Shown here piece by piece: positions 1 through 64,000 of a stretch of DNA of 64,000 nt. The position numbers were made by a program, and so were the translations under genes. The notes under the pieces are model-generated. The model did no database searches, was not told the DNA's origin, and saw only the letters and a program-made list of their open reading frames with translations. This DNA is from an uncultured virus (IMG/VR IMGVR_UViG_3300032233_001922) (Duplodnaviria; Heunggongvirae; Uroviricota; Caudoviricetes): the IMG/VR virus record IMGVR_UViG_3300032233_001922; one strand, given 5' to 3'. The stretch's first letter is position 1. Every line of letters starts with the position of its first letter.

Positions 1-145
1 AGAACAAGAATTTCAACTTACCAGTAATACTTCAGTAGAAAATTGGATAGAAACAGAGATTGTAGGAATATCTGTAGATATTATATAAAATAATTAAAAT
101 TTAACAATAAGAAATTTAACAACAACCAATTTAACAACGAATACT

Positions 146-586
146 ATGGAGAATGAAAAAAACAATAACTTGGATATAAAAGTTACAGTAAATCAAAAAA
201 ATACAAATATTACCGAAGTTAAAAAACTTCCAACTTCCATAACCGATTTTCAAAAAAAAATATTAGGAATGGAAATTTATGGCAGAGCAATAGACCCTTT
301 TACTGGAGCTGAATTTGTTAAAACAAGGACAAATCAAAGGTTTGAATGTCCAGAAAGTAGGGTTTTATATCATAATAAAATGAATAATAAATTAAGGTAT
401 GATTTAATTCAAAAAAAAACTAATAAAAAAAATATTTTAAAAAGTACAAGGGAGAAATTGTATGAAGAAGAACAAAAAATATTAAAATTAAAGAATAAAA
501 AACAACTTGCGATTACTGGTTTTTTTTGGTTTTTGATTTTTGCGGTGTGCTTTATTGTCATTAAGTTGATAAATTCAATAAAATGA
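146..586 (+). CDS. hypothetical protein with C-terminal transmembrane helix
   Basis: 146-aa ORF; hydrophobic C-terminal segment AITGFFWFLIFAVCFIVI. Confidence 0.7.
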   Translation: MENEKNNNLDIKVTVNQKNTNITEVKKLPTSITDFQKKILGMEIYGRAIDPFTGAEFVKTRTNQRFECPESRVLYHNKMNNKLRYDLIQKKTNKKNILKSTREKLYEEEQKILKLKNKKQLAITGFFWFLIFAVCFIVIKLINSIK

Positions 587-762
587 AACAGTCAGCAGTA
601 GAATGGTTAGAAGAGCAATTTGAAGAAATTCATACTATTAAACGGTGGGAACAGATAGTTGAACAAGCCAAAGAAATGGAAAAACAACAGATTATTGATG
701 CTTTACATTATTTTGGAATTGAAAATGCAGAACAATATTACAACGAAACATTTAATAAATAA
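583..762 (+). CDS. small phage protein (MKQSAVEWL...QAKEMEKQQII...AEQYYNETF), not in the ORF track
   Basis: 59-aa ORF read manually; ATGA overlap with upstream stop; motif pattern recalled from Flavobacterium-phage small proteins. Confidence 0.7.
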   Translation: MKQSAVEWLEEQFEEIHTIKRWEQIVEQAKEMEKQQIIDALHYFGIENAEQYYNETFNK

Positions 763-766
763 AATT

Positions 767-1228
767 ATGGAATTAATATCAATGACCATTTTTGTGTTGG
801 AGCAAGAAATTCAACTAAGAAACGATAGTGATTATACTAATCAAGAATGTCTAGTAAAACAGTTTAACTACGCAAACTTTCTAAAACAACCTTTAGAACT
901 ATGGATGTTTGTTCCTTGTGATGAGAATGGATATGTTTTGGAAATTCCAACACCAAGAAAAGGAGATGATGGTAATTGGAATTATCAGTCAAGATTTGAA
1001 CAATACCAACAAGCAAAAGAAAGATGTTTGTTTGAGGGGTTTGAAATAGTTACAAAGGACTTTGATAAAAAACCTTATAAATTTATGCAAAACAAAGATA
1101 CTTATGTTGCTTTTTTAGAGCCATTGAGTAATGAATGGAAAAAAGTAAATGATTATGAATGTCTTGAAGATTTAGCATTGTATAAATTTCTACTAACCCC
1201 AACAGCAATTAAACAATTAGGATTATGA
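767..1228 (+). CDS. hypothetical phage protein
   Basis: Start reassigned to ATG 767 (MELISMT), directly after the 583-762 ORF; contains YANFLKQPLELWMFVPCDENG. Confidence 0.7.
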   Translation: MELISMTIFVLEQEIQLRNDSDYTNQECLVKQFNYANFLKQPLELWMFVPCDENGYVLEIPTPRKGDDGNWNYQSRFEQYQQAKERCLFEGFEIVTKDFDKKPYKFMQNKDTYVAFLEPLSNEWKKVNDYECLEDLALYKFLLTPTAIKQLGL

Positions 1229-1509
1229 AAGATTTATATCAAAAATTATTAGACAACACAACTGACGAAGATTATAAATCTGGTATCTGTAGTTGCATAT
1301 CAAAGTTATCTCGTAGAAATATAATTTCACATGATGAATACTGGGATTTATTCAATGACTTTAGAACAAGAATACCTAAAAGGTTTTCTAAATTTTGGTG
1401 GAATAGTAGTTTTATAGGAGGAAATTATTGGTGGCTTCCAAGTCCAAAAGGTATAAAACAAAGAAGATTATTTATTCAACATATAATTAAAAGTTATGAA
1501 AAAAAATAA
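1225..1509 (+). CDS. hypothetical protein
   Basis: 94-aa ORF overlapping the upstream stop. Confidence 0.6.
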   Translation: MKDLYQKLLDNTTDEDYKSGICSCISKLSRRNIISHDEYWDLFNDFRTRIPKRFSKFWWNSSFIGGNYWWLPSPKGIKQRRLFIQHIIKSYEKK

Positions 1510-1972
1510 CAAAGATTTTTTAGTAGAGTTGGGTGCTTGGGCATTGACTTTTTGTGTGTTTTATCTAATGATGAGAACCTTTCAGAGATTATGTTGACAA
1601 AGCTAAAAGATTTGATTTTAAAAAGACAAACTTTAAATCAAAATAAATGCGGTACTACGGTTATGTTTCTTATGGAGCAACTTAACATAAGTCAATCAGA
1701 AATTAAGGGCTTGTTAAACCAACTACATAGTGAGAAATTTATAAGAGTAAGGCAAGGGATTAACGTTAAATTAATATTTTTAAAATAGTAAAAATGAAAA
1801 AAGGATTTAAAATATCGGATATAGTAATTGGGTGCAATAATAACTTTTTTTATCTATACAATTATATAGCGATAAATACTATTGGGTTGTATGGGTTTTC
1901 AAGTGTTCAATCGGAATTTATTCCTAATTCAAGTAGGGTTGGGGTTTGGAAAATTAAAAACATAAAATAGTT

Positions 1973-2164
1973 ATGACACTAAAAGAACAGTTTGATGTAT
2001 TAATTCCAATTGAATTTGGAGGTATGCAAGACCCATTATTAAGTAATTGTGTAGAAGTAGCAGATGAATTTGCTATTGGATTTGCAGAGTGGTTACAAAA
2101 AAATGATGGTTCAGCAAGTTATCAAGAACTATTAGAAATCTATAAAAAAGAAAAAGGATTATGA
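1973..2164 (+). CDS. small phage protein (ADEFAIGFAEW...ELLEIYKKEKGL)
   Basis: 63-aa ORF, coupled to the next ORF. Confidence 0.65.
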   Translation: MTLKEQFDVLIPIEFGGMQDPLLSNCVEVADEFAIGFAEWLQKNDGSASYQELLEIYKKEKGL

Positions 2165-2436
2165 AAAATAAAATTTTAGAAAATTGGTCGGAAATTGAAA
2201 ATATTGAAAATATAGCAAGAGAGAAAACTAAAGACCCTAAAGCTGGTTTTAATGCAAGTACTTTTTGGATTAATGGCGATGGTCGTCATTTAATGCTTCC
2301 TATTATGTATAGAGGTAAAAAAGGTAAAAAAGGACAAGAAGATTTTACTTCTTATTATAAAGAAATGTTGATTTACGCAAAATTTTGTCCTTTTTCTGGA
2401 AAACCATTATATGAAGATTCTATTAATGAAAAATAA
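2161..2436 (+). CDS. hypothetical protein (C-terminal FCPFSG)
   Basis: 91-aa ORF, ATGA overlap. Confidence 0.6.
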   Translation: MKNKILENWSEIENIENIAREKTKDPKAGFNASTFWINGDGRHLMLPIMYRGKKGKKGQEDFTSYYKEMLIYAKFCPFSGKPLYEDSINEK

Positions 2437-2443
2437 ATAAATT

Positions 2444-2767
2444 ATGAAAAAAGAAACCTTACAACAAATTTTTAAACGCACAGTTACCAAAAACCTTTTA
2501 GATGTTGTTTTTGTGAACCCACTAGAACACACCGTTACACCAGAAGATGATTTATTAAAGATAATGAACGTAGGTCATAGGATTAAAGTTCAGTCGGTAG
2601 TGTTGCCAAAAGAACACCAGCTCTATGCTTTAAAAACAGAGGAGCAGTTTTTAAATTGGATGCAGAATAAAATCCATAATATTAATAGTGCAAACTATAT
2701 TTTAAGATTAAAACACGAATTGTCCGAACCAATTAAGTTAAAATACGCTCACTTATTATCACGGTAA
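2444..2767 (+). CDS. hypothetical protein
   Basis: 107-aa ORF in a co-directional run. Confidence 0.6.
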   Translation: MKKETLQQIFKRTVTKNLLDVVFVNPLEHTVTPEDDLLKIMNVGHRIKVQSVVLPKEHQLYALKTEEQFLNWMQNKIHNINSANYILRLKHELSEPIKLKYAHLLSR

Positions 2768-2876
2768 GCATAATATAAAACAGTTCTTTGTTTAGCGTTT
2801 CTTTTATAACTCGTTTTTTTACAATTTTTATTTGCATAATTGATTATTTTTACACCTTAATTAAAATCATAAACAA

Positions 2877-3332
2877 ATGAAAACGAAAGATTTACTTTAT
2901 ATAGGAGCAATTGGATTGCTTGGATATTTATTGTGGAAAAAGAATTACGTAGGTGCAAAAGGTAGCGAAGCACAATTGAATACCTTAGACCAACCAAAAA
3001 GTATGGACTTACCTAACTTAACGCCTTCTACTGGTTTAGCTACTGAAACTGCTTTAACGCAAGGATTGGGAGAGATAAGTGCTGATTGTGGAAATGAATT
3101 TACAATTGTAGAAAAAGATGTTACTCAAAGGTATGTTAATGAAGGAGGTAAGTTTATGCTTTACTCATCAAGTCCATTAAGCAGAATTGCTCCAGTAGAA
3201 ATTACTTTCGACGATTTTAAAAAAGCGTGTGATTCTTACAAGTCAAAAACTTCAATGCCTATATTAAAAGGGAATCCGATTGTGGAAGCAGTTAGTAACT
3301 TTAGCGGTACTCTTTACAGAGGAATAATGTAA
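2877..3332 (+). CDS. N-terminally membrane-anchored protein, possibly virion membrane
   Basis: LLYIGAIGLLGYLLWKK N-terminal helix, same style as the membrane proteins at 21-39 kb. Confidence 0.65.
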   Translation: MKTKDLLYIGAIGLLGYLLWKKNYVGAKGSEAQLNTLDQPKSMDLPNLTPSTGLATETALTQGLGEISADCGNEFTIVEKDVTQRYVNEGGKFMLYSSSPLSRIAPVEITFDDFKKACDSYKSKTSMPILKGNPIVEAVSNFSGTLYRGIM

Positions 3333-3349
3333 TCTTAAAATTTTATAAA

Positions 3350-3646
3350 ATGACAACAGAAAATAAAAAAATAGCAATGTATGTAGGTGGAGCAATCGTA
3401 GTGGGTGCGGTTGGGTTCTTTGTTTACTCTTTCTTTCAAAAACCTATCACAGTAGGTTCAACTACGGTAAGCGTTAATCCAGATGAAGAAACAACGCCAA
3501 TAGTTAAAACTAATCCTTTCACAGACTTACTTAACAAAGGAATACCAACCTTAAACTTACCTACATTCAATAAACCTTTGAACGGTACTAGTTGGACTAA
3601 AGCAATTGTTGACGACAACTTTAAAAGTAATGTAGCATTAGCGTAA
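3350..3646 (+). CDS. N-terminally membrane-anchored protein
   Basis: IAMYVGGAIVVGAVGFFVYSFF helix. Confidence 0.65.
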   Translation: MTTENKKIAMYVGGAIVVGAVGFFVYSFFQKPITVGSTTVSVNPDEETTPIVKTNPFTDLLNKGIPTLNLPTFNKPLNGTSWTKAIVDDNFKSNVALA

Positions 3647-3739
3647 TTTAAAAGTTAAAGTTTTCAAAATTAAGTGCATTTTGCACTTTTTTTTGACTTT
3701 AATTTGTATATTCGTACCCTAAACTTAAATAACAACAAA

Positions 3740-4021
3740 ATGAGTTATCACAGAAATTTAACCCCTCAAATTTTAGAAATGAGAAATAGGGGTTTGACTT
3801 ACAGACAAATACAAAAAGAACTAAATTGCTCTAAAGGAACTATCAATTATATATGTCGCAAAATCGATATGGTTGATACTGGCAAAAAGATATATCCATT
3901 AAGCAAAGAAATGAAATTGCAAATATTTGAATACTGCAAAACACATTCAATTAGTAATGCAGTAAAACACTTTAAGGTTTCGTTGTCGTCAATCAATAAG
4001 TATAAAAAACTTCAAGAGTAA
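3740..4021 (+). CDS. helix-turn-helix DNA-binding protein
   Basis: GLTYRQIQKELNCSKGTINY and SISNAVKHFKVSLSSI HTH-like patterns; start moved to ATG 3740. Confidence 0.65.
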   Translation: MSYHRNLTPQILEMRNRGLTYRQIQKELNCSKGTINYICRKIDMVDTGKKIYPLSKEMKLQIFEYCKTHSISNAVKHFKVSLSSINKYKKLQE

Positions 4022-4027
4022 AACTCA

Positions 4028-4963
4028 ATGAAAAAAAACAATTCTCTTAAAAAATTCAACAAACTTGCTAAACGTATTTACAAAATATCGAAAAAACGTG
4101 AGTTAGGTTGGAAATGGCAAGATGCTCAAAAATGGACTTCTGCTAACATTTTTCAAAAGTACAAAGACACACCTATTTCAAAAATTAAAGTAACCGAAGT
4201 AGATAGTGTAATTTTCGGTATTTTAGATGGTAGTGAAATGCCTATCCCTAAAGTTGGAGGGCGTAAACCTACGGAGGTTTGTTTTAATATTAATCAAATT
4301 ACAAATGACCAAACAGAGGATGTTCCTTTCTATTATTTGTATGATAGAATTTATGGTGGAAACGGAGAAATTGGATTTGATGACAATTTAAAAATTGCAG
4401 TCGAAATTGATGGTTTTGTTTCTACTGGAGTTATCAAAAAGTACGAATTGAATAGCAGTACAATAACCGATTTAGTTAAGGGAATTAGATTGTTAAATTT
4501 ATCATCTAGCGATTATGATATTATTTTTAAGAGAGTTGTAATTTCAGACAAAGAATCACAGAAAGACAATCCTTGTAATGGGTACATTCTTATAACGATG
4601 CTTGGTTCAAGTGCCGATGTAAATACCGACGAGGTTAATATGGATGTTAAGAAAAAAGATTTAATGCCCGAATTGCAATCTAAAATAGACGAAGCTAAAA
4701 GAGTTGAAGCGGAAGCTAAAAGACAAAAAGAATTAAAGCAAAAAGCATTAAAACAAGAAAGACCAAAACAAGTTGAGCCAAAACCAATTCAGCCGACAAA
4801 GGTAGCTACTGCTAAGGATAGTAAAGCTAATAGACTTGTCGAATATAACAAAGCGGTTAAAGATTTAAAAGCATTTTTAGACGATGGATTGATTACCAAA
4901 AAACAGTTTTCAAAACGTTTCGAGGAATTAGGTAAGAATTTAAAAGATGGTGGAATAATTTAA
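4028..4963 (+). CDS. hypothetical protein with C-terminal SHOCT-like motif
   Basis: KDLKAFLDDGLITKKQFSKRFEEL resembles SHOCT. Confidence 0.55.
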   Translation: MKKNNSLKKFNKLAKRIYKISKKRELGWKWQDAQKWTSANIFQKYKDTPISKIKVTEVDSVIFGILDGSEMPIPKVGGRKPTEVCFNINQITNDQTEDVPFYYLYDRIYGGNGEIGFDDNLKIAVEIDGFVSTGVIKKYELNSSTITDLVKGIRLLNLSSSDYDIIFKRVVISDKESQKDNPCNGYILITMLGSSADVNTDEVNMDVKKKDLMPELQSKIDEAKRVEAEAKRQKELKQKALKQERPKQVEPKPIQPTKVATAKDSKANRLVEYNKAVKDLKAFLDDGLITKKQFSKRFEELGKNLKDGGII

Positions 4964-4975
4964 CAACAAATCACT

Positions 4976-5707
4976 ATGGAAGTTGACATTAAAGAATATT
5001 CAAGAGAATACAAAAGAACAAAAATAGATAGGACTTACAAAAAATTAATAGCTTGTAAAAGCGACTTTTTTGTAAGAATGGGAAGTGAGTGTAATGAACT
5101 ATTATTTGATGGCAGACACAGAGTTTATAGAACCGATAGCAACAACTTCCCAAGAAAGTTTATTTTCCTTTTTAATTCTGTTCAAAGAGAAGCAAGAAAA
5201 TTTTTACTTAAAAACCCAATCATTGATGTTTCTCCAAAGGTAGATGTAACCAAATACAACTACCAATATGACCATAGCAAAGGAGTAATTACTGGAACTG
5301 ATTTAGACCACGCATTTTGGCGCATTGCCTACATTAAAAACTATATTTCAAAGCGTACTTATAACTTTGGATTAAACAATGAAGCTAAAGCATTAAGACT
5401 TGCTACGCTATCTGTTTTAGGCAGAGAAAAAGCATTTGACAAGTACGTTAATGGAGAGCTGGTAGAAAAAGTAGTGGTAAAAAAACTTGACCCTCATTTG
5501 CAGTCTATTTACAAAGATATTCGGTTCTCTTGTTACTATATGATGTACGAATTATCTTTGATTTTAGGCGATGATTTTGATTGCTGGAGGACTGATTGCA
5601 TTTATTATAGAGATACAATTGCCAACAGAAAGATAGTTCACGACTATTTTGATGAAAGGGAAATGTTATATAAACAACTGATTTACAATAAAGAAGTGCA
5701 GATTTAG
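4976..5707 (+). CDS. compact family-B polymerase palm-like protein (putative)
   Basis: GTDLDHAFW (motif A-like), KALRLATLSVLG (motif B position), CWRTDCIYY (motif C-like); no exonuclease domain. Confidence 0.45.
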   Translation: MEVDIKEYSREYKRTKIDRTYKKLIACKSDFFVRMGSECNELLFDGRHRVYRTDSNNFPRKFIFLFNSVQREARKFLLKNPIIDVSPKVDVTKYNYQYDHSKGVITGTDLDHAFWRIAYIKNYISKRTYNFGLNNEAKALRLATLSVLGREKAFDKYVNGELVEKVVVKKLDPHLQSIYKDIRFSCYYMMYELSLILGDDFDCWRTDCIYYRDTIANRKIVHDYFDEREMLYKQLIYNKEVQI

Positions 5708-6528
5708 TATTGTTTTAATATCTTAAATAATATTTTTATACTTTTTTATATAAATAACTTATTTATAATAATAATTACTTATATTTGTTAAAATTAAAAC
5801 CAAGAAAATGAATTTAAAAACAACACCGTTTTCTGTTTCTGAAAGCAAAAAAAAATACGCATTATCCGAGTTCTCGGAAATGGGAATAAACATAAGCATA
5901 TTAAATGAAGTTACAAAATATCACAAAATTCCAAGTGGTAATTTTTACAAGTTTGGAGTTATCGTAGATGGTAATTACTATTGGTATTTTAACGGAACGC
6001 CAGTAGCGAATGATAGATTAAAAATGCGTGAAATATTTTCAGCAATACTTATGGTTTCAAAACCGAATGAAAGACCGTTTATTTACAAAGTAAAAAGATT
6101 ATGATAGTTGTTTCAAAGGATGATAGTGAAAGGATAGTTGAACAGTTTTTAGTTTCTTTGTCTAAGAAAAATGGTTCTCAAAAATTAGCGGTTGAATCAA
6201 TGTATGTGCTTAATGACAAACTACATAAAGCTATCTTATTAGGTTCTTTATTGAGGACTTACAAAGACAGTCTAAAAGATAACGACAATGGAGAATTTGA
6301 TATGCGCATTTGTGTTATGTCTGCCTTAAATTGTGTTTTTGATGAAGATTGTGATTTAGAGGAAATGCCACCTAAATTCATTGGGTTATTTACCTCCGAA
6401 GATAACGATTTAGCGTGGAATAACCCTAAATTACAATTTGCAGTTGACCAATTTGTAAGTGCCTTTTATACTTATGAATTATTTGAAAATAAATACCCAA
6501 ACATAGCAGATGGATTAAAAATTGTATT

Positions 6529-6849
6529 ATGAAAAAAAAGGAATTTAAAGACTTCAAAAGCATTAAAGACAAAGTTTTGTTTTTATTGGAAACTAACGAG
6601 TTGTTGAGAGATAATGACAACAAATTAATTGCGACCTATCATCATAACGAGCTGGGCAAAGAAAGGGTTTTAGAAATGTCGGCAACCGATTATTTAACTG
6701 AATTAGCCTTTGGCAGATTGACCAAATGCGAAAGCATTACTAGAGAAAGAAAAAACCTTCAAGCAAAGAACGAATCTTTACGTGGTTCGCAATACAAAAT
6801 AAGGGTTAAGAAAAAAGAGGGTTGGTTCATAATAGGTAAAAAAGAGTAA
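6529..6849 (+). CDS. hypothetical phage protein
   Basis: 106-aa ORF with LRDNDNKL and ESITRERKNLQ...LRG pattern. Confidence 0.6.
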   Translation: MKKKEFKDFKSIKDKVLFLLETNELLRDNDNKLIATYHHNELGKERVLEMSATDYLTELAFGRLTKCESITRERKNLQAKNESLRGSQYKIRVKKKEGWFIIGKKE

Positions 6850-6985
6850 TATGTGGCTTATTTTAACTTTGATTTTTATAGAGTTTTATTTTAGACCAAG
6901 ACTTGATTTTACGCACGACCAAAAGCTACTGTTGTGGTATGGTAGAACAAAAAGGAATTACATAATAATATTAGAAAAACAATAA

Positions 6986-7285
6986 ATGAAAGCAACCTTA
7001 CTAAAAGTATCTGGAGAAAAAATAAAAATAACCTTGACTTCATTTGATGGTGCAAGGAAAATGATTTGTGAATATGGCTATAATTCGCCTTTGGAAATAA
7101 TCAATTTACAAGAATCTAAAATGATGCTAATTGATGAAGAAGGGAAATTGAAAAATTTACCCTTGAATAATGAAGCAACTGAAATAGCTCACGAAAGCGA
7201 ATCTATATATCCAAGCGATGTTGTAGTGGGGGATGTTATTTTGATTGACGATATTGAGGAATTTGACAATTTGCCTTACGAATAA
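6986..7285 (+). CDS. DUF3846-like protein
   Basis: MLIDEEGKLKNLPLNNEAT...VVGDVIL. Confidence 0.65.
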   Translation: MKATLLKVSGEKIKITLTSFDGARKMICEYGYNSPLEIINLQESKMMLIDEEGKLKNLPLNNEATEIAHESESIYPSDVVVGDVILIDDIEEFDNLPYE

Positions 7286-7742
7286 AAAAAAGGGACTGGG
7301 TAACAACTCCCAATCCCCACCAAGAAACTCAAACAAACACTATGGATAATGATGTTACACTTCAAAATTAGTTAATAATGTCAGTAATTCAATTTTATTG
7401 CCCAACAATATAATAAACTGATTAAACTAAAAGATTTTCTTTTATGGAAAAGATACGATTTTACAAATATTATTTTAAAGGTATGCCCAAGCCAATTATA
7501 ATGGAAGCAGAAAGTAAAGCGGTTGCTTATGATATGCTACGCCAATTAAGTTTTAAATCACAAACTGCAATAGATATGAAGTTGTTGGAGGATATTAGAG
7601 TAGAAACGCCTTTGGTTGGAATATCTAAACGTAAACGTGAGGGTAAAGATTGGGTTTGGATTGGCAAAGAGAATAGCAGTAACGGTTGGATTTTACAAGA
7701 GGAATTTGATAGATTACAGAAACTTAAACAACAACAACAATA

Positions 7743-8528
7743 ATGATAAATATTTCACAATCATTTTTAAAAGAATACGCAAAATATAAGTCTGGCGATA
7801 GTTGCGGACTTCAAGTAAAAGCGAAGTATATTGATGGTGTAAAATTCCCTTCAAGCGATGCGATGGAATACGGTAATGCGTTTGAATATTTAGCGACTGG
7901 TTCTATACCTCGTGATGGTCATATCCCACAAATGGAAATGGTTTACGTTGGCACTAAAAAAGAAAGTATTTCAACACAATATCAAAGAATAATTGAGAGT
8001 GCCTTGTTCTTTAAAAAAATTATCAAAGCATACGAAATTGAAATAATTGATATTGGGAAGGTATGCACCGAAGATGGTATGACTGGGATTATGGATATAG
8101 TCGCAAAATGGGATGATAGGATTTGCATAATTGACACTAAGTATAGCGGTGTAATTGACGACAAGTGGTCAGAGTTTGGTTGGAATATAGATGCTTTACC
8201 CGAAAAGCATAATTTAATGATACAAGCGGTACATTACAAAATATTATTGGCGAAAGAATTGGATTGTGATGTAGATGATATTGATTTTTACTTTTTTGTT
8301 TTTTCAGCAAAAGATGTTCACGATGTTAAACTTATAAAAGTACATACAGAGGAAAATACTTTCGCTACACACCTATCTACTGTTGAGTGGGTAAAAAATG
8401 AACTTAAAAAACCAATACAGAGCGTTTTTAAGGCAAAACCATTACTTAAACGATGCTTTGAATGTCCTATCTCGGAAACTTGTGTTAGCAAGGTCGAAAT
8501 ACCTCACATAGACGAAATAGTGTATTAA
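7743..8528 (+). CDS. PD-(D/E)XK exonuclease (RecE/Cas4-like)
   Basis: GIMDI...IIDTKY...QAVHY and C-terminal CFECP...C; adjacent to RecT. Confidence 0.75.
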   Translation: MINISQSFLKEYAKYKSGDSCGLQVKAKYIDGVKFPSSDAMEYGNAFEYLATGSIPRDGHIPQMEMVYVGTKKESISTQYQRIIESALFFKKIIKAYEIEIIDIGKVCTEDGMTGIMDIVAKWDDRICIIDTKYSGVIDDKWSEFGWNIDALPEKHNLMIQAVHYKILLAKELDCDVDDIDFYFFVFSAKDVHDVKLIKVHTEENTFATHLSTVEWVKNELKKPIQSVFKAKPLLKRCFECPISETCVSKVEIPHIDEIVY

Positions 8529-8752
8529 TATGACTAGGCAAGAATACCATATTGCTTCTATAGATTTAGAACTATATGAACTTAAAAATTATCGTAAAAA
8601 TTTAAAGAGGTTTGCTCTTTTTGAAATCCGAAAACACAATATGTTTGCTAAAAAATTTTATAGGATTTTAGAGGAGGTTGAAAGGGTTACAATTGAAATT
8701 TACGAATTAGAAAATAGAAAATCAGAAATTTTAAACTTAAACAATTATTAAT

Positions 8753-9616
8753 ATGACACCAGCGGTAAGCACAAGTAAAGATATAATTTTAAACTTTACA
8801 ACTACAATTGAGAAATACGAACAAAAAAATTTATTAGAACTTTTAGAGGGTAGCAGTATGACACCAGCTAAATTTAAGCAAATTGTAATTAGTGAACTCA
8901 AAAAATCAGACAAACTTCAAGATGCGTTTATTAAAAATCCAGCTTCGCTATTTGCAAGTATTTTGCATTGTGCCGAATTAGGACTTAATCCAAGCCAAAT
9001 GATAGGCGAGTTTTACTTTATTCCTTTCAAAGACACAATAACGCCAATTTTGGGATATAAGGGTTTATTGACCTTGCTTATGCGTTCCGATAAAGTAAAG
9101 AAAATATGGTCAGAGGTAGTTTATGATGGCGATGATTTTATTTATGAATTAGGTATGCAACCTACTTTAGTTCACGCACCAAACCACGAATCAGCAAGAA
9201 AGTCTGCAAATATAAAATTTGTGTACGCTTGTGCAAAGATAGAAGATGAAGTTGTTTTTAAGGTAATGTCAAAAAATGAAATACAAAATATCATAAATAT
9301 TTCAAAATTCCCAAATGATTTATACTTTAACGATAAAAAAGACCCAGAGAATTGGATGGCTAAAAAAACCGTTTTAAAACAATTGGCTAAATTAATGCCG
9401 AGAGAAGATGACCGATTGAAAAAAGCGGTTTCTATGGATGACCAAATTGAAGGTGGAGGTTATTTAATTATGGATGAAAATGACAATGTTAAATTCGTTC
9501 AAGGAAATATTATTGGAAAAAAAAGTAGCATATATGATAAATTAATGGAAAAAAATGTATCAAATAATTTATTAGTGGAAAATAATGCACTACCTTTGAA
9601 TACTTTACAGTCATAA
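8753..9616 (+). CDS. recT: RecT-family single-strand annealing recombinase
   Basis: AELGLNP...YFIPF...GYKGLLTL...VYDGDDF...MAKKTVLKQLAKLMP. Confidence 0.9.
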   Translation: MTPAVSTSKDIILNFTTTIEKYEQKNLLELLEGSSMTPAKFKQIVISELKKSDKLQDAFIKNPASLFASILHCAELGLNPSQMIGEFYFIPFKDTITPILGYKGLLTLLMRSDKVKKIWSEVVYDGDDFIYELGMQPTLVHAPNHESARKSANIKFVYACAKIEDEVVFKVMSKNEIQNIINISKFPNDLYFNDKKDPENWMAKKTVLKQLAKLMPREDDRLKKAVSMDDQIEGGGYLIMDENDNVKFVQGNIIGKKSSIYDKLMEKNVSNNLLVENNALPLNTLQS

Positions 9617-9660
9617 ACTTCTGCGAGTTCGTGAGTAATGAATGAACATTGATACAAATT

Positions 9661-9690
9661 AAAAAGCGACTAAATATTAGTCGCTTTTTT
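9661..9690. terminator. bidirectional intrinsic terminator between convergent gene blocks
   Basis: AAAAAGCGACTAA-ATA-TTAGTCGCTTTTTT hairpin with A/T tails on both sides. Confidence 0.85.
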
Positions 9691-10034
9691 TATGCTATTG
9701 TAATTTTGTAGTAAGCATAAATGCTTGACGAAACATAAACAACGTTACCTACGTAAGAAAACAACCCTACATTGAAGGTGTTCAAAGCATCTACAACGCC
9801 TTGAATGTTATTTGTCAATAAATTAGTAGTCGGTAAATAAATTAGAGTAGTTGCGAGAACTTCATATTGTAATTCAACAGTCGTTACCCCTAAAAAATCC
9901 TCTGCGCTTAAATTGTATTCGTATATGGTATTTGAAACATTTGCAAATTGATAAGGCGTTGTTATTCCCAAGATATTAATTTCTTGTGGCAACGAAGTGT
10001 TGTTTTTTATTTTTAAATTTATGCTATCTTTCAT
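9690..10034 (-). CDS. beta-rich protein, possible minor capsid/vertex component
   Basis: Start moved to MKDSIN; INLKIKNNTSLPQEINILG weakly echoes YIVDITSTSGSAVANFEVLG of 29969-30664. Confidence 0.45.
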   Translation of the reverse strand: MKDSINLKIKNNTSLPQEINILGITTPYQFANVSNTIYEYNLSAEDFLGVTTVELQYEVLATTLIYLPTTNLLTNNIQGVVDALNTFNVGLFSYVGNVVYVSSSIYAYYKITIA

Positions 10035-10039
10035 AGCGT

Positions 10040-10504
10040 TTATATTTTTTTGTTTCTTATTAAGTAATACACTAAACCAGCTAATATAGCTACGCTTGTC
10101 CATTTAAAAACTTGTGAACTTACATACTTATTCCCTTTAGCAAAATTAACAAAATGCTCACAGTTAAAATTTATAAAATCATACTTGTAGTTTTTCAAAT
10201 TACTGTACAAATCTTTTAAATCAGATGTGTTCAAATTTGTTTTTTCTACTGAAACAATATCCCTTCCTTTAATCCATTTATTCAAAGGTTCTCTTACTAC
10301 ACTACCGCCTTTTGAATTGATTTTGTCGGGTTGATTGTGAATAATGAAAACATCATTACCTTTTTTTTCAATTATTCCATAATGATAAATTATAGGCAAA
10401 ATTTCTGCCTTTACTTTTATCAAATCTCCACTTTCTAATTTTGATACGATATGATTTCTATTTTGTATTTTTATAGTGTTCAATTGAGTTTCTTTAGATT
10501 TCAT
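10040..10504 (-). CDS. LRAT/NC-domain (permuted NlpC/P60) enzyme with C-terminal TM helix
   Basis: HYGI...IIHN and YDFINFNCEHFV catalytic motifs; TM VAILAGLVYYLI. Confidence 0.8.
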   Translation of the reverse strand: MKSKETQLNTIKIQNRNHIVSKLESGDLIKVKAEILPIIYHYGIIEKKGNDVFIIHNQPDKINSKGGSVVREPLNKWIKGRDIVSVEKTNLNTSDLKDLYSNLKNYKYDFINFNCEHFVNFAKGNKYVSSQVFKWTSVAILAGLVYYLIRNKKI

Positions 10505-10937
10505 TCAAAAAATCAGTAAAAAAAGAATCGTCTAAAAAATCATTTTTAGGAAGTGCATCGCTATTTTTTAACTCATCAACATATAAATTCAAAAATATTT
10601 CCTCGTTTGGAAGTATTTTAGTTGACATACTTACACGACCATTAAGGACTACATTTTCTTTAGTTAACTCAAATATTGCCGAGTTTTGATATTGATAAGG
10701 ACTTACTGGCGTGACTTGACTAAATGCTTTTAAAGTTCCATTTGAATCATATTGTAAAAACTTTAAAGTTTCTAATAATTGAGATGAACTATTGGTTTTT
10801 ATGTATAAAGAATCAATTCCATACACGTAACTACCCATTGAGTTAATTATTTGCTCATAGGTAGTTCTTGTAGTACTCACTACTTCTACAACATTATTTA
10901 CATAAGTAGTAGTTATCGGTATATAGATTCCAGCCAT
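10494..10937 (-). CDS. paralog of the major-capsid candidate (putative minor capsid protein)
   Basis: QLLETL/DSNG/SPYQYQ match QVLETL/DANG/DPYQQQ of 29969-30664 with the same spacing. Confidence 0.6.
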   Translation of the reverse strand: MAGIYIPITTTYVNNVVEVVSTTRTTYEQIINSMGSYVYGIDSLYIKTNSSSQLLETLKFLQYDSNGTLKAFSQVTPVSPYQYQNSAIFELTKENVVLNGRVSMSTKILPNEEIFLNLYVDELKNSDALPKNDFLDDSFFTDFLNEI

Positions 10938-10945
10938 ATTTTATT

Positions 10946-11287
10946 TTATTTTTCTTCTGCCAATACTTTACCTTCGCTTGACATCGCTCTTAATTTACCA
11001 GTTGTTTTGCTTCGGGTAATTTTAACTTTATAATCTTTTAAAATCATAGCGTTTAACTTGTCCAGCTCTCTTTTTGGCTCTTTATTGTCAATTGCATCAC
11101 GCATAGCTTGTAAGCCTATTACCGCATCATCCTTAACTTTTTTATTTTCTTCTGTTGCCAATTTAGGCGCTTCATACTTATTTGTTGAAGAAGTGCTTTC
11201 GCCACCTTTGCTTTTTGGTTTGAAAAACCAAACTAAACCTAATGCTACCGCTACGGTAGTTAACAAAATTTTTGTTTCTTTGTCCAT
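10946..11287 (-). CDS. single-pass membrane protein
   Basis: N-terminal ILLTTVAVALGLVWFF. Confidence 0.65.
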   Translation of the reverse strand: MDKETKILLTTVAVALGLVWFFKPKSKGGESTSSTNKYEAPKLATEENKKVKDDAVIGLQAMRDAIDNKEPKRELDKLNAMILKDYKVKITRSKTTGKLRAMSSEGKVLAEEK

Positions 11288-11288
11288 C

Positions 11289-11648
11289 TTATTTTTTTCC
11301 TAATTTTAATATTACTATTGCTAAAACAACAATTCCAACGCCTAAAACGATGTAAGAAGTGTATCTTTTACTTTGTATTTTATTAAGCATTTCATTATTA
11401 TTTTGAACTGCTAAATATTGATAAATTATTTGTTGCTTTGCTATTTCCCCTTGAACGTTTTGTAAATGTTCTTCTAACCACTTTTGTTGGTCTAGTGAAA
11501 GCAAACCAATCTTTTGTTCCATTTCCCTTTGCTTTTTGGCATCTGCTTTTGCAAAAGCACCTCCAATAATTGCAGTTACCGCACTACTTACTACTGCTCC
11601 TCCAATTGCACTGCCAAGACCACCACCGCTACTTTTTTCTGCTTCCAT
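11289..11648 (-). CDS. Gly/Ala-rich coiled-coil membrane protein
   Basis: Gly-rich N-terminus, Gln-rich coil, C-terminal TM followed by KK. Confidence 0.65.
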   Translation of the reverse strand: MEAEKSSGGGLGSAIGGAVVSSAVTAIIGGAFAKADAKKQREMEQKIGLLSLDQQKWLEEHLQNVQGEIAKQQIIYQYLAVQNNNEMLNKIQSKRYTSYIVLGVGIVVLAIVILKLGKK

Positions 11649-11651
11649 AAT

Positions 11652-12191
11652 TTATTTTTTAGAAATTAAATAAACTCCAAACAATATGCCAAGTCCTACG
11701 CCAAGTCCAGTAACATACAACCAAGTGTCTTTTAATCTTGCCGTACTTTCAGTTTGCAATGTTTTTCGGTATTCTAACATAGAATTTGCTAAAATACCAC
11801 TTCTTGCGTTTTCAGTTTGACTTCTTAATTGTTCCGATGCAAGTTTTTCATTTGCGGACAAATTAGCCAAAGTCATATTGTATTGTGCAGTTCTATTCCT
11901 TTGTGCGGTTTCTTGCGCCATTACACCGCCAATAACACTTGTAACTACTGACAATATACCACTAACCATATTTAGCTCCCCTTCGTTCGCTATAGCCATA
12001 TCAAAATCATTAGCGAAGTCTTTATTCAAATCTATAATTATAGCTTTAAATGTAAGTTCATTTATTTTTGATATGGTTGCGGTATCAATAGAAATATCGT
12101 AGCCATACTTTTCTAAAAGTTTGACTACGATTTCTGGTTTTTCGTATATAAAATCAGCTATTTTCTGTTCTGCTGGATTTAACTTTTCCAT
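11652..12191 (-). CDS. membrane protein, related in layout to 28838-29473 and 29475-29876
   Basis: PEIVVKLLEKYGY N-terminal motif; C-terminal TM followed by KK. Confidence 0.65.
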   Translation of the reverse strand: MEKLNPAEQKIADFIYEKPEIVVKLLEKYGYDISIDTATISKINELTFKAIIIDLNKDFANDFDMAIANEGELNMVSGILSVVTSVIGGVMAQETAQRNRTAQYNMTLANLSANEKLASEQLRSQTENARSGILANSMLEYRKTLQTESTARLKDTWLYVTGLGVGLGILFGVYLISKK

Positions 12192-12250
12192 TAATTTGAA
12201 ATTAATTAATTAATTTATCCACAAATCTACAAAAAAAAATATTAGCAATA

Positions 12251-13126
12251 TTATTTCAAGGCATTAATAATTGATTGAGTATCAAATACCTCACTTAAGT
12301 TATTATACGGTAATGTGGAAATATCCTCATAAAGTGAATGTTTAGTATAAGTATTGCTTTCAACATTCACTTCTTTTGTTGGTTCTTTTGCAGTAATGTT
12401 ATTGTGCAATTCATAACCGAAAACTTTAGGATTTGTTCCAATCCAACCTACAACACTTGGTAAATTCAATGCAGTAGCAACGTGCATAGAACTACTATCA
12501 ATCAATAGTCTTTTAGATGCCAAAGTAAGCATTATCGCTATGCTTCTCCAATTGTCTAAAGCACCAATTGTATTTTCGTAAATTAATTGGTCATCTCTTT
12601 TTATATGCAATATTGCATAATCATTTTTAAATTGGCTCACTACCTCATTTACCAAAGTCGAAGGCAAATCTCTTGTCCAACTATATTTTAAAGGTTGTCC
12701 TATTCCACCACCGTTTGGCTGGATAGCCATAATAGGTTTGTCTAATTTGTAGAACGGTGCAAAGTATTCTTTTTCTGCTTTTGACAAAAATATTTCTGGC
12801 AATTCTCCATTATAATTTAGTCCATACATATCACACCAAATTTTTAATAAGTGATTGCTTTCTGTTATAAAATCACTCGTTAAATAAGGGTCTGAAATGA
12901 AAACTTTTGCATCTTTGTTTTGAATATAGTTTTTATAAAAACCAACCGCTTGTGAATGATTAAGTATTTTATTTACGTTTGGATTACCAATAAAAACATC
13001 GGGATAACCAGTCAAAACAATTATGTTTGCTTTTTTGTACTCTTTTTTTATAACTTTAAGAACCGCAGTAGCCATTATTGACTTACCCAATCCACCCTCC
13101 ACCGAAAATACTATATTTTGTATCAT
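12251..13126 (-). CDS. glycosyltransferase, GT9/heptosyltransferase-like
   Basis: GGLGKSIM N-terminus, IDSSSMHVATALNLPSVVGW...TNPKVFGY. Confidence 0.75.
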   Translation of the reverse strand: MIQNIVFSVEGGLGKSIMATAVLKVIKKEYKKANIIVLTGYPDVFIGNPNVNKILNHSQAVGFYKNYIQNKDAKVFISDPYLTSDFITESNHLLKIWCDMYGLNYNGELPEIFLSKAEKEYFAPFYKLDKPIMAIQPNGGGIGQPLKYSWTRDLPSTLVNEVVSQFKNDYAILHIKRDDQLIYENTIGALDNWRSIAIMLTLASKRLLIDSSSMHVATALNLPSVVGWIGTNPKVFGYELHNNITAKEPTKEVNVESNTYTKHSLYEDISTLPYNNLSEVFDTQSIINALK

Positions 13127-13129
13127 TTT

Positions 13130-13351
13130 TTACTCTTTGTTTTTGTTGTTTTTAAGTCCGTATTCTGAAAAAGTGTACCACATCCTTTCGTGAAAAAAAT
13201 AGATTATTGGTTTAACACAAATTTCAGTCAATCCTATACTACCAGCAACCCAAAAATTACCAGTAAAAAAATAAGAAATTAAGCACGTTTGAAACGTGCC
13301 TAACGCTCTATAACTAACCGCTTTCGCTAAATGTCTTTTATAATTTACCAT
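13130..13351 (-). CDS. DUF2061-like small membrane protein
   Basis: RHLAKAVSYR...YFFHERMW. Confidence 0.75.
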   Translation of the reverse strand: MVNYKRHLAKAVSYRALGTFQTCLISYFFTGNFWVAGSIGLTEICVKPIIYFFHERMWYTFSEYGLKNNKNKE

Positions 13352-13742
13352 CTGCTCTCATTTGTTCTCTTATTTTAGTGGCTGAAACATCGCCTATTGC
13401 AGTAGGTGGAACATACTCAACAATATCATATCCAACATATCTACCAAAATTTACCGAATCAATATCGGGTATAATCATTACTTTCATAATTCCAGAGTTT
13501 ATCAATAAGGCATAAGTATCTTCAATGTTTTTCTTAACATCTTTTGGCGTAAAAGGATTTTTTTCATTTACCTCTCCATCTCTAATACAAATCAATAAAT
13601 TTTTACCCTCATCAAGCGCTTGTTGAAACAATGCCTTATGACTTTCGTGTAGAGGTTGCCAACGACCAATAAACATTGCGTATTGTGTTGGTTTTGCTTC
13701 TAAAGACGATTTAACGTGTGTAATTTTTTCCCAATTTTCCAT
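13338..13742 (-). CDS. HxGH-superfamily nucleotidyltransferase (cytidyltransferase-like)
   Basis: FIGRWQPLHESH and VSATKIR motifs. Confidence 0.75.
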   Translation of the reverse strand: MENWEKITHVKSSLEAKPTQYAMFIGRWQPLHESHKALFQQALDEGKNLLICIRDGEVNEKNPFTPKDVKKNIEDTYALLINSGIMKVMIIPDIDSVNFGRYVGYDIVEYVPPTAIGDVSATKIREQMRADGKL

Positions 13743-13744
13743 AA

Positions 13745-14062
13745 TTAACTAATGTATGCAATGTTGTTTTTAAATGTTATTTTTTCTGCTAAACAAGATA
13801 CGTGGTGTTTAATACCAATATCTTTAATATCAACACTTTCTGTTTTTGTTGGTATAAATATTGATATTTCACTAACTAAAAATTCATTTCTATTTAAAAG
13901 CAATCTCCATTTTTTAGTTCCATCGCTATCCGTGTTATTGTAACGTATAGCAACGTGAGTTTTTTCATTTTCTTTTTTTATTAGAACTTCTCTGCCTTCT
14001 GAAATATATTCTTGTATTTTTTCGGCAACAACTTCTTTTGCAACTTTTTTTTCTTTATCCAT
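13745..14062 (-). CDS. hypothetical protein
   Basis: 105-aa ORF inside the sulfation cluster. Confidence 0.55.
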   Translation of the reverse strand: MDKEKKVAKEVVAEKIQEYISEGREVLIKKENEKTHVAIRYNNTDSDGTKKWRLLLNRNEFLVSEISIFIPTKTESVDIKDIGIKHHVSCLAEKITFKNNIAYIS

Positions 14063-14525
14063 TTTTTTCCAATTTATATTGTTTAATTTTATCTAAAAGT
14101 TCATTGGTAGAGGTAAGTTCGTCTATATTAGTAGTGTCAATATCGATGTAATCTAAAAATGGTAATTCGTAATTTTCAACGTGGAAGTTTTCTCTACCAC
14201 GAATATCAGTTGTGTGAATATAAACCTCAATTACATCGGCAGTTAGTTTAAGTTCTTCCCTTAAATCTTTAAATGGAGAAACTACTGCTATAATTACATC
14301 ATGCAAAAAGTCGGTATCAATGTATTTAGCAATAGCATACGCTTTGCCAATATTATCTCTCCTACCTTTTTCGCTATAATCTTTATTGTTTAAAATTTTT
14401 CTTAAATCATCCCCATCGATAATAAAAACCTTTCTTTGTGGGTTTGATATTTCTAATGCGGTACGTAAATGTTTGGCTAATGTAGTTTTGCCAGAGTGCG
14501 GTTGCCCAATTAAATTGTAAATCAT
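14055..14525 (-). CDS. cysC: adenylylsulfate (APS) kinase-like protein
   Basis: GQPHSGKTT P-loop, IDGDDLR, DYSEKGRRDNI, VSPF. Confidence 0.8.
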   Translation of the reverse strand: MIYNLIGQPHSGKTTLAKHLRTALEISNPQRKVFIIDGDDLRKILNNKDYSEKGRRDNIGKAYAIAKYIDTDFLHDVIIAVVSPFKDLREELKLTADVIEVYIHTTDIRGRENFHVENYELPFLDYIDIDTTNIDELTSTNELLDKIKQYKLEKNG

Positions 14526-14567
14526 TTTTGTTGTTATTAAGTTTCTTATTCAAATGTAGTAAAAATT

Positions 14568-15386
14568 CTATACGTAGCCAAAATAATTATAAAACCACTT
14601 GTAAGTGTTTTTTATATTGTTTGATAATTCAAACCCCAAAACTTCATTGTAATCGTCTGGTTTTCTTTCAAATTTAGTTCTTAAAGTATGGTCGCCATAA
14701 ATTCCGTGAATAAGGTCGTTTTCTTGCGTGTATTGAGTTATATTCTCAAAATCGTGTGATTCATAATAAGGAAGTTCAAAATACTCGTATAAACGCTTCA
14801 TTTCGTTTTCTGGATTACACATTAAATCTTCATAACGAATAAAAAGCATTTTTTTATCTATACCTTGTTGAATACAATCTTTTAATCTATCCATTGACAC
14901 GCCAACTGGAACACCATCTGCCCAAATATTAATTCTTTTGTCTAGGGTCGTGCCAACTAATTGTGGTGCATTTTGAATATGACTTTCTCGGTGTGGATTT
15001 TTACGAAAGTTTTTTTCCATTGATGAATAAACTGAGCGTACATCTCTAACCATACAAACGATTTTTGGATTTTCATTTAGCATATTCAAAAGATTGTAAT
15101 GAATACCCCAATCTCGACTTTTATCTACAATAAATTGTTTTGGCGTAAGATTATTAAAAAAACCTTGAACACCAGCTCTACAAAAACCTAAAAAGGCATT
15201 TTCCATCGCTTGTTTATCTTGCGACAAAATTGATTGCGAATGAGCATAAGTGTTTTTTGAACTTAATATTAAATCGCTTAAACCAGAGGTAGGGGTGCAA
15301 TAAAAAGTGGGATTTTGAGCAATTAAATTTTGAAGCAAAGTACTACCACTTCTAGGAAGTGAAGAATTAAAAAAAATCTTTTTCAT
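14568..15386 (-). CDS. sulfotransferase family protein
   Basis: SLPRSGSTLL (5'-PSB), DKSR, MVRDVRSVYSS (3'-PB), IRYEDL. Confidence 0.85.
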   Translation of the reverse strand: MKKIFFNSSLPRSGSTLLQNLIAQNPTFYCTPTSGLSDLILSSKNTYAHSQSILSQDKQAMENAFLGFCRAGVQGFFNNLTPKQFIVDKSRDWGIHYNLLNMLNENPKIVCMVRDVRSVYSSMEKNFRKNPHRESHIQNAPQLVGTTLDKRINIWADGVPVGVSMDRLKDCIQQGIDKKMLFIRYEDLMCNPENEMKRLYEYFELPYYESHDFENITQYTQENDLIHGIYGDHTLRTKFERKPDDYNEVLGFELSNNIKNTYKWFYNYFGYV

Positions 15387-15468
15387 AATAGTTGTTATTT
15401 ATGTTTCTTGTTTTGATTGTAAAAAAAAGAGTTACCGAGTTTTACTCGATAACTCCTATTATTTTTTT

Positions 15469-15795
15469 TTATTTTGTTTTTGGCGCAACCACTACTTCAT
15501 TATCTTTTGCGGTTTGCAATTCAGCAATTAAAGCATCGATAAAAGGTTTTAAATCAGTATCGTCTTTTAGATTAAAGCTGTCTTTTGAAGTCCAACGAAC
15601 ATCATTGTAACCAAAAAAGTTTACTGCGTGAAATTCTGTAACCAAAGTTGGATTGTCCGCTGGTTTTTTAGCAAATATTTCAGCCATTAAAGGCGTAACA
15701 TTCGTTAAAGTGTCGGTTTTAACTTTTACTGATAAATCTTTTGAATTGATTTGTGTTTCTCCGTAACCAAAAACGTGAATTGTGAAATTTTCCAT
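15469..15795 (-). CDS. hypothetical protein
   Basis: 108-aa ORF with an upstream TATATTTG box on the minus strand and a downstream hairpin. Confidence 0.6.
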   Translation of the reverse strand: MENFTIHVFGYGETQINSKDLSVKVKTDTLTNVTPLMAEIFAKKPADNPTLVTEFHAVNFFGYNDVRWTSKDSFNLKDDTDLKPFIDALIAELQTAKDNEVVVAPKTK

Positions 15796-15861
15796 TTTAT
15801 TTTAAAATTTATGAAATACAAATATAAATAAAGTATTTCGGTTTTGTTGTTTTTATTTTTA

Positions 15862-16731
15862 TTAAGGTATTATACTCAAGTAAGTACCATTTAGATAGAC
15901 TGCTCCAGTAGGTAGACCAGCTCCACTTGTTGGTATATTCATTATAGATAATTCATTTACAAACGTTGCACCAGCTCTATTAGCAGTAATATTGTTACCG
16001 ATAATCATAGCAAATGAACAACCATAAGTATTATTATTTCTACCAGCTAAAATTGCACTATAACTACCATTTGCAAGGTTGTCATAACCACCGCCAATAA
16101 ATGATTTATAACCAGAAGCAATATTGCTACTACCACCTCCTACTGTACTATAACTTCCACTTGCAGAATTAGAATCTCCACCACCAATTGCAGAACCATA
16201 ACCAGAAGCAATATTACCAGTGCCACCACCAATAGTTGCACTACTGTTACTTGTAGAATTATTGTTACCACCACCAACTGTTGAATAATAATTAGAAGTT
16301 ATATTATTATAACCACCACCTATTACAGAACGACAACCAGATGCAGTATTACCTTGACCACCACCAACTGTAGCGTAACTTCCACTTGCATCATTAGTTC
16401 CTAATATTGGTTGAATACCAGTGCCATTAGTATTATATTCAAACGGACTACTACCGCCACCTCCAGAATTGTCAAAACCAAGATTTGCTTCCGCAAAAGC
16501 TATAAAGGTAGTTTGCGTAAAAACGGTATTTGTTGCATCTGTACAAGTTGACAACGGATTATTGAAAACTGGCGTGAAGTTCGCTAAATACTTGTTGAAA
16601 ATACATATATAAGGCGTTGAATTTGACAAAGTCAAAACATCTATACTACAAGCATCTTTTGGAATAACTAATATCATTATGCCATCTTTTGATATTTGTA
16701 AACTTCCAAATACTATTTCTAATTTATTCAT
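15862..16731 (-). CDS. glycine-rich beta-helix fibre/spike protein
   Basis: About 15-aa repeats ASGxxSxxGGGxxN; C-terminus shared with 16751-18316. Confidence 0.7.
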   Translation of the reverse strand: MNKLEIVFGSLQISKDGIMILVIPKDACSIDVLTLSNSTPYICIFNKYLANFTPVFNNPLSTCTDATNTVFTQTTFIAFAEANLGFDNSGGGGSSPFEYNTNGTGIQPILGTNDASGSYATVGGGQGNTASGCRSVIGGGYNNITSNYYSTVGGGNNNSTSNSSATIGGGTGNIASGYGSAIGGGDSNSASGSYSTVGGGSSNIASGYKSFIGGGYDNLANGSYSAILAGRNNNTYGCSFAMIIGNNITANRAGATFVNELSIMNIPTSGAGLPTGAVYLNGTYLSIIP

Positions 16732-16750
16732 AATCTTTTATTTTGTTTTG

Positions 16751-18316
16751 TTAAGGGACAATACATAATATTCCAACGCTACTCCATACAGAACCGCTTG
16801 GTAAACCTACATTTGATGTCGGGATGTTTTTAATTGATAAATTATTTACAAATGTAGTACAATTTCTGTCAGCAGTCAAATCACTACCCACAATCATTGC
16901 GTGAATAAAAGAACAAGTAACATTATTTTGACCTCCCAATATTGCTGAACAGTTACTCCTTGCGGTATTTACAAATCCACCACCTACAAAAGAGTGTTCC
17001 CCAAGCGCATTGTTAAATTGACCGCCAGTTATTGCCGAACCAGCACCGTTAGAAGCATTTTGAGAACCCCCACCTACTGTAGAAATGCTCCCAAACGAAT
17101 TATTTCCATAACCGCCTATAATTGACGAATATGAACCACAAGCAACATTATAACCTCCACCAGATACCGTTGAATGACTTGAAGTAGATAAGTTTTTAAA
17201 CCCTCCACCAATAGTAGAGCATATTCCAGAAGCAATATTACATTTCCCAGCTCCTATAAAAGAAGTACTGCCAGAAACCGTATTGTTACTTCCAGCTAAA
17301 ATTGCTGAATAATCAGATGATATAAGATTGTTTGAACCAGCAAAAATAGCAGAAACATTACCATAAACTTTATTTCTTCCACCTCCACCAACTGCGCTAT
17401 AAAAACCATTGGATTTATTATATATACCACCAGATAGTGTTGCAAATGTACCACTAGCATTATTTCCCTTTCCTCCGCTTACTGTTGAATAGTTCCCAGA
17501 AACACCGTTAAACTGCCCCCCACCTATTACTGAATAATTACCTTGATTTACATTATTACCTCCACCACCTACCGTGCTATGTGTGCATACTGATTGATTA
17601 GAAGAGCCTCCTAAAATAGAAGAACTAATTCCAGTAGAGAAATTTGATTTACCTCCACCTACTACTGAATTTGAATTACACGTAATATTGCACCAACCAC
17701 CGCCAATAGTTGCATTATCTCCTCTTACAACATTGCTTTGCCCTCCACCTATTGTAGAATGGTTGTCAAAAGATTTGTTGGAACTCCCAGCAAAAATAGA
17801 GGAATTAATACCATATACGATATTATTATATCCACCTCCAATAGTGGAATTACAATTTGCGGATTGATTTTTAGAACCACCACCTACAATTGAACTATCG
17901 CATAATGCAGAATTACAATATCCTCCACCTATTGTAGCATTTAATCCGCTAGAAACGTTATTTCCTATTATTGGCTGAATACCAGTACCATTTGCATTAT
18001 ATTCAAACGGACTTGCGCCTATATAGGTTGAATAATCAATCCAGTTTAAATTGTTAGATAAGTCATTATCTACACCTCCCATAATTAAATTGGCTAAAAT
18101 ATACACTTTATTATTAGACGAAGTAGGGTCGCTACTAACACTAACTTGCATACCAAATTTTCTCCTTTGAGCTGGAATTAAATTTCTATTTGCGAGTGTA
18201 TCTAAAGCCATTAAACCGCCTAAACCAAGACTATCTATATGCGTTGGAAAAGTGTCTGTACTGGCAGTTGTACCTATGTTGCTTGTAATTGGAATTGAAC
18301 CGTTTGGATAAGCCAT
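16751..18316 (-). CDS. long glycine-rich beta-helix fibre/spike protein
   Basis: More than 20 repeats of about 15 aa of the SxIGGGxxN type. Confidence 0.75.
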   Translation of the reverse strand: MAYPNGSIPITSNIGTTASTDTFPTHIDSLGLGGLMALDTLANRNLIPAQRRKFGMQVSVSSDPTSSNNKVYILANLIMGGVDNDLSNNLNWIDYSTYIGASPFEYNANGTGIQPIIGNNVSSGLNATIGGGYCNSALCDSSIVGGGSKNQSANCNSTIGGGYNNIVYGINSSIFAGSSNKSFDNHSTIGGGQSNVVRGDNATIGGGWCNITCNSNSVVGGGKSNFSTGISSSILGGSSNQSVCTHSTVGGGGNNVNQGNYSVIGGGQFNGVSGNYSTVSGGKGNNASGTFATLSGGIYNKSNGFYSAVGGGGRNKVYGNVSAIFAGSNNLISSDYSAILAGSNNTVSGSTSFIGAGKCNIASGICSTIGGGFKNLSTSSHSTVSGGGYNVACGSYSSIIGGYGNNSFGSISTVGGGSQNASNGAGSAITGGQFNNALGEHSFVGGGFVNTARSNCSAILGGQNNVTCSFIHAMIVGSDLTADRNCTTFVNNLSIKNIPTSNVGLPSGSVWSSVGILCIVP

Positions 18317-18334
18317 TTTATTTTGTTTTTTAAA

Positions 18335-19276
18335 TTATGATACTCTAATTGTTATTGTACCACCTAATATATTTTTTGTTCTGTAAACTCTATAATTAGT
18401 CGCTATTCCTTGTGCATTTGTAACGTTTACCAATCCATAAGACCATCCATTTTCAGTATTGCTATAAAACGCATTGTCACTCGAATCTGCCATTGAAACC
18501 ACTAAATTAGTAGAGGTGTCTTTAAATCCAGTAGAAGCAGTCGGACTTCCAAAACTATCGGGGTAGCAAATGTATTTATAATTTGATGCTGAAAAAGAAT
18601 AATCTGCAAATTGATTTTGAGCCAATAAGCCAGTTAATGATTCTATTTGAGATTCATTTAGAGTAGTATTTGCACTTATACCATAGTAAACTTTCCAAAA
18701 CCAATAAACAGTCGCTAAATCACTCTGTAATACATTTCCTTTAGTATCTATAGCGTTAGCTTTCCATTGATTATATGTAGCGGTAGTTTTTTGAACACTA
18801 CCAATATTTACGTTTTGAGGACTTGAATTGCTTATTCCAGATTGCAATGTTGTGTTCGAGGTTACATCTAATACAGAAACGCTATTTGCACTCACATTTG
18901 TAGGCGTTATAAAAGACCAACTGAATGATTTTAAACCACTAATTACAGTACCTACTTCAATTGGATTTGATTGTGAAATAGAAAATGAATTAAAAGTTGG
19001 CGCTACATAAGGTGCGTAAATATTTTCAAATAAAGCATCGTAAGTATATCCAGTAATATCTGTTCCAGAAGGTATGTTTTCTACAGTAATTGTAGTAGGA
19101 CTGTCGCCATCATAAATTGAAGAACCGCTACTGCCAACAAAATCAGATAATGGTTGAATATTACCCATAACATCTTTAACCTTCATTACGCCACTAACGC
19201 CTTCAACGAAAACTGCCAAACTATTACCGTTTGGACTTGTAATGTTGTTTTGTTGTGATTTAGTTACATTTCCCAT
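18335..19276 (-). CDS. putative spike/receptor-binding protein with shared N-terminal module
   Basis: MGNVTKSQ...NGNSLAVFV...KVKD module followed by a beta-rich body. Confidence 0.6.
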   Translation of the reverse strand: MGNVTKSQQNNITSPNGNSLAVFVEGVSGVMKVKDVMGNIQPLSDFVGSSGSSIYDGDSPTTITVENIPSGTDITGYTYDALFENIYAPYVAPTFNSFSISQSNPIEVGTVISGLKSFSWSFITPTNVSANSVSVLDVTSNTTLQSGISNSSPQNVNIGSVQKTTATYNQWKANAIDTKGNVLQSDLATVYWFWKVYYGISANTTLNESQIESLTGLLAQNQFADYSFSASNYKYICYPDSFGSPTASTGFKDTSTNLVVSMADSSDNAFYSNTENGWSYGLVNVTNAQGIATNYRVYRTKNILGGTITIRVS

Positions 19277-19827
19277 TATATTCCGTTTTTAAATTGATAT
19301 GTACCACTCAAATTAAATTGAGTAGTTGTAGAAGTCGCCCCTACTGGTGTGTTAAATTTCCACGCTAAATCTGTTGTACTTCCCGAATAGTATAATTTAT
19401 GTACAATATTGCTATAATCATTATCTGTTATTCCAGCAATATGATATAATGAATTACCAGCAGTTTGATGCAAAGTACCCCCAGCTTGTCGCATAGTTTG
19501 AACCGAAGCAAATGGCAACGTAATTTGATATTGCCCAGTTCCAAAATTAGTACAAGTACTAAAGTCAACAAATACTCTAAAAAAGCAAGTTAAAGGATTT
19601 ATAATAGTATAATATCCAGTTGCTTTTGCTCCCGTTGTAGTTCCAAAAGAATCTGTAAACAAAGGGTCGAATTTTTGCTCATTTGAAAAGAAATCAGATA
19701 ATAATTGCACGTTTCCGTTTATGTCTTTTACTTTTATTTCTCCGCTTAAACTATCAACAAATAATGCCAAACTATTACCATTTGGACTTAATATATTATT
19801 AGCTTGTGATTTAGTTACATTTCCCAT
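19276..19827 (-). CDS. putative spike protein with shared N-terminal module
   Basis: Near-identical N-terminal module to 18335-19276; GTGQYQITLPF head-like region. Confidence 0.6.
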   Translation of the reverse strand: MGNVTKSQANNILSPNGNSLALFVDSLSGEIKVKDINGNVQLLSDFFSNEQKFDPLFTDSFGTTTGAKATGYYTIINPLTCFFRVFVDFSTCTNFGTGQYQITLPFASVQTMRQAGGTLHQTAGNSLYHIAGITDNDYSNIVHKLYYSGSTTDLAWKFNTPVGATSTTTQFNLSGTYQFKNGI

Positions 19828-19841
19828 TTTATATTTTAAAA

Positions 19842-21224
19842 TTAATTTCTCGCATACTGTATTGTTGACGCTAATTTTTGACCTATTTGATACATTCCAC
19901 CTTGTCTTAAATGCACATCTCCACTTGTTATCAATATTGTTTCAGAACCAACATATTGTTCAAAAGGAACTGTTCTAGTTGCTCCAAAACCATAAACTCT
20001 ATCCGCAGAAACTTTAGTGTCTGAAATAAATATATTTTCGCTTTCTCTGTCGTCGTAATTTAAAACTATTTGTTTATAACTTTCCCAAAGAGAAGCGTTT
20101 GTTTTTCCACAATAATCATTGTATTCAACCGAATTACAAGTACAAATTATTATTTTAACATTGGTATTTGATAATTTTGCATTACTTATGAATTTATCCA
20201 TATTTGCTTTCCATCCAATAAAAAAAATAGGTATTGAACTTGGTTCTAAATTTCTAAAATCATTCATCCCTAATAATATTGTAATTACATCTGGAGCGTC
20301 AATATTCCAAGTGTCTAAATACTTTTCAAAGTTAAATTTAAAATTAAGAGTTGATTGATTAATTATCGCCCAAGAACTACCATTCCATACTTTATAAACA
20401 GAATCATCAGTAAAATACATTACATCATTTGTGTTTGGCGTTGCTCTTACTCCTAAAGAATTTATATTTAAAAGCGCTAATTGATGCGATAAATTGCCTA
20501 TTTCATATTGAGGTGCGGTATTTTCATAAACCCTTTTCCAAAACCCAGTATTTCCATAATAAACATAAGGCGCTTTAGGATGAACAAATGGCGAAAAAAC
20601 TGTGTTTTCGGCAGTAGAACCAGTTTCGTTCATATATTTAAATAAATCCCAACCACTTCTTCCTTCACGATTAACATCGTCAGTTACAGAGCCATAATTA
20701 CAACTGCCTACGTGAGTTACATTAGGTATGGTTTCGCCCATTTTTTTAACATACCATCCAATATCTGTATAACTATCTCCTATTGATAAAACTTTAATCG
20801 GGGTATCTTTTGACAAATCGGAAACTACAATTTCATAATCAGCACTCATTAAAGTATTGTAATCCAAATCTGTCAAATCATTTGAAACATTATATGTTCC
20901 AATTTGAGGATTCTGAATAGTAATACGATTGTTCCTTAAATAACCAACTGGAACGCTTGTATTTAAAACAAAATTAGGCAATACCCTTTTTTGAAATTCA
21001 TCTAAATATATATTGTTTTCAATTGTAGTTAAAAAATGTTGTTTTTTAGGCGCTATAATTTCATTGTTGTAAAAGCTATTTTTTATATAACTAGACAACA
21101 ATTCAATAGTACCTATTCCATCCTTTATCTTCAACTCTCCCGATTCATTATCTACAAATAATTCTAAATTATTTTCAAGAGTTGTAACTACATTGTTACC
21201 TATTGACCGTATTAATTTTTTCAT
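19842..21224 (-). CDS. SGNH/GDSL hydrolase fused to the shared N-terminal module
   Basis: IGDSYT, EGRSGW, LGMND, DVH blocks. Confidence 0.75.
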   Translation of the reverse strand: MKKLIRSIGNNVVTTLENNLELFVDNESGELKIKDGIGTIELLSSYIKNSFYNNEIIAPKKQHFLTTIENNIYLDEFQKRVLPNFVLNTSVPVGYLRNNRITIQNPQIGTYNVSNDLTDLDYNTLMSADYEIVVSDLSKDTPIKVLSIGDSYTDIGWYVKKMGETIPNVTHVGSCNYGSVTDDVNREGRSGWDLFKYMNETGSTAENTVFSPFVHPKAPYVYYGNTGFWKRVYENTAPQYEIGNLSHQLALLNINSLGVRATPNTNDVMYFTDDSVYKVWNGSSWAIINQSTLNFKFNFEKYLDTWNIDAPDVITILLGMNDFRNLEPSSIPIFFIGWKANMDKFISNAKLSNTNVKIIICTCNSVEYNDYCGKTNASLWESYKQIVLNYDDRESENIFISDTKVSADRVYGFGATRTVPFEQYVGSETILITSGDVHLRQGGMYQIGQKLASTIQYARN

Positions 21225-21228
21225 ATTT

Positions 21229-21534
21229 TTATATTTTCCAAAATTTAAGAACTAACCCCCAAACAAAAGAAAGTACTAATCCACCACCAATTAATCTTGA
21301 TTTAAACTCTTTGTCTTTTTCAATGTAAGCATTATGCGTATCTACTTTTTCTAGCAAACCAACTTGACCATAAATTTTATCTCCAATGACTGTTTGATTT
21401 AATTTAGACAACGAAGCATCTACTTCTTGTATCTTTAAACTCATTTGCGATAATGTACTTTTAATCCAGTCTATATCAGTAGAACTTACTGATAATGTTT
21501 CGGTTACTTTTTTAGTAGTTTTTTCTAATGCCAT
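21229..21534 (-). CDS. coiled-coil protein with C-terminal TM helix
   Basis: LIGGGLVLSFVWGLVLKFW. Confidence 0.6.
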   Translation of the reverse strand: MALEKTTKKVTETLSVSSTDIDWIKSTLSQMSLKIQEVDASLSKLNQTVIGDKIYGQVGLLEKVDTHNAYIEKDKEFKSRLIGGGLVLSFVWGLVLKFWKI

Positions 21535-21549
21535 TTTTTTTGTTTTATA

Positions 21550-21960
21550 TTAAATTCCTAACTCGGCTAAATGCTTTGTTAAACTAACGCTTTTAATTTT
21601 TTCATTTTTATTAAAAAACTGCAATCCTATTTGTGAAACTCCATTTGCATCAACATACATAATTATGTGAGAACAAACATCTTGCAATTCAACATTTATT
21701 TCTTTTGAAAACATTTCTAAAGATTTTTTCAAGAAAGGATTTGCCACACTCTCATAACCTAAAAAATCTATTTTCTTATCCATTATATTAATAAACCTAA
21801 CTTTTTCAACAATTTTGTTTTGCAAACATATTTCATAATTTACAGTACTTTCAATGTCATTTGTTACTTTTATTTGAACCTCTGATATTGGAACATTGTA
21901 TGCTTTAGCATATTTTGTTAACCCAGTAATCATAATCTTTTTAACTATTACTTGTACCAT
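21550..21960 (-). CDS. hypothetical protein
   Basis: ORF; probable start at MVQVIV. Confidence 0.55.
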   Translation of the reverse strand: MVQVIVKKIMITGLTKYAKAYNVPISEVQIKVTNDIESTVNYEICLQNKIVEKVRFINIMDKKIDFLGYESVANPFLKKSLEMFSKEINVELQDVCSHIIMYVDANGVSQIGLQFFNKNEKIKSVSLTKHLAELGI

Positions 21961-21996
21961 TTTGTTGTTATTTTTAAGTTTCAAGTGTAAAAATAA

Positions 21997-22557
21997 TTAT
22001 TTTATCTTTAAAACAGATGCTATTTTCGGATTTTTTAAAGCAAAGCTATGCAAAGCATTGTCTATACCCGAACTTTTCAAGAGGTCAGCAGTATATTCAA
22101 AATTCTCTTTATCAAATTTTAAAGTGTAATTAAAACCTAAAAATTTAACTTTCATATTTCCAGACAATTGAATATTTATTGGCTTTCTTGAAATTATATC
22201 ACTCGCTAAAGTCAATGCAGATTCTTTAATTGCTTTTGTATCAATAGTTCCATTTGCTTTTACAGTAAATTTACTACTTGGAAGTATGGTAATTGGCGTG
22301 TTTGATAATGTGCTTCCAAACTTCACATCTTTGAAATAAAATTCTAAATCATAACTATTTAAAGTTATTTCAAAACTCGATTTATTAGTAATATCAAATT
22401 CAACTGATATATTGACATTATTTCCTTCAACGCTCAAAACGTGAAAGTTTTTTATGTTATAATCATAATTCAAAGCTAATCCTACTTGATAAGTAAAATA
22501 TCGGTATAAACCAAACCCAGCTAATCCAAAACCCCCTAAAAATAACCACTTTTTCAT
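21997..22557 (-). CDS. LEA_2/WHy-like domain protein with N-terminal anchor
   Basis: N-terminal TM, then ITNKSSFEITLNSYDLEFY beta-sandwich pattern. Confidence 0.6.
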   Translation of the reverse strand: MKKWLFLGGFGLAGFGLYRYFTYQVGLALNYDYNIKNFHVLSVEGNNVNISVEFDITNKSSFEITLNSYDLEFYFKDVKFGSTLSNTPITILPSSKFTVKANGTIDTKAIKESALTLASDIISRKPINIQLSGNMKVKFLGFNYTLKFDKENFEYTADLLKSSGIDNALHSFALKNPKIASVLKIK

Positions 22558-22560
22558 ATC

Positions 22561-23172
22561 TTAATTTTTTGCTTTTGAATTGGTAATAGTCATAATTAAT
22601 GCTAAAGCACCAACTAATACAACCGCCCCAAAAAATACCCTTTTATTTCTTTCGTAAATGCTTTCGGCTTGTATTCTTGCTTTGTCATAAGCACTATACT
22701 CTTTTGATATTCCAGCTACGACCTCTTGCCTACTTGCTTCTACTTGCGCTTCGCAACCATATTTTATAAAATCTTTTTTCGCACTATCTAAAGCAGTTCT
22801 TAAATTGTCAGCAAAAAGCATATTAGCATCAAATGACCCAGCTTTTTTATTATTTAACGCTTGTTGTGTCCAATTGGCAATTTCCGCAGTGTAATATTCA
22901 ATATTTTTATTTGCTTGTAAGCATTTATCCCTATTGTATTGCTTTGTTTCTGTATCGGAAGCACAATTGTTCGCTTTATATTTTTCAATCAAAGCATCGA
23001 GTTGTTTTTGATTTTTATCAAAATATGATTTATAAGTTTCGTAAGGATTTAGTAACAACACATTTGCTGGAACTTTACCGCTTAACTTTAACTTATCCAT
23101 AAACTTTTCTTTTTCGTCTATTTGCAATTGATTAGTATAGCAAGGAGAACTTAAAATTTGAATTGATGCCAT
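22561..23172 (-). CDS. Cys-containing helical membrane protein (paralog of 23176-23658)
   Basis: DKCLQ...KYGCE, C-terminal TM. Confidence 0.6.
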   Translation of the reverse strand: MASIQILSSPCYTNQLQIDEKEKFMDKLKLSGKVPANVLLLNPYETYKSYFDKNQKQLDALIEKYKANNCASDTETKQYNRDKCLQANKNIEYYTAEIANWTQQALNNKKAGSFDANMLFADNLRTALDSAKKDFIKYGCEAQVEASRQEVVAGISKEYSAYDKARIQAESIYERNKRVFFGAVVLVGALALIMTITNSKAKN

Positions 23173-23175
23173 AAT

Positions 23176-23658
23176 TTATTTTTTTAAAACAACATATAAT
23201 CCTACTATCAAAACCAACGCTCCTACACCAATGTAAACTTTTTGCAAATTAAAAGATTTATCAACTACATTTTTTTCTTGATTTATAGCCGATTTTGTAA
23301 GCAAATTTGCGCTTTCTTTTAATCTATCCTCCTCTATTTTGTTTCTACAATCATTTGATATAAAAGCATTTTCATAAGTTTCTTTTCTTTGTTGCAATGA
23401 TTTTATATATTCTCTATTACCTCCGCCAGTCATTAACTTTTTAGTTTCGTCAGCAATTTCAGTAATTATATTTTTTAGATTTTCATCTGTTTTATAACAG
23501 TTTTCTGCTTTTAAAGGGTATTTATATTCAACGCTTTTACTTTCTTTGGTTTGAATATAAGTGCTTCTAGGATTGTTTTCTGATTGTTGGTAATCCGATT
23601 CAGAACTTCCAACCGTAAAAATACTATGTGTACTTTGACCTTCTAATGCTTTTGCCAT
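23176..23658 (-). CDS. Cys-containing helical membrane protein
   Basis: ENCYK...SNDCR, C-terminal TM followed by KK. Confidence 0.6.
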   Translation of the reverse strand: MAKALEGQSTHSIFTVGSSESDYQQSENNPRSTYIQTKESKSVEYKYPLKAENCYKTDENLKNIITEIADETKKLMTGGGNREYIKSLQQRKETYENAFISNDCRNKIEEDRLKESANLLTKSAINQEKNVVDKSFNLQKVYIGVGALVLIVGLYVVLKK

Positions 23659-23668
23659 TTTTCGTTTT

Positions 23669-23995
23669 TTAATCTTTTATTAATTCAGTTCCGTTTACGT
23701 GATACCCTAACTTTTGTAATTCGATTACCCAAATTGGCAACAATGCTTTGTTTTTTAAGGTTTCAGCATCACTTCCTTTTGTATCTCGCCAAAATACTAT
23801 TTTCTGAAAAATAGGCTTTGCTTTAGTAATATTTGAAGTGTCAACATCAATCATAGAAGTAGCCAAATCCTTAGCCTTTTTATCTAATTCAGCTAATTGA
23901 GTTTCTCTATCTTTAGGCTTTGTCAATGTAAGTAGATAATAACCTACAATTGCCAATCCACTAACTACTAATAATGCACCTACACTCTTTTTCAT
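23669..23995 (-). CDS. single-pass membrane protein (LGY...LIK family)
   Basis: N-terminal TM; C-terminal LQKLGYHVNGTELIK. Confidence 0.6.
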   Translation of the reverse strand: MKKSVGALLVVSGLAIVGYYLLTLTKPKDRETQLAELDKKAKDLATSMIDVDTSNITKAKPIFQKIVFWRDTKGSDAETLKNKALLPIWVIELQKLGYHVNGTELIKD

Positions 23996-23998
23996 AAT

Positions 23999-24193
23999 CT
24001 ATTTTTTACCAACTAAAAATTTAAGTCCTACAAGTAGTACTACTATTCCAGCTACCGCTAATGTGTATTGCAACACCTTTCTATCGCTAAATTCTTTTTC
24101 TTTATCAATTTTTTGCAATAAACTTTCTTGTGTGTTTAATAGAGTTTTAATCCTCCCTAGTTCTTCACTATCATAAACTTTACCTACTGCCAT
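23999..24193 (-). CDS. small membrane protein
   Basis: C-terminal TM followed by KK. Confidence 0.6.
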   Translation of the reverse strand: MAVGKVYDSEELGRIKTLLNTQESLLQKIDKEKEFSDRKVLQYTLAVAGIVVLLVGLKFLVGKK

Positions 24194-24203
24194 AAAAAAT
24201 TAT

Positions 24204-24680
24204 TTAAGATTTGTTTTTACTCAAAACTTTATAGGCTACTAACACCGCCAATAAAATACCTACGTACAAAACATAGTTAGGTTTTTTTTCAGTAGCACCA
24301 ACAGTTGGTTCGGTAGCACTTGCGCCACCACCACCGCCACCACCACCACCTAAAAAAGGAGGTAATGTAGCTAATACATTTTTAACGGTTTCAGAAACAA
24401 CAGATGGTTTTGATTCGTCTAAAATAGGTTGTTCTACATTATTTAAAATTGGCGAAACTATTGTTGGCTCTAAAATCACACTTGTTCCACCACTTGTAGC
24501 GCCACCGCCAGTTGTTGAGCCAGAAGTAGGCTCGTCGCTTAATGTAGCTTCTATTGTAGGCGTTGTTGATGTCGTACCTAATGTACTTGTTGTGCTTGAA
24601 CCTACTGGAGTATTAACTTGACCTTGATACTTTGGACTATTTGCAAAAGTAATACTTGGAATTATTGTTGGAAAAGGCAT
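24204..24680 (-). CDS. Ser/Thr/Gly low-complexity membrane protein
   Basis: Thr/Ser-rich stalk, poly-Gly run, C-terminal TM. Confidence 0.65.
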   Translation of the reverse strand: MPFPTIIPSITFANSPKYQGQVNTPVGSSTTSTLGTTSTTPTIEATLSDEPTSGSTTGGGATSGGTSVILEPTIVSPILNNVEQPILDESKPSVVSETVKNVLATLPPFLGGGGGGGGGASATEPTVGATEKKPNYVLYVGILLAVLVAYKVLSKNKS

Positions 24681-24693
24681 AATATATTTTTTT

Positions 24694-25209
24694 TTAAATT
24701 GTTAAACCAGCATTTGTTACTGTTTTTTTAATCAAATTATAAGTTGGCATATTCAAATAACCAACCTCTTTGTTAAACCATTCTACTAAATCTAAATCAC
24801 TATATCCAAAAAGATAAGCACCAGCAGTAGGTTCTCCGTACAAATAATAACTTTTTCTACCAAAAGCATTATAAACTTTTAAAAAGTCGTCTTTTTTCTG
24901 TAATTTATTAAGGATTGATGTAATCATACCACTATCTGTACCAGCATCTTTCATCGAATTAAATAATTGATTAGCATAGCTATTAGCCATAGAATCACTT
25001 ATTGTTGTTTTGCTATCATCTACTTCAATTGGCGTGAATTTTGTCGCTCCTACTGAACTATCTTTTAAAAAACCTCCTATACCACCTTTCAATCTGTTTA
25101 CCAAAGCATAGCCTAAAACAACGACTGCTATTGCACCACCTACGTAAAGTAATGGTTTTTTATTGTTTGAGATAAAATCCCCAACATTTGAAACATAATT
25201 TGATTTCAT
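24694..25209 (-). CDS. membrane-anchored protein
   Basis: TM LLYVGGAIAVVVLGYALV followed by a helical domain (MKDAGTD...VYNAFG). Confidence 0.6.
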   Translation of the reverse strand: MKSNYVSNVGDFISNNKKPLLYVGGAIAVVVLGYALVNRLKGGIGGFLKDSSVGATKFTPIEVDDSKTTISDSMANSYANQLFNSMKDAGTDSGMITSILNKLQKKDDFLKVYNAFGRKSYYLYGEPTAGAYLFGYSDLDLVEWFNKEVGYLNMPTYNLIKKTVTNAGLTI

Positions 25210-25213
25210 CTTT

Positions 25214-25480
25214 TTATTTTTTTACAGTTGAACCACCTTTTGTATTGTAAGTTTTATTGTTAAAAACAAATGTTGATTTATTGTCTTTAACTGCGTTTGC
25301 CCACGCTGACAAAAATTCTGGTTGAAAAGTCAATAAAACAGTTTTGTTGGAAGCATTACCCGACAAAATAATAGTATCTACATCGCCTAAATTTTTATTT
25401 TTTTGAACTCTTGTGTAAAGGAAATATCCCCCACCAACAAGTATCAATAAAGCAACTACTTTAAATGCACTATCTTTCAT
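25214..25480 (-). CDS. small membrane protein
   Basis: N-terminal TM. Confidence 0.6.
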   Translation of the reverse strand: MKDSAFKVVALLILVGGGYFLYTRVQKNKNLGDVDTIILSGNASNKTVLLTFQPEFLSAWANAVKDNKSTFVFNNKTYNTKGGSTVKK

Positions 25481-25482
25481 AA

Positions 25483-25884
25483 TTAGCTAATTTTGATTAA
25501 TTTATTTTGATTGTCAAGTGCATATCCAAATGCTTTTAACTTAACCATTTTTTTATCTATTTCAGACTGTACGTTTGCACGACTACTTGCTTTTTTAAAT
25601 CCATTTCTTTTAGAAATATCCGCAAGTATTTCTTCTCTCAATGAATTTATTGCTGACAAATCTTCATCACTTAATGTTTTTACAACTGGTTTAATTGGCA
25701 ATCCCGTAACTGGGTCTGTTGTTTGTGTTACTGTTGTAGGCGTTGTTGCTGAATCTGTCGTAGGTGTTTCGCTTTTTGTAATTGCAGAAACAGTACTAAT
25801 TGGCTTTTTGTTTTTCATATACAAAAAAACTAATCCACCAACCAATAACAATCCCCCACCGATGTAAATATACTTTTTATCCAT
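25483..25884 (-). CDS. membrane protein (LGY...LIK family)
   Basis: N-terminal TM; LKAFGYALDNQNKLIK. Confidence 0.6.
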   Translation of the reverse strand: MDKKYIYIGGGLLLVGGLVFLYMKNKKPISTVSAITKSETPTTDSATTPTTVTQTTDPVTGLPIKPVVKTLSDEDLSAINSLREEILADISKRNGFKKASSRANVQSEIDKKMVKLKAFGYALDNQNKLIKIS

Positions 25885-25885
25885 T

Positions 25886-26236
25886 TTATAATTTTATTAA
25901 ATTTTGGTTTTCAACTTTATAACCAAGTCCTTTCAATTTTAAATCTAAACTTTTCAATTGTTTGCTTAAAATAGTATCAAAACTTCCAGAAGTGTTTTTT
26001 AAAATAGCTTGTTGAAGTTTAACGTACCTTTCAAAAATAGGTTGAACGGTTTTATCAATTTCAATTTCTTTAATTTGTTCCAAACTCTTAGGAACTTCCA
26101 TAGGCGGTACACTAACTGATTGACCCCCTAAAATAGGATTTGAAACCGATTGATTTTCTTTGTTTTTTGCATAATACAAATACAAGCCAACTACGACTAA
26201 AACCCCTCCTACTATATAAAATCCTTTATGGTTCAT
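25886..26236 (-). CDS. membrane protein (LGY...LIK family)
   Basis: N-terminal TM; LKGLGYKVENQNLIK. Confidence 0.6.
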   Translation of the reverse strand: MNHKGFYIVGGVLVVVGLYLYYAKNKENQSVSNPILGGQSVSVPPMEVPKSLEQIKEIEIDKTVQPIFERYVKLQQAILKNTSGSFDTILSKQLKSLDLKLKGLGYKVENQNLIKL

Positions 26237-26237
26237 T

Positions 26238-26567
26238 TTAAGATTGATTTAAGGCGTTCAAACTAATTTTTTTAACTCCTTTAGCTTCTAGTAGCGCTTT
26301 TTCTGTCATAGAGCCAAATTCCCCATCTACACCGTTTTTTTCAGCACCGCTATAACCTAAATCTGCTCCATACTTATTTACAAGTACTCTTTGCAATTCC
26401 GCAACTTCATCCCCAGTAGAACCTTTTGATAAAACTAAATCTAAATTCAAAGAATCTAAATTAACGTTACTCGGCATATTTTTAAGCCATTTGCTAACAA
26501 CGACTAATCCCAATAGAATTGCACCTAAAGAAATCCAAATCATTTTATTTTTATTGTCTAATTTCAT
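26238..26567 (-). CDS. membrane-anchored peptidoglycan-binding domain protein
   Basis: LSKGSTGDEVAELQRVL...VDGEFGSMTEKAL (PG_binding_1 pattern). Confidence 0.75.
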   Translation of the reverse strand: MKLDNKNKMIWISLGAILLGLVVVSKWLKNMPSNVNLDSLNLDLVLSKGSTGDEVAELQRVLVNKYGADLGYSGAEKNGVDGEFGSMTEKALLEAKGVKKISLNALNQS

Positions 26568-26579
26568 AATTACTGTTTT

Positions 26580-27365
26580 TTATTGTAAAACCATTTTGTT
26601 TTTTTCAAAATTTCTGATAAAATTATCAATCCTTTGAAATCTTTTGCCATTCTGTTCACTCGGTGTCGTTTTAAATACTTCCGCAAACGCTTGATAACCC
26701 TCTACTCTTGGGTAGCCTAATCCTAAATAAATTAAAAGTCCGTTTATATCCGCTTCGCTTTCATCATCCATATTTTCATTAACGTAAAAATGACTGAACT
26801 CGTGAGTTAAAATTGCCAATCTCATAGGAACTGTATAATTATCAAATAATTTTTTTGATACTTGTATTCTACCAGTCATTTTTGATATACGAGCTGGTGT
26901 ACTCATCACTTTTCCGTTTTTATCAATAATTTGAGGTACATACTCAATCATAAATTCTCCATTGTCCGATTGATATGATTTGTTAGTAGCTAAATAAGAT
27001 GAATTGAAACAAAATCTTTGTGCGAAATCAACAAAATACCTAACATTTTTATTTTGAATGTCAATAACATCTAAGCGTTTTTCCAAAGGTGTTTTATCAA
27101 TAGAAAGTACTTTTATGTTTGGCGTTTTTTCTTTCGGCAAATCGCCCATTTTCTCGTCATAAATGCAAATAATTAATGAATTTGAAGTCAAAGGCAATCG
27201 TATATAAAAAGTTTCCTCTCCATTTACAGTTTTATACCTATCTGTAAAAACCGTTTTAGGTTTAGCTTCGTCATATATTTTAATTTTGACAACTGTTTGA
27301 GTAGTTGTAGCTACTTTAATAACTAAACACATTTCGTCAAATCTCGTTTGCATCCTAAACTTCAT
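26580..27365 (-). CDS. zincin-type metalloprotease (putative)
   Basis: ILTHEFSHF followed by ESEAD third-ligand motif. Confidence 0.7.
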   Translation of the reverse strand: MKFRMQTRFDEMCLVIKVATTTQTVVKIKIYDEAKPKTVFTDRYKTVNGEETFYIRLPLTSNSLIICIYDEKMGDLPKEKTPNIKVLSIDKTPLEKRLDVIDIQNKNVRYFVDFAQRFCFNSSYLATNKSYQSDNGEFMIEYVPQIIDKNGKVMSTPARISKMTGRIQVSKKLFDNYTVPMRLAILTHEFSHFYVNENMDDESEADINGLLIYLGLGYPRVEGYQAFAEVFKTTPSEQNGKRFQRIDNFIRNFEKNKMVLQ

Positions 27366-27367
27366 AA

Positions 27368-27682
27368 TTATTTTCTTTTTTTGTAAATGCTATACCCAAT
27401 AGCACCACCAATTATAACTAAACTTGAAATTAAAACCCATTTATTTAATCCTAAAACTAAATTTTTATTAGCTTCTATTTTTTTTATGTTTGAAGCTGGA
27501 GCATCTATACCAAGAGAATTTTTAATATCTTTCGTAAGATTTTCAGCTAAAGTGTTTGGTATAATTACCCCTTTATCTTTTTCTCTTTGAATCCAATCTT
27601 TGAAACTCAAAGTAGTTCCGCTTTCTTTCCAAAGTTTGTTAGCACTTTGACCGCTTTGTAATAAATCTTGCAATTCCTCCAT
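27368..27682 (-). CDS. membrane protein
   Basis: C-terminal TM followed by KKRK. Confidence 0.6.
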   Translation of the reverse strand: MEELQDLLQSGQSANKLWKESGTTLSFKDWIQREKDKGVIIPNTLAENLTKDIKNSLGIDAPASNIKKIEANKNLVLGLNKWVLISSLVIIGGAIGYSIYKKRK

Positions 27683-27687
27683 TGTTG

Positions 27688-28282
27688 TTATTTTTTAGTT
27701 TCTTGACTTTTTTTAATAGCATCTTGCATACCTAATTGTTTTGGTTTGTAATAGACAAAGTATAAGTACGATAACGCACCTATACCGCCTATTACTAAAA
27801 CATAACCTATTGCTTTATTCATAATAAATGAATTATCCTTTTTGGCTTCTTTGCCACGCTTTTCCAACAACCCAAACGGTTACGAAAAGAACTAACACAC
27901 TTGCTCCTACACTTACTAAAGTTGTTGTAAGATTTTTTTTCTTATCTGTTTCAACCAAAGGTGTTGAAGTTGGCAATATTGAATCTACTGTTTCTAACAT
28001 AATTTTTAATTTTTAATTTTTAATTTTAAGTTGATGGTGTATCTGCACCATCTTTTAACGCTTGAACTTTCTGTTTTTCAGAATATTGACTATAAAAGTA
28101 ATATCCTAAAACGAATAAACCTAATCCTATCAAAACTTTATTGTTTTTTGATAGACTTTGAATACGCTTCATTATTCTTGTGATTTTTTCCAACCCTTAC
28201 CAATAATCCAAACATATCCGTAAATTACCGCTACTGAAAAAGCAAGTCCTAAAACTACTCCTACTAAATTTGGTTTTTTCAT
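27688..28282 (-). other. run of four micro membrane-protein genes (27688-27822, 27833-28000, 28026-28172, 28172-28282), mostly below the ORF-track cutoff
   Basis: Manual translation gives 44, 55, 48 and 36 aa, each with one TM; two end in VWVVGKAWQRSQKG and VWIIGKGWKKSQE. Confidence 0.6.
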
Positions 28283-28297
28283 TTTTATAATTTTTAA

Positions 28298-28522
28298 TTA
28301 CTCTTTTGTTACTAAAATTGCAGTAGCAACCCCACCTATGATAGCACCAATAAGACCGCTTACATAAACATTTTTGTTTTTGTAGTGTCCTATCATTAAC
28401 CCTAAAACAAGTCCAGTTACCGCACCGCTTACTGATGCTTTTGAAGTATGTAGCAAGACATCTCGTTTATCTTTGCTAACTATACTTTTAACATCTGACA
28501 TATAATCTTTTACTTCTTCCAT
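28298..28522 (-). CDS. small two-TM membrane protein
   Basis: Two Gly-rich hydrophobic helices. Confidence 0.6.
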   Translation of the reverse strand: MEEVKDYMSDVKSIVSKDKRDVLLHTSKASVSGAVTGLVLGLMIGHYKNKNVYVSGLIGAIIGGVATAILVTKE

Positions 28523-28526
28523 AACC

Positions 28527-28835
28527 TTATTTGTTTCGTGTTACTGCAAATATTACAAGTCCTAAAACTAAAACGCCACCAACTCCTAAAGCGATATATA
28601 AAGTTGTATTACCGCCTTGTTTTGGTTGTTGTGCTTGTAGCATTAATTCGGCTTGTTTAGTTCTTTCTCTTTCAACCGCTAAAGCATTTTCGCCTTGTAA
28701 AGCAGAAATATTAGCTTGACCTTTTAAAAGTTGCTTTTGTTGATTGGATGAAATAGCAGTACCAATTGCTCCTAAACCAAAATTAATACCACTACCTATT
28801 GCGGATTGACCGCTTTCCGTTCCGAACCAACTCAT
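28527..28835 (-). CDS. Gly-rich coiled-coil membrane protein
   Basis: Layout parallels 11289-11648. Confidence 0.6.
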   Translation of the reverse strand: MSWFGTESGQSAIGSGINFGLGAIGTAISSNQQKQLLKGQANISALQGENALAVERERTKQAELMLQAQQPKQGGNTTLYIALGVGGVLVLGLVIFAVTRNK

Positions 28836-28837
28836 AA

Positions 28838-29473
28838 TTATTTCTTTTTAGTAGCGAAATAAATCGCAGTTCCAACCCCAGCAACTCCCAATAGTCCTAA
28901 TACAACCCAAAGAACCGTGTTTGAACCTCCTTTGGTATTACTACCAGTTTTTGTTCCACCTTGTGATAAAAGCACTTGATTTTGAGAAGTCGTTACAGAA
29001 GCATTAGCCAACGCTCTATCTGTTTTATTTTTGTCCGCTTGTAAGTAAGAAGTCACTCCAAACTCTACGCCAGAAAGAACCTTATTCCAATCAAAACCAC
29101 CGCTTTTTTTTGTGTTAGAATCAATTGACTTATTTGCTAAATCACTTACTGGTGTTTTAGTTAAAAAATCAGTTGTTGCGAATTGACTTTTATACCCCAA
29201 AGAGGTATCAAAAGCACCACCAGCATTGGCATAGCCATCAAAAGATGATGCCAATCCACCTACTACCTCTTTACTTGATAGTAATTTCATAAATTCAGCA
29301 TAAAAGTTTTTTGAAACTTTTAATAATTCAGTTACGAGTTGTGCTACTTGAACATCAGTAGAACCACTTGGAACTACTACGCCATTTCTTAATAGCAAAG
29401 CAACGACTTTGCTTCTAAAATTATGAACAACGTATAACAATACTTTTGCTCCTAAATCTACTTGTGTACTCAT
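28838..29473 (-). CDS. membrane protein
   Basis: C-terminal TM followed by KKK; YANAGG motif. Confidence 0.65.
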   Translation of the reverse strand: MSTQVDLGAKVLLYVVHNFRSKVVALLLRNGVVVPSGSTDVQVAQLVTELLKVSKNFYAEFMKLLSSKEVVGGLASSFDGYANAGGAFDTSLGYKSQFATTDFLTKTPVSDLANKSIDSNTKKSGGFDWNKVLSGVEFGVTSYLQADKNKTDRALANASVTTSQNQVLLSQGGTKTGSNTKGGSNTVLWVVLGLLGVAGVGTAIYFATKKK

Positions 29474-29474
29474 T

Positions 29475-29876
29475 TTATTTGTTTTTTAAAATTAATGCAG
29501 TTGCTATAAATAAAGTAGCTACAACCAAAATAACATTTGTTTGATGCGCCAAAGTATTTGAATTGGTATTCGTTACCGCTTCGCTTCCAGTAGCGTTCAT
29601 ATAATGCTCGTTACGTTCTTTATGTTTGTTACTACAAGAGGAACAACCACAATCTTTTTTGTTATCAGTTACCGTAGTACCAAATAATTCCAAAATAACA
29701 TCTTTGTCTGGGTGTATTTCCATTACTTTACGCAATGCTGGTTCGCCTTCTTGTGCTATCAATTCATTTAAACTTTGTCCTAAATTACTTCTATCAAGTA
29801 TTTCATATCCAAATGAACTTATAACTGCCACAGAACCTTGTGGATTTCTTTTTGCAATATCATTATAATCTGACAT
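29475..29876 (-). CDS. membrane protein with CGCSSC motif
   Basis: C-terminal TM; YMNATG motif. Confidence 0.65.
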   Translation of the reverse strand: MSDYNDIAKRNPQGSVAVISSFGYEILDRSNLGQSLNELIAQEGEPALRKVMEIHPDKDVILELFGTTVTDNKKDCGCSSCSNKHKERNEHYMNATGSEAVTNTNSNTLAHQTNVILVVATLFIATALILKNK

Positions 29877-29893
29877 AATTATCGGTTTTAAGC

Positions 29894-29936
29894 AAAAAAG
29901 AGCAAGTTAGATTAAATCAGACTTGCTCTCTTTTTT
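29894..29936 (-). terminator. intrinsic terminator downstream of the capsid candidate
   Basis: GAGCAAGT...ACTTGCTC stem with A/T tails. Confidence 0.7.
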
Positions 29937-29968
29937 ATTATACACTAATTCGATTTATCCAAAGATAA

Positions 29969-30664
29969 TTACGCTTTAATTCTAATAGTTTGACCATTAG
30001 TAACTGGCGGAGTACCGAATTGTCTGCTTACATTTTGTCCTCCTAAAGCACGAGCAAGGTTTATGTTGTCTGCTGGGTAGAAGTAAAGTTTTACAGTTGC
30101 ATTTGCCAATACTTGACGAATAATGATTTTTGTGAAACCATCAATACGGTAAGCATATTTCATTGCAATAATTGTAGTTTGTTGTTGGTAAGGGTCAATA
30201 GTCGGAACTAAAGTCTTTTGCGCTAAATTACCATTTGCATCTTTAGTGTTTACACTTAAAGTTTCTAACACTTGGTTAGCAGTTGCAGATTGGATGTAAG
30301 TTAAACCAACAGAATAAGGGTTGTTCATAAATTGGTACAACATTTCTCTATAAGAAATATCTGAAATTCCAGAACTAATTGTAATTGAACCAATTACTAA
30401 GTTTCCACCAGCCGTGAAACCAGCGTTGTTGATGTATTGGTATGAACCTAATACTTCAAAGTTTGCTACTGCTGAACCAGAAGTAGATGTAATATCTACG
30501 ATGTATGGTTGAGAAGTTTGTACTGATTGACCCATTGAATCTCCACCAGCGTTGAAGAAGTCATCTCCAGTAAATGACAAATCGCCATCGATAAATCCGT
30601 CTGCGTTAGAGAAGTTCTCCATTGCATTTCTTTGTGCTTTCGCTAAATAATTTCTTACTGACAT
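29969..30664 (-). CDS. major capsid protein candidate (single jelly-roll-like, inferred)
   Basis: 231 aa, beta-rich, no TM; many C-ending codons (TTC, AAC, ATC, TAC) suggesting high expression; own terminator; near the packaging ATPase; has an internal paralog. Confidence 0.55.
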   Translation of the reverse strand: MSVRNYLAKAQRNAMENFSNADGFIDGDLSFTGDDFFNAGGDSMGQSVQTSQPYIVDITSTSGSAVANFEVLGSYQYINNAGFTAGGNLVIGSITISSGISDISYREMLYQFMNNPYSVGLTYIQSATANQVLETLSVNTKDANGNLAQKTLVPTIDPYQQQTTIIAMKYAYRIDGFTKIIIRQVLANATVKLYFYPADNINLARALGGQNVSRQFGTPPVTNGQTIRIKA

Positions 30665-30701
30665 TTTTTTGTTTTTTTAATAATTTTTTTTAATCTTTTT
30701 T

Positions 30702-30830
30702 TTACTCTTTTACTTCGGTTGGCAAACTTACTTTTGCAGACAAATACTTTCTGTCTAAATAATTTGCTAACAAAACCCCACCGATTACGATAAGTAATGT
30801 TTTTCCTACTGATACAATTTCGTTTTTCAT
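30702..30830 (-). CDS. 42-aa membrane peptide immediately upstream of the capsid candidate
   Basis: Manual translation MKNEIVSVGKTLLIVIGGVLLANYLDRKYLS... Confidence 0.6.
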   Translation of the reverse strand: MKNEIVSVGKTLLIVIGGVLLANYLDRKYLSAKVSLPTEVKE

Positions 30831-31033
30831 TACAGAATGAATTAATTTTTAATACTTAAAATAATTATACACAGATATAATATTAAACCAAAATTATAAG
30901 TTTTATGTATTGTAACAAGGCGTTTGTTTGAAAGTAAAATGAAATAATTTTAACAAAACATTTTCTTTTAGTTATTGAGCATAAAAAAACCCAACGTTTC
31001 CGATGGGTATTTGATTAATATATAAAAAGATTT

Positions 31034-31684
31034 TTATCTAAATAGTAAAGAACCGCCAATGAATCCAATACCTATTTTAAAAATAGTGCTATTATACCAC
31101 TTGGTTGGCTCTTTAACTTCTATACGTTGTATTTGCTCTGTCTGTACAAACGGATTAGAATGTGTAATATCGGTAACACTTGTTTTTTTGCCCCAAAACC
31201 ATTTACGCTTTTCGCCACTAACAATAATAACGCTATCGGGTATAGATAGTTCAGTAATAGTAATTCCTTTTTGATTTGACTTGTAAGCAATATGATACCA
31301 CTCTTTTAATACGCTATCTGTTTTTTCAAAGTTACAAGGTACTGAATCTTTGTAAGCTAATGTAATCGTGTCAAACTTAGTATTGGTAACATATTTAGTG
31401 ACTACTTTTATATTCGAGAATTTATCGGTTAATTCTTTAACCTTTTTATCCTTCATAATAATTGAGTTCTTTAATTGCTTATTGGTATAAAACAAATTTT
31501 CTACGCTAGTTACTAATTGACCGTTCTTTAGTTTGTAAACTTTAGCTTGACTATTTAATGCTTCCACATTTGATAATTGCACTTTCTCACTCTCACATTT
31601 TTTAAATAGTTGTGAGAGTAGAATTAAGCATACGATTGTTAAAACAACTATGTATATTCTGTTTTTGTTAATTGTTGTGTTCAT
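31034..31684 (-). CDS. putative spanin-like lysis accessory protein
   Basis: N-terminal TM, coiled coil, KRKWFWG; follows endolysin. Confidence 0.45.
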   Translation of the reverse strand: MNTTINKNRIYIVVLTIVCLILLSQLFKKCESEKVQLSNVEALNSQAKVYKLKNGQLVTSVENLFYTNKQLKNSIIMKDKKVKELTDKFSNIKVVTKYVTNTKFDTITLAYKDSVPCNFEKTDSVLKEWYHIAYKSNQKGITITELSIPDSVIIVSGEKRKWFWGKKTSVTDITHSNPFVQTEQIQRIEVKEPTKWYNSTIFKIGIGFIGGSLLFR

Positions 31685-31696
31685 AATTTTGAATTG

Positions 31697-32158
31697 TTAT
31701 ACAATTACATACCCTTCGGAATCCTTTTGCTTATTGATTAATACTCGCCAATTGTTAAATCCTATTTTGTCGAAATGAGGGAAATCTTTAAAACTCGACC
31801 AACTTCCTCCCCAGCTCCAACCGTATTTTGCAAATACTCTTACACATTCATCCCAATCGGAAACCCCATCTTTATCCCAATCTTTGTGTATATCCCAACT
31901 TGCAGTTTTACCATCTATAATCAAAACTATATCAATTGCAAATCCAAAATTGTGTATTGATTGACCGCCTTTAGCATTTGTTACTTTTGGTTTTTGCTTA
32001 TACAAAGCATCTTGCTCCGCAAAAGTTCTTAAACCTTGCGATATTCTTACTTGTGAGCGACCACATAATAAAAGATTACATTCGTCAATTATAGTTTTCA
32101 TTTCGCCCCTAACTTTTGGGTGTAATTTTGCTATTCTATCTTGCGTTGACTTATCCAT
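31697..32158 (-). CDS. endolysin, peptidase M15 (L-Ala-D-Glu peptidase-like)
   Basis: GLRTFAEQDALY, SIHNFGFAIDI, WGGSW, DFPHF. Confidence 0.9.
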   Translation of the reverse strand: MDKSTQDRIAKLHPKVRGEMKTIIDECNLLLCGRSQVRISQGLRTFAEQDALYKQKPKVTNAKGGQSIHNFGFAIDIVLIIDGKTASWDIHKDWDKDGVSDWDECVRVFAKYGWSWGGSWSSFKDFPHFDKIGFNNWRVLINKQKDSEGYVIV

Positions 32159-32352
32159 TATACTTTTGATTTATAAATTTTTTCTACAATACTTGTTACC
32201 CCTTCAATTGATATGTAAGCGGTTGAAATGACAACCCAATTTGTACCATCTAAATTTCCAGTAAATAAACCTACCGAAGCAATTACAAATACTACCAATT
32301 TTCTACTTACCCATTTTGACAAATATTTGTCGATGTATTCTTGTCTTGACAT
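32158..32352 (-). CDS. putative holin
   Basis: 64 aa, two hydrophobic segments, SRK motif, directly upstream of endolysin. Confidence 0.6.
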   Translation of the reverse strand: MSRQEYIDKYLSKWVSRKLVVFVIASVGLFTGNLDGTNWVVISTAYISIEGVTSIVEKIYKSKV

Positions 32353-32355
32353 TGA

Positions 32356-33171
32356 TTAAGTGTAATAATTAATAATTCTATCCTTTTGAAATTTCAATGC
32401 TTGTTCTGGGGTATAAACTTTTGAGTTTTTGAATATGTTGTTTTTACTTACCATTGGAGAAATCAATTTCTTTTGATGTTCTATTACATATTCCTCTACG
32501 ATTTTATCGAATTTAGTCTTGTCTATGTTTTTTATTTTTTCATCTTCTATATCAACATAAACATAAACTCTCTTATCGCCATTATCATATTCCCTATCTA
32601 CATAATTTTCTACAAGTTTCATTAACTCGTACTTATCCTCAAATTTATTTTTATTCTTTTCAACTCCATCCGTATTTTTATGGTAACGAATGTGAGTTAA
32701 GTTTTGCCAAATTTTAGGCGTTATTCTACCAATAGACTGAAAATGCATAACAATATCCATATCTTTGTGCCTATTGGTTGCAATAGCACCCATTAAATCA
32801 TTAGGCAAAGCATCAGATAAAAATTTTGATGGGTCTTCTATAAGGAGCAATCCCCCTCTAAAATCTTTTAGAATTTTAAATAACGTTTCTTGTAGCTCTC
32901 TTGTTGTCATTGTAACCCCATCGTCATTAAATGGTCTTATTCGCCTTGCTTCAACTTTTGGATGAACAGAAAACTTCATAACATCTGATATTCTTAATGC
33001 TTTTATATTTTCATACTCATCATTAACATCGACAACAAGAACTTTTCTACCTACAACTCCAGCAGAAGGATTTCCAGATATGTATTTCACAAGCATTTTG
33101 TTAGTCGTAAAGGTTTTCCCACAACCCTTACGACCTACTGCTACTATTAGTTTTGGCTCTCTTTCTTCCAT
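32356..33171 (-). CDS. FtsK-HerA superfamily genome-packaging ATPase (A32/PRD1-P9-like)
   Basis: Walker A GRKGCGKT at the N-terminus, Walker B LLLIED, NRH arginine motif, MHFQ sensor; 271 aa with no nuclease domain. Confidence 0.75.
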   Translation of the reverse strand: MEEREPKLIVAVGRKGCGKTFTTNKMLVKYISGNPSAGVVGRKVLVVDVNDEYENIKALRISDVMKFSVHPKVEARRIRPFNDDGVTMTTRELQETLFKILKDFRGGLLLIEDPSKFLSDALPNDLMGAIATNRHKDMDIVMHFQSIGRITPKIWQNLTHIRYHKNTDGVEKNKNKFEDKYELMKLVENYVDREYDNGDKRVYVYVDIEDEKIKNIDKTKFDKIVEEYVIEHQKKLISPMVSKNNIFKNSKVYTPEQALKFQKDRIINYYT

Positions 33172-34253
33172 TATCTTTTTGCTCTTGGTTTTTTAGATGG
33201 CGCTTTAGCTGGTGCTTTTGCTTTAGCTCTCATTTTTCTAACTGGCTTAATCGGTTCTCCGCTTAACCTTTCTAATTCTGATAACATATCTTTGTCGCCA
33301 AATGTAGGCATACCGCTTGGCGCTACATATTCATCTTTAAAACCACCTCTATCGGTTAATTGAGAATAAACGCTTTCCTCCTCTGGTTCAAAGTAACTAA
33401 CTTGTTCTTGCAAAGGTGTCATTGGTTTTGCTTTTGCTTTTGGTTTGTCATAAACTACTTCGCTTTGTATTTCAGCATAATCGTCATCGTTTGATACTGT
33501 TTGTTGAGTTGGTTGTGCGGACTGTGTAGGTTGCGCTGGTTGAACTGGTTGTTGTCTAACCGCTTGACTTTCTCTAATAGCAATCGTATTTTCTTTTAAT
33601 GAATCTAAAATGCTATTTGCAGTTTTTCTCAACATAAATGCTTGAACTCCTTTTGTACCTAAATCGGTAATAAAGTAATATGCCAATAATTGCTCATCGG
33701 TCATACCTACTCCACGTTTTTTGAATACACGAATTAATGGTGGTTTTACTTTTTCTTTAAATTCATCTGTAACGTAAAACGCTTCTTTAATACTCTCATT
33801 ATATTCTAATGCAAAATCTTTAATTGGCACATCGCCACTTTCAGTAGTCAAAGTAATATCGGCATTGATTTCCCCTTCTGCAATTAATCTATCTAATTTA
33901 GTTTCTGAAATTTCTGGAAATTTACCCAACAAACCGCAACCTTTTTCGTAAAGGTCTAAAGTCATTTCAGCCATCATTTCCGCACCCATAGTTTTTTCTT
34001 TACCATCGAGTTCGGAATATGATTCGTTGAATACTCTGTCTGGTTCTTTTTCAGTTTCTACAGTTTCTTCAAAATCTGAATATGAAGGCGCTTGAAAATT
34101 AGGTTCTTCAATATCGGGCATTACTTGGTTTTCATCAACCTTGTGATTGGTATAGCTTCGTTGCTTTACTGGTGCATCTAAAGGCGAAAAGTCATTCCCT
34201 ACCGTTTCTACTACTTCCGCATAGATTTGTTCTGTTTCTTGGTTATTGCTCAT
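33171..34253 (-). CDS. acidic hypothetical protein coupled to the ATPase
   Basis: 360 aa; QPTQ repeats, basic C-tail. Confidence 0.6.
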   Translation of the reverse strand: MSNNQETEQIYAEVVETVGNDFSPLDAPVKQRSYTNHKVDENQVMPDIEEPNFQAPSYSDFEETVETEKEPDRVFNESYSELDGKEKTMGAEMMAEMTLDLYEKGCGLLGKFPEISETKLDRLIAEGEINADITLTTESGDVPIKDFALEYNESIKEAFYVTDEFKEKVKPPLIRVFKKRGVGMTDEQLLAYYFITDLGTKGVQAFMLRKTANSILDSLKENTIAIRESQAVRQQPVQPAQPTQSAQPTQQTVSNDDDYAEIQSEVVYDKPKAKAKPMTPLQEQVSYFEPEEESVYSQLTDRGGFKDEYVAPSGMPTFGDKDMLSELERLSGEPIKPVRKMRAKAKAPAKAPSKKPRAKR

Positions 34254-34689
34254 CTTTCAATGTATTTAATTTGGTTTTTATATTTGTTATTTTTTCTAAT
34301 GTTTTTCTATCAACTGGGTGTGCCGAGTTCAAAGATACTATTTCATTTTTATAAATCGAAGTAAGATTTTCGGGTTTTTTTAAAATAAAAGATATGTTTG
34401 AGTTATCTAAATTTACTCTATTTTGTAAAAACATAGCGCAAACTCCAATAGCACTACGCCTATTGTTTTTTCTTTTTGCTGAAAAGAACTCGCTTAAAGT
34501 CATTTCAAATTCCTCACATACAACATTAATTATGTTTTCTGCTTGTAGTATTTGGTCTGTTGTAATTTGGATATTATTCTTTCGAGAATAAACAAGGATT
34601 TCTATAAGTCGTTCCGTTCCGATTACATTGATTGTCTTATCTAACTCTTTGAGTACGTTAGATATGTTGTTAGTTGCTTCTTGGTTCAT
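34243..34689 (-). CDS. DnaA C-terminal-like HTH protein
   Basis: IINVVCEEFEMT...KRKNNRR...SNISFILKK pattern. Confidence 0.45.
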   Translation of the reverse strand: MNQEATNNISNVLKELDKTINVIGTERLIEILVYSRKNNIQITTDQILQAENIINVVCEEFEMTLSEFFSAKRKNNRRSAIGVCAMFLQNRVNLDNSNISFILKKPENLTSIYKNEIVSLNSAHPVDRKTLEKITNIKTKLNTLKDEQ

Positions 34690-34698
34690 ATTTTGTTG

Positions 34699-35082
34699 TT
34701 ATTTTAAGTATTCATCAATTATATTTTTAGTCTGTTCAAATCCAACTCCAAAACACGCTTTATATCCTTTTGCGTTTAATTTCTCTATTGTTTCCAATTG
34801 ACCTTTCAAATGGTCGTTTGTACTTGCTTTAATCGTTCCATCTTTTTTAAATGGCGTTGCAACCTTTAACTCTATGAATAATCCGTGAAAACCGTTTCTC
34901 GGTTCAAAAATTATTACATCTGGACATTTGAACCCGTTTTTTTGAATATTTCTATTTCTAACGGATTGCATTTTAGTTAATTTCAAATTTGCAATAGTAT
35001 CAGACATATAATCAATATCTTGGTATTGGTACGACAAATATCTACATACTGCGACTTGTAAGTCATATTCTGGATGTAGCAT
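34699..35082 (-). CDS. VRR-NUC-like nuclease
   Basis: EYDLQ, CPDVII, GLFIELK, Q...KGYKA. Confidence 0.75.
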   Translation of the reverse strand: MLHPEYDLQVAVCRYLSYQYQDIDYMSDTIANLKLTKMQSVRNRNIQKNGFKCPDVIIFEPRNGFHGLFIELKVATPFKKDGTIKASTNDHLKGQLETIEKLNAKGYKACFGVGFEQTKNIIDEYLK

Positions 35083-35726
35083 TATATTCCGTATTTTTTA
35101 GCAAATTCTGGGTGCTTTAAAATTTGCGCTCCCACTACTTTAGCAAAATCATTGTCTGTTGGGTAATGCTCCCCCATATAAACACGACTATAAGCAATAT
35201 CCTCAATTATCTCTTTGCAATAGCTATGGTATGTTGGGTATTTACTTGAAATTACATTTAATATCACATACGCTTCTGCGGTGTGACCCGAAGGAAAAGA
35301 AGGTGTGAAAGCAACATAGCTATTTTGAGGAAATAATTTTAATTTATAATAATTTGCCAATTGATTTGGTCTTGGTCTATTATAATAAAACTTCAATTTC
35401 ATAATAAGATTTTGAATATCTAAAACAATACTTGAAGTCAAGTCCTCTACATCAATTCCTTTCTGTTTGAAAGTAGTATTAATCACTTGTAGCAAATTCC
35501 TATCGTATGCTTTATATCTTTTAAGATAACCTAAATTATCGACATCCTCCATAGATTTTAAACAGTCAACAATTTCATTCAATTCGTCTTTAACTAATTC
35601 AGAATCATTAAGAGGGCAAACGTTTAATTTTAATTTGTCAAACAAGTCATCAACCATACAATTGTGGTCGAGTAATTGCTTTTGTTGAACAGTTGGATTA
35701 CCATAAGTTATTTCGTTAAATTCCAT
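35082..35726 (-). CDS. PAP2-superfamily phosphatase/haloperoxidase-like protein
   Basis: KFYYNRPRP, PSFPSGH, SRVYMGEHYPTD. Confidence 0.85.
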   Translation of the reverse strand: MEFNEITYGNPTVQQKQLLDHNCMVDDLFDKLKLNVCPLNDSELVKDELNEIVDCLKSMEDVDNLGYLKRYKAYDRNLLQVINTTFKQKGIDVEDLTSSIVLDIQNLIMKLKFYYNRPRPNQLANYYKLKLFPQNSYVAFTPSFPSGHTAEAYVILNVISSKYPTYHSYCKEIIEDIAYSRVYMGEHYPTDNDFAKVVGAQILKHPEFAKKYGI

Positions 35727-35729
35727 AGG

Positions 35730-35909
35730 TTATTTCTTGAAAAATTTTAATATTTTTTTATATTCATTAGTATTGTAAGGCACTTTACCGTTGAGCCAAT
35801 CTCTTTTAGCTGGACAACCGCAATCGTCTGTTATACTTTCTACAATAGCTTTAATTCCCGTAAAGGTAGTTATTTTTTCTATTGTATCGCCTAACCCTCT
35901 ACTTTGCAT
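35730..35909 (-). CDS. small phage protein (GLGDTIEKIT...DCGC)
   Basis: 59-aa manual translation. Confidence 0.6.
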   Translation of the reverse strand: MQSRGLGDTIEKITTFTGIKAIVESITDDCGCPAKRDWLNGKVPYNTNEYKKILKFFKK

Positions 35910-36003
35910 AATTTATTTTTTCATAAACTTGCAAATCAAATAACCTACTAATACTCCACCGCCAAATAAAGCTACGTGCATTGTTGTCATATTTTTCATA
36001 ATC

Positions 36004-36354
36004 TTATTTTTTAAATTTTTTGTATGCAAAATAACCAGCTACTAAAACTACTGCAATAATCAAATTTTGATTGTATGCACCAGCTAATTTTCTAAAATAA
36101 TAACCTTTACTTTTTGATGGAAGTTGTGCTTTTCCATTTGTAATTAAGCTATTACATCCAACTTTTTTACCTTCGTCATTTAAACACATTCCTCCATCTG
36201 TAATTGTCGGTTTTACTGAAAATTGTTTTTTAAATTTATCTATATCAATCGGAGCAGTATAGTCTTGAATTTGATTTACTGTTCCGAAATCAAGCGGTTT
36301 TGCGCCACCACCATCTACTAAACCTCCACTTGGGTTGTTTCCTATTTGTGACAT
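36004..36354 (-). CDS. membrane protein
   Basis: C-terminal TM followed by KKFKK. Confidence 0.6.
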   Translation of the reverse strand: MSQIGNNPSGGLVDGGGAKPLDFGTVNQIQDYTAPIDIDKFKKQFSVKPTITDGGMCLNDEGKKVGCNSLITNGKAQLPSKSKGYYFRKLAGAYNQNLIIAVVLVAGYFAYKKFKK

Positions 36355-36357
36355 AAA

Positions 36358-36690
36358 CTAAGTTTTTTGATATTTTTTACCTAACGCTTTTTGAACGTTG
36401 TATTTTATTTCCTCAATATCGCCAGTCATATTATCAAACTCATCTGCGCTCGGTTGTTCGTCAAGTTTTTTAATTGCTTTTCTGTAATACATAATACCGT
36501 AAATTGGTACTACAATCCATAATGCCATAATTAGTATATCTACCATTTTCCAACTTGCTTTAGCTTTATTTTCAAATGCACCACCATCTTCATAAGTAGG
36601 TGTTGGAGCTGGTGCTGGGGTTGGCGCAACAACTGGTGCTGGTGTTGGGGTTGGCGCTACTGGCGTAGCTACTGTTACTTCTGCTTCCAT
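36358..36690 (-). CDS. Pro/Thr-rich membrane protein
   Basis: APTP repeats, central TM. Confidence 0.6.
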   Translation of the reverse strand: MEAEVTVATPVAPTPTPAPVVAPTPAPAPTPTYEDGGAFENKAKASWKMVDILIMALWIVVPIYGIMYYRKAIKKLDEQPSADEFDNMTGDIEEIKYNVQKALGKKYQKT

Positions 36691-36692
36691 TT

Positions 36693-37103
36693 TTATTTTT
36701 TTAATGTTGATGTTATTAATAATATTCCAGCCAAACCTCCTAAACCAGCGTACACGTATTTATGCGCTGAAAGGTGTTCTTTGAAATTAGACAATGTGTT
36801 TGATGCTTTTTTAGGTAAAGGTTTTCCAAACACCGTTACTGCGCTTAATTCTATTGGGTTCGCATCTACCAAAGTAATTGACTTACCTTGTAATTCACTC
36901 GGTTTTAATGTTTTTGATTGAAAACCTAAATAGCTAACTTCAAATAATGAATTGTCATTAATTATTTCGTTTTCTAAACTAAAATTCCCATCTATATCTG
37001 CGGTAGTTCCAAACTTTCCCGATTGATTTCCGTTTCTAATTGTAATGTTTGCCAAAGCTAAAGGTTCGCCTTTAGAATCGACTACTGTTCCGTATATTTT
37101 CAT
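36693..37103 (-). CDS. carboxypeptidase-regulatory-like (SusC N-terminal-type) domain with C-terminal TM
   Basis: IYGTVVDSKGEPLALANI...GTTADIDGNFSL...VSYLGF. Confidence 0.75.
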   Translation of the reverse strand: MKIYGTVVDSKGEPLALANITIRNGNQSGKFGTTADIDGNFSLENEIINDNSLFEVSYLGFQSKTLKPSELQGKSITLVDANPIELSAVTVFGKPLPKKASNTLSNFKEHLSAHKYVYAGLGGLAGILLITSTLKK

Positions 37104-37279
37104 TAGCTTTTACCTCCCATTGTTAAACGTTTAATAGTGTACCAATTCACGATAGCACCTAACGTAAATGATATAATACCCACTACTACAAAAATAGTAG
37201 ATAGGTGCTTGTGTAACTCGGTATTAACCTCTTTTTTTATTACTTCTTCGTCTTGTTTAGCATTTTGCTCTAACATAGT

Positions 37280-37894
37280 CTATTTTTTTAATTTTTTGTA
37301 TAAATAATAACTACCGCCTAAAAGCAAAGTCAATCCTACTAATAAATATCCTTTATAAGACTTTACAAGTAAAGAGAAACTACCATTTTTCAACCACTCA
37401 CTTGGTAATTTTTCAAGCATAATTTTCTTGACTTCCCACACTTGTATTTTTTTATTTTTGTCGGTGTCAAAAGCTGGGTTTTGCGACGCTATTAAAGAAC
37501 TCGAAAGAGAATTAGTCTGCAAAACATAATCGTCTGGCTTACCTACTGCTAATGGGAAAAAAGTAACAAAATAAGTGTCTATATAGTTTTTCAACTTTCC
37601 TTTGTAAGGTAAATAGTATTTATACACATAATCTAACTGCTGAACTGCGGTCATGTTTTTTAAAGCACTCGATGTTGTTCCTAAACCTTTTGCAGTATTT
37701 GGGATAAATTGAATAAGTCCTACTGCACCTATTGGATTAGTAATACTTGGAGAAAATGTTTTAGCACTTTCCCAATACATAATTGCCATCAACCAATTTG
37801 GGTCAATGTTTAATTTGCTAGATATATTTTTGACTTTATTTATAAAATCAACTCTATATGATGCTGGAACTTTATCTTCAAATACTAACGCCAT
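37280..37894 (-). CDS. lytic transglycosylase-like protein with C-terminal TM
   Basis: LMAIMYWES...AVGLIQF...QLDYV; TM LLVGLTLLLGGSYYLY. Confidence 0.8.
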   Translation of the reverse strand: MALVFEDKVPASYRVDFINKVKNISSKLNIDPNWLMAIMYWESAKTFSPSITNPIGAVGLIQFIPNTAKGLGTTSSALKNMTAVQQLDYVYKYYLPYKGKLKNYIDTYFVTFFPLAVGKPDDYVLQTNSLSSSLIASQNPAFDTDKNKKIQVWEVKKIMLEKLPSEWLKNGSFSLLVKSYKGYLLVGLTLLLGGSYYLYKKLKK

Positions 37895-38188
37895 TTACCA
37901 CAATATTTGGTCGGCATACCAACCATTACTATTTTTTACTTTTCTGTCTTTTTTGTGTCGTTCTTTATATAGTTTTAGCCTATGATTAGCGTAGCCTTTT
38001 TGGAACAATCCACTTTTTTCGTTTTCTAAATAAGTAGGGTAATCTTTCATACCTCTTGCACCTATTCGGGCAACTCTGATACCATTTTTAAATACATCAA
38101 TCTTTTTCAAAATATTAGTTGAAGGTTTAATTTCAACGCCTATTCTTTTTGCTTGTGCATACGAGTATGGTAATATTTTGTAAGCCAT
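37895..38188 (-). CDS. basic protein resembling DUF5754
   Basis: KKIDVF...IGARGMKDY...YKERH...GWYADQILW. Confidence 0.55.
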   Translation of the reverse strand: MAYKILPYSYAQAKRIGVEIKPSTNILKKIDVFKNGIRVARIGARGMKDYPTYLENEKSGLFQKGYANHRLKLYKERHKKDRKVKNSNGWYADQILW

Positions 38189-38191
38189 TTT

Positions 38192-38401
38192 TTAAACTGC
38201 TATAGCACCATTAATACATTGTTTCCAAGTAGTTGTGTAATAAGTACCATCTGGTCTTTTACAACGAGTAAGTTTACCAGTAGCATTGCTATATTCATCT
38301 TCCGAACATTTACACTCTTTTTTTTTATTTTGTTTCCAAACATAATAACCAGCTCCTAAGACTGCTAATCCTCCTACTAAATACATTGCGTTTTTTTTCA
38401 T
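38192..38401 (-). CDS. small Cys-containing membrane protein
   Basis: N-terminal TM; YSNATG motif. Confidence 0.6.
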   Translation of the reverse strand: MKKNAMYLVGGLAVLGAGYYVWKQNKKKECKCSEDEYSNATGKLTRCKRPDGTYYTTTWKQCINGAIAV

Positions 38402-38417
38402 TTTATATCGATTTTAA

Positions 38418-39113
38418 TTATTTGTTTTTAAACCATAAATCCAAAAATCCATTTTTGCCTAACATTTTTAATAAATAACCTCTACTCTCTAAATTGAAAA
38501 TTTTATTATTTATCATTTGCTCGGTTGTCTGACTGCTCTTAACCTTACTTTTTGAAGCATAATATCCAGAGTTGTAAGATACCATAACTTTGTTAATGTT
38601 TGCGCCACTATTGTCTTTAAACGCTTCTAACAACCAACGTATGTTTGCAGTACCTACTGCAATATTAAATTCTGGTATTTTTAAAGCGTTCAATATTTCA
38701 TTTGTTACCGAAGTAGTAGGCAATACATTTGGGTCAAATTTCTTACTTGATGGAATTATTTTGTTAAAATATTCCTTTGCAACTTTAGGCAAAGGACTAC
38801 CTACAATTTTATCCCATTTAGAAATCATTTCCCAAACCGCATCGGGTGTCATTTGCATTAACCCTACTGCACTATAATTGTTTTTGCCAACATTAATACC
38901 GCCACTCTCAGTAGCAATAAATCCAGTTATAATTGAATCGTCAACATCAAACACTTCGCCCCACTTAGCAATGTAACCTCCATAGGTTTTATAAATCGTG
39001 TTCATTACATCCGTGTTCGCTTTAATTGTTTCTGGTTTAGAATAATTATAGCTTCCTTTCACGTAGGTACGATTAACATCGGGAACTTTTATTTTTATTT
39101 TTGTAAAAGACAT
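38418..39113 (-). CDS. SLT-family lytic transglycosylase
   Basis: IATESGG, AVGLMQM, NIAVG, SYNSG. Confidence 0.85.
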   Translation of the reverse strand: MSFTKIKIKVPDVNRTYVKGSYNYSKPETIKANTDVMNTIYKTYGGYIAKWGEVFDVDDSIITGFIATESGGINVGKNNYSAVGLMQMTPDAVWEMISKWDKIVGSPLPKVAKEYFNKIIPSSKKFDPNVLPTTSVTNEILNALKIPEFNIAVGTANIRWLLEAFKDNSGANINKVMVSYNSGYYASKSKVKSSQTTEQMINNKIFNLESRGYLLKMLGKNGFLDLWFKNK

Positions 39114-39295
39114 ATCTATTCGGTTAAAGGTTCTTCACTTGTTGGGGTATCAAACGTTTGTAAGGTAACTGTACCACCCCTAATTTTTCTAACATTTCTT
39201 GTAAGATATTTGGTAAGCACAAAACCGCCTACCGCAACTCCTACAATACCTACGCCTAAAAATATTTTCTTTTTTATATCCACTTTATTTTTTTT

Positions 39296-39709
39296 CTACC
39301 TATTATTTTTAAAATAATTTATTGCTCCTAAACTACCTACAAGCAACAAACCCCCTAAAACTAAACCTACTACACCCATACCGCTTTTTTTCTCTTTTTC
39401 ATCCTCTTTAATAGGTTGATTTATTGGAGCAACTGGTGGTACATTTTGATTTTGAGCATTTTGCTTTGCATCTCTTTGTTTTTTCTCAAAAAGCGTTTCC
39501 ATATCCTCAATCAAATCTTGTTCCGTATCTTCGATATATTCCAAAATCTCATTTAATTCAGCTAAAGAATCATCCGTTGGTTCTGCTTCATATTCCTCTC
39601 TTGCGCTTTCTGATTTTTCTTTTAACGCTTGTAATCCATCTAATCTTTTTGCAATTGAAGGTGTTACCTTATTTTGCAACTTTGCCAAAATACTGTTAAT
39701 TGTTTCCAT
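39296..39709 (-). CDS. helical protein with C-terminal TM
   Basis: Acidic coil, GVVGLVLGGLLLVGSLGAI. Confidence 0.6.
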   Translation of the reverse strand: METINSILAKLQNKVTPSIAKRLDGLQALKEKSESAREEYEAEPTDDSLAELNEILEYIEDTEQDLIEDMETLFEKKQRDAKQNAQNQNVPPVAPINQPIKEDEKEKKSGMGVVGLVLGGLLLVGSLGAINYFKNNR

Positions 39710-39800
39710 AGTTAAATTTTACTTATTTAAGTTAATTAACTACAAATATAATAATTTATTCAATAACAAGGCATTGAGAGTAAAATTATTTTAAAAAACA

Positions 39801-39832
39801 AAAAAAGGTAGCTTTTTTATTAGCTACCTTTT
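39801..39832 (-). terminator. intrinsic terminator
   Basis: AAAAAAGGTAGCT...AGCTACCTTTT. Confidence 0.7.
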
Positions 39833-39847
39833 AATGAATTAATCAAC

Positions 39848-42223
39848 CTATTTTAACTGCGCCCAAGCACGTTTTACCGCATCATTCCAGCTCTCGCCAT
39901 CTTTACGGATTTTCTTTGCTAATAGCATAGCACCTCCGTTGCCTTTTTTGGTTTTCCCACCAGTCATTATTTTTTCTTTGGCAACCATACTACCAGTAAT
40001 CTTGTCGCCCACCTCTTTGGCTTCGTCTTTAGAATAAACCTTACCGTATTCTTTTTGATATTTAGGTTCAACATTTTTACCTACAAATCTTTTTGCTATT
40101 GCGTTTGACTTGTCTTGAAATGTAGTTTTGCCACCAGACATCATTTTATCTTGCTCCATAAATTCATACGCTCCAGCATTGTGTTTTTCTGACAATTCCT
40201 TTGCGGTTGGTTTTTTATATTCGTAAGTCAATTCTTTAACTCGAATCCTTTTGTCATCTGTTAAATCGATTTCTTCTTCAATGCCTAAATCCCCACCTTT
40301 TGAAAATTTATTTTTCATTTTTTTTTCGTATGATAAAATATCTTGCATCGTTAACCAATCGGGTTTAGCATCTTTAGGTAAATTATTCCATAACCGTTTC
40401 ATTTCTTTTATTTGAGCATCTACATTACCCGCCCATAAATGTTTTTCAGACCTATTTCCGTTACCTAAGTAATAATCATTATCAGATGACAATCTACTCA
40501 ACATTTTATAATTAAATTCATTGTCAATTTTGCCACCATTATCGAATCTCTTTCTTTTACTGATTGGCACTTCGTAATCTTCTCCTTTGTTATGGTGTCT
40601 GTGGTCATTAGTCCAGTTTCTGCCAGTTGAATAATCCCTACCATTTTTAGTACTTATTCCACCGCCTTTGGCATAACTATCTTCCATTTCTCTGTAGTCA
40701 CGCATTTCGCCACCATTAGCATAAATACCTTGACTTGCTCCTTCGCCTAAATAATAATTTACATAATGTTGCTCCACACCAGATGGAAGTCCACCGCCTA
40801 ATTCGTATTCCTCTAATTTTGTTCCTATTGGTCTTAATCCATAAGGTTCATTATCTAATCCGTAATCAAATGTGTACCCAACTGATTCAACCTCTTTCAA
40901 AAATTTTTGACTATCTTCATAATCATAATCGCCTTCCTCAAATTTTTCCATATAAAAATCAACTATTTTAGCCAATTTTTTAGGTTGTTTTTTATAATCT
41001 TCAAATAAATCTTGACTAACCCCACCGCCATTTGCAAACATTTCCCCACTTGACATAGCACCAGTTTCTCCAACTTGACCAGTATAGGTAGTATTGCTAA
41101 AACCATCTAACAAACTTGAATCTCCAGTACCTAATGTACCTCCAGTATGACCAGCTAAATCGGTTTGTATGTTTCCACCTAATTCGTATTCTCTATTAAA
41201 TATTTTACCCATTTTTTTTTGAAAACCACCACTTCTCCAAAAATTACTCGCTTCTTTTGAGTAAGGGTTTATACCCTCTTTTTCAACTGCTTTTTCAAAT
41301 TCGGCATCCAATTTTTCAACTGCTAATTTTTGTTCTTTACTCCAAACTCCACCGCCTAATTCGTATGATTTATTTTTTTTAGATAAATAAAACTTTTTAG
41401 CATCGACAAATTTGTCAAAACTTTCAGAAAAATGTTTTCCATTTTCAAATCCGTTTACAAAATAAATACCGTTTTCTTTGTATAAATAACCTCTATTATC
41501 ATCACTTTTTCCGTATGTTTTATCTGAACGTTGTCCATAAGTATATTGACTACCATTATCAAGTTCACTTGAATAAATTTTACCAAACCCCCCAGCTTGA
41601 GGTGCATAATGTGGAAAATATTTTGTTTCATCAACCCCACCGCCTAATTCTAATAACGGAGCATCTTTTGGATAGTTAGGCGCAAGTCTGTCGGTTCTAT
41701 TATCTCTATTTTCGTAATATACTTTTCCGTTTTCAGAAACTCTTTTACCTTTTGGCAAAGCGGTTCTATGTGCATCTCTTTTTAAGTTAGTTCCAGAAAT
41801 ACCTTTCAACTCTTTTCGTCTTTTTACCAACGCTAACAACTTTTGCATTTCTGTTTTTGTCGATTTCTTAACTTCAGTAGTTCCTTTTTTCATTTGAGTT
41901 CCAGCACGTTTAACTGCATCAGTCCACTTCTCTCCATCTTTACGGATTTCTTTAGCCAACGACATAGCAGTAGTTTTACCAACAGTTTCTTTTTTCGGTG
42001 CGACAACCTTTTTTTCTATTGGTTTTCTTACCGTTGGTGCTTTAGCTACTTTAGGAGCTACTGTTTCTTTAGCAGTTGGCGCTTCCTCTTTAGGAGCTGG
42101 TTTAGAAGCGTTGTCCTCCGCTTCTAACCTACTAATTTGTTGTCTAATTTTCTCTCTTAAACTTTCTGGTATTTGACTGTTAGTCAATCCTTTTTTTAAC
42201 TTTTCAATTTTTTCAGTATTCAT
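39848..42223 (-). CDS. polyvalent protein with LPD11-like domain and 11 [FYLM]xxGG motifs
   Basis: YKMLSRLSSDNDYYLGNGNRSEKHLWAG...KPDWLT resembles LPD11; N- and C-terminal repeat AMxLAKxIRKDGExWxDAVKRA. Confidence 0.7.
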   Translation of the reverse strand: MNTEKIEKLKKGLTNSQIPESLREKIRQQISRLEAEDNASKPAPKEEAPTAKETVAPKVAKAPTVRKPIEKKVVAPKKETVGKTTAMSLAKEIRKDGEKWTDAVKRAGTQMKKGTTEVKKSTKTEMQKLLALVKRRKELKGISGTNLKRDAHRTALPKGKRVSENGKVYYENRDNRTDRLAPNYPKDAPLLELGGGVDETKYFPHYAPQAGGFGKIYSSELDNGSQYTYGQRSDKTYGKSDDNRGYLYKENGIYFVNGFENGKHFSESFDKFVDAKKFYLSKKNKSYELGGGVWSKEQKLAVEKLDAEFEKAVEKEGINPYSKEASNFWRSGGFQKKMGKIFNREYELGGNIQTDLAGHTGGTLGTGDSSLLDGFSNTTYTGQVGETGAMSSGEMFANGGGVSQDLFEDYKKQPKKLAKIVDFYMEKFEEGDYDYEDSQKFLKEVESVGYTFDYGLDNEPYGLRPIGTKLEEYELGGGLPSGVEQHYVNYYLGEGASQGIYANGGEMRDYREMEDSYAKGGGISTKNGRDYSTGRNWTNDHRHHNKGEDYEVPISKRKRFDNGGKIDNEFNYKMLSRLSSDNDYYLGNGNRSEKHLWAGNVDAQIKEMKRLWNNLPKDAKPDWLTMQDILSYEKKMKNKFSKGGDLGIEEEIDLTDDKRIRVKELTYEYKKPTAKELSEKHNAGAYEFMEQDKMMSGGKTTFQDKSNAIAKRFVGKNVEPKYQKEYGKVYSKDEAKEVGDKITGSMVAKEKIMTGGKTKKGNGGAMLLAKKIRKDGESWNDAVKRAWAQLK

Positions 42224-42239
42224 AATATTTGTTTTTTTG

Positions 42240-45200
42240 TTAATCTAATAGTATTTGTAAAACTTCAATAGCTTCGTTAATTTCTTTTTTCTCTTTTTTA
42301 GATGAATATTCTAATAATAATTCCAACGTTTCAATAGCTTCCAAAATTTCTGTTTGTTCTGAACTTATAGTCGGTTCAACAATATCAGTAGCTTTGTCTA
42401 ATTCGTGAGCAATTTCGTCTATTTCATCTTCGCCTTTACGTTTAGCAATAATTTTATTTAAACTTGTAGGAGTGAAATATAAATCCAATTCAGCATATTT
42501 TTTGATTTCATCAATATTCATCCACCCATATTCAGAATTTTGCATATCGCCATTCAAAATAGCATAGCCAAACGCTTCTTTTTGCATATCATTATCGTCA
42601 TCAAATATATCGCCTTTACCTAATTCAACAATGTACCAATCACTTGAACTGCTAAAGTAATGTAAATAAGCGGTTTTTTCTATTTCTCCATCAGTTGAAT
42701 TTAATTCTGGGATTTCTTTAATGTATTTGTAAAGGTCGATAATACTATCTGAATATTCAGAAACATTTGATTTAACAACTTGTAATTCGGAATAATTGAA
42801 AAAGTCTTTTAGCTTATTCAGTTTCTTTTTAGTTGTTAATAAATCCATATCATCAACATCAAGATATTCTGTCAATAGCAATTCCTCTTTAATGTATTTA
42901 ACCGCTTCTAAATTTTCTGATTTAGGTGCTTCGCAGTTGTCCGCTTCTTTATCAACAAATGGATATGTAAGTAAATTGTTAGTGTTGGCAAACGCATCAA
43001 CTCTATCCTCTAATGAACCAATATCCCCTTGTCTTTTTTCTAATTCATTTCTTATTTCAGCAAGTACACTTTGTTTATAATCCTCTGTATCTAAAAATTC
43101 TAAATTGTTTTTAGCTTTTTCATAATTGTCTAAATACTCTCTTTTAATATTTGAAAAATCATCAAACATAGTCAATCCGTATGGTTGTAATAGATTTTTC
43201 TCTAATTTTTTAGCAGTTCCATAAGATGCTACTAAATTACCAAAAGAATAACCAAATGCACTTAATTGAGCATAATAATCATTATTGTATTTTCTAGCTA
43301 AATTAGGATAATTAATTTCATAATCTCCAAATTCTCCTTTTGTATTTGCTATAAATTTTCTATTGTCACAAGCACGTTTAAATTCAAATAATGACTTCCA
43401 AACACCATTTATTCGATAATCTTCGTACATATCTAAAACCTCTTGTATTTTAGTCTTTAAATCAGTTACTACTTTTTTGTTAGTCTTATTCCATTCTGCG
43501 TCTTTTTCGCTTAAATATTTGTCAATCATTTGCAAATACTTATTGAAATTATTTACTGTGTCATCCACCGAAACAAGATTGCTTTTTTTATAGTATTCAA
43601 AAGTTTGTATAGCTTCGTTTAATTTGTCGAAAGTCTTATATTTATCCTCACTAACTGCAAATTCTTTTTTAGCTTTTTCCTTGTTAATATCCAACCTCAT
43701 AGCGACTAATTTATTTTCGTCTTTTATAAGATTAAACTTTATTTCCATCGGGTCTAAAGCATCGCTAACAGAGTAATCATTTAGCTTATTTTCTTTATCC
43801 CAAATAGAAGCAATTCTTTTGGCTTTTTCATCTAATTTTTGATTAAGAAAGCTATCTAAACTATCTTGCAACATAGGCACTACAATACGTACATATTTGA
43901 ACATATTTCCTTGTCGGTGTATTCTACCTTCCAATTGCTTAAATGCAGTCGGATTCCAATCTAAATCTAAATTGTAAAGTACCGTACCTCTTTTTTGTAA
44001 ATTGATACCTTCTTGAATTGTAGCAGTACCGATTATTACTTTTACATAACCTTCATTAAAAGCATCTTTAATTAACTCTTTTCTATCCGATTCCGCTTCT
44101 GTTCCGCTACTCGTAATGATTTCTACTTCATCAACTGTTTCTGAACCAAATTTAACTCCTTTTACGAAACCACATTCACGTTCCAATGCTTTTTTGAAGT
44201 CTTTAAACAAATCTTTACCTCTATTTGAATAGATAACTTGACCGCTACATTCTTGTTTTAAATTCTCGTGAAATTCCTTTACTGTCTTTATACATTCAAT
44301 TGTATATTTAATTTTTGGACTTTCATTTATAAACTCGTCTAAATCCGTGTACATTTCTATGTTTGGAATTAAATAAGGACTAAAGGCGTTTGATTTTGCC
44401 CACGACAACGCTCTACCTACTGCTCCTCTATTTGTTTCTCTATCGTAGCTATCCGCTTCCTCAATAACCATAGCTTGTGCTTCAATTTGCAAATCTGACA
44501 TTTGTAAAAATGTTGATGTTTCTTTATTAGGGAAATTAACTTTGCAAGGTCGTTTTACTCCAGCATCAATTGGATTGTCTTGATAATCAAAATATCTGTA
44601 AAGTATATCACGAAGTATGTTTTTATTTTTAAATGACTTGATAACTGTATTTAAAACAATATCTTGCTTATAATCAACAGTATATTCAACTTGCGTTTCA
44701 ATAAATAACGATAAAAATTTGAATAGGTTATTTATGTTTGAATTTAACAAGTAATTGTAACCTACCATAGACAACATTGAGTACAACTCTAAGGGCGAAT
44801 TTGTAAACGGTGTTGCAGTAAGCATATTTACATTTCCATTGTATCTTTTTTGAATATACAAAGACAATGTAAATGCTTTTAATGCTCTTGAAGATTGTGT
44901 TCCTTTGCCCATTCTCCAACTATCTCTAAATTCTTCTGGTATGCTAAAAGATGCAAATATGTTTTTAAAAGCGTGTGCTTCATCTAAAACCATATAGTCA
45001 AATCCTAAAACATCAATATCGTATTCAGTTTTAGCCAATGCTTTACCCACTAAACTTTCTGTTTTTTCTTTTTCTTTTTCAATCGCTCTTTCAGATTCAA
45101 CTTCTTTTTTAACATTTAATATTTCAAAAAAGTCATCCGCTATTTCACTATGTAATTTTTCAGAAAAACCTATTTTTTCCAAACCTTGATACGTTACTAA

Positions 45201-47243
45201 AGTAATAGTATATTCTGGAATTTCTTTATTTTCTACGCTTCTGTTAGTTCCTAAATTGAACCAATCATTTAATTTGTATTTAGAACCAGTTAAAGCACCA
45301 TTGACAAAATGTGAATCCTTGAAAGCAACTGTATTTCGTTCAGCACCGTTAGTCCAATAACCGAACATTTCGTAAATCCAGTTTTTATAAACTTGTTTAG
45401 GTACGGCAATTAACGGTCTTTTTATTGACCCTTGTTTTAGCAACATTGCTAAGTTATGAATAGCAGTCAATGTTTTACCAAAACCAACATCATAAGCAAG
45501 GCATCCAGAATTGTTAATATTTAAAAACGCTAAACCGTTTCTTTGAACTGGTTTTAATCTAAAATTATCTAAATTAAAAATCTTATTGTTAGCTTCAAAA
45601 CCTACTGGAACTTTACTTAAATCGTAAGTAACAAAATTGTTGAATGATTTATTGAAAATTAAATTTAAACCCATTAAATCGGCTCTTGTCAATGCAGTAG
45701 CCAAAAATTCAGAATAATATTTATCGCCTTCAATTTTAGCTAAAATACGTCTTTCGTCTTTTTCTTTTTCTTGGTCTTTTTTATTTTTTTCTTTTGATGC
45801 TTCAGACAAAAATACATTTCCATTTCTGAAATATAAGTTTTTAATGTCATCTACTGTGGTTTTGTCAAGCATATTGTTATTCACATTATAGCCAAACCAA
45901 ATTTCGTATGCTTCAAATAAACTTACAGATTTTTTACCATAATCTTTACCATAATCAACTTGTTTTTTTCGTCTATTATTGCGGTCATAATCGTCATAAT
46001 GTCTTTGAATAGAAACACCACTATCTACATCTAAATCAACAATCATAAATGAATGTGATAAATCGTTTTCTTTAGACAAATATGGTCGTTCAGAAACAAT
46101 AGTATTTCCAAAGTCAAAATTATATTTAGTTTTCAAAGCGTTATCAATTAAAGATTCTTGCCATTGAGCAACCTCAATACCAAATTTTTCAATTAACAAA
46201 TTTTTGTAACCACCTTCAAATTTATCAGTTTCACGGTTATATTTACCAACAAATTTTTCTTTAATTTCAAAAATATCCCCAAAAACATACATATAAATAG
46301 GCACATAATCATCCCCATCGTAACATAATCCTTTTTGTTTCACAAGGTTTACAAGTTCCGCTTCATCAACAGTAGCAAATGAATCTACCTCTTTAAAATT
46401 TCTCTCACTTGCATAATACAATTCTTTGTTTTCATTTTTGATTACCCAAAAAACCTCATTATCATATTCGTTTTTAAATTTTGTTTTAACACCTAAAAGC
46501 GTTCCAGTAGGCACGTTCTTAATGTCTTGAAATTGTTGATTTTTTAAATAAAAACTTTGTGTAGCATAAGCTAATCTACCTCTGTTAGTTTTAGAAGGCA
46601 AAAACCATTTTTCCCAACCAAACATCGGAGAACCAAATTTCTGTTTATAGTAAACGTACCCTTTAATTTCTGGAGTAGTTATCGTTGGACTATAAATTTT
46701 TAAACTTTCCTCAATTGTCAATATTTCTGCAACATCGCTTTTCGGCTCTTTTTCAAAATTTAAAATTTTATTTGATATTGCTACTTCTTTATTAGTCATA
46801 TTTTCTATTCTTTTTTCTTTCCTAACAGTTTCTTTTACGGTTTCTTTTACGGTTTCTTTTACGGTTTCTTTTTGCGTTGGCGATTCTTTTTCACTTGAAG
46901 CACCAACAACTTTTTGAATTTCGTAAGGTATAATAGAATTAATATCATTTATGTTACCAACTGTTATAACTGGATTAATAAACCCACTACCTTGTTTCTC
47001 TTTACTTAAAATTTTGTTGTTTTCAGTATAGAACCACGCACTAAACAATGACTTATCATAATCTGTATCTACTTGCCCCTTAGTTTCAGTCAAATATTTG
47101 TCAAATAGTTGCTCAAATTCATCTTTTAAATTATCGGGTATAAAACCATAAGATAAACCTAAATTTTCTGGGGTTTCTTCTCCCTTATATTTTCTTAACA
47201 ATTCGTAAATTGCTTTATTTCTCGCTATTGCTTTATTATTCAT
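42240..47243 (-). CDS. DarB-like SNF2/SF2 helicase with C-terminal DUF2958-like domain
   Basis: YDVGFGKT, VLDEAHAFKN, LTATPFTNS, EGINLQ, QLEGRIHRQGN; C-terminal DWYIVE...ELDLYF. Confidence 0.85.
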   Translation of the reverse strand: MNNKAIARNKAIYELLRKYKGEETPENLGLSYGFIPDNLKDEFEQLFDKYLTETKGQVDTDYDKSLFSAWFYTENNKILSKEKQGSGFINPVITVGNINDINSIIPYEIQKVVGASSEKESPTQKETVKETVKETVKETVRKEKRIENMTNKEVAISNKILNFEKEPKSDVAEILTIEESLKIYSPTITTPEIKGYVYYKQKFGSPMFGWEKWFLPSKTNRGRLAYATQSFYLKNQQFQDIKNVPTGTLLGVKTKFKNEYDNEVFWVIKNENKELYYASERNFKEVDSFATVDEAELVNLVKQKGLCYDGDDYVPIYMYVFGDIFEIKEKFVGKYNRETDKFEGGYKNLLIEKFGIEVAQWQESLIDNALKTKYNFDFGNTIVSERPYLSKENDLSHSFMIVDLDVDSGVSIQRHYDDYDRNNRRKKQVDYGKDYGKKSVSLFEAYEIWFGYNVNNNMLDKTTVDDIKNLYFRNGNVFLSEASKEKNKKDQEKEKDERRILAKIEGDKYYSEFLATALTRADLMGLNLIFNKSFNNFVTYDLSKVPVGFEANNKIFNLDNFRLKPVQRNGLAFLNINNSGCLAYDVGFGKTLTAIHNLAMLLKQGSIKRPLIAVPKQVYKNWIYEMFGYWTNGAERNTVAFKDSHFVNGALTGSKYKLNDWFNLGTNRSVENKEIPEYTITLVTYQGLEKIGFSEKLHSEIADDFFEILNVKKEVESERAIEKEKEKTESLVGKALAKTEYDIDVLGFDYMVLDEAHAFKNIFASFSIPEEFRDSWRMGKGTQSSRALKAFTLSLYIQKRYNGNVNMLTATPFTNSPLELYSMLSMVGYNYLLNSNINNLFKFLSLFIETQVEYTVDYKQDIVLNTVIKSFKNKNILRDILYRYFDYQDNPIDAGVKRPCKVNFPNKETSTFLQMSDLQIEAQAMVIEEADSYDRETNRGAVGRALSWAKSNAFSPYLIPNIEMYTDLDEFINESPKIKYTIECIKTVKEFHENLKQECSGQVIYSNRGKDLFKDFKKALERECGFVKGVKFGSETVDEVEIITSSGTEAESDRKELIKDAFNEGYVKVIIGTATIQEGINLQKRGTVLYNLDLDWNPTAFKQLEGRIHRQGNMFKYVRIVVPMLQDSLDSFLNQKLDEKAKRIASIWDKENKLNDYSVSDALDPMEIKFNLIKDENKLVAMRLDINKEKAKKEFAVSEDKYKTFDKLNEAIQTFEYYKKSNLVSVDDTVNNFNKYLQMIDKYLSEKDAEWNKTNKKVVTDLKTKIQEVLDMYEDYRINGVWKSLFEFKRACDNRKFIANTKGEFGDYEINYPNLARKYNNDYYAQLSAFGYSFGNLVASYGTAKKLEKNLLQPYGLTMFDDFSNIKREYLDNYEKAKNNLEFLDTEDYKQSVLAEIRNELEKRQGDIGSLEDRVDAFANTNNLLTYPFVDKEADNCEAPKSENLEAVKYIKEELLLTEYLDVDDMDLLTTKKKLNKLKDFFNYSELQVVKSNVSEYSDSIIDLYKYIKEIPELNSTDGEIEKTAYLHYFSSSSDWYIVELGKGDIFDDDNDMQKEAFGYAILNGDMQNSEYGWMNIDEIKKYAELDLYFTPTSLNKIIAKRKGEDEIDEIAHELDKATDIVEPTISSEQTEILEAIETLELLLEYSSKKEKKEINEAIEVLQILLD
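46825..46872. repeat. 4 x 12-bp coding tandem repeat (KETV)
   Basis: AC[A/G]GTTTCTTTT x4. Confidence 0.9.
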
Positions 47244-47448
47244 TCTGAAACCCTTTAAGTGTTACTTCTACATCTGCAAGTACATTGGCAAAATTCCAAC
47301 TTGGAAATTGCTCTAATCTATTGTAAATCATATTTACAACCAATTCCCTACCATCTTTAAACTTTAGTTTATCAGATATTCGGTTGTATTGTTCGGAATC
47401 AAGATTATCTAATACCTTATTGATATTGTCTTTTATTTTTGCGTTCAT
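47236..47448 (-). CDS. hypothetical protein
   Basis: 70-aa ORF between the methyltransferase and helicase genes. Confidence 0.55.
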   Translation of the reverse strand: MNAKIKDNINKVLDNLDSEQYNRISDKLKFKDGRELVVNMIYNRLEQFPSWNFANVLADVEVTLKGFQNE

Positions 47449-47449
47449 T

Positions 47450-50176
47450 TTACTTTTTTCTTAAAATTAATATATCAGTTCCAATTTGTGTTTTTTCAAA
47501 AATATTAGAAGGCAACCTATAAGCATCTACCAACTCGGCAATTTCAAATATTTGTTTTTTAATTTCGTTATACGCTATACCGTTTCTCATAAATGAACTT
47601 GGAATTAAATAAACTCCTAAACCGCCCTTTTTAAGCAAATGTAACGACTGCAAAATAAAAAAGTGTTCTACTTGACCTTTAAAACTAAAATAGCTTGAAT
47701 ATAAGCCAGAAAACTTACCGTAAGGAGGGTTTGCTACAACTAAATCAAAAGGTGCGTTCTTTAACCACGTTTCAGTTCCTTTTCTATTAAGTAATGTATT
47801 AAATCGAGGTTCTTTTAAAAATGCTTTTTCAAAATTGAAGTTATGCAACTCGGCATTTGGAAATTCTCTTTCAAGTATTTTAAAATTATCTTTACTAATC
47901 TCAAAAGCAGTAATATTAGCATCTTTTAAATTTTTAATTAATCTACCGCTTCCCGTTGCTGGTTCTAAAACATTTCCACCTTTAAATCCATAATGTTGTG
48001 CTAAAGCTAACATTTTATCAGCAACTATTTGAGGTGTGAAAAATTCGTATAACTTACCTTTGCCTTGCTTACTACCTTCGGATTCAAAAGACTTTTCTTT
48101 TTTAGAACCTAAATTATCTTTTTTCGGTTCGTCTTTGATTTCATTTTCAAGCGCTAACCTACCATTTTTTATTTCTTCAAGAAATTTTACTCCCGACATT
48201 GGTTGAGTTTTCATTATTCCTTTATCGTCTGAAATAAAAAGATTTACAAAATAACCTCTACGCTTGTCAAATTCTAATTTTACTCTTGCTTTTAAATTTA
48301 AGTTACCTATTTTGTAATCTAAAATTTTACCATCAAAATCTTTAATTTCAGTAATAGGACAAAGTGAGTAATGTTCCATTTCTTTTATTGGAAGCGGTTT
48401 TGAATAAGTTACAACACCATATTGATAATTTTGTTGAGTAAACCTCAAAAAGTTATCTTTTGGGTATGTTCCAATATCAAACGGTCTAACTGTTAAAACA
48501 TATTCGTATTCATTGTCAATCGCACCACCATCGGCATATATACCACTATAGCCACCTACTGCACCATCTACTTCAACATCAAGTAAATCATTGTAATTGT
48601 TCAAATCCCTTGAAGGACTGTTACCGCTTTTGGCATCTTTAACTAAACTTTCAGTTTTCCCACCATTAGCCATTTTTTCAAAATTATAGTTTTTGTAATT
48701 TCTGTCTTTAAAGTTTTTTGATTTGAATATTTTTGAATCTCTATTATCCGAATCCTCTGTAATTTCAGCGTAATATTCTATATGGTTTGGCGTTTCAATA
48801 GTAAAATTATAAACTTCAAATCCGTTTTTTGTTTCTCCTTTAAAAGTTCCAGTAGTCCACCTATTAGTATTATTCCATCTTGCATCAACTTTACTCCCTA
48901 TTTTTGGTAAATTTTGTTTAACTTCTCCACCTTTTTTGTAAATACCTTTTTTTTCTGGATATAATTCATAATATCTTTTTTCAGTACCTATCCATAAAGG
49001 AATTTTTGAATTTTCTATTTCATTGTTTTCAATGTAATTGTGAACATCTTTTTCATTGTGAAAAACTTTATCTACATTTTCAATAAAAATATTATTTCTA
49101 TTTTCGGAAGTCGTATAAACGCTCAATCCTAAATAAGTGTGGTATCTATTATTTTCATTATGATTAGATTCTCTAACATTAGAAACTCTATCATATAATT
49201 GTAAATCTTTTTTGGTTAAATCTGAAATATTATCTAAACTTCCACCTTTTTTCAACCCAGCTTTTTTAAGTAAAGTATAATATTCTGGATTTTCAAATAA
49301 ATGGTCTTTTACAATTTTCATTTGTTCACGTTTGCTTGAAGTGTGTTCGCTTTCCGCTTCCATACCTAAACGAACTTGTTTTTTTAATTCAGCTAAAGGC
49401 ACTTGATGAATATCCGTAATATCCCTTAATGAAAAACTTTCGGCTAAATGACCGCCACTTTTATATTCTTCTTCTTCTTCATATCCGTAATCTCCAGCAG
49501 TATTTAATGCTCTAAAACTTTCCGAATCTATTGAATAACATTGCTCTTGACTTAATTCATCAGTTACCTCTGTTAATTCACTTTGTAATTTATCTTGTTC
49601 AGATATTAATTTTGCTCTTTCTTTAAAAGACAAATCCCCATCGTATGAATAGACATCATTACCCAAATTCATTTTTTCTATTTCTAAAATCCTATTTGAT
49701 AGTTTTTTAACTTTATTTATAATTCTTAATGGCACTTTAAGTAAATGACCTCCACCATTCATTTGCATCATAATTTCGTGGTCTGTCATAGTCTTACCAC
49801 CGTACTTGTAACTTGCTCCAGTATGTTTAATGCTTTTAGGCATTTCCCCACCATCGGCAAAAGAAACACCGCCACCACGTTTATTTATTTCTGATAAAAT
49901 TTCACGGTTCGTGAGCATCTTGCCTTCAAACTCTCTTTTTGTAGTATCGCTTACCGCTGGGGCAGTAATAACAACTTCTCCACCTTGCATCTCAAGTGGT
50001 TGCCCAGTTGATTTATTAACTGCTTTAATACCGCCTTCTGCGTGAGTTCTACCAACTAAATAGCCAGACAAAGAACCCTTGTTGTGTATCATTGTTTGAC
50101 CTTCTCTTTTACCAACAAGCACACCACCAGTCGGAGTTGCTTCTGCTTTATTTTCGGTTAAATTTTCTTTTCTCAT
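47450..50176 (-). CDS. polyvalent protein: DUF5661-like, DarA-C-like and C-terminal N6-adenine methyltransferase (DarB-type) domains
   Basis: EFFTP, VLEPATGSG, NPPY, AYRLP...TDIL; RPFDIGTYPK...YSKPL; ESEHT...DHLFENPEYY; start moved to MRKENL. Confidence 0.8.
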   Translation of the reverse strand: MRKENLTENKAEATPTGGVLVGKREGQTMIHNKGSLSGYLVGRTHAEGGIKAVNKSTGQPLEMQGGEVVITAPAVSDTTKREFEGKMLTNREILSEINKRGGGVSFADGGEMPKSIKHTGASYKYGGKTMTDHEIMMQMNGGGHLLKVPLRIINKVKKLSNRILEIEKMNLGNDVYSYDGDLSFKERAKLISEQDKLQSELTEVTDELSQEQCYSIDSESFRALNTAGDYGYEEEEEYKSGGHLAESFSLRDITDIHQVPLAELKKQVRLGMEAESEHTSSKREQMKIVKDHLFENPEYYTLLKKAGLKKGGSLDNISDLTKKDLQLYDRVSNVRESNHNENNRYHTYLGLSVYTTSENRNNIFIENVDKVFHNEKDVHNYIENNEIENSKIPLWIGTEKRYYELYPEKKGIYKKGGEVKQNLPKIGSKVDARWNNTNRWTTGTFKGETKNGFEVYNFTIETPNHIEYYAEITEDSDNRDSKIFKSKNFKDRNYKNYNFEKMANGGKTESLVKDAKSGNSPSRDLNNYNDLLDVEVDGAVGGYSGIYADGGAIDNEYEYVLTVRPFDIGTYPKDNFLRFTQQNYQYGVVTYSKPLPIKEMEHYSLCPITEIKDFDGKILDYKIGNLNLKARVKLEFDKRRGYFVNLFISDDKGIMKTQPMSGVKFLEEIKNGRLALENEIKDEPKKDNLGSKKEKSFESEGSKQGKGKLYEFFTPQIVADKMLALAQHYGFKGGNVLEPATGSGRLIKNLKDANITAFEISKDNFKILEREFPNAELHNFNFEKAFLKEPRFNTLLNRKGTETWLKNAPFDLVVANPPYGKFSGLYSSYFSFKGQVEHFFILQSLHLLKKGGLGVYLIPSSFMRNGIAYNEIKKQIFEIAELVDAYRLPSNIFEKTQIGTDILILRKK

Positions 50177-50380
50177 ATTTTTATCATAATAAAAAACAAA
50201 TATAATCAATGTAATTGAAACTACAAAAATATATTATTTAAAATAAAAATTTAAAAGTTCTTTTAGGTTTAAATAATAACTTGAACAACAGTTAGTTTTC
50301 TTTTAATTTTACTATCATTTGTAATATTATTTATTTTTTAGTTACATTTGTTCAATTAATATTAATTAAAATTAGAAATT

Positions 50381-50494
50381 ATGTCAGATTTATTCAACAT
50401 CAAAAGTCCAAATTATCTTGGTGGAGTTAATGTCCACAACACTTTGGCTTTGTTAGGGATAGGTTATTTAGTGTGGAAAGCATACAAAAAATAA
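50381..50494 (+). CDS. 37-aa membrane peptide, lone + strand gene
   Basis: MSDLFNIKSPNYLGGVNVHNTLALLGIGYLVWKAYKK; TACATTTG box at 50343-50350; terminator after it. Confidence 0.6.
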   Translation: MSDLFNIKSPNYLGGVNVHNTLALLGIGYLVWKAYKK

Positions 50495-50516
50495 TATCTC
50501 TTTAGAAAGGAAAAAG

Positions 50517-50547
50517 AAAAAGCCACTCAATCCGAGTGGCTTTTTTT
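50517..50547. terminator. bidirectional intrinsic terminator
   Basis: AAAAAGCCACTC-AATCC-GAGTGGCTTTTTT. Confidence 0.85.
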
Positions 50548-50716
50548 CGTTAATGCTAAAAACTATACAATCCTTCTAAAAAAACATCAACTTCCTACTT
50601 ACTATATACTTGGCTCGGCTATCCACGATTATACGCATTTTATCTGAAACTTCAATAGATTGTTGACTGCCCACTTCTACCTACTCAAATAGTTTTTTTT
50701 TAAAAAAAATTAAGTA

Positions 50717-51436
50717 TTAAAACTTAAAATTCAATGATGTATTTAACGTAATATTGTTGTAATCAATGATGTAAGAATCTCTAAAACTAGAATTTTGATT
50801 GTCGATATTAACTACTTGATTTTCAATTAAAAATGACCCTTTAAAATATTCTGCATCAATACCTAAAAATATGTTCTTTGTCAATTTAATAGACAACCCA
50901 GCGGATGTAGTATATACAAATGAATTTGTTTTCGCTTCTTCTAGCGTGACAAAAAATCCAGATGTGCTTTGAAAATTTTCTTTAGGAGAAACAAAACCTC
51001 CGCTTCCACCATATATTTTAAGAGATAGATTTAATTTTTTTCTTTTATCAAGATATTTATTATATGAAATACCTAATAAATAAGATGAAAGTTCATATTT
51101 ATTAGCACTTGAACTCCAGCTCCCTAACGAACTTGGCAATGAATTAGATATGTCTTTTGAATCAGAATCTAAGTTGTCATAAGGATTGTTTATTTTTGAG
51201 TATTTTAACTCTAACGCAATAAAATGACTTTGTTTAGTAGATATTTCTCTTGCATACGAAAAAGAAATATTTGAACCATTTGAAGCGTAAACATCCCCTT
51301 CTGGATTGGATGTAAAACTGGGAACTGAAATTCCGTAAGATACAGAAATGTTGTTTTTTAAAGGTTTAATGTCTTGTGAGTTCACAAACATTGGAAAAAC
51401 TAACAATAATACAAGTAACATTTTTTTTGTTTTCAT
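50717..51436 (-). CDS. outer-membrane beta-barrel protein
   Basis: Signal peptide, alternating amphipathic strands, terminal LNFKF. Confidence 0.7.
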   Translation of the reverse strand: MKTKKMLLVLLLVFPMFVNSQDIKPLKNNISVSYGISVPSFTSNPEGDVYASNGSNISFSYAREISTKQSHFIALELKYSKINNPYDNLDSDSKDISNSLPSSLGSWSSSANKYELSSYLLGISYNKYLDKRKKLNLSLKIYGGSGGFVSPKENFQSTSGFFVTLEEAKTNSFVYTTSAGLSIKLTKNIFLGIDAEYFKGSFLIENQVVNIDNQNSSFRDSYIIDYNNITLNTSLNFKF

Positions 51437-51615
51437 TTTTGATTTTTTTTAAGTTTAAATTTCTTAGACCAAAGATATATTTGTTTTTGGTACGTTTGTA
51501 TTTTGGTTCGTTAAATTTTTGTTAATTATTTATTTTGTTAATTCAGTCATCGGAACTTCCCTACTTTATGTACAATTTTTCAGAAAGTTCCACTACTTAC
51601 CATTAACGCAGTTTT

Positions 51616-52893
51616 TTATTTTACTAATTTGTCTATAATCGCTTTGAATTGTTTTGCAATACCCTCCCACTTCATAGCGGAAACTTTGTTGTAAGCATTT
51701 TCTACTTTATCTTTTACCATTTCTTGTAATTCTAGTTGGTCGTTTGGCAAATTGTAAACAACCTCACATAAAGTTTTAACTTCCATTGGATTTGTAGTAA
51801 GTCTTATTTTTTCAAAGTCATTTACAAACACCGCTTGTTGGCTAAACATAAAATTCAAAGTGTTCTCTCCATTGTCGGTTATTTCCGTAATAGAAGTATG
51901 CTTTGGACAAACCACAAGTGTTTTTGTAGCCATTGCTTCGGTAATTGTCAATCCCCAACCTTCCGCAGTTGTAGTTGTAATAAAACAATCGAATGAATTG
52001 TAAATTTTATTCAATTCCTCTAAAGTACAACCTTTATTTTCTGAATAGTCTTTTGGCAGTATTACATCTTTACCAACTTCTAATCCTACTCTATCACATA
52101 ATCTGTAAATGTTTATTCCCATTGGGTCTAAAGGGTTGCAATGTAAATAAAGTAAGGCATTAGCACCGCTTGTGTGTTTGAACATAGCAAACCCCATAAT
52201 TAAGCTACCAAAATCCTTTCTTACTTGATTTCTATTTACACTACCAAATACAAACACATCTTCACTTCCGAAAAGTTCTTTTTTTGCTTTTAGTTTATCA
52301 GCATCAGAATAAGGGTAAAAATCGCTTGTATTAGTTCCGTGCGGTATAATCTTAATCTTTTTGAATTGCGTGTCAGAAATCAAAGGTTTCATCACGCCTT
52401 TTGCGTATTGAGTGTATGTAATTACTTCATCAAAGAAATTTAAAACTTTTAAATCGGCTAATCTTGGCTCACTATCTATTGGAAAGTAAATCATTGATTT
52501 AAAGTTTGGTCGATTTTCTTTTCTTTTAGTGTTCTTTACTTCTAATAGTTGCTCCGACATTGCGTTAATTACCTCTACATCTTGTAAAAAAAACAAAGCG
52601 TCAAAGTCGTTTTGATAAATCAATTTCAGCAACTCTATTCTTCTGTAAACATCTGCTCTTGTATCTTTGTCGCCAGTCTGTAAAGCTGGTATAACTTTTA
52701 CGTTTGGTAGATAATCATAAGTTGCTTTGCTTCTGTCGTTAAGTCCAAAAATAACAATGCTTAATTTTTTGTCTTTTGCCCATTCATCTACAAGTTCTTT
52801 AGCTACTGCACCAAACCCAGTTGTGCAATTCCAATCAGCATATACTAATAATGATTTTTGTTTAACCTCTTTTTTGCGGTGTACGACTTTCAT
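51616..52893 (-). CDS. GT4-like glycosyltransferase
   Basis: TGFG, IPHG, NRNQVRK, EGWGLTITEAMA. Confidence 0.85.
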   Translation of the reverse strand: MKVVHRKKEVKQKSLLVYADWNCTTGFGAVAKELVDEWAKDKKLSIVIFGLNDRSKATYDYLPNVKVIPALQTGDKDTRADVYRRIELLKLIYQNDFDALFFLQDVEVINAMSEQLLEVKNTKRKENRPNFKSMIYFPIDSEPRLADLKVLNFFDEVITYTQYAKGVMKPLISDTQFKKIKIIPHGTNTSDFYPYSDADKLKAKKELFGSEDVFVFGSVNRNQVRKDFGSLIMGFAMFKHTSGANALLYLHCNPLDPMGINIYRLCDRVGLEVGKDVILPKDYSENKGCTLEELNKIYNSFDCFITTTTAEGWGLTITEAMATKTLVVCPKHTSITEITDNGENTLNFMFSQQAVFVNDFEKIRLTTNPMEVKTLCEVVYNLPNDQLELQEMVKDKVENAYNKVSAMKWEGIAKQFKAIIDKLVK

Positions 52894-52933
52894 AATTTGT
52901 TGTTTTTAAGTTTCTTATTGCAAATATAATAAA

Positions 52934-53560
52934 TTAATCTATTCCTTGTTCTCTCCTATCAGACAAACTCATAACATTATAAGTTGGAGGGCAATTTTCT
53001 GCTTTTTTGTGTTTACCATTCTGCATCATATTTTGTATCAAAGCGAAATCATGACCATATTCTGCATCGTGAATAGGCATTTGTTTTAAAAAGTCAGTTC
53101 TTACGATTAATTCGCTATGCCCTATCATACCATATTGCAGTTGTGCATTTCTTATTGCGTTTCTCGGTGCGACAAAACTATCAAAATAAACAAAATCTAA
53201 ATCAGTTCCTTCTATTTGAGAAAGGTAGTTCTCAAAATGATTCGGTAATATAATGTCATCATTGGCAAAGAAAGTAAAGTATTTACCTTCTGCTAATCCT
53301 ATGTTAATATTTGTAATTGCAAATCCGTGTCCTCCTTTATTTATTGGATTATTGGCTATATAAAAATGATTTCCTTTAGCTTGACAATCATTCACAATAT
53401 CATTAAAATATCCACTATCAATAAAATCTTGCATTACTGGACAACCATCTCCAATTACAAGTGCTTCCCAATTATTAGCGGTTTGATTGGCAATACATTC
53501 TATTGCTCTTATAGTTCTTTGCGGTCTGCCAAAGCAAGGCATTGATACTGTTAATCTCAT
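52934..53560 (-). CDS. GT2-like glycosyltransferase
   Basis: VSMPCFGR, IGDGC, FANDD. Confidence 0.8.
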   Translation of the reverse strand: MRLTVSMPCFGRPQRTIRAIECIANQTANNWEALVIGDGCPVMQDFIDSGYFNDIVNDCQAKGNHFYIANNPINKGGHGFAITNINIGLAEGKYFTFFANDDIILPNHFENYLSQIEGTDLDFVYFDSFVAPRNAIRNAQLQYGMIGHSELIVRTDFLKQMPIHDAEYGHDFALIQNMMQNGKHKKAENCPPTYNVMSLSDRREQGID

Positions 53561-53868
53561 AGTTGTTTTTCTTTTTTATATTCTATTTCTTGTATTCCAG
53601 ATGGATATGCAATTAATACAAATTCTTCATTAAAATAATTCTCGTATTCGATTTTAAATCTTCCGTTTGACATTTGTGTTATTATGCAATAAGGTTCATA
53701 AACTCCTTTGTGGCAATCTCTTTTTTGAACTCCTTTAGGTCTTGGAACATAATTAACTCCGCAAACTCTTATGTAATGTAATTCCATAATTTTATTTATC
53801 TTTTTTCACATATCCAACTAACACAAACTTTCCGTAGCACCATTTGTAGTATGGTATTTCATCTTCTT

Positions 53869-54552
53869 TCATAACTCCAAACTTTCAAATACATTACAAA
53901 TTCTGTTTACCGCTTCTCCAGTAAAGTTTTGTTTATGATAATCATTTTCCTTTATGTACTTGGCTGGATTGCCAACGTAAACTCCAAAGCATTGTGGTTG
54001 TAGTTTTTTAGGTATGATAGCACCCATACCAATCATTGCGTAACTTCCTATTTTAGAAAATTGATGACAAATGCTCCCTAAACCCATATTTACCGAATAA
54101 CCCAATAGGGAATGACCGCCAATTAATACATTACAACTAATTGTGCAATTATCATAAATCGTTGAATCGTGTCCAACGTGGCTACCTCTTAGCATAATGA
54201 TATTATTGTATAATATGGTTGGTTTCTCGCATCCAGCGTTAATAGTTACATATTCACGAATTACGTTATTATTTCCAATTTCAACCCCTTTGTTTGGCTC
54301 TCCAAAGAACTCTTTGTGTTCTGGTTCTGTACCGATTGAACAAAACGCTTCAAATCGGTTGTTACTTCCTATTTTAGTGTTGCCAGTTATTACACAAAAA
54401 GCACCAATGTAATTATCATCTCCTAACTGAACATCATCTCCAATAATTGCAGTAGGGTGTATGAAGTTGCCACCACCTCTAATTATAAATTTATAACTTC
54501 CGTTAAGAGTTGAGTGTTGATTTTTGTTTTGATATGGTGTAGTATCTTCCAT
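53869..54552 (-). CDS. hexapeptide-repeat acyltransferase, LpxA-like
   Basis: IHPTAII, IREYVTINAG, HVGHD, GNPAK. Confidence 0.8.
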   Translation of the reverse strand: MEDTTPYQNKNQHSTLNGSYKFIIRGGGNFIHPTAIIGDDVQLGDDNYIGAFCVITGNTKIGSNNRFEAFCSIGTEPEHKEFFGEPNKGVEIGNNNVIREYVTINAGCEKPTILYNNIIMLRGSHVGHDSTIYDNCTISCNVLIGGHSLLGYSVNMGLGSICHQFSKIGSYAMIGMGAIIPKKLQPQCFGVYVGNPAKYIKENDYHKQNFTGEAVNRICNVFESLEL

Positions 54553-54649
54553 AATTATTGATTTAAAATTTTAAAAAGAAATATTAAAAACGCAAAAAAT
54601 AACAACCACATAAGAATTTCTATAATTAATCTTTTAATTTTTTTCATAG

Positions 54650-55288
54650 CTATTTATTAAATTTTGTTATGTATTTTTCCTCTGTTGGTAATCCACCCCA
54701 CATATCAATATACATTGCTCTGTTTTGCGAAAAACGATTGTTTAGAATTGGGTCTTTGGCTATCGTCATTGAATTTCTATATACAATTGGGTCTAAAAAA
54801 GAAGTCCACGATTTTTTAGCATTTACTAAAGTCATTTTGTAATCAAATGAATTGTCCTCAAAATATGCTGGGAAAAACTCCTCATCAAACTTACCAGCTT
54901 TTTTCCAAATATCAACTCTTAAAATAAAACTACACCAATTTTGAAAAGAATTAATAAAGTCGGCATCTTGATTATTTCTTAAAATCATTTTTATTTCGTG
55001 TTCGGTTCTACCTAAAACTATATCATCATTAAGCATTAAAACGTGTGTAGCTTTCATTTTATCGGCATAATCCATTAGCATATTCCAACTTTTAGCAACC
55101 CCCAAATTTTCACTTGGTCGATATATCATAAAGTTTTCCTCTCTTGTAATTATATTTTGTTTACCATTATCGCAAATTGCAATATGCGTTTCTTTAAAAT
55201 CCTCAAAATATTTTTCTAACGCTTCATTAAGTAGGTCTGCTCTATTAAGAGTTGGTATAGCTACTATTAGTTTAAATTCTTGGCTCAT
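54650..55288 (-). CDS. GT2-like glycosyltransferase
   Basis: IPTLNR, CDNG, NLGVAKSWN, LNDD, FDEEFFPAYFED. Confidence 0.8.
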   Translation of the reverse strand: MSQEFKLIVAIPTLNRADLLNEALEKYFEDFKETHIAICDNGKQNIITREENFMIYRPSENLGVAKSWNMLMDYADKMKATHVLMLNDDIVLGRTEHEIKMILRNNQDADFINSFQNWCSFILRVDIWKKAGKFDEEFFPAYFEDNSFDYKMTLVNAKKSWTSFLDPIVYRNSMTIAKDPILNNRFSQNRAMYIDMWGGLPTEEKYITKFNK

Positions 55289-55451
55289 TGTGTTTTAATT
55301 TTCTTGTTCGTATGCTTTTTTACATTGTTTATTGCAGTAGGTTTTTTCACAAGTTTCTCCGCAGTAGGCACATTCGTTTTCGGTAATTTCTGGCAAATCT
55401 TGCTTCCAATCATCGTAGTTTTCCATAGTTTTATTGTTGTTTAATTTTTTG

Positions 55452-55522
55452 TTGGTTTACAAGGACTCGAACCTTGAAAGACTGCACCAAAAACAGTTGT
55501 GTTACCATTACACCATAAACCA
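55452..55522 (-). tRNA. tRNA-Gln (anticodon TTG)
   Basis: Cloverleaf: acceptor TGGTTTA/TAAACCA, D-arm GTGT/ACAC, anticodon arm ACTGT-TTTTGGT-GCAGT, T-arm CAAGG-TTCGAGT-CCTTG; no encoded CCA. Confidence 0.9.
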
Positions 55523-55525
55523 ATT

Positions 55526-55831
55526 TTATTCTTGTATCTCTCCAGTAAACATATCAACTGAATATTGCTTTGTTCCCTTTTGAGTTATACATATTTTTTG
55601 AACGATTGCACTTGTATTGTAACGACCATTAAACTCTTTTGATTTTAAGTAATATGTTATTTTTACATAATCCCCTTTTTCAACTCTTAATTGGCATAGC
55701 AACGCTTTGATTTCAGTAAAACAAACAAACGCAACTGGCAAATAAATCTCGTCTTTTTTTACCCTAATTACAACTTGTGTAACCATATCGGTTGCACTAA
55801 TTATGTTCATTATTTTACCAATTACAACCAT
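55526..55831 (-). CDS. OB-fold single-stranded DNA-binding-like protein
   Basis: GDYVKITYYLKSKEFNGRYNT pattern. Confidence 0.5.
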   Translation of the reverse strand: MVVIGKIMNIISATDMVTQVVIRVKKDEIYLPVAFVCFTEIKALLCQLRVEKGDYVKITYYLKSKEFNGRYNTSAIVQKICITQKGTKQYSVDMFTGEIQE

Positions 55832-55867
55832 ATCAAAAAATATTATATGTAAAATTAAATATTATTT

Positions 55868-56689
55868 TTAATATTTAATCATTTCTATCGATAAATTTTT
55901 TGTAATTGTATTAATATCAGCATTTTTAAGCCAATTATTAACTGCGTATTCTCTTGCATAACGATTGACAATATCTTTTCTTACTAACTTAGTAAACCCA
56001 ACTCCGTTGATTACATTTTTCAAAGCGGTATTTTGTGCTTTTGAACTAAACATTCTTTCTCCATAATTTAATGAAGCAGAAATTAATTCTTCGGGCATTG
56101 GTTTAGTAACTAAATTATTCTTCCAAAAAAAGTAGTACAATATATCTCCAGCATCATAATAACTCTCGCCCTTATTTGCGGTTTCTTTTGCCATTTTAAG
56201 CAATAGTTTAAAATTATGTAACCTTTCGGCATCAGTAGGTGGAATAACCGTGTCTTGCTCAATTTTATCTAATTTTTCTTGAACTTTAAATACTATCCTT
56301 CCCCTATGAATTTGATATGCTTTTAAAACTTTAGAAACGTAAATTACAGAAAGCATACCGTAAGGGTTCGCATCTGTTTCTAATTCTTGTTTTACTAACA
56401 AATCAATTGCTTCCTTAATATCAAAAGCGCTTAAATTTGGAAATTCATCTTTTATGAAATTTGCTAAAATATTTGTTTCGGTTTTGTCTGGTTGCTTGAT
56501 TCCAATGTAGGTCGCCCAACGTATAATTAAAGCATTGACTAAAGCTAATTCCTCTTTAGAATCAAAGTCTTTTATTTTTTTAGCACCTTTGTAGGCATTG
56601 TACAATTCCAGCTCTTTAGAAGTAGTGTTTGGTAATGATTTAATTACTCTTACCCCAACCGAGTTCTGTTGCTTGGATAACTGTTTCAT
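55868..56689 (-). CDS. hypothetical replication-associated protein
   Basis: Overlaps the putative initiator gene. Confidence 0.55.
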   Translation of the reverse strand: MKQLSKQQNSVGVRVIKSLPNTTSKELELYNAYKGAKKIKDFDSKEELALVNALIIRWATYIGIKQPDKTETNILANFIKDEFPNLSAFDIKEAIDLLVKQELETDANPYGMLSVIYVSKVLKAYQIHRGRIVFKVQEKLDKIEQDTVIPPTDAERLHNFKLLLKMAKETANKGESYYDAGDILYYFFWKNNLVTKPMPEELISASLNYGERMFSSKAQNTALKNVINGVGFTKLVRKDIVNRYAREYAVNNWLKNADINTITKNLSIEMIKY

Positions 56690-57320
56690 ACGCTTGTTGT
56701 TGTTTATTTGGTTCTACTATTATTATTTCGTTTAGATATGATTCAAACTTATTGCTAAATAGCGTTTGTGGTCTTAGAAATTCAGCAAACTTTGTATTCT
56801 GCCACTTTGTAGCTTTTATTGAAATTACTTTTATAAAATCATCTACCGAATAGCCTTCGTTTAATCTTGCATCGATATAAGTCCTTGTTACCTTTGAATT
56901 TGATTTATAATTTGAGCCAGTACAATCATTTAAAAAATTTACTATTTTATCGTAAACCTCAATTTCTACTTTTGGCTTTTCTTTTTTTGGTTCTACACTT
57001 TTTTCAATTTTTTCAGCAGTTACTTTTTTTGGCGGTTTTGAAAAAATCACTTCAATATCACTCAAAATTTCTTGCTTTTTAATTATAAACAATTCGCCCC
57101 TATTTTTGGTTATTGAATATGACTTAACATAGTTTGGAAATATGCTAATTCCATAATCTACAATTCTATAATAAGTACTTGGCGATATGTTATCAAACCT
57201 TACGTTTACATTTAATTTTAAAGGTTGGTTTTCCTCGTATTTTAATAATAGATGCAACCAAACATTTCTATATGGTTTACCTCTTTTACTGACCTCTTGA
57301 ATAAAAGATATGATTTCCAT
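56640..57320 (-). CDS. phage replication initiator-like protein (conserved phage C-terminal domain)
   Basis: ARLNEGYSVDDF...FLRPQTLFSNKFESYLNE. Confidence 0.75.
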   Translation of the reverse strand: MEIISFIQEVSKRGKPYRNVWLHLLLKYEENQPLKLNVNVRFDNISPSTYYRIVDYGISIFPNYVKSYSITKNRGELFIIKKQEILSDIEVIFSKPPKKVTAEKIEKSVEPKKEKPKVEIEVYDKIVNFLNDCTGSNYKSNSKVTRTYIDARLNEGYSVDDFIKVISIKATKWQNTKFAEFLRPQTLFSNKFESYLNEIIIVEPNKQQQAYETVIQATELGWGKSN

Positions 57321-57554
57321 TTAGTTTTCATCGATAAGTTCATCGTAAGATACTCCCAACGCTTTTTTAATCGGTTTTAAAGTATCAATATTGTAATTGG
57401 TTCTTTTACCGTTTATGATTTCATTTATGATATAGGCACTTGGGGATTTCCCTTCGTTTGTTTCCTTAATCAAATCTATGAAGTCCTTTTGTGTCATACC
57501 TCTTTGTATGAGTAGTTTATATAGCTTCGTTACTTTTACTGTTATTTCTTCCAT
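57321..57554 (-). CDS. XRE-family HTH regulator
   Basis: GMTQKDF...INEIINGKR...IKKALGVSYDELI. Confidence 0.75.
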   Translation of the reverse strand: MEEITVKVTKLYKLLIQRGMTQKDFIDLIKETNEGKSPSAYIINEIINGKRTNYNIDTLKPIKKALGVSYDELIDEN

Positions 57555-57765
57555 TAGTTTATTTTTAATATTTCAAGCGCTTTAAAATAATCTTTGTTGG
57601 AAGCAACTTCATTATACAATTCAACAAATTTTTTGCTACCAGCATCAACTAAATAATTTGCTATTTTAGTTCTTACTTGTTCAAATGTACTTTTTTGTGT
57701 TTTTTGGAATAACGTTTCTGCAAAGTTATCCATTGCTTCAAAAGAAGGCGTTTTAATTACTTTCA

Positions 57766-58050
57766 TTATTGTTCCAATTTATAGGTTACGTAATTGCAAA
57801 TATTACTGTTTCTATCAAGTACCGAACAAGGTATTGAAGTAATAATATATCCAGCTTTTCTCAAATTAAAAATAATCGCAGAAAGTCTTGTAGCACCATA
57901 CTTTTCAATTGCAGTCCAACTATCAATTTGACCGTTTTCAATTAGATGTTCTTTAACTTGATTTGATTTTGTAATTTTCTTTTTTGCGGAAGTAACCCAA
58001 TTTGGATTAATACCTAAATCTACATTTTGTTTTTTAGTTGTTGCTTCCAT
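57766..58050 (-). CDS. winged HTH protein
   Basis: IDSWTAIEKYGATRLSAIIFNLRKAGY; start moved to MEATT. Confidence 0.65.
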   Translation of the reverse strand: MEATTKKQNVDLGINPNWVTSAKKKITKSNQVKEHLIENGQIDSWTAIEKYGATRLSAIIFNLRKAGYIITSIPCSVLDRNSNICNYVTYKLEQ

Positions 58051-58159
58051 AATTTGTGTTTGAATAATCTCTTTTTGATTAATTGATTTTTTTGTGAATT
58101 TCACGAGTAAAAATTGTTCTAAAAACATTCTTAATAAATCCCATAATTTTAATTTTTAA

Positions 58160-58411
58160 TTAATTACACCATTGACTACCGTTTGAAACTACTCCAGAAA
58201 TACCGCTTACAGTTTTAGTAAGTTGTGTGCAATTATTTCTAACCGTAATGGTTGATTGAACAATTACACCCCCATTGTTATTTGGTATGTTGTAAGACAT
58301 ACTTTGAACTACAACTCCGCAATTACAATCTGTTGTACTTGAAGAATCATTTGAATCTGTCGAGCATCCTACTAAGAAAATTGCCCCTAATAATAATAAT
58401 GATTTTTTCAT
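58160..58411 (-). CDS. putative lipoprotein
   Basis: Signal peptide ending LVGC. Confidence 0.65.
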   Translation of the reverse strand: MKKSLLLLGAIFLVGCSTDSNDSSSTTDCNCGVVVQSMSYNIPNNNGGVIVQSTITVRNNCTQLTKTVSGISGVVSNGSQWCN

Positions 58412-58503
58412 AATTTTATTTTTTAATGATTAAAGTTTCACAAATATAATAATAATTTTAATAATACAAAATATTATTTAAAATATTTTGTATTATTTAA
58501 GAT

Positions 58504-59370
58504 TTAGTTTATTTCTTTCAATGTTTTCTCAATCAATTTACGTAGGTCATCGTGTATGATATATTGCAAAGCGGTTTCAAGTACTAATTTTGAGGTAATT
58601 AACTTTGACTTTAAAGTTTCTACATTATCAGAAATAAGTTGTTCTTTTTTCTCAATAGTCTTTATAATCGTAGCTTGTTTTTCAACTTGCTTAGTAACTG
58701 ATTTAAAATCGGCATCGATTACTTTTAATTCGTTAATCTTTTTTTGATTTTCTATCGCTTCTAATCTCAACTTATCGTTTTCCAAACGCAAGTTTTCTTT
58801 TTCATCTGCTAACGCTTTTTCCAACAATTCTTTTTCTTCTTTGGCTACCCTATCGGATTCCACTTTAGCGCCTAATGTTGTTTTAGCATAGTTTAAAACT
58901 CCGACAAATGCTTCTTCGGTAATTATATCTAACTGTAAAGTGTTTGGGTCTAAAACCTCAATGTAAGGTAGCATTAATTCATAACGCTTTGCTTTGAGTT
59001 CCGCTTTTCTTTTTTGGTCTTGAATTTCAGCAAAACGCTCTTGAAGTTCTAAATGTTTTTCTGCTGGTTCTACAAGCGCAGTTAAAGTTTTCGCAATACC
59101 ATCAATTAACCTACCTTCATTCAAAGATTGTTCTTTTAAAGACTTTCTTGTTTTTTCAATTTCAATTCTTTTGGCTTTTAAAAGCAATCTACCTTCTCTC
59201 GCTTCTAACATTAAGTCTTTTTGACTTTCGTCTGTTACAACTATTGCATTTGCTTTTTCGTTCCACTCGGTAGCGATTGTAGTGAACTCGTTAAATTTTT
59301 CAATAATGTAATCTGATTTTGATTTTTCAATCAATGAATTTTCTGCTAATTTTGTTATTTCTTGGTTCAT
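58504..59370 (-). CDS. coiled-coil phage protein
   Basis: AREGRLLLKAKRIEIEKTRKSLK...IDGIAK. Confidence 0.6.
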   Translation of the reverse strand: MNQEITKLAENSLIEKSKSDYIIEKFNEFTTIATEWNEKANAIVVTDESQKDLMLEAREGRLLLKAKRIEIEKTRKSLKEQSLNEGRLIDGIAKTLTALVEPAEKHLELQERFAEIQDQKRKAELKAKRYELMLPYIEVLDPNTLQLDIITEEAFVGVLNYAKTTLGAKVESDRVAKEEKELLEKALADEKENLRLENDKLRLEAIENQKKINELKVIDADFKSVTKQVEKQATIIKTIEKKEQLISDNVETLKSKLITSKLVLETALQYIIHDDLRKLIEKTLKEIN

Positions 59371-59398
59371 TTTTTTTTAATTTAATTGTTGTTGTTTA

Positions 59399-59581
59399 TT
59401 AAAACGGACAATCCGATTTTTTAGGTTTTAATATTAATTGTTGGTACTCACGTTTAATTTTTTCTTGTATCGCTTCACGAATGAACTTACCCACATCAAC
59501 ATTTAAAGACTTCATTTTTTGAAGCGTATTTAATTGCGTTTCTGAAATCCGTATCACTTTGGTTTTAGTAAGTAGTTTCAT
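59399..59581 (-). CDS. ribbon-helix-helix DNA-binding protein (putative)
   Basis: KVIRIS strand followed by helices VGKFIREAIQEKI. Confidence 0.6.
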   Translation of the reverse strand: MKLLTKTKVIRISETQLNTLQKMKSLNVDVGKFIREAIQEKIKREYQQLILKPKKSDCPF

Positions 59582-59584
59582 AAT

Positions 59585-59623
59585 TGCAATACATTTATAG
59601 CGGTTAGCAAGTAGTTACAAGCA
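59585..59623 (+). other. attI-like first junction of the cassette array
   Basis: GGTTAGCAAGTA-GTTACAAGCA: GTT core without a preceding hairpin; its 3' side is complementary to the R'' box at 60257-60266. Confidence 0.55.
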
Positions 59624-60229
59624 AGCTGCAAACATCCCGACCTGATTAACCTGATTTGCGTTATAACTGCCATTTGCACAATTCAGAATATGTAATCCTA
59701 ATTCTGAATTAACAGCGTTTCTATCTTCTAATTTCTTTGAATGAGCGTGGTTTTTTTTACCTACATATTGCTTCATCATTGTTCCTACTTCATCCTTTGG
59801 CAATTCTATTTTAGGAATTTTAAAATTTGACCATAAATAATGCCTCCCAACTTCTGCCGTTGGTGGTATAAAATATTCGTAATAACTAACTACATTTTCA
59901 ACACAAAACTTTCCTTTAAAGAATGTTTTTAAGAATATTATTTCTTGCCATAATTCCATTTTAGGATAACGGCTTTCAGTAATATAATTTATAAAATAGT
60001 TTGCTCTGCTATGCGTTTGGCAAGGTGGCGAAGTCCAGATAAAATCAAACTCTGAATAATGGTCTAATAAATATTTGTGAGCATCAGCAACCACAACATT
60101 ATCATTCGGAAACAAAGCTTTGTATTTTTCAGCAATTTTAGCATCAAACTCAACCGCTGTAATTTCGTGGTCGTTGCCCCATAATTTACGGTTTCCACCA
60201 ATCCCACAATATAAATTTAGTATTTTCAT
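59615..60229 (-). CDS. DNA cytosine-C5 methyltransferase-like protein (cassette 1)
   Basis: LNLYCGIGG, SPPCQ, ENV. Confidence 0.8.
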   Translation of the reverse strand: MKILNLYCGIGGNRKLWGNDHEITAVEFDAKIAEKYKALFPNDNVVVADAHKYLLDHYSEFDFIWTSPPCQTHSRANYFINYITESRYPKMELWQEIIFLKTFFKGKFCVENVVSYYEYFIPPTAEVGRHYLWSNFKIPKIELPKDEVGTMMKQYVGKKNHAHSKKLEDRNAVNSELGLHILNCANGSYNANQVNQVGMFAACL

Positions 60230-60259
60230 AAGTCCATTTTGTTTAAATTAAAAGCCTGC

Positions 60260-60348
60260 TTGTAACAAGCGTTTGGAGCAAGTTGCAGAAACACTTTCTT
60301 TCTATTCAAGCTCTCGGTGGCAACCTGCACCAAGCGCAAGCGTTAGCA
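60260..60348 (+). repeat. attC-like site 1
   Basis: TTGTAAC...GCGTTTGGAGCAAGTTGC/GCAACCTGCACCAAGCGC...GTTAGCA. Confidence 0.75.
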
Positions 60349-60354
60349 GTAATA

Positions 60355-61176
60355 CTACATTCCATCTCCGAATAGAGTTTTCTGCGTTAAATCTTTTTCT
60401 TTTCTTTTTTCTTCCCACGCTTTTTTAATACGTTCTTCAATAATATTACAGTATTCATTTGATATTTCACTTCCTATCCAGTTGCGGTTATTTAAAATAC
60501 TCATTTTTGCTACCGTTCCACTTCCCATAAAGCAATCATAAATTAAATCATTTTCATTGCTCCAACTTATTATGTGGTCATTTGCTAATTGTTCAGGAAA
60601 TTGTGCAGGATGCCCTTTTGTTCCTGCGTTTGTAGGTATTTCCCAAACATTACCTTTTTGTTTATACTCCTTTACAGCATCATTTTTATGACCTTCTGTT
60701 GGTGTGTTTTGTGAGTTTGTTTGGTAAAATGTTCTTCCATTGGTTTTATTTCCTTTGGTTTTGCACTCTACCATTATTGGATTAAATGTGTTTGGTTTAC
60801 CTTTACTAAAAACAAACATATACTCAAACTCTTGCTCATATCTGTTATGAGTTAATGGTATGTAATTTATTTTCCTATACATCATTGTATCGTGCAAATT
60901 AAAACCAATCTCTTTGAAGTAAAGTGCTTGTTTAAAACTCGTTCCACTTTCAGTTCCTTTTACTGTTGCATCGCCTACAATCCAAATAACTACACCACCT
61001 TGTTTTGTAATTCTATACAATTCCTTTGCTATATCTTCAAAAGGAAAAGAATATCCATTATAAGTTCGTAATCCATCATAAGGCGGAGAAGTTACCGTTA
61101 AATCCACAAAGCAATCAGGCATATTTGCCATTGTTTCTAAATTGATTTCATTGTAATTTTTATTTATCTCAATCAT
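60355..61176 (-). CDS. DNA N4-cytosine/N6-adenine methyltransferase, beta class (cassette 2)
   Basis: VTSPPY, HPAQFP, DCFMGSGT. Confidence 0.9.
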   Translation of the reverse strand: MIEINKNYNEINLETMANMPDCFVDLTVTSPPYDGLRTYNGYSFPFEDIAKELYRITKQGGVVIWIVGDATVKGTESGTSFKQALYFKEIGFNLHDTMMYRKINYIPLTHNRYEQEFEYMFVFSKGKPNTFNPIMVECKTKGNKTNGRTFYQTNSQNTPTEGHKNDAVKEYKQKGNVWEIPTNAGTKGHPAQFPEQLANDHIISWSNENDLIYDCFMGSGTVAKMSILNNRNWIGSEISNEYCNIIEERIKKAWEEKRKEKDLTQKTLFGDGM

Positions 61177-61274
61177 ATTTTTAATTTTTCAAATTAATAT
61201 TTGCCATCGCTCAAAAAAGAAAAGAAAAAGGTTCAGTTCTCCGAATGAGCATTTGTGGTTAATTACCGTACTAC

Positions 61275-61369
61275 TGCTAACACGTGCTATAAGCAAGTTT
61301 GCCAATAACGTTTGTGCTAAATTTGACATTTCTGCAAGGCAAACCTGCTCATAGCACCATCCGTTACTG
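61275..61369 (+). repeat. attC-like site 2
   Basis: TGCTAAC...GTGCTATAAGCAAGTTTGCC/GGCAAACCTGCTCATAGCAC...GTTACTG. Confidence 0.8.
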
Positions 61370-61375
61370 GCTATG

Positions 61376-61612
61376 TTACTCACGATAGTCATCATATATT
61401 TCGATAGAGCCATCGTTAATAATTACTCCTCCAAATTTATTTGAAAAAGAAATAAGTTCTTCCAAAGAATTAATTTCTATCTCTGGCTGTTTATTTGATT
61501 TTCTAAATTTTAAATAATCAGAATGTTCAAATTCAAATCCTATTTCTTGAAGTTTTAACCTATCTTCTTCATTTGGATAAAAATAACCTGTTGTTGATAA
61601 TGTGAATTTCAT
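61376..61612 (-). CDS. hypothetical protein (cassette 3)
   Basis: 78 aa, IEINSLEEL...IEIYDDYRE. Confidence 0.65.
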   Translation of the reverse strand: MKFTLSTTGYFYPNEEDRLKLQEIGFEFEHSDYLKFRKSNKQPEIEINSLEELISFSNKFGGVIINDGSIEIYDDYRE

Positions 61613-61638
61613 TTTGTTTGTGGATTAAAAAACACAGC

Positions 61639-61769
61639 CAGTAACATACGCTACACAATAGTTGGGTTAATTGTTTAATTTAAAGTTTGTTTTGCACTTT
61701 TATAATCTGTCATTATCCGAAGTCTGGGTGTGTGCTTTTCCCAGCCATCGTGTAGCTTTTCCGTTAGTG
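61639..61769 (+). repeat. attC-like site 3
   Basis: CAGTAAC...GCTACACAATAGTTGGG/CCCAGCCATCGTGTAGC...GTTAGTG. Confidence 0.75.
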
Positions 61770-62165
61770 GAAATTCGAGCGAACAATCTCACGACCTAAT
61801 TTTATAATGAAATAATCTTCGTGTCCAATCGCTCCCCAATCAGTAAAACCCATTCCTATTTCAATTCCTTTACATTCTAACGTGACTTTAGGACTGTTTT
61901 TATTGTAGCCATTAGTAAACTCAACCCAATCGTATTTTTTAAAAACCGCTTCCCAATTTGATTGGTTATTTTCGTATTCAATTTCATTACATAATCTTTG
62001 AATCCAATATCTTTTGACTTCCCTATATTCTTCCGTTTTCTCCCCAGAAAGAATCATATCGAACCATTGTTTTTTTAAAGTCAATTTCAATACCCGATTA
62101 GAACTGCCACTAACACTTGCTAAACAAGATTCGGGTATTGGTGTATTATTTAAGGTCTGTTTCAT
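61764..62165 (-). CDS. ASCH-domain protein (cassette 4)
   Basis: LTLKKQWFDMILSGEKTEEYRE...FTNGY. Confidence 0.8.
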   Translation of the reverse strand: MKQTLNNTPIPESCLASVSGSSNRVLKLTLKKQWFDMILSGEKTEEYREVKRYWIQRLCNEIEYENNQSNWEAVFKKYDWVEFTNGYNKNSPKVTLECKGIEIGMGFTDWGAIGHEDYFIIKLGREIVRSNFH

Positions 62166-62243
62166 TTTTGTTATTATTAGTTATTAATCGAAAATCTGTT
62201 TTTTATTTTGTCCCGAACCTCGTTTAGCAAGGGAACGTTATGT
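62108..62243 (+). repeat. attC-like site 4
   Basis: CACTAAC...CTTGCTAAACAAGATTCGGG/CCCGAACCTCGTTTAGCAAG...GTTATGT. Confidence 0.8.
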
Positions 62244-62248
62244 GTAAT

Positions 62249-62440
62249 TTATATGATACAACCCATTCCTTTGTATTCTTGTTTTTTACAGTTTTTACAT
62301 TCGTGTAAATTTTGAAAGCAAATCATTTCTCCATCTTTAGGAATTGGTGTATATCTATCAATGTTTTTCCATTTGTGAAACCCTAAACTACACATAACAT
62401 ACGTTTGTAGCAAGAGGACTTTAGTCTTTAATTTAAACAT
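62249..62440 (-). CDS. small Cys/His protein (cassette 5)
   Basis: CSLGFHKW...ECKNC. Confidence 0.6.
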   Translation of the reverse strand: MFKLKTKVLLLQTYVMCSLGFHKWKNIDRYTPIPKDGEMICFQNLHECKNCKKQEYKGMGCII

Positions 62441-62522
62441 AATTTTGTACTTTTATAATTAGTCATTAATTCAATAATCAGGATTTATTTTTTCCTCCTG
62501 CTACAAGCGTCCACCGTTAAAA
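62392..62522 (+). repeat. attC-like site 5
   Basis: ACATAAC...ACGTTTGTAGCAAGAGGA/TCCTCCTGCTACAAGCGT...GTTAAAA. Confidence 0.75.
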
Positions 62523-62753
62523 CATATTCCCAGTAATTTGCATATTTGCCAACATCGTATCTTCATTTTCATCTGACTTCATTTGTAATGAAATACTTTC
62601 GCCCCAACACACACAATTAACGTTTCCTTCTATATCTATTTCAAACCTTATAAATCCAGCCGAAACTGGATTAAAGTTTTTAAAGTCTGAATGATTATTT
62701 AATCCAGAAAATACAATAATTTTTTTGTCGTTTGTTTTAATATACTTTGCCAT
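62517..62753 (-). CDS. hypothetical phage protein
   Basis: PVSAGF...CWGESISL. Confidence 0.65.
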   Translation of the reverse strand: MAKYIKTNDKKIIVFSGLNNHSDFKNFNPVSAGFIRFEIDIEGNVNCVCWGESISLQMKSDENEDTMLANMQITGNMF

Positions 62754-62758
62754 AAGTT

Positions 62759-63490
62759 CTATTTTTTCAATTGTTTAAGTTTAGTTTTAAGTTCCGTTGG
62801 AAATTCATTTTTAAGTACCCAATCTAAATAACCCATATCGTTAACTACTGGCTTGTGCATATTTTTACCAAACGACCAACATACTTCCCCGTTTTCATTT
62901 ATGTAAGTTTTACCCCCTACATCGTTTCTTTTACGATTTCCTTGACAATAAACATCTATTTCAGCTGGTGTTGTTTCTGGCTTGTTTTCTAATTGGTGCA
63001 TTAATATTTCAAACGTTGCTCTAACATCGTTTAAAGCATCGTGCGAACCCTCTAAATCTTTTCCAGTATATCTTTTGTAAACCGCCCCAATATTGTTTGG
63101 ATTAAGTAGGCGTTCATACTTTAAAACATCTACTAAATTTAACTCCCAAGTCGGGAACTCAATATCGCATCTACCAAACTCCTCAATCAAAAGAGGTATA
63201 TCATAAGAATCAGAATTGTAACCGCCAATATCACATCCTTCAAAATAATTAAACAATGATTTTGCTATTTGTGAAAAGTAAGGCGCATCTTTAATTGTTT
63301 CGTCTGTTATTCCGTGTACATCTGATGCTTCTTTTGGAATTGGTATTAGTGGTTTTACAAGAATGTTTTTTTCTTCTTTGTTTCCATCTAAATCAATTTT
63401 AATACAAGCTATTTGTACTATCCTATCGTTTTGCACAGATACTCCAGTAGATTCTAAATCAAAAAAAATAATTGGTTTTGTGATTTTCAT
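62759..63490 (-). CDS. DEDDh 3'-5' exonuclease (DnaQ/epsilon-like)
   Basis: FDLESTG, VHGITD, GYNSDSYD, HDALND. Confidence 0.9.
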   Translation of the reverse strand: MKITKPIIFFDLESTGVSVQNDRIVQIACIKIDLDGNKEEKNILVKPLIPIPKEASDVHGITDETIKDAPYFSQIAKSLFNYFEGCDIGGYNSDSYDIPLLIEEFGRCDIEFPTWELNLVDVLKYERLLNPNNIGAVYKRYTGKDLEGSHDALNDVRATFEILMHQLENKPETTPAEIDVYCQGNRKRNDVGGKTYINENGEVCWSFGKNMHKPVVNDMGYLDWVLKNEFPTELKTKLKQLKK

Positions 63491-63685
63491 TTTGTTGTTA
63501 TTTGTTTAAGTTATTATTTAAGTATTTAAAAATTTTTCTATTTCTTTTTTGTGTTGAATAAGTAATGGTTTTATATAAAACTTATCGTTTTCTTTTCTGA
63601 AAGCAACAATACCATTTAATCTATTAATTGAAAGATTGTATTGTTTTTCTGTTACTTCTATTTTAACGTTATATTCTATTTTCAT

Positions 63686-63919
63686 TTAACTAAACAATTG
63701 CGTTAATAATACACCACATACTGCTCCTATTCCAGCTCCTAAAGAATACGTTAGTTTTTGATTGATTGTGCTTATTGCTAAACGAGAAACATTGAAAGTC
63801 CAAAGTAAAGAAATAAGAAACGCAACTGCAAATAAACCAACGTATAAATGTTTTGTAATTAGTATTGTAGAAACTGAAACAAGTCCTACTTGAAAGAATG
63901 ATTGAAAGAATGTTCTCAT
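63686..63919 (-). CDS. small multi-pass membrane protein
   Basis: Three hydrophobic segments from MRTFFQSFFQ. Confidence 0.55.
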   Translation of the reverse strand: MRTFFQSFFQVGLVSVSTILITKHLYVGLFAVAFLISLLWTFNVSRLAISTINQKLTYSLGAGIGAVCGVLLTQLFS

Positions 63920-64000
63920 AGATTTTTTATAATAAACATTAAATATACAATAGCAAAAACAAAAGAAGCAAAACAAACGAAAGAAAATATTAAAGCAAAA

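What the first reader, a model, noticed from the sequence alone, without database searches (positions are those of the whole stretch)
9690..39709. Probable large tailless, inner-membrane virus of Bacteroidota (at least 64 kb)
Seen: a 30-kb co-oriented block contains a 271-aa ATPase with A32/P9-type motifs (GRKGCGKT, LLLIED, NRH, HFQ), a 231-aa beta-rich capsid candidate, dozens of single-pass membrane proteins, fibres and a membrane-anchored transglycosylase. No terminase, portal, HK97 capsid or tail genes are recognisable. Known: FtsK-HerA packaging ATPases with jelly-roll capsids and inner membranes define PRD1/PM2-like and sphaerolipovirus-like viruses, whose genomes are generally much smaller than this window. 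Inference: an under-described lineage that combines this morphogenesis module with tailed-phage-type accessory genes (RecET, DarB-like, tRNA).
Basis: partly seen in the sequence, partly recalled or inferred. Interest (0 to 1): 0.85.

Follow-up and report, generated by a model that had tools for sequence, protein, structure and literature searches.

The report
Large tailless membrane-type phage lineage
This window is most of the genome of an uncultured lake-water bacterial virus that appears to have no tail and to pack its DNA into a jelly-roll capsid with an inner membrane, yet is two to three times larger than any known bacterial virus of that kind.

Summary
The 271-aa ATPase folds (pLDDT 88.6) and its best solved match, by two aligners, is the STIV2 B204 genome-packaging NTPase (Foldseek E 1.7e-10; Z 18.6). 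Its profile also aligns with the P23-77 packaging ATPase (hhalign 87%). The 231-aa protein folds (pLDDT 86.3) as one eight-stranded jelly roll, but the match is generic (best Z 6.6). It is the best-conserved protein shared with a distant relative. It has a 147-aa paralogue, and the ATPase gene lies upstream in 33 of 33 related loci. In the block, 26 of 59 ORFs carry a predicted membrane helix, against 4 of 56 elsewhere in the window. No terminase, portal, HK97 capsid, tail or protein-primed polymerase family was found in the window or in relatives of 68 to 132 kb. Independent contigs suggest a linear genome with inverted terminal repeats of about 1.3 kb. No cultured relative and no published description was found. 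Capsid role, membrane and taillessness remain inferred. Confidence 0.68.

The parts
1..64000 (.). Most of one viral genome; two gene arms that converge at about 9650
   Evidence: strand layout; near-identical to a 59,664-bp viral record and syntenic with the 72,545-bp relative G002; the window's own 231-aa protein is on record on a contig of 72,118 bp.
32356..33171 (-). Genome-packaging ATPase, FtsK-HerA superfamily, A32/P9/B204 type (271 aa)
   Evidence: Model pLDDT 88.6. Best match STIV2 B204: Foldseek E 1.7e-10, TM 0.70; Z 18.6, rmsd 2.5, 185 aligned. hhalign to P23-77 ORF13: prob 87.2, 151 columns. PF01935 is on record for 10 of the 120 listed homologues.
29969..30664 (-). Single jelly-roll protein, candidate major capsid protein (231 aa): N-terminal helix 3-16, disordered 18-44, beta-sandwich 48-215
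   Evidence: Model pLDDT 86.3. Jelly-roll matches only, best Z 6.6. 1983 clusters at 90% identity and 555 at 50%. 89.6% identical to G002 and 65.8% to G010, the highest of all well-covered proteins shared with G010.
10494..10937 (-). Small jelly-roll paralogue (147 aa); candidate vertex (penton) protein or second capsid protein
   Evidence: hmmsearch with the 231-aa family profile: E 1.5e-10. hhalign: prob 95.2 over profile columns 101-201. Conserved in G002, G010 and G012.
33171..34253 (-). 360-aa acidic, poorly structured protein with a Lys/Arg-rich C-terminal tail, directly upstream of the ATPase; scaffold or DNA-binding role is a guess
   Evidence: Sequence. The Atlas's own model has pLDDT 0.55 and no family. 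Conserved in G002, G010 and G012.
34243..34689 (-). 148-aa protein with a DnaA-C-like helix-turn-helix; possible DNA-recognition partner for packaging (inferred)
   Evidence: PF08299 E 4.7e-4, below cut-off. NCBIfam DnaA C-terminus E 2.9e-4. Conserved in all relatives compared.
34699..35082 (-). 127-aa nuclease-like protein
   Evidence: phrog_824 E 6.6e-12; phrog_5702 'Holliday junction resolvase' E 5.9e-5.
35082..35726 (-). PAP2-family lipid or undecaprenyl-diphosphate phosphatase-like protein (214 aa), a core gene
   Evidence: PF01569 E 3.7e-13. NCBIfam undecaprenyl-diphosphatase E 3e-5, far below cut-off. Conserved in G002, G003, G010 and G012.
36004..39709 (-). Entry/membrane module: two SLT lytic transglycosylases (37280-37894 with a hydrophobic C-terminus; 38418-39113), a SusC-N-terminal-like domain protein (36693-37103) and several small single-pass membrane proteins
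   Evidence: PF01464 E 1.1e-8 and 8.8e-11; PF13620 E 4.7e-11. TIGR04056 SusC/RagA N-terminus E 3.5e-14. TM calls.
31034..32352 (-). Lysis genes: M15 peptidase endolysin (31697-32158), DUF6549 protein with an N-terminal TM (31034-31684), 64-aa membrane protein
   Evidence: PF13539 E 2.8e-17; phrog_2649 endolysin E 3e-24; PF20186 E 4.7e-9.
21229..29876 (-). Run of about 25 small ORFs, most with one predicted TM helix (candidate virion membrane proteins). It includes a conserved 261-aa HExxH protein (26580-27365), a glycine-zipper protein (28298-28522) and a PG-binding-domain protein (26238-26567).
   Evidence: TM list. (sequences, HEFSH motif). (Gly-zipper, PG_binding_1, all below cut-off). (metallopeptidase lead, score 0.85 only).
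15862..21224 (-). Variable fibre or spike genes (289, 521, 313, 183, 460 aa)
   Evidence: They match parts of the 676-, 1018- and 870-aa fibre-like ORFs of G002. Weak beta-roll and GDSL/SGNH hits, below cut-off. UspA1 repeat in the G002 counterpart.
10040..10504 (-). 154-aa LRAT/NlpC-P60-like protein with a hydrophobic C-terminus (weak)
   Evidence: PF05903 E 1.4e-4 and PF04970 E 5.8e-4, both below cut-off. Sequence.
12251..15386 (-). Glycan/sulfation module: 291-aa protein with a weak heptosyltransferase-like match, DUF2061 membrane protein, nucleotidyltransferase-like protein, APS kinase, sulfotransferase
   Evidence: PF09834 E 1.1e-20; PF01583 E 3.4e-12; PF13469 E 1.5e-17. TIGR02195 E 0.0048, weak.
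39848..50209 (-). Three polyvalent proteins (791, 1667, 919 aa): LPD11, SNF2 helicase with a DarB-like part, DarA_C with an N6 methylase
   Evidence: PF18824 E 9.1e-31; PF00176; phrog_10089 E 6.6e-27; PF18789; PF02384.
7743..9616 (+). Recombination pair: PD-(D/E)XK exonuclease and RecT
   Evidence: PF03837 E 7.5e-32; phrog_148 E 6e-52; phrog_69 E 2.5e-6.
55451..57554 (-). tRNA-Gln (55451-55522), replication-initiation module (273-aa protein, then a 226-aa Phg_2220_C/DnaD-like protein) and a Cro/CI-type HTH
   Evidence: PF09524 E 9.5e-28; phrog_428 'replication initiation protein' E 3.4e-31.

Best explanation
The window is about 64 kb of a roughly 72-75 kb linear dsDNA genome. It belongs to an uncultured virus of freshwater Bacteroidota that builds a tailless icosahedral particle with an internal membrane. 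Proposed working, with each step marked shown or inferred. (1) The late arm (9690-39709, minus strand) encodes the 231-aa single jelly-roll protein as the main shell protein. The 147-aa paralogue serves as the vertex protein or a second shell protein. The fold and the paralogy are shown; the capsid role is inferred. (2) About two dozen small single-pass membrane proteins, with PAP2- and LRAT-like lipid enzymes, populate a host-derived lipid vesicle under the shell (inferred). (3) The 271-aa B204/P9-type FtsK-HerA ATPase sits at one vertex and pumps the linear genome into the preformed particle. The neighbouring HTH, nuclease-like and basic-tailed proteins may help. The fold class and the conserved linkage to the jelly-roll gene are shown; the activity is inferred. 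(4) Variable fibres or spikes bind the host. Two lytic transglycosylases, one membrane-anchored, open the cell wall at entry, as PRD1 P7 does (inferred by analogy). (5) An M15 endolysin and nearby membrane proteins lyse the cell. (6) The genome carries inverted terminal repeats of about 1.3 kb and no polymerase of its own. It does carry an initiator/loader-type module and RecT with an exonuclease, so it probably uses the host replisome. How the ends are replicated is unknown.
For: ATPase. The best solved match by two independent aligners is the STIV2 B204 packaging NTPase: Foldseek ranks 1-14, E 1.7e-10, TM 0.70; VIA Z 18.6, rmsd 2.5, 185 of 204 residues. Next come DndH-C 16.0, HerA 15.6 and VirB4 14.7. 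The profile aligns with the P23-77 packaging ATPase at prob 87.2, E 3.9e-6, over 151 columns running from Walker A to the Arg/Gln motif.

Jelly roll. The model has pLDDT 86.3, and matches are dominated by jelly-roll capsid and penton proteins. A 147-aa paralogue is conserved in all four relatives examined.

Linkage. An ATPase gene lies 0.3-3.9 kb upstream on the same strand in 33 of 33 related loci with at least 4 kb upstream (34 of 35 in all).

Conservation. The jelly-roll protein has the highest identity among the well-covered proteins of the 27 shared with G010 (65.8%; ATPase 54.1%).

Membrane proteins. 26 of 59 ORFs in the block against 4 of 56 elsewhere. PRD1 gives 9 of 27, PM2 6 of 20, lambda 11 of 80.

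No tailed-phage hallmark or protein-primed polymerase. Window. G002: 102 ORFs by Pfam and 77 by PHROGs. G003: 110 ORFs. G012: 71 ORFs. Six-frame searches gave 0 of 5 records each for PF03237, PF03175, PF05065, PF04860 and PF03354, and each search rang in 1 to 5 of the 14 control genomes (PF03175 in one only, below its cut-off).

Termini. Two relatives end in perfect 123-bp inverted repeats. Independent contigs run 1158-1162 bases past the end of G002 and then stop.

Host. One relative is binned in a Sediminibacterium MAG, and one homologue is labelled Flavobacterium sp.. There is a SusC-type N-terminal domain. Genes lack Shine-Dalgarno sites (3 of 115), and TAnnTTTG is modestly enriched upstream (16 of 115 against 8.9 +/- 2.65; one or more of the 200 random trials also reached 16).
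Against: The jelly-roll match is generic. No Z reaches 8, and the single best hit is a carbohydrate-binding module of AlgX (Z 6.6). The jelly-roll profile has no similarity to the capsid or penton proteins of PRD1, PM2, P23-77 or SSIP-1 (hhalign prob below 1).

Extra paralogues of the domain sit outside the morphogenesis module. In G004 a 154-aa copy and a 397-aa tandem double lie next to a glycosyltransferase. The domain is therefore not exclusively a shell protein.

The ATPase profile matches PRD1 P9 and SSIP-1 gp40 only at Walker A. PHROGs labels the ATPase's nearest family 'terminase large subunit' (E 2.1e-7).

Only two proteins could be folded. An HK97-fold, portal or novel capsid protein among the many unannotated ORFs is not excluded by HMM searches. 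One example is the conserved 311-aa early protein at 4028-4963.

Polyvalent DarB/LPD proteins, ArdA and methylase arrays are typical of tailed phages and conjugative elements.

There is no direct evidence of particles, lipids or expression. The window's own contig ends were not seen.
Confidence: 0.68

Rival explanations
1. It is a very divergent tailed phage (Caudoviricetes). Its terminase, portal, HK97 capsid and tail proteins are too far from known families for HMMs to find. The jelly-roll protein would be a decoration, fibre-tip or lectin protein, and the small ATPase would have another role.
For: The accessory genes are of tailed-phage type: RecT/exonuclease, DarB-like and ArdA proteins, DnaD-like initiator, tRNA. 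phrog_2666 is labelled 'terminase large subunit'. Most ORFs have no family. Jelly rolls are common in phage fibres and cement proteins, for example the KHP40 cement protein at Z 5.0. Only two proteins were folded.
Against: There were no hallmark hits in the window or in relatives of 68-132 kb. Apart from a glycosyltransferase, fibres and polyvalent proteins, no ORF of portal or TerL size (400 aa or more) is conserved across the relatives. The only packaging-type ATPase is 271 aa, has no nuclease domain, and is closest to B204 and P23-77 ORF13. 44% of late-arm ORFs are predicted membrane proteins.
Confidence: 0.12
2. It is a tailless virus that uses the FtsK-HerA ATPase, but the 231-aa jelly-roll protein is not the main shell protein. 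It would be a vertex, spike-base or glycan-binding protein. The true capsid protein, or a non-icosahedral or enveloped architecture, would be something not yet recognised.
For: The top structural hit is a CBM. Penton and spike-base proteins are among the best viral hits: PR772 P31 Z 6.2, phiCjT23 chain J Z 5.7, PM2 P1 Z 5.5. Accessory paralogues lie beside glycosyltransferases.
Against: No other conserved, unannotated, non-membrane protein of suitable size lies in the late arm. This protein is the most conserved one and forms a very large family. It is tightly linked to the ATPase gene. One relative carries two tandem full-length copies, 83% identical. A separate smaller paralogue is available for the vertex role.
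Confidence: 0.12
3. It is not a virus but a linear plasmid or conjugative-type mobile element. The ATPase, transglycosylases and many small membrane proteins would form a secretion or transfer apparatus.
For: VirB4, TrwB and other type IV ATPases are among the structural neighbours (Z 14.7, 12.2). SLT (VirB1-like) enzymes, ArdA, methylases and polyvalent proteins are common on conjugative elements.
Against: No relaxase, coupling protein, VirB4-size ATPase or Bacteroidota Tra family appeared in any Pfam scan. An endolysin, a lysis cassette, fibres and a jelly-roll protein are present. B204 scores well above the type IV ATPases. The viral collection estimates the related records as complete viral genomes (CheckV 98-100%).
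Confidence: 0.05

Closest known systems
Thermus phage P23-77 and the sphaerolipovirus-type viruses (Helvetiavirae: Matshushitaviridae, Sphaerolipoviridae, Simuloviridae)
   Same: The packaging ATPases are alignable by profile (prob 87.2). Both have single jelly-roll capsid-type proteins in more than one paralogue, an ATPase gene just upstream of the capsid gene, and transglycosylase and lysin genes (record table). Sphaerolipoviruses have linear genomes with inverted terminal repeats (abstract start seen in the search listing, PMC12643093).
   Different: Their genomes are 16-31 kb (listing abstracts; P23-77 record 17,036 bp), against 68 to at least 132 kb here. The jelly-roll proteins share no detectable sequence similarity. 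The two paralogues here are 19 kb apart, not adjacent. The host is mesophilic freshwater Bacteroidota, not thermophiles or haloarchaea.
[quoted passage not shown]
   Same: It is a tailless membrane-containing phage reported to have a PRD1-type architecture and two capsid protein types (passages of PMC6356626). It is the largest such record examined here (43,788 bp). Its structural protein gp40 carries a Walker A motif.
   Different: There is no similarity beyond Walker A for the ATPase and none for the structural proteins. Its genome is circular in the record. Its habitat is hypersaline.
STIV / STIV2 B204 packaging NTPase
   Same: It is the best structural match of the 271-aa ATPase. Both are small single-domain FtsK-HerA ATPases.
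   Different: It comes from an archaeal virus of 16-17 kb (size recalled). Sequence identity is 13-18%. The protein here has an extra C-terminal helical part (res 217-271) that is not covered by the match.
PRD1 and other Tectiviridae
   Same: Both have a linear genome with inverted terminal repeats, genes transcribed inwards from both ends, many small virion membrane proteins, a virion transglycosylase (P7), a small jelly-roll vertex protein (P31) and a P9 ATPase (record table).
   Different: PRD1 is 14,927 bp and has a double jelly-roll capsid protein, a terminal protein and its own DNA polymerase. None of these was found here. Similarity to P9 is limited to Walker A.
Flavobacterium phages FLiP and phiCjT23 (Finnlakeviridae)
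   Same: The host phylum and habitat are the same, and they are tailless lipid-containing particles (abstracts in the listing). A phiCjT23 capsid chain and the FLiP capsid protein are among the jelly-roll matches (Z 5.7 and 5.2).
   Different: They are small circular ssDNA viruses. FLiP lacks a packaging ATPase (passage of PMC5894146). The structural scores are not above background.

Membership tests
A32 / PRD1-P9 / STIV-B204-type packaging ATPases (FtsK-HerA superfamily) | P-loop ATPase with Walker A and Walker B | tested here: met
   GRKGCGKT and LLLIED; G13, G16, G18, K19, E112 and D113 are invariant in 43 sequences.
A32 / PRD1-P9 / STIV-B204-type packaging ATPases (FtsK-HerA superfamily) | FtsK-HerA-type fold, closest to a known viral packaging ATPase | tested here: met
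   B204 is the top hit. Foldseek E 1.7e-10. Z 18.6, against 16.0 for DndH-C, 15.6 for HerA and 10.4 for FtsK.
A32 / PRD1-P9 / STIV-B204-type packaging ATPases (FtsK-HerA superfamily) | Sequence-profile similarity to established members, including the Arg/Gln motif after Walker B | tested here: inconclusive
   P23-77 ORF13: prob 87.2 over 151 columns, with NRH...HFQ aligned to GRE...VTQ. PM2 P9: prob 54 over 39 columns. PRD1 P9 and SSIP-1 gp40: Walker A only. The name of the motif is recalled.
A32 / PRD1-P9 / STIV-B204-type packaging ATPases (FtsK-HerA superfamily) | Gene linked to the capsid gene | tested here: met
   33 of 33 loci with enough upstream DNA. This assumes the jelly-roll protein is the capsid protein.
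A32 / PRD1-P9 / STIV-B204-type packaging ATPases (FtsK-HerA superfamily) | ATP-driven DNA packaging at a unique vertex | not testable with these tools
   Needs biochemistry or cryo-EM.
Tailless icosahedral viruses with jelly-roll capsid and inner membrane (Varidnaviria in the wide sense, including the single jelly-roll Helvetiavirae) | Major capsid protein with a jelly-roll fold | tested here: inconclusive
   The fold is a jelly roll, but all Z are below 8. The capsid role and the upright orientation were not tested.
Tailless icosahedral viruses with jelly-roll capsid and inner membrane (Varidnaviria in the wide sense, including the single jelly-roll Helvetiavirae) | Internal lipid membrane with virus-coded membrane proteins | not testable with these tools
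   Indirect only: 26 of 59 late ORFs have a predicted TM helix; PAP2 and LRAT-like enzymes are present.
Tailless icosahedral viruses with jelly-roll capsid and inner membrane (Varidnaviria in the wide sense, including the single jelly-roll Helvetiavirae) | No terminase, portal or HK97 module | tested here: met
   No such family in the window or in G002, G003 and G012. 0 of 5 records for each of four hallmark families. HMM level only.
Helvetiavirae (sphaerolipovirus-like) | Two single jelly-roll capsid proteins encoded side by side next to the ATPase | tested here: inconclusive
   Two paralogues exist (231 and 147 aa) but lie 19 kb apart. One relative has two tandem full-length copies. There is no sequence similarity to VP16 or VP17.
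Helvetiavirae (sphaerolipovirus-like) | Genome of about 16-31 kb | tested here: not met
   Relatives are 67.8, 72.5, 101.2 and 132.5 kb.
Tectiviridae | Double jelly-roll capsid protein; protein-primed family B polymerase and terminal protein | tested here: not met
   No polymerase: PF03175 in 0 of 5 records and none in the Pfam scans. No double jelly-roll protein was identified in the core. The only tandem double is an accessory paralogue in one relative.
Caudoviricetes | Large terminase with a nuclease domain, portal, HK97-fold capsid protein | tested here: not met
   Not met at the HMM level (calls as above). A fold-level test of all ORFs was not possible, because only two predictions were allowed.
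Conjugative element / type IV secretion | Relaxase, coupling protein, VirB4-class ATPase | tested here: not met
   None in the Pfam scans of the window, G002, G003 or the G012 subset.

The most novel reading that the evidence does not exclude
These genomes would be the first large bacterial members of the single jelly-roll, FtsK-ATPase virus lineage. This would be a widespread freshwater Bacteroidota virus group of 68 to at least 132 kb. It would build big tailless membrane-containing capsids from small jelly-roll paralogues. It would keep linear genomes with inverted terminal repeats of about 1.3 kb and no polymerase of its own. It would have grown by acquiring tailed-phage-type and plasmid-type accessory genes: polyvalent anti-restriction proteins, methylase arrays at the ends, and glycan and sulfation enzymes. 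That would be a bacterial parallel to the growth of giant viruses from small jelly-roll ancestors.
Probability: 0.45. Interest if true: 0.9.

Novelty: new variant of a known kind. Interest (0 to 1): 0.8.

Why it matters
The bacterial and archaeal viruses with jelly-roll capsids and FtsK-type packaging ATPases that I could check are small. A survey gives 7-18 kb (passage of PMC5894146). Sphaerolipoviruses are about 30 kb (listing abstract). SSIP-1 is 43.8 kb. A lineage of 68 to at least 132 kb would break that size limit. It would also show that large genomes are not the preserve of tailed phages among bacterial viruses.

The lineage looks common in lakes. The jelly-roll family has 555 clusters at 50% identity. 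The end of one relative is held in 24 lake-water runs, 4 of which may be its source. Automatic pipelines are likely to file such genomes with tailed phages: the taxon label on the Atlas clusters is Uroviricota. If so, part of the freshwater 'tailed phage' count may be misassigned.

The lineage also offers a test case for three questions. How are small jelly-roll proteins scaled up to large shells? How is a long linear genome with inverted repeats replicated without a viral polymerase? How could 1,600-residue anti-restriction proteins be delivered by a membrane-containing particle?

Tried and rejected
- **Deposited phages.** Megablast of window 29000-39000, and tblastn of the ATPase and the 231-aa protein, against 50,697 phage records gave no match. 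Records near the window may be left out of that collection.
- **Sequence searches of the PDB.** The ATPase and the jelly-roll protein (alone and as profiles) and three other ORFs found nothing beyond a Walker A match to ClpB.
- **Reference viruses.** hmmsearch of both profiles against all ORFs of SSIP-1, PRD1, P23-77 and PM2 gave nothing below E 0.17.
- **Complex prediction.** Two copies of the 231-aa protein gave no verdict (score 0.00; controls not run). This counts neither for nor against self-assembly.
- **Atlas look-ups.** The 261-aa and 360-aa proteins gave only a weak metallopeptidase lead (0.85) and a poorly structured model.
- **Genome-collection scan.** It was redone with the single protein.
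- **Tandem doubles.** The second tandem-double homologue, P0295, has no locus in viral contigs. I rejected the idea that tandem doubles are a double jelly-roll capsid form of this lineage. The one that could be placed is an extra paralogue in a genome that also has the normal 231-aa gene.
- **Terminal repeats.** The terminal repeat of G002 is not in the window, and the window's two ends are not inverted copies of each other, so the window holds no genome end. I rejected reading the 123-bp repeats as the full terminal repeats. Both relatives have exactly 123 bp of unrelated sequence, one of them a whole tRNA-Leu. This looks like the assembler's largest word size (recalled, not checked).
- **NCBIfam.** A scan of 30 core proteins gave no name for the ATPase or either jelly-roll protein.

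Full report
**What is in the window.** The 64-kb window is low in G+C (0.27-0.36). It has two gene arms that meet at about 9650: + strand genes at 1-9616 and - strand genes at 9690-64000. It carries one tRNA-Gln. No whole genome is held for it. The window's own 231-aa protein is on record on a contig of 72,118 bp. A near-identical viral record of 59,664 bp covers window 37-59700 at 99.997%.

**The observation.**
- The ATPase (32356-33171, minus strand) has the quoted motifs. They are invariant or nearly so in 43 homologues of 53-87% identity.
- The 231-aa protein is beta-rich.
- By a crude hydropathy rule, 26 of 59 minus-strand ORFs in 9690-39709 have a predicted membrane helix. The rest of the window has 4 of 56. 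PRD1 has 9 of 27, PM2 6 of 20, SSIP-1 14 of 69, lambda 11 of 80 and P23-77 2 of 28.
- There are two SLT transglycosylases, one ending in a hydrophobic tail. There is also an M15 endolysin, a PAP2 phosphatase, fibre-like ORFs, RecT with an exonuclease, and three polyvalent proteins with DarB-like, DarA_C, LPD11, SNF2 and methylase parts.
- Pfam (103 ORFs) and PHROGs (90 ORFs) give no terminase, portal, HK97 capsid or tail family.
- Four rows carry such labels. phrog_2666 'terminase large subunit' matches the ATPase itself (E 2.1e-7, profile positions 324-533 of 555). phrog_196 'baseplate hub' covers only the lysozyme-type domain of the SLT protein. Two further rows are very weak (E 0.004 and 0.009).

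**The ATPase.** With an alignment of 43 homologues, AlphaFold2 gives a confident model (pLDDT 88.6, pTM 0.85).
- Foldseek against the PDB puts the STIV and STIV2 B204 genome-packaging NTPase in ranks 1-14 (best E 1.7e-10, TM 0.70). The Zot N-terminal domain follows at 1.2e-6.
- An aligner that does not depend on Foldseek agrees. B204 scores Z 18.6 (rmsd 2.5, 185 residues of 204). Next are DndH-C 16.0, HerA 15.6, VirB4 14.7, TrwB 12.2 and FtsK 10.4.
- At the sequence level the family profile aligns with the packaging ATPase of Thermus phage P23-77 (hhalign prob 87.2, E 3.9e-6, 151 columns). The alignment runs from Walker A through Walker B to an Arg...Gln motif.
- PM2 P9 gives prob 54 over 39 columns. 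PRD1 P9 and SSIP-1 gp40 match only at Walker A.
- Ten of the 120 listed homologues carry a precomputed PF01935 (HerA-type) hit.

The protein is therefore a small single-domain FtsK-HerA ATPase of the viral packaging type. Its activity was not tested.

**The jelly-roll protein.** The family is very large. There are 1983 clusters at 90% identity with E up to 1e-3, and the best 120 are 89-100% identical. At 50% identity there are 555 clusters, 287 of them at E up to 1e-10.
- With 67 diverse members the model is confident (pLDDT 86.3). It has an N-terminal helix (3-16), a disordered stretch (18-44) and a beta-sandwich (48-215).
- Foldseek finds nothing at E up to 1e-3 in the PDB. Its best rows are jelly-roll capsid proteins (CPMV small subunit 1.5e-3, picornavirus VP3), TNF/C1q domains and carbohydrate-binding modules.
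- The wide structural search gives 33 chains at Z 5 or more and none at 8 or more. The best is an AlgX carbohydrate-binding module (6.6). Then come PR772 penton P31 (6.2), grapevine fanleaf virus (6.2), phiCjT23 capsid chain J (5.7), PM2 P1 (5.5), PBCV-1, EhV and faustovirus capsid proteins (5.2-5.4), FLiP capsid protein (5.2) and PRD1 P31 (4.9).
- A second look at Foldseek's top 1000 gives the same picture.

The refutation test 'does not fold as a jelly roll' fails: it does fold as one. The fold alone, however, does not single out a capsid role or a lineage.

**Support for a capsid role from context.**
1. The protein is 89.6% identical to that of G002. It is 65.8% identical to that of G010, the highest value among well-covered proteins of the 27 shared with G010. 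The ATPase is 54.1% identical.
2. An ATPase homologue lies 0.3-3.9 kb upstream on the same strand in 33 of 33 related viral loci that have at least 4 kb upstream. Overall it is 34 of 35, and the exception has only 523 bases upstream.
3. A 147-aa paralogue (10494-10937) matches the C-terminal two thirds of the protein (hmmsearch E 1.5e-10; hhalign prob 95.2). It is conserved in G002, G010 and G012. Its size is that of a vertex protein such as PRD1 P31 (126 aa).
4. One relative has two tandem full-length copies, 83% identical. Two others have an extra 193- or 217-aa copy beside the ATPase gene.

One result weighs against it. In the 102-kb relative G004, a 154-aa copy and a 397-aa tandem double sit next to a glycosyltransferase, far from the normal 231-aa gene. 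The domain therefore also has accessory uses. The tandem doubles seen in the representative search are not a fused capsid form.

**The rest of the genome, through relatives.** The window cannot show its contig's last 8 kb, so I used syntenic relatives.
- G002 (72,545 bp) is collinear with the window in reverse (window 3809 matches G002 68820; window 59397 matches G002 1565). Its genes run inwards from both ends.
- Pfam on 102 of its ORFs and PHROGs on 77 show no terminase, portal, capsid, tail or DNA polymerase. The one 'DNA polymerase' label is a 125-residue stretch inside a 1192-aa polyvalent protein (E 1.4e-5).
- G003 (101,210 bp) is collinear with G002. It is longer because of end arrays of DNA methylases, larger polyvalent proteins and more fibres. 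None of 110 ORFs hits a tailed-phage family.
- A 132,486-bp contig binned in a Sediminibacterium MAG has the same two-arm layout and G+C throughout. Pfam on 71 of its ORFs (those without a homologue in the other relatives, or of 500 aa or more) is also negative.
- Six-frame searches of ten further records gave 0 of 5 each for Terminase_6N, DNA_pol_B_2, Phage_capsid, Phage_portal and TerL_ATPase. The control genomes rang in every case, though DNA_pol_B_2 rang in only one and below its cut-off.
- Across the window, G002 and G010, the conserved ORFs of 300 aa or more are a glycosyltransferase, fibre and polyvalent proteins, the disordered 360-aa protein and a 311-aa early protein. None of them is both of portal or terminase size and unexplained.

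All of this is at the HMM level. Only two structure predictions were allowed.

**Genome ends.** Two of ten relatives are classed as having inverted terminal repeats.
- Both repeats are perfect and exactly 123 bp, with unrelated sequences. In G010 the repeat is a whole tRNA-Leu gene at each end.
- An identical length in two samples suggests the assembler's largest word size. I recall such a setting but did not check it. If so, the contig is bounded by a longer inverted repeat that collapsed in the assembly graph.
- Contigs from other lake-water runs support this. They continue past G002 position 1 by 1162 bases (X1, possibly the source sample), 1158 bases (X7) and 1158 bases (X5), and then end.
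- One X5 contig has the 123-bp piece flanked on the inner side by 1171 bases that do not fit the left arm. This is what the right-end junction would look like.
- Depth over the first 100 bases is about twice that of the neighbouring bins.

I infer a linear genome with terminal inverted repeats of about 1.28 kb. The outer sequence itself was not seen, so its identity at the two ends is not shown. No protein-primed polymerase is encoded. A Phg_2220_C/DnaD-like initiator module and RecT with an exonuclease are present. How the ends are replicated is open.

**Host.**
- One homologue is labelled Flavobacterium sp. by its source. The 132-kb relative is binned with Sediminibacterium. Three short hits lie in Bathyarchaeia and Planktophila bins, which I take for mis-binning.
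- A late protein carries the N-terminal domain typical of SusC/RagA proteins (E 3.5e-14).
- Only 3 of 115 genes have a Shine-Dalgarno-like site, against 3.8 expected at random.
- The TAnnTTTG motif lies within 80 bases upstream of 16 of 115 genes. Random windows give 8.9 +/- 2.65, with a maximum of 16 in 200 trials.

Linking these two traits to Bacteroidota rests on general knowledge. Together this makes Bacteroidota the likely host, not a proven one. The left end of G002 is held in 24 runs, all labelled lake water; 4 of them may be its source.

**Comparison with what is known.**
- A survey of prokaryotic double jelly-roll viruses gives 7-18 kb (passages of PMC5894146).
- Sphaerolipoviruses are about 30 kb, linear, with inverted repeats and terminal proteins. 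Simuloviruses are 16-19 kb (abstract starts in the listing).
- SSIP-1 is 43,788 bp (record). It is described as having two capsid protein types (passages of PMC6356626).

The present lineage works most like the single jelly-roll group. It shares the ATPase kinship with P23-77, jelly-roll paralogues and a linear genome with inverted repeats. It fails the size criterion and shows no capsid-protein sequence similarity. It also adds a large set of accessory genes. I therefore do not file it in any existing family.

**Whether it is already described.** Six full-text searches found no description of a large tailless Bacteroidota virus of this kind. The library does not cover most subscription journals. 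No deposited phage genome matches either marker protein.

**Verdict.** The main rivals are a very divergent tailed phage (0.12), a tailless virus whose true shell protein is something else (0.12) and a non-viral element (0.05). I rate it a new variant of a known kind, with interest 0.8.

Noticed in passing
window 13130-15386 (-); also G002 L041:15870-17215 and G003 L055:516-1832: A conserved sulfation set: APS kinase, a sulfotransferase (90.8% identical between the window and G002, as conserved as the jelly-roll protein), a nucleotidyltransferase-like protein and a DUF2061 membrane protein. A virus that makes PAPS and sulfates some glycan or lipid is unusual. The target is unknown.
   Followed up: partly
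window 51616-55288 (-): A cluster of glycosyltransferases (GT1, two GT2, a TET-associated-GT-like hit) and a hexapeptide acyltransferase. The 132-kb relative has a much larger sugar-modification block (RgpF, PglD-like, DegT, PhyH, methyltransferase) at L067:5345-12239.
   Followed up: partly
G003 L051:1943-7910 and L055:13835-15360; window 59615-61176: Arrays of paralogous DNA methylase genes near both genome ends of the 101-kb relative: five N6_N4_Mtase genes and one MT-A70 at the left end, and two N6_N4_Mtase ORFs at the right end that match complementary halves of the profile and may be one split gene. They lie in inverted orientation, like the end-located multigene families of large eukaryotic DNA viruses. 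The window has an N6_N4 methylase and a C5-methylase fragment in the same arm.
   Followed up: partly
L070:7424-11194 (record G004): A 397-aa protein made of two tandem copies of the jelly-roll domain, and a 154-aa single copy. They lie next to a glycosyltransferase in a genome that also has the normal 231-aa gene.
   Followed up: partly
L028:9992-11418 (record G009): Two tandem full-length copies of the 231-aa-type gene, 83% identical to each other.
   Followed up: yes
G012 contig 9 (L062-L068), 132,486 bp: A relative about twice the size of the window's genome, binned in a Sediminibacterium MAG and wholly viral in layout. It carries a 747-aa DUF285 repeat protein (E 1e-195) and three tRNAs at its right end, where G+C jumps to 0.46 in the last 486 bases.
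   Followed up: partly
G003 L055:16372-16728 (-): ARAGORN calls a tmRNA-like gene with a 26-residue tag in the 101-kb relative. Not checked against Rfam.
   Followed up: no
G003 L053:10489-11604 (+): A 371-aa protein with two PAS domains sits between the endolysin and the DUF6549 lysis-region gene, an odd place for a sensor domain.
   Followed up: no
window 37895-38188 (-); G002 L040:10403-10747; window 47450-50209 and G002 L039:11813-15391: Several small conserved proteins or domains hit Pfam DUFs (DUF5754 weakly, DUF5872 at E 1.2e-13, DUF5661 at E 4e-9). As I recall, these were defined largely from large eukaryotic DNA viruses. Not examined further.
   Followed up: no
window 10040-10504 (-): A 154-aa protein with weak LRAT/PPPDE (NlpC-P60-like) hits and a hydrophobic C-terminus. 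It recalls tail-anchored phospholipase/acyltransferases. It could act on lipids of the particle or the host.
   Followed up: no
G003 L055:17799-18239 (-): A 146-aa protein with an RNA polymerase alpha C-terminal domain (E 5.4e-9) in the early arm of the 101-kb relative. It may redirect host transcription.
   Followed up: no
G002 and G010 contig ends: 'Inverted terminal repeats' of exactly 123 bp in two unrelated records look like an assembly signature of a longer repeat, not the true repeat length. Completeness calls that rest on such repeats may be slightly off.
   Followed up: yes

What the first reader, a model, noticed from the sequence alone, without database searches (positions are those of the whole stretch)
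59615..62516. All cassette genes are antisense to the canonical cassette direction, and two start inside the hairpin loop
Seen: hairpin polarity runs on the + strand, but all five ORFs are on the - strand, matching the leftward transcription of the flanking phage genes. The TAA stops of 59615-60229, 61764-62165 and 62517-62753 are formed by the GTTA core itself. The annotated starts of the ASCH gene (62165) and the Cys/His gene (62440) lie in the loop of their own attC-like site, so translation would run through the stem arm. Known: canonical cassettes usually carry ORFs on the top strand, read from Pc near attI. Inference: this is a phage-adapted cassette pool, expressed by read-through from the distal end, with recombination sites that also code for protein.
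Basis: partly seen in the sequence, partly recalled or inferred. Interest (0 to 1): 0.7.

Follow-up and report, generated by a model that had tools for sequence, protein, structure and literature searches.

The report
Phage gene cassettes with reversed hairpin sites
A Flavobacterium-type phage carries five small genes, each preceded by an integron-like DNA hairpin that sits on the opposite side of the gene from the textbook arrangement. The same layout recurs in hundreds of sites in related phage contigs, often next to a Xer-like recombinase.

Summary
Window 59614-62519 contains five hairpin sites (TAACA, 17-20 bp stem, loop, stem, CGTTA on the + strand) and one hairpin-less GTTA junction. They separate five ORFs on the - strand. 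Three stop codons are the TTA of a GTTA core, and two ATGs lie in hairpin loops.

- In related viral contigs, homologous hairpins share only the flank downstream in the ORF sense in 28 pairs, and only the upstream flank in 1.
- The array starts with a hairpin directly after a resident gene's stop codon and ends without one.
- The bases flanking the cores match published attC top and bottom strands.

So each cassette is a hairpin plus the gene behind it, the reverse of the canonical integron cassette. Loop start codons are common across the family: 93 of 140 long sites, against 10.4 expected.

These are not canonical attC sites. The spacers are 5 versus 1-2 nt, no bulged bases appear in the consensus stem, and one G·T wobble is nearly invariant. 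The arrays lie beside a XerA-like recombinase lacking the IntI insertion (175 sites upstream, 2 downstream). The window has no recombinase. Read-through expression is untested. Prior art covers only a CALIN in Polaribacter phage P12002L.

The parts
59614..59617 (+). Terminal hairpin-less GTTA junction (site 1). It is the end of the array on the side that lies downstream in the ORF sense. A second GTTA lies at 59603-06.
   Evidence: The outer bases GTTACAAGCA are complementary to TGCTTGTAAC at the left core of site 2.
59615..60342 (-). Cassette A. ORF 59615-60229 (204 aa) has C5 DNA methyltransferase motifs in its N-terminal part only. Hairpin site 2 (60263-60345, short class) lies upstream of it in the ORF sense.
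   Evidence: Pfam PF00145, E 1.9e-07, residues 1-78. PHROG 363. Stop codon is the TTA of the core.
60343..61363 (-). Cassette B. N6_N4 DNA methyltransferase ORF 60355-61176 (273 aa) plus hairpin site 3 (61278-61366, short class, arms 61284-303 and 61338-57).
   Evidence: PF01555, E 6e-43. Of 418 relatives in viral contigs, the best 80 loci were kept. Contigs from other metagenomes break at 60341/60342, 61278 and 61366.
61364..61763 (-). Cassette C. 78-aa ORF 61376-61612 of unknown function plus hairpin site 4 (61642-61766, long class, arms 61650-66 and 61740-56).
   Evidence: PHROG 11889, E 1e-05.
61764..62237 (-). Cassette D. ORF 61764-62165 (133 aa, PHROG 625, weakly ASCH-like) plus hairpin site 5 (62111-62240, long class). 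The ATG at 62165 lies in the loop, and a 24-residue leader is read through the arm and core.
   Evidence: Homologues align from about residue 24.
62238..62516 (-). Cassette E. Cys/His-rich ORF 62249-62440 (63 aa) plus hairpin site 6 (62395-62519, long class). One ATG lies in the loop at 62440. A second in-frame ATG lies inside the core (GTTATG in the ORF sense, 62393-95).
62517..62753 (-). Resident phage gene (78 aa). Its stop codon TAA forms the core at which the array begins. Relatives carry this gene without any hairpin.
   Evidence: L002 and L003 align with the window from 62778 to 62517 and then jump to 58620.
58504..59581 (-). Flank absent from the relatives: a DUF6290/RHH-like ORF (59399-59581) and a 288-aa coiled-coil ORF (58504-59370). 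Only the last ~40 residues of the 288-aa ORF exist as a stand-alone ORF in L003.

Best explanation
Window 59615-62516 is a five-cassette, recombinase-less array of an integron-like gene-capture system found in phages of Bacteroidota.

The cassette. Each mobile unit, read on the gene's sense strand, is C + hairpin + GTTAnnnn + gene + nnnnTAA. The hairpin therefore lies upstream of its gene. The crossover falls at TAA|C on the sense strand, which is G|TTA on the window's + strand. In integron terms the genes lie on the 'bottom' strand, the reverse of the canonical cassette in which the ORF is followed by its attC.

Long and short hairpins. In the long (~123 nt) hairpins the loop supplies the 5' leader, the start codon and the first 15-25 codons. 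These are read through the 3' arm and the GTTA core. Short (~85 nt) hairpins are non-coding, and their genes start after the core.

The platform. In related contigs the arrays end with a terminal hairpin followed by a co-directional XerA-like tyrosine recombinase. This is the presumed catalyst. The terminal hairpin would act as the attI equivalent.

This window. The phage has no recombinase. Its array was probably inserted in trans at a secondary TAAC site formed by the stop codon of gene 62517-62753.

Shown: anatomy, polarity, linkage, covariation, and association with the recombinase.
Inferred: single-strand folding, catalysis by the Xer-like enzyme, use of the loop ATGs, and read-through transcription.
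For: 1. The hairpins are real. 16 of 18 stem pairs show compensatory changes, in 35 short-class and in 55 long-class sites.
2. Cassette signature. The outer 7 nt of the right core of site n complement the left core of site n+1. The mean is 4.41 of 7 (mode 6) over 259 neighbouring pairs, against 2.18 for a site's own two cores and 2.44 for site n+2. All five window junctions show it.
3. Constant polarity relative to genes. 131 of 137 sites near methyltransferase relatives and 175 of 177 near recombinase relatives.
4. Linkage. Among 218 homologous hairpin pairs, only the flank downstream in the ORF sense is shared in 28 and only the upstream flank in 1 (both in 49, neither in 139). One methyltransferase block has the same upstream hairpin in L020, L021, L022 and G002 (L024 and G003/L026 carry different ones). 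It has six different downstream hairpins.
5. Array ends. The array begins with a hairpin directly after the resident gene's TAA (62516|62517, the breakpoint against L002/L003). It ends without a hairpin at 59614.
6. Strand-specific sequence. The sense strand reads TAAC-G...T-GTTA, like the six published attC bottom strands, all of which have T before GTT. The + strand reads TAAC-A...C-GTTA, like their top strands (Table S3). HattCI also assigned the ORF-sense strand as the bottom strand for P12002L_attC1.
7. The sense strand folds as well or better. A G·T wobble is present at one stem position in 33 of 35 and 54 of 55 sites. ssDNA energies are -19.5 vs -15.5 at site 3 and -17.3 vs -11.9 at site 5.
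8. Recombinase. 175 sites lie upstream and 2 downstream of 80 viral recombinase loci. 43 of 54 loci with at least 3 kb upstream have a site, against 2 of 69 downstream. None of 20 loci has a complementary core after the recombinase gene.
9. Loop starts. 93 of 140 long sites, against 10.4 expected from shuffles.
10. Stops. 61 of 155 ORFs end with the TAA of the TAAC core.
11. Contigs from other metagenomes break exactly at the cores.
Against: - No recombinase is present in the window (98 ORFs scanned) or in the nearest record G001.
- Linkage is not absolute. 139 of 218 homologous hairpin pairs share neither flank. The hairpin-gene link is also broken at the other core (G003/L026, and L005 versus the window).
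- Hybrid hairpins show crossovers inside conserved loops (L004; a contig of run X3).
- Block-based linkage rests on a single methyltransferase family.
- The extra spacer bases lie on the AAC arm of the presumed recombined strand. Canonical extrahelical bases lie on the opposite arm (PMC5027507, passages read).
- Sites 2, 4 and 6 fold about equally well on both strands.
- G·U wobbles on the sense strand would equally fit an RNA-level role.
- The left boundary against relatives is at 58620, not 59614, so the empty target site was not directly seen.
- The L092 orthologue of the ASCH-like gene starts after the core.
- No experiment shows that any of this recombines.
Confidence: 0.7

Rival explanations
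1. Canonical orientation. The - strand is the top strand, each gene is followed by its own attC, and the crossover is at G|TT on the gene's sense strand. On this view the reader misjudged polarity.
For: AAC...GTT reads the same on both strands. The extra unpaired bases lie on the GTT arm of the + strand, where canonical bottom strands carry extrahelical bases (PMC5027507). Some hairpin-gene links are broken exactly at that core. ORFs ending in ...TAAC resemble canonical ORFs that end in R''.
Against: Flank linkage is 28:1 the other way. One methyltransferase cassette has six different downstream hairpins. The array starts with a hairpin after a resident gene and ends without one. Long hairpins encode the N-terminus of the gene downstream of them. 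The bases flanking the cores match published top and bottom strands the other way round.
Confidence: 0.07
2. An ordinary IntI-dependent CALIN. On this view these are cassettes captured from a bacterial integron, recombined by a host IntI, and simply carried in reverse.
For: Qi et al. 2023 (PMC9892861) reported CALINs in virulent phages, including Polaribacter phage P12002L. That phage's sites are of this family, and the terminal junction they named attC2 recombined with IntI1. The AAC/GTT cores and the shifted complementarity are integron hallmarks.
Against: The true family member P12002L_attC1 was the only one of six sites that did not recombine with IntI1. The geometry differs from the 5-6 nt spacers and extrahelical bases of attC. 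Arrays sit next to a XerA-like enzyme that lacks the IntI insertion. Of 23 recombinase relatives in bacterial genomes, only 3 have any site nearby.
Confidence: 0.1
3. The hairpins act mainly as RNA or regulatory elements, for example in processing, transcript stability, or translational control of the start codon in the loop. Gene modules would then be swapped by homologous or illegitimate recombination at conserved hairpin sequences, as proposed (recalled, not checked here) for stem-loops in T4-like phages.
For: G·U wobbles are conserved on the transcribed strand. Start codons lie in the loops. Loop motifs are conserved and hybrid hairpins exist. All sites are co-oriented with transcription.
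Against: This does not explain the site-shifted complementarity of the outer core bases. It does not explain breakpoints at single-base resolution at TAAC/GTTA. It does not explain the 175:2 placement next to a tyrosine recombinase. An RNA role could coexist with recombination.
Confidence: 0.12

Closest known systems
Integron gene cassettes and attC sites (IntI-dependent)
   Same: Arrays of single promoter-less genes are separated by imperfect hairpins bounded by inverse cores (...AAC and GTT...). The crossover is inferred at G|TT. The outer core bases of a cassette's two ends are complementary. Stem sequences vary while the structure is kept. A tyrosine recombinase sits at one end of the array and is transcribed away from the top-strand direction.
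   Different: Genes lie on the opposite strand, so the hairpin precedes the gene. Spacers are 5 versus 1-2 nt rather than 5-6 on each arm. The consensus stem has no bulged bases and carries a near-invariant G·T wobble. Long sites carry the start codon and N-terminal codons. The associated recombinase lacks the IntI-specific insertion and is closest to XerA. The site next to the recombinase is itself a hairpin. No Pc-type layout is possible because the genes point towards the recombinase.
CALIN of Polaribacter phage P12002L (Qi et al. 2023, PMC9892861; abstract, section 3.4 and supplementary file 1 read)
   Same: Same site family: TAACA...CGTTA on the strand opposite the genes, with methyltransferase cassettes in a phage of Flavobacteriia. 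No integrase is annotated in that phage either.
   Different: [quoted passage not shown] Its family-type site (attC1) failed in the IntI1 assay.
Integrons with an inverted integrase gene (for example Treponema; recalled, not checked here)
   Same: They depart from the divergent intI/cassette layout. The integrase and the cassette genes are co-directional.
   Different: As recalled, in those integrons intI lies upstream of the cassette genes and the attC polarity still follows the genes. Here the recombinase lies downstream of the genes, and the genes are reversed relative to the sites.
Xer-dependent pdif modules of Acinetobacter plasmids (PMC7399989, search listing and abstract start only)
   Same: Gene modules are bounded by sites for a Xer-type tyrosine recombinase.
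   Different: As recalled, pdif sites are short double-stranded XerC/XerD sites rather than 80-125 nt hairpins with shifted core complementarity.

Membership tests
Integron (complete) | An IntI integrase carrying the IntI-specific insertion in the catalytic domain | tested here: not met
   No PF00589 hit among 98 window ORFs or in G001. Recombinases beside related arrays match TIGR02249 in two stretches that skip roughly profile positions 181-238, at 155-170 bits against a cut-off of 265. The best PDB match is XerA 4A8E at 1.4e-44, against IntI4 2A3V at 3e-27.
Integron attC site | Inverse cores ...AAC / GTT..., crossover at G|TT, and cassette ends with complementary outer bases | tested here: met
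   TAAC and GTTA are invariant in the five window sites. Shifted complementarity averages 4.41 of 7, against 2.18 for a site's own cores. Breakpoints fall at the cores.
Integron attC site | An unpaired central spacer of 5-6 nt on each arm, and extrahelical bases on the arm opposite AAC in the bottom strand (PMC5027507) | tested here: not met
   Spacers are 4-6 nt on one arm and 1-2 nt on the other in 131 of 137 and 175 of 177 sites. The 18-bp consensus stems show no bulge. A G·T wobble is present in 33 of 35 and 54 of 55 sites.
Integron cassette | The ORF lies on the top strand and is followed by its own attC | tested here: not met
   Hairpins travel with the flank downstream in the ORF sense, 28:1. 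Array ends agree. Long hairpins hold the downstream gene's start codon.
Integron attC site | Recombined by IntI in a strand-specific way | not testable with these tools
   Literature only. P12002L_attC1, a member of this family, gave no recombinants with IntI1. The hairpin-less terminal junction 'attC2' did (PMC9892861, section 3.4 and Table S3).
CALIN (cluster of attC sites lacking an integrase) | At least two attC sites, detected by the IntegronFinder or HattCI models, close together with no intI nearby | tested here: inconclusive
   Five clustered sites and no integrase in 64 kb. The attC covariance models are not available here. Rfam has no match.
Xer / XerA-type tyrosine recombinase system | A Xer-like recombinase acting on a short double-stranded dif-like site | tested here: inconclusive
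   The recombinase is XerA-like: NF040815 at 206 and 190 bits, below the cut-off of 220. No dif-like site was sought. The sites found are long hairpins.

The most novel reading that the evidence does not exclude
Phages of Bacteroidota, including contigs of jumbo-phage size with more than 30 cassettes, carry their own integron-like gene-capture platform. It is run by a XerA-like recombinase without the IntI insertion. Cassettes are built the other way round, with the hairpin first and the gene second. The hairpin doubles as translation start and N-terminal coding sequence. The platform's own attachment site is a hairpin. Smaller recombinase-less phages, such as this window, receive cassette strings in trans at TAAC stop-codon sites. 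This would be a second, independently organised branch of hairpin-based cassette recombination.
Probability: 0.5. Interest if true: 0.85.

Novelty: new variant of a known kind. Interest (0 to 1): 0.72.

Why it matters
Integrons are the textbook case of recombination on folded single-stranded DNA. Their logic, in which promoter-less genes are inserted in one orientation behind Pc, depends on attC polarity.

A large phage-borne family that keeps the core chemistry (AAC/GTT, shifted complementarity) but reverses the gene, lets the site encode protein, and uses a Xer-like enzyme has three consequences:
1. Hairpin-based cassette capture would not be restricted to IntI.
2. Comparing the two systems would give a natural test of which attC features set strand choice.
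3. It would show how virulent phages exchange anti-restriction methyltransferases and other small accessory genes.

It also matters for annotation. Integron finders tuned to canonical attC sites see only fragments of such arrays, with confused directions, as happened for P12002L.

Tried and rejected
- The nearest record, G001, ends inside cassette A at window 59700, so it could not show an alternative array.
- FpV9-type Flavobacterium phages share only the exonuclease gene.
- Block-based linkage on 255 inter-site blocks gave informative pairs for one methyltransferase family only. Cassettes are too diverse for this approach. I switched to hairpin-centred linkage.
- Rfam gave no match in 59300-62800 at E up to 1.
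- The sigma-70-type promoter scan found 21 sites against 19.4 expected, so nothing above chance. It does not model Bacteroidota promoters. I saw a TAnnTTTG-like motif on the + strand of short-class loops, but its spacing to a TTTG is too short by my recollection of the consensus. I draw no conclusion from it.
- Sequencing runs: only one run holds most of the stretch, and it may be the source sample. The RNA-library run X20 held only contigs of the methyltransferase cassette, so nothing can be said on transcription, strand or ends.
- ASCH-like relatives (64 loci): only 6 have any site nearby, and most of those lack the family's spacer pattern. That gene family is mostly not cassette-borne.
- I tested whether the recombinase gene is itself a cassette. 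None of 20 loci has a complementary core after it, so this idea was rejected.
- Structure prediction, complex prediction and the large protein searches were not used, because they would not bear on polarity.
Full report
**What is in the window**

The window looks like a Flavobacterium-type phage. It is 30.8% G+C and its exonuclease gene is about 68% identical in DNA to those of FpV9-type phages. Every long ORF from 9690 to 64000 is on the - strand.

Between 59614 and 62519, five - strand ORFs are separated by five imperfect hairpins. On the + strand each hairpin reads TAACA, then a 1-5 nt spacer, a 17-20 bp stem, a loop of 33-76 nt, the returning stem, a 5-7 nt spacer, and CGTTA. Only TAACA and CGTTA are invariant. 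A sixth GTTA, with no hairpin, closes the array at 59614.

A scan of all 64 kb gave 6 hits. Four are these sites, one pairs cores of two neighbouring sites, and one lies elsewhere at 41419. Site 4 needed wobble-tolerant scoring to be found.

The stops at 59615, 61764 and 62517 are the TTA of GTTA cores. The ATGs at 62165 and 62440 lie in the loops of sites 5 and 6 and read in frame through the stem arm and the core.

The five genes are:
- a C5 methyltransferase-like protein, matching in its N-terminal part only
- an N6_N4 methyltransferase
- a 78-aa protein of unknown function
- a PHROG 625 protein with only a weak ASCH match (E 0.013, below the cut-off)
- a Cys/His-rich 63-aa protein

No tyrosine recombinase was found among 98 window ORFs.

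**Why polarity needed a test**

AAC...GTT reads the same on both strands. The integron hallmark that I saw at once is also symmetric. That hallmark is that the outer bases of the right core of site n complement the left core of site n+1. Neither feature says which hairpin belongs to which gene, so I looked for relatives.

**Relatives without the array**

Two viral contigs, L002 and L003, have an exonuclease 88% identical in protein. Both carry the gene 62517-62753 followed within 18 nt by the next gene. Their homology to the window runs from 62778 to 62517 and resumes at 58620.

The array therefore begins, in the gene's sense, with a hairpin directly after the resident gene's TAA (62516|62517). 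It ends without a hairpin. That pattern is expected if the inserted units are 'C + hairpin ... gene ... TAA'.

The other boundary was not seen cleanly. The relatives also lack 58621-59614, so the empty target site was not observed.

**A large family**

The best 80 loci holding relatives of the N6_N4 methyltransferase (418 confirmed) carry many such sites. In them, 131 of 137 sites have the long spacer on the AAC side of the gene's sense strand. Two contigs hold large arrays: G003 (170 kb) has at least 31 sites over 30 kb, and G002 (210 kb) has at least 18.

The site consensus on the sense strand is TTGnnnnTAAC-G ... T-GTTAnnnnCAG. Lengths cluster near 85 and 123 nt.

Stem covariation is strong. 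16 of 18 pairs show double changes in 35 short-class sites and in 55 long-class sites. One pair is U-A in 55 of 55 long sites. Another is G·U in 33 of 35 short and 54 of 55 long sites.

Over 259 neighbouring site pairs the shifted outer complementarity averages 4.41 of 7, with a mode of 6. The seventh position is the conserved T·G. The control values are 2.18 for a site's own two cores and 2.44 for site n+2.

**Which hairpin travels with which gene**

Among 218 pairs of homologous hairpins, 28 share only the flank downstream in the gene's sense and 1 shares only the upstream flank. 49 share both and 139 share neither. In the 28, the bases left of TAAC differ while GTTAnnnn is the same.

One methyltransferase block occurs with the same upstream hairpin in four contigs and with six different downstream hairpins.

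Contigs from other metagenomes break at 60341/60342, 61278 and 61366, which are the cores.

The unit is therefore hairpin plus the gene behind it, with the crossover at TAA|C on the sense strand. This equals G|TTA on the window's + strand.

Three further lines of evidence agree:
- The six attC bottom strands printed in Table S3 of Qi et al. 2023 all have T before GTT, and four have G after AAC (the two TJE1 sites have A), like our sense strand. Their top strands read AAC-A...C-GTT, like our + strand.
- HattCI assigned the gene-sense strand as the bottom strand for the family member P12002L_attC1.
- The sense strand folds as well or better as ssDNA.

Some evidence points the other way:
- The link is sometimes broken at the other core (G003/L026, and L005 versus the window).
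- Hybrid hairpins show crossovers within conserved loops (L004; a contig of run X3).
- The extra spacer bases lie on the AAC arm of the presumed recombined strand. Canonical extrahelical bases lie on the opposite arm (PMC5027507, passages read).

**Recombinase**

G002 and G003 each carry a 266-298 aa tyrosine recombinase at the end of the array that is downstream in the gene sense. It is co-directional with the cassette genes.

A search with their alignment returned 80 viral loci. In these, 175 sites lie upstream of the recombinase and 2 downstream. 175 of 177 sites have the same polarity. 43 of 54 loci with at least 3 kb upstream have a site, against 2 of 69 with at least 3 kb downstream.

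The nearest site lies 174-500 nt upstream in many loci. None of 20 loci has a complementary core after the recombinase gene, so the enzyme is not itself a cassette. The last hairpin looks like the platform's own site.

The enzyme scores best against NF040815 (XerA/integron integrase), at 206 and 190 bits against a cut-off of 220. It matches the IntI model TIGR02249 in two pieces that skip the region of the IntI-specific insertion. Its best solved relative is XerA 4A8E at 1.4e-44, with IntI4 at 3e-27.

Smyshlyaev et al. 2021 (PMC8138268, one passage read) note that this insertion is essential for integron function but is not fully conserved in their 'integron-like' subgroup.

In bacterial genomes, 23 relatives of the recombinase were found, mostly in Bacteroidota. 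Only 3 have any site nearby. The system therefore appears mainly phage-borne.

**Sites that code**

For long-class sites followed by an open frame of at least 40 codons, the first ATG of that frame lies in the loop in 93 of 140 unique sites. Shuffles give 10.4. For short-class sites the figures are 3 of 32 against 1.4.

The leaders resemble one another, for example ...QKPQLNIGAV... and ...ALHIADVSGS... The conserved V is the GTT of the core.

In the window this applies to cassettes D and E. For D, homologues and PHROG 625 align only from about residue 24. The 79% identical orthologue in L092 starts just after the core. The next ATG in the window would cut into the conserved domain. The loop ATG, or a TTG at codon 26 or 28, is therefore the likely start. 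For E, a second in-frame ATG lies in the core.

ORF ends follow a rule too. 61 of 155 ORFs stop with the TAA of TAAC, and most others stop within 15 nt of it.

**Comparison with what is known**

Qi et al. 2023 (PMC9892861; abstract, section 3.4 and supplementary file 1 read) reported CALINs in virulent phages, including Polaribacter phage P12002L with methyltransferase cassettes. Its sites belong to this family and its genes are likewise on the opposite strand.

They noted 'attC sites with divergent directions'. The family-type site, attC1, was the one of six that did not recombine with IntI1. The hairpin-less terminal junction, which they named attC2, did.

I found no paper describing the reversed cassette build, the coding loops or the Xer-like platform. 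The searches were made, and they cover only open-access full text and bioRxiv.

**Verdict**

It is unproven on read-through expression. It needs one correction: these are attC-like sites of a distinct, probably Xer-driven system, not canonical attC sites.

Noticed in passing
window 39848-50209: Three very large - strand ORFs follow one another. A 919-aa protein combines DarA_C, DUF5661 and N6_Mtase/Eco57I domains. A 1667-aa protein is an SNF2/helicase. A 791-aa protein carries LPD11. Together they resemble 'large polyvalent protein' anti-restriction modules.
   Followed up: no
window 13338-15386, 35082-35726 and 51616-54552: The phage carries likely auxiliary metabolism genes. These are a sulfotransferase, an APS-kinase-like protein, a cytidylyltransferase-like protein, a PAP2 phosphatase, two glycosyltransferases and a hexapeptide acyltransferase.
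   Followed up: no
window 58504-59370; L003 2032-2160: The 288-aa coiled-coil ORF shares only its last ~40 residues with relatives. In them, that part is a stand-alone 42-aa ORF. The long N-terminal part and the RHH-like ORF 59399-59581 are extra in this phage.
   Followed up: partly
L004 3930-4040; contig of run X3 (record 8): These are hybrid hairpins. The two arms come from different hairpin types and no longer pair fully, with the break inside the conserved loop motif of the short class. Exchange therefore also occurs within loops.
   Followed up: partly
G003 contig 85146-116572 (L088, L089, L084): A 30-kb array holds at least 31 sites. It includes five related cassettes of 238-255 codons. 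Each is led by a 118-nt hairpin with the ATG 42 nt before the core and a near-identical leader. The array ends in such a methyltransferase cassette followed by the recombinase.
   Followed up: partly
L002 2400-3030; L003 1525-1773: Between the exonuclease gene and the 78-aa gene the relatives carry one or two small ORFs that the window lacks. No hairpins flank them. This neighbourhood also varies by other means.
   Followed up: no
window 59603-59617 and 61363-61378: GTTA cores are duplicated 11-12 nt apart at two junctions. The second copy at 61375-78 supplies the stop codon of the 78-aa ORF.
   Followed up: no
G001 contig end = window 59700: The nearest public record of this phage stops inside cassette A. 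This suggests that assemblies break within the array.
   Followed up: no
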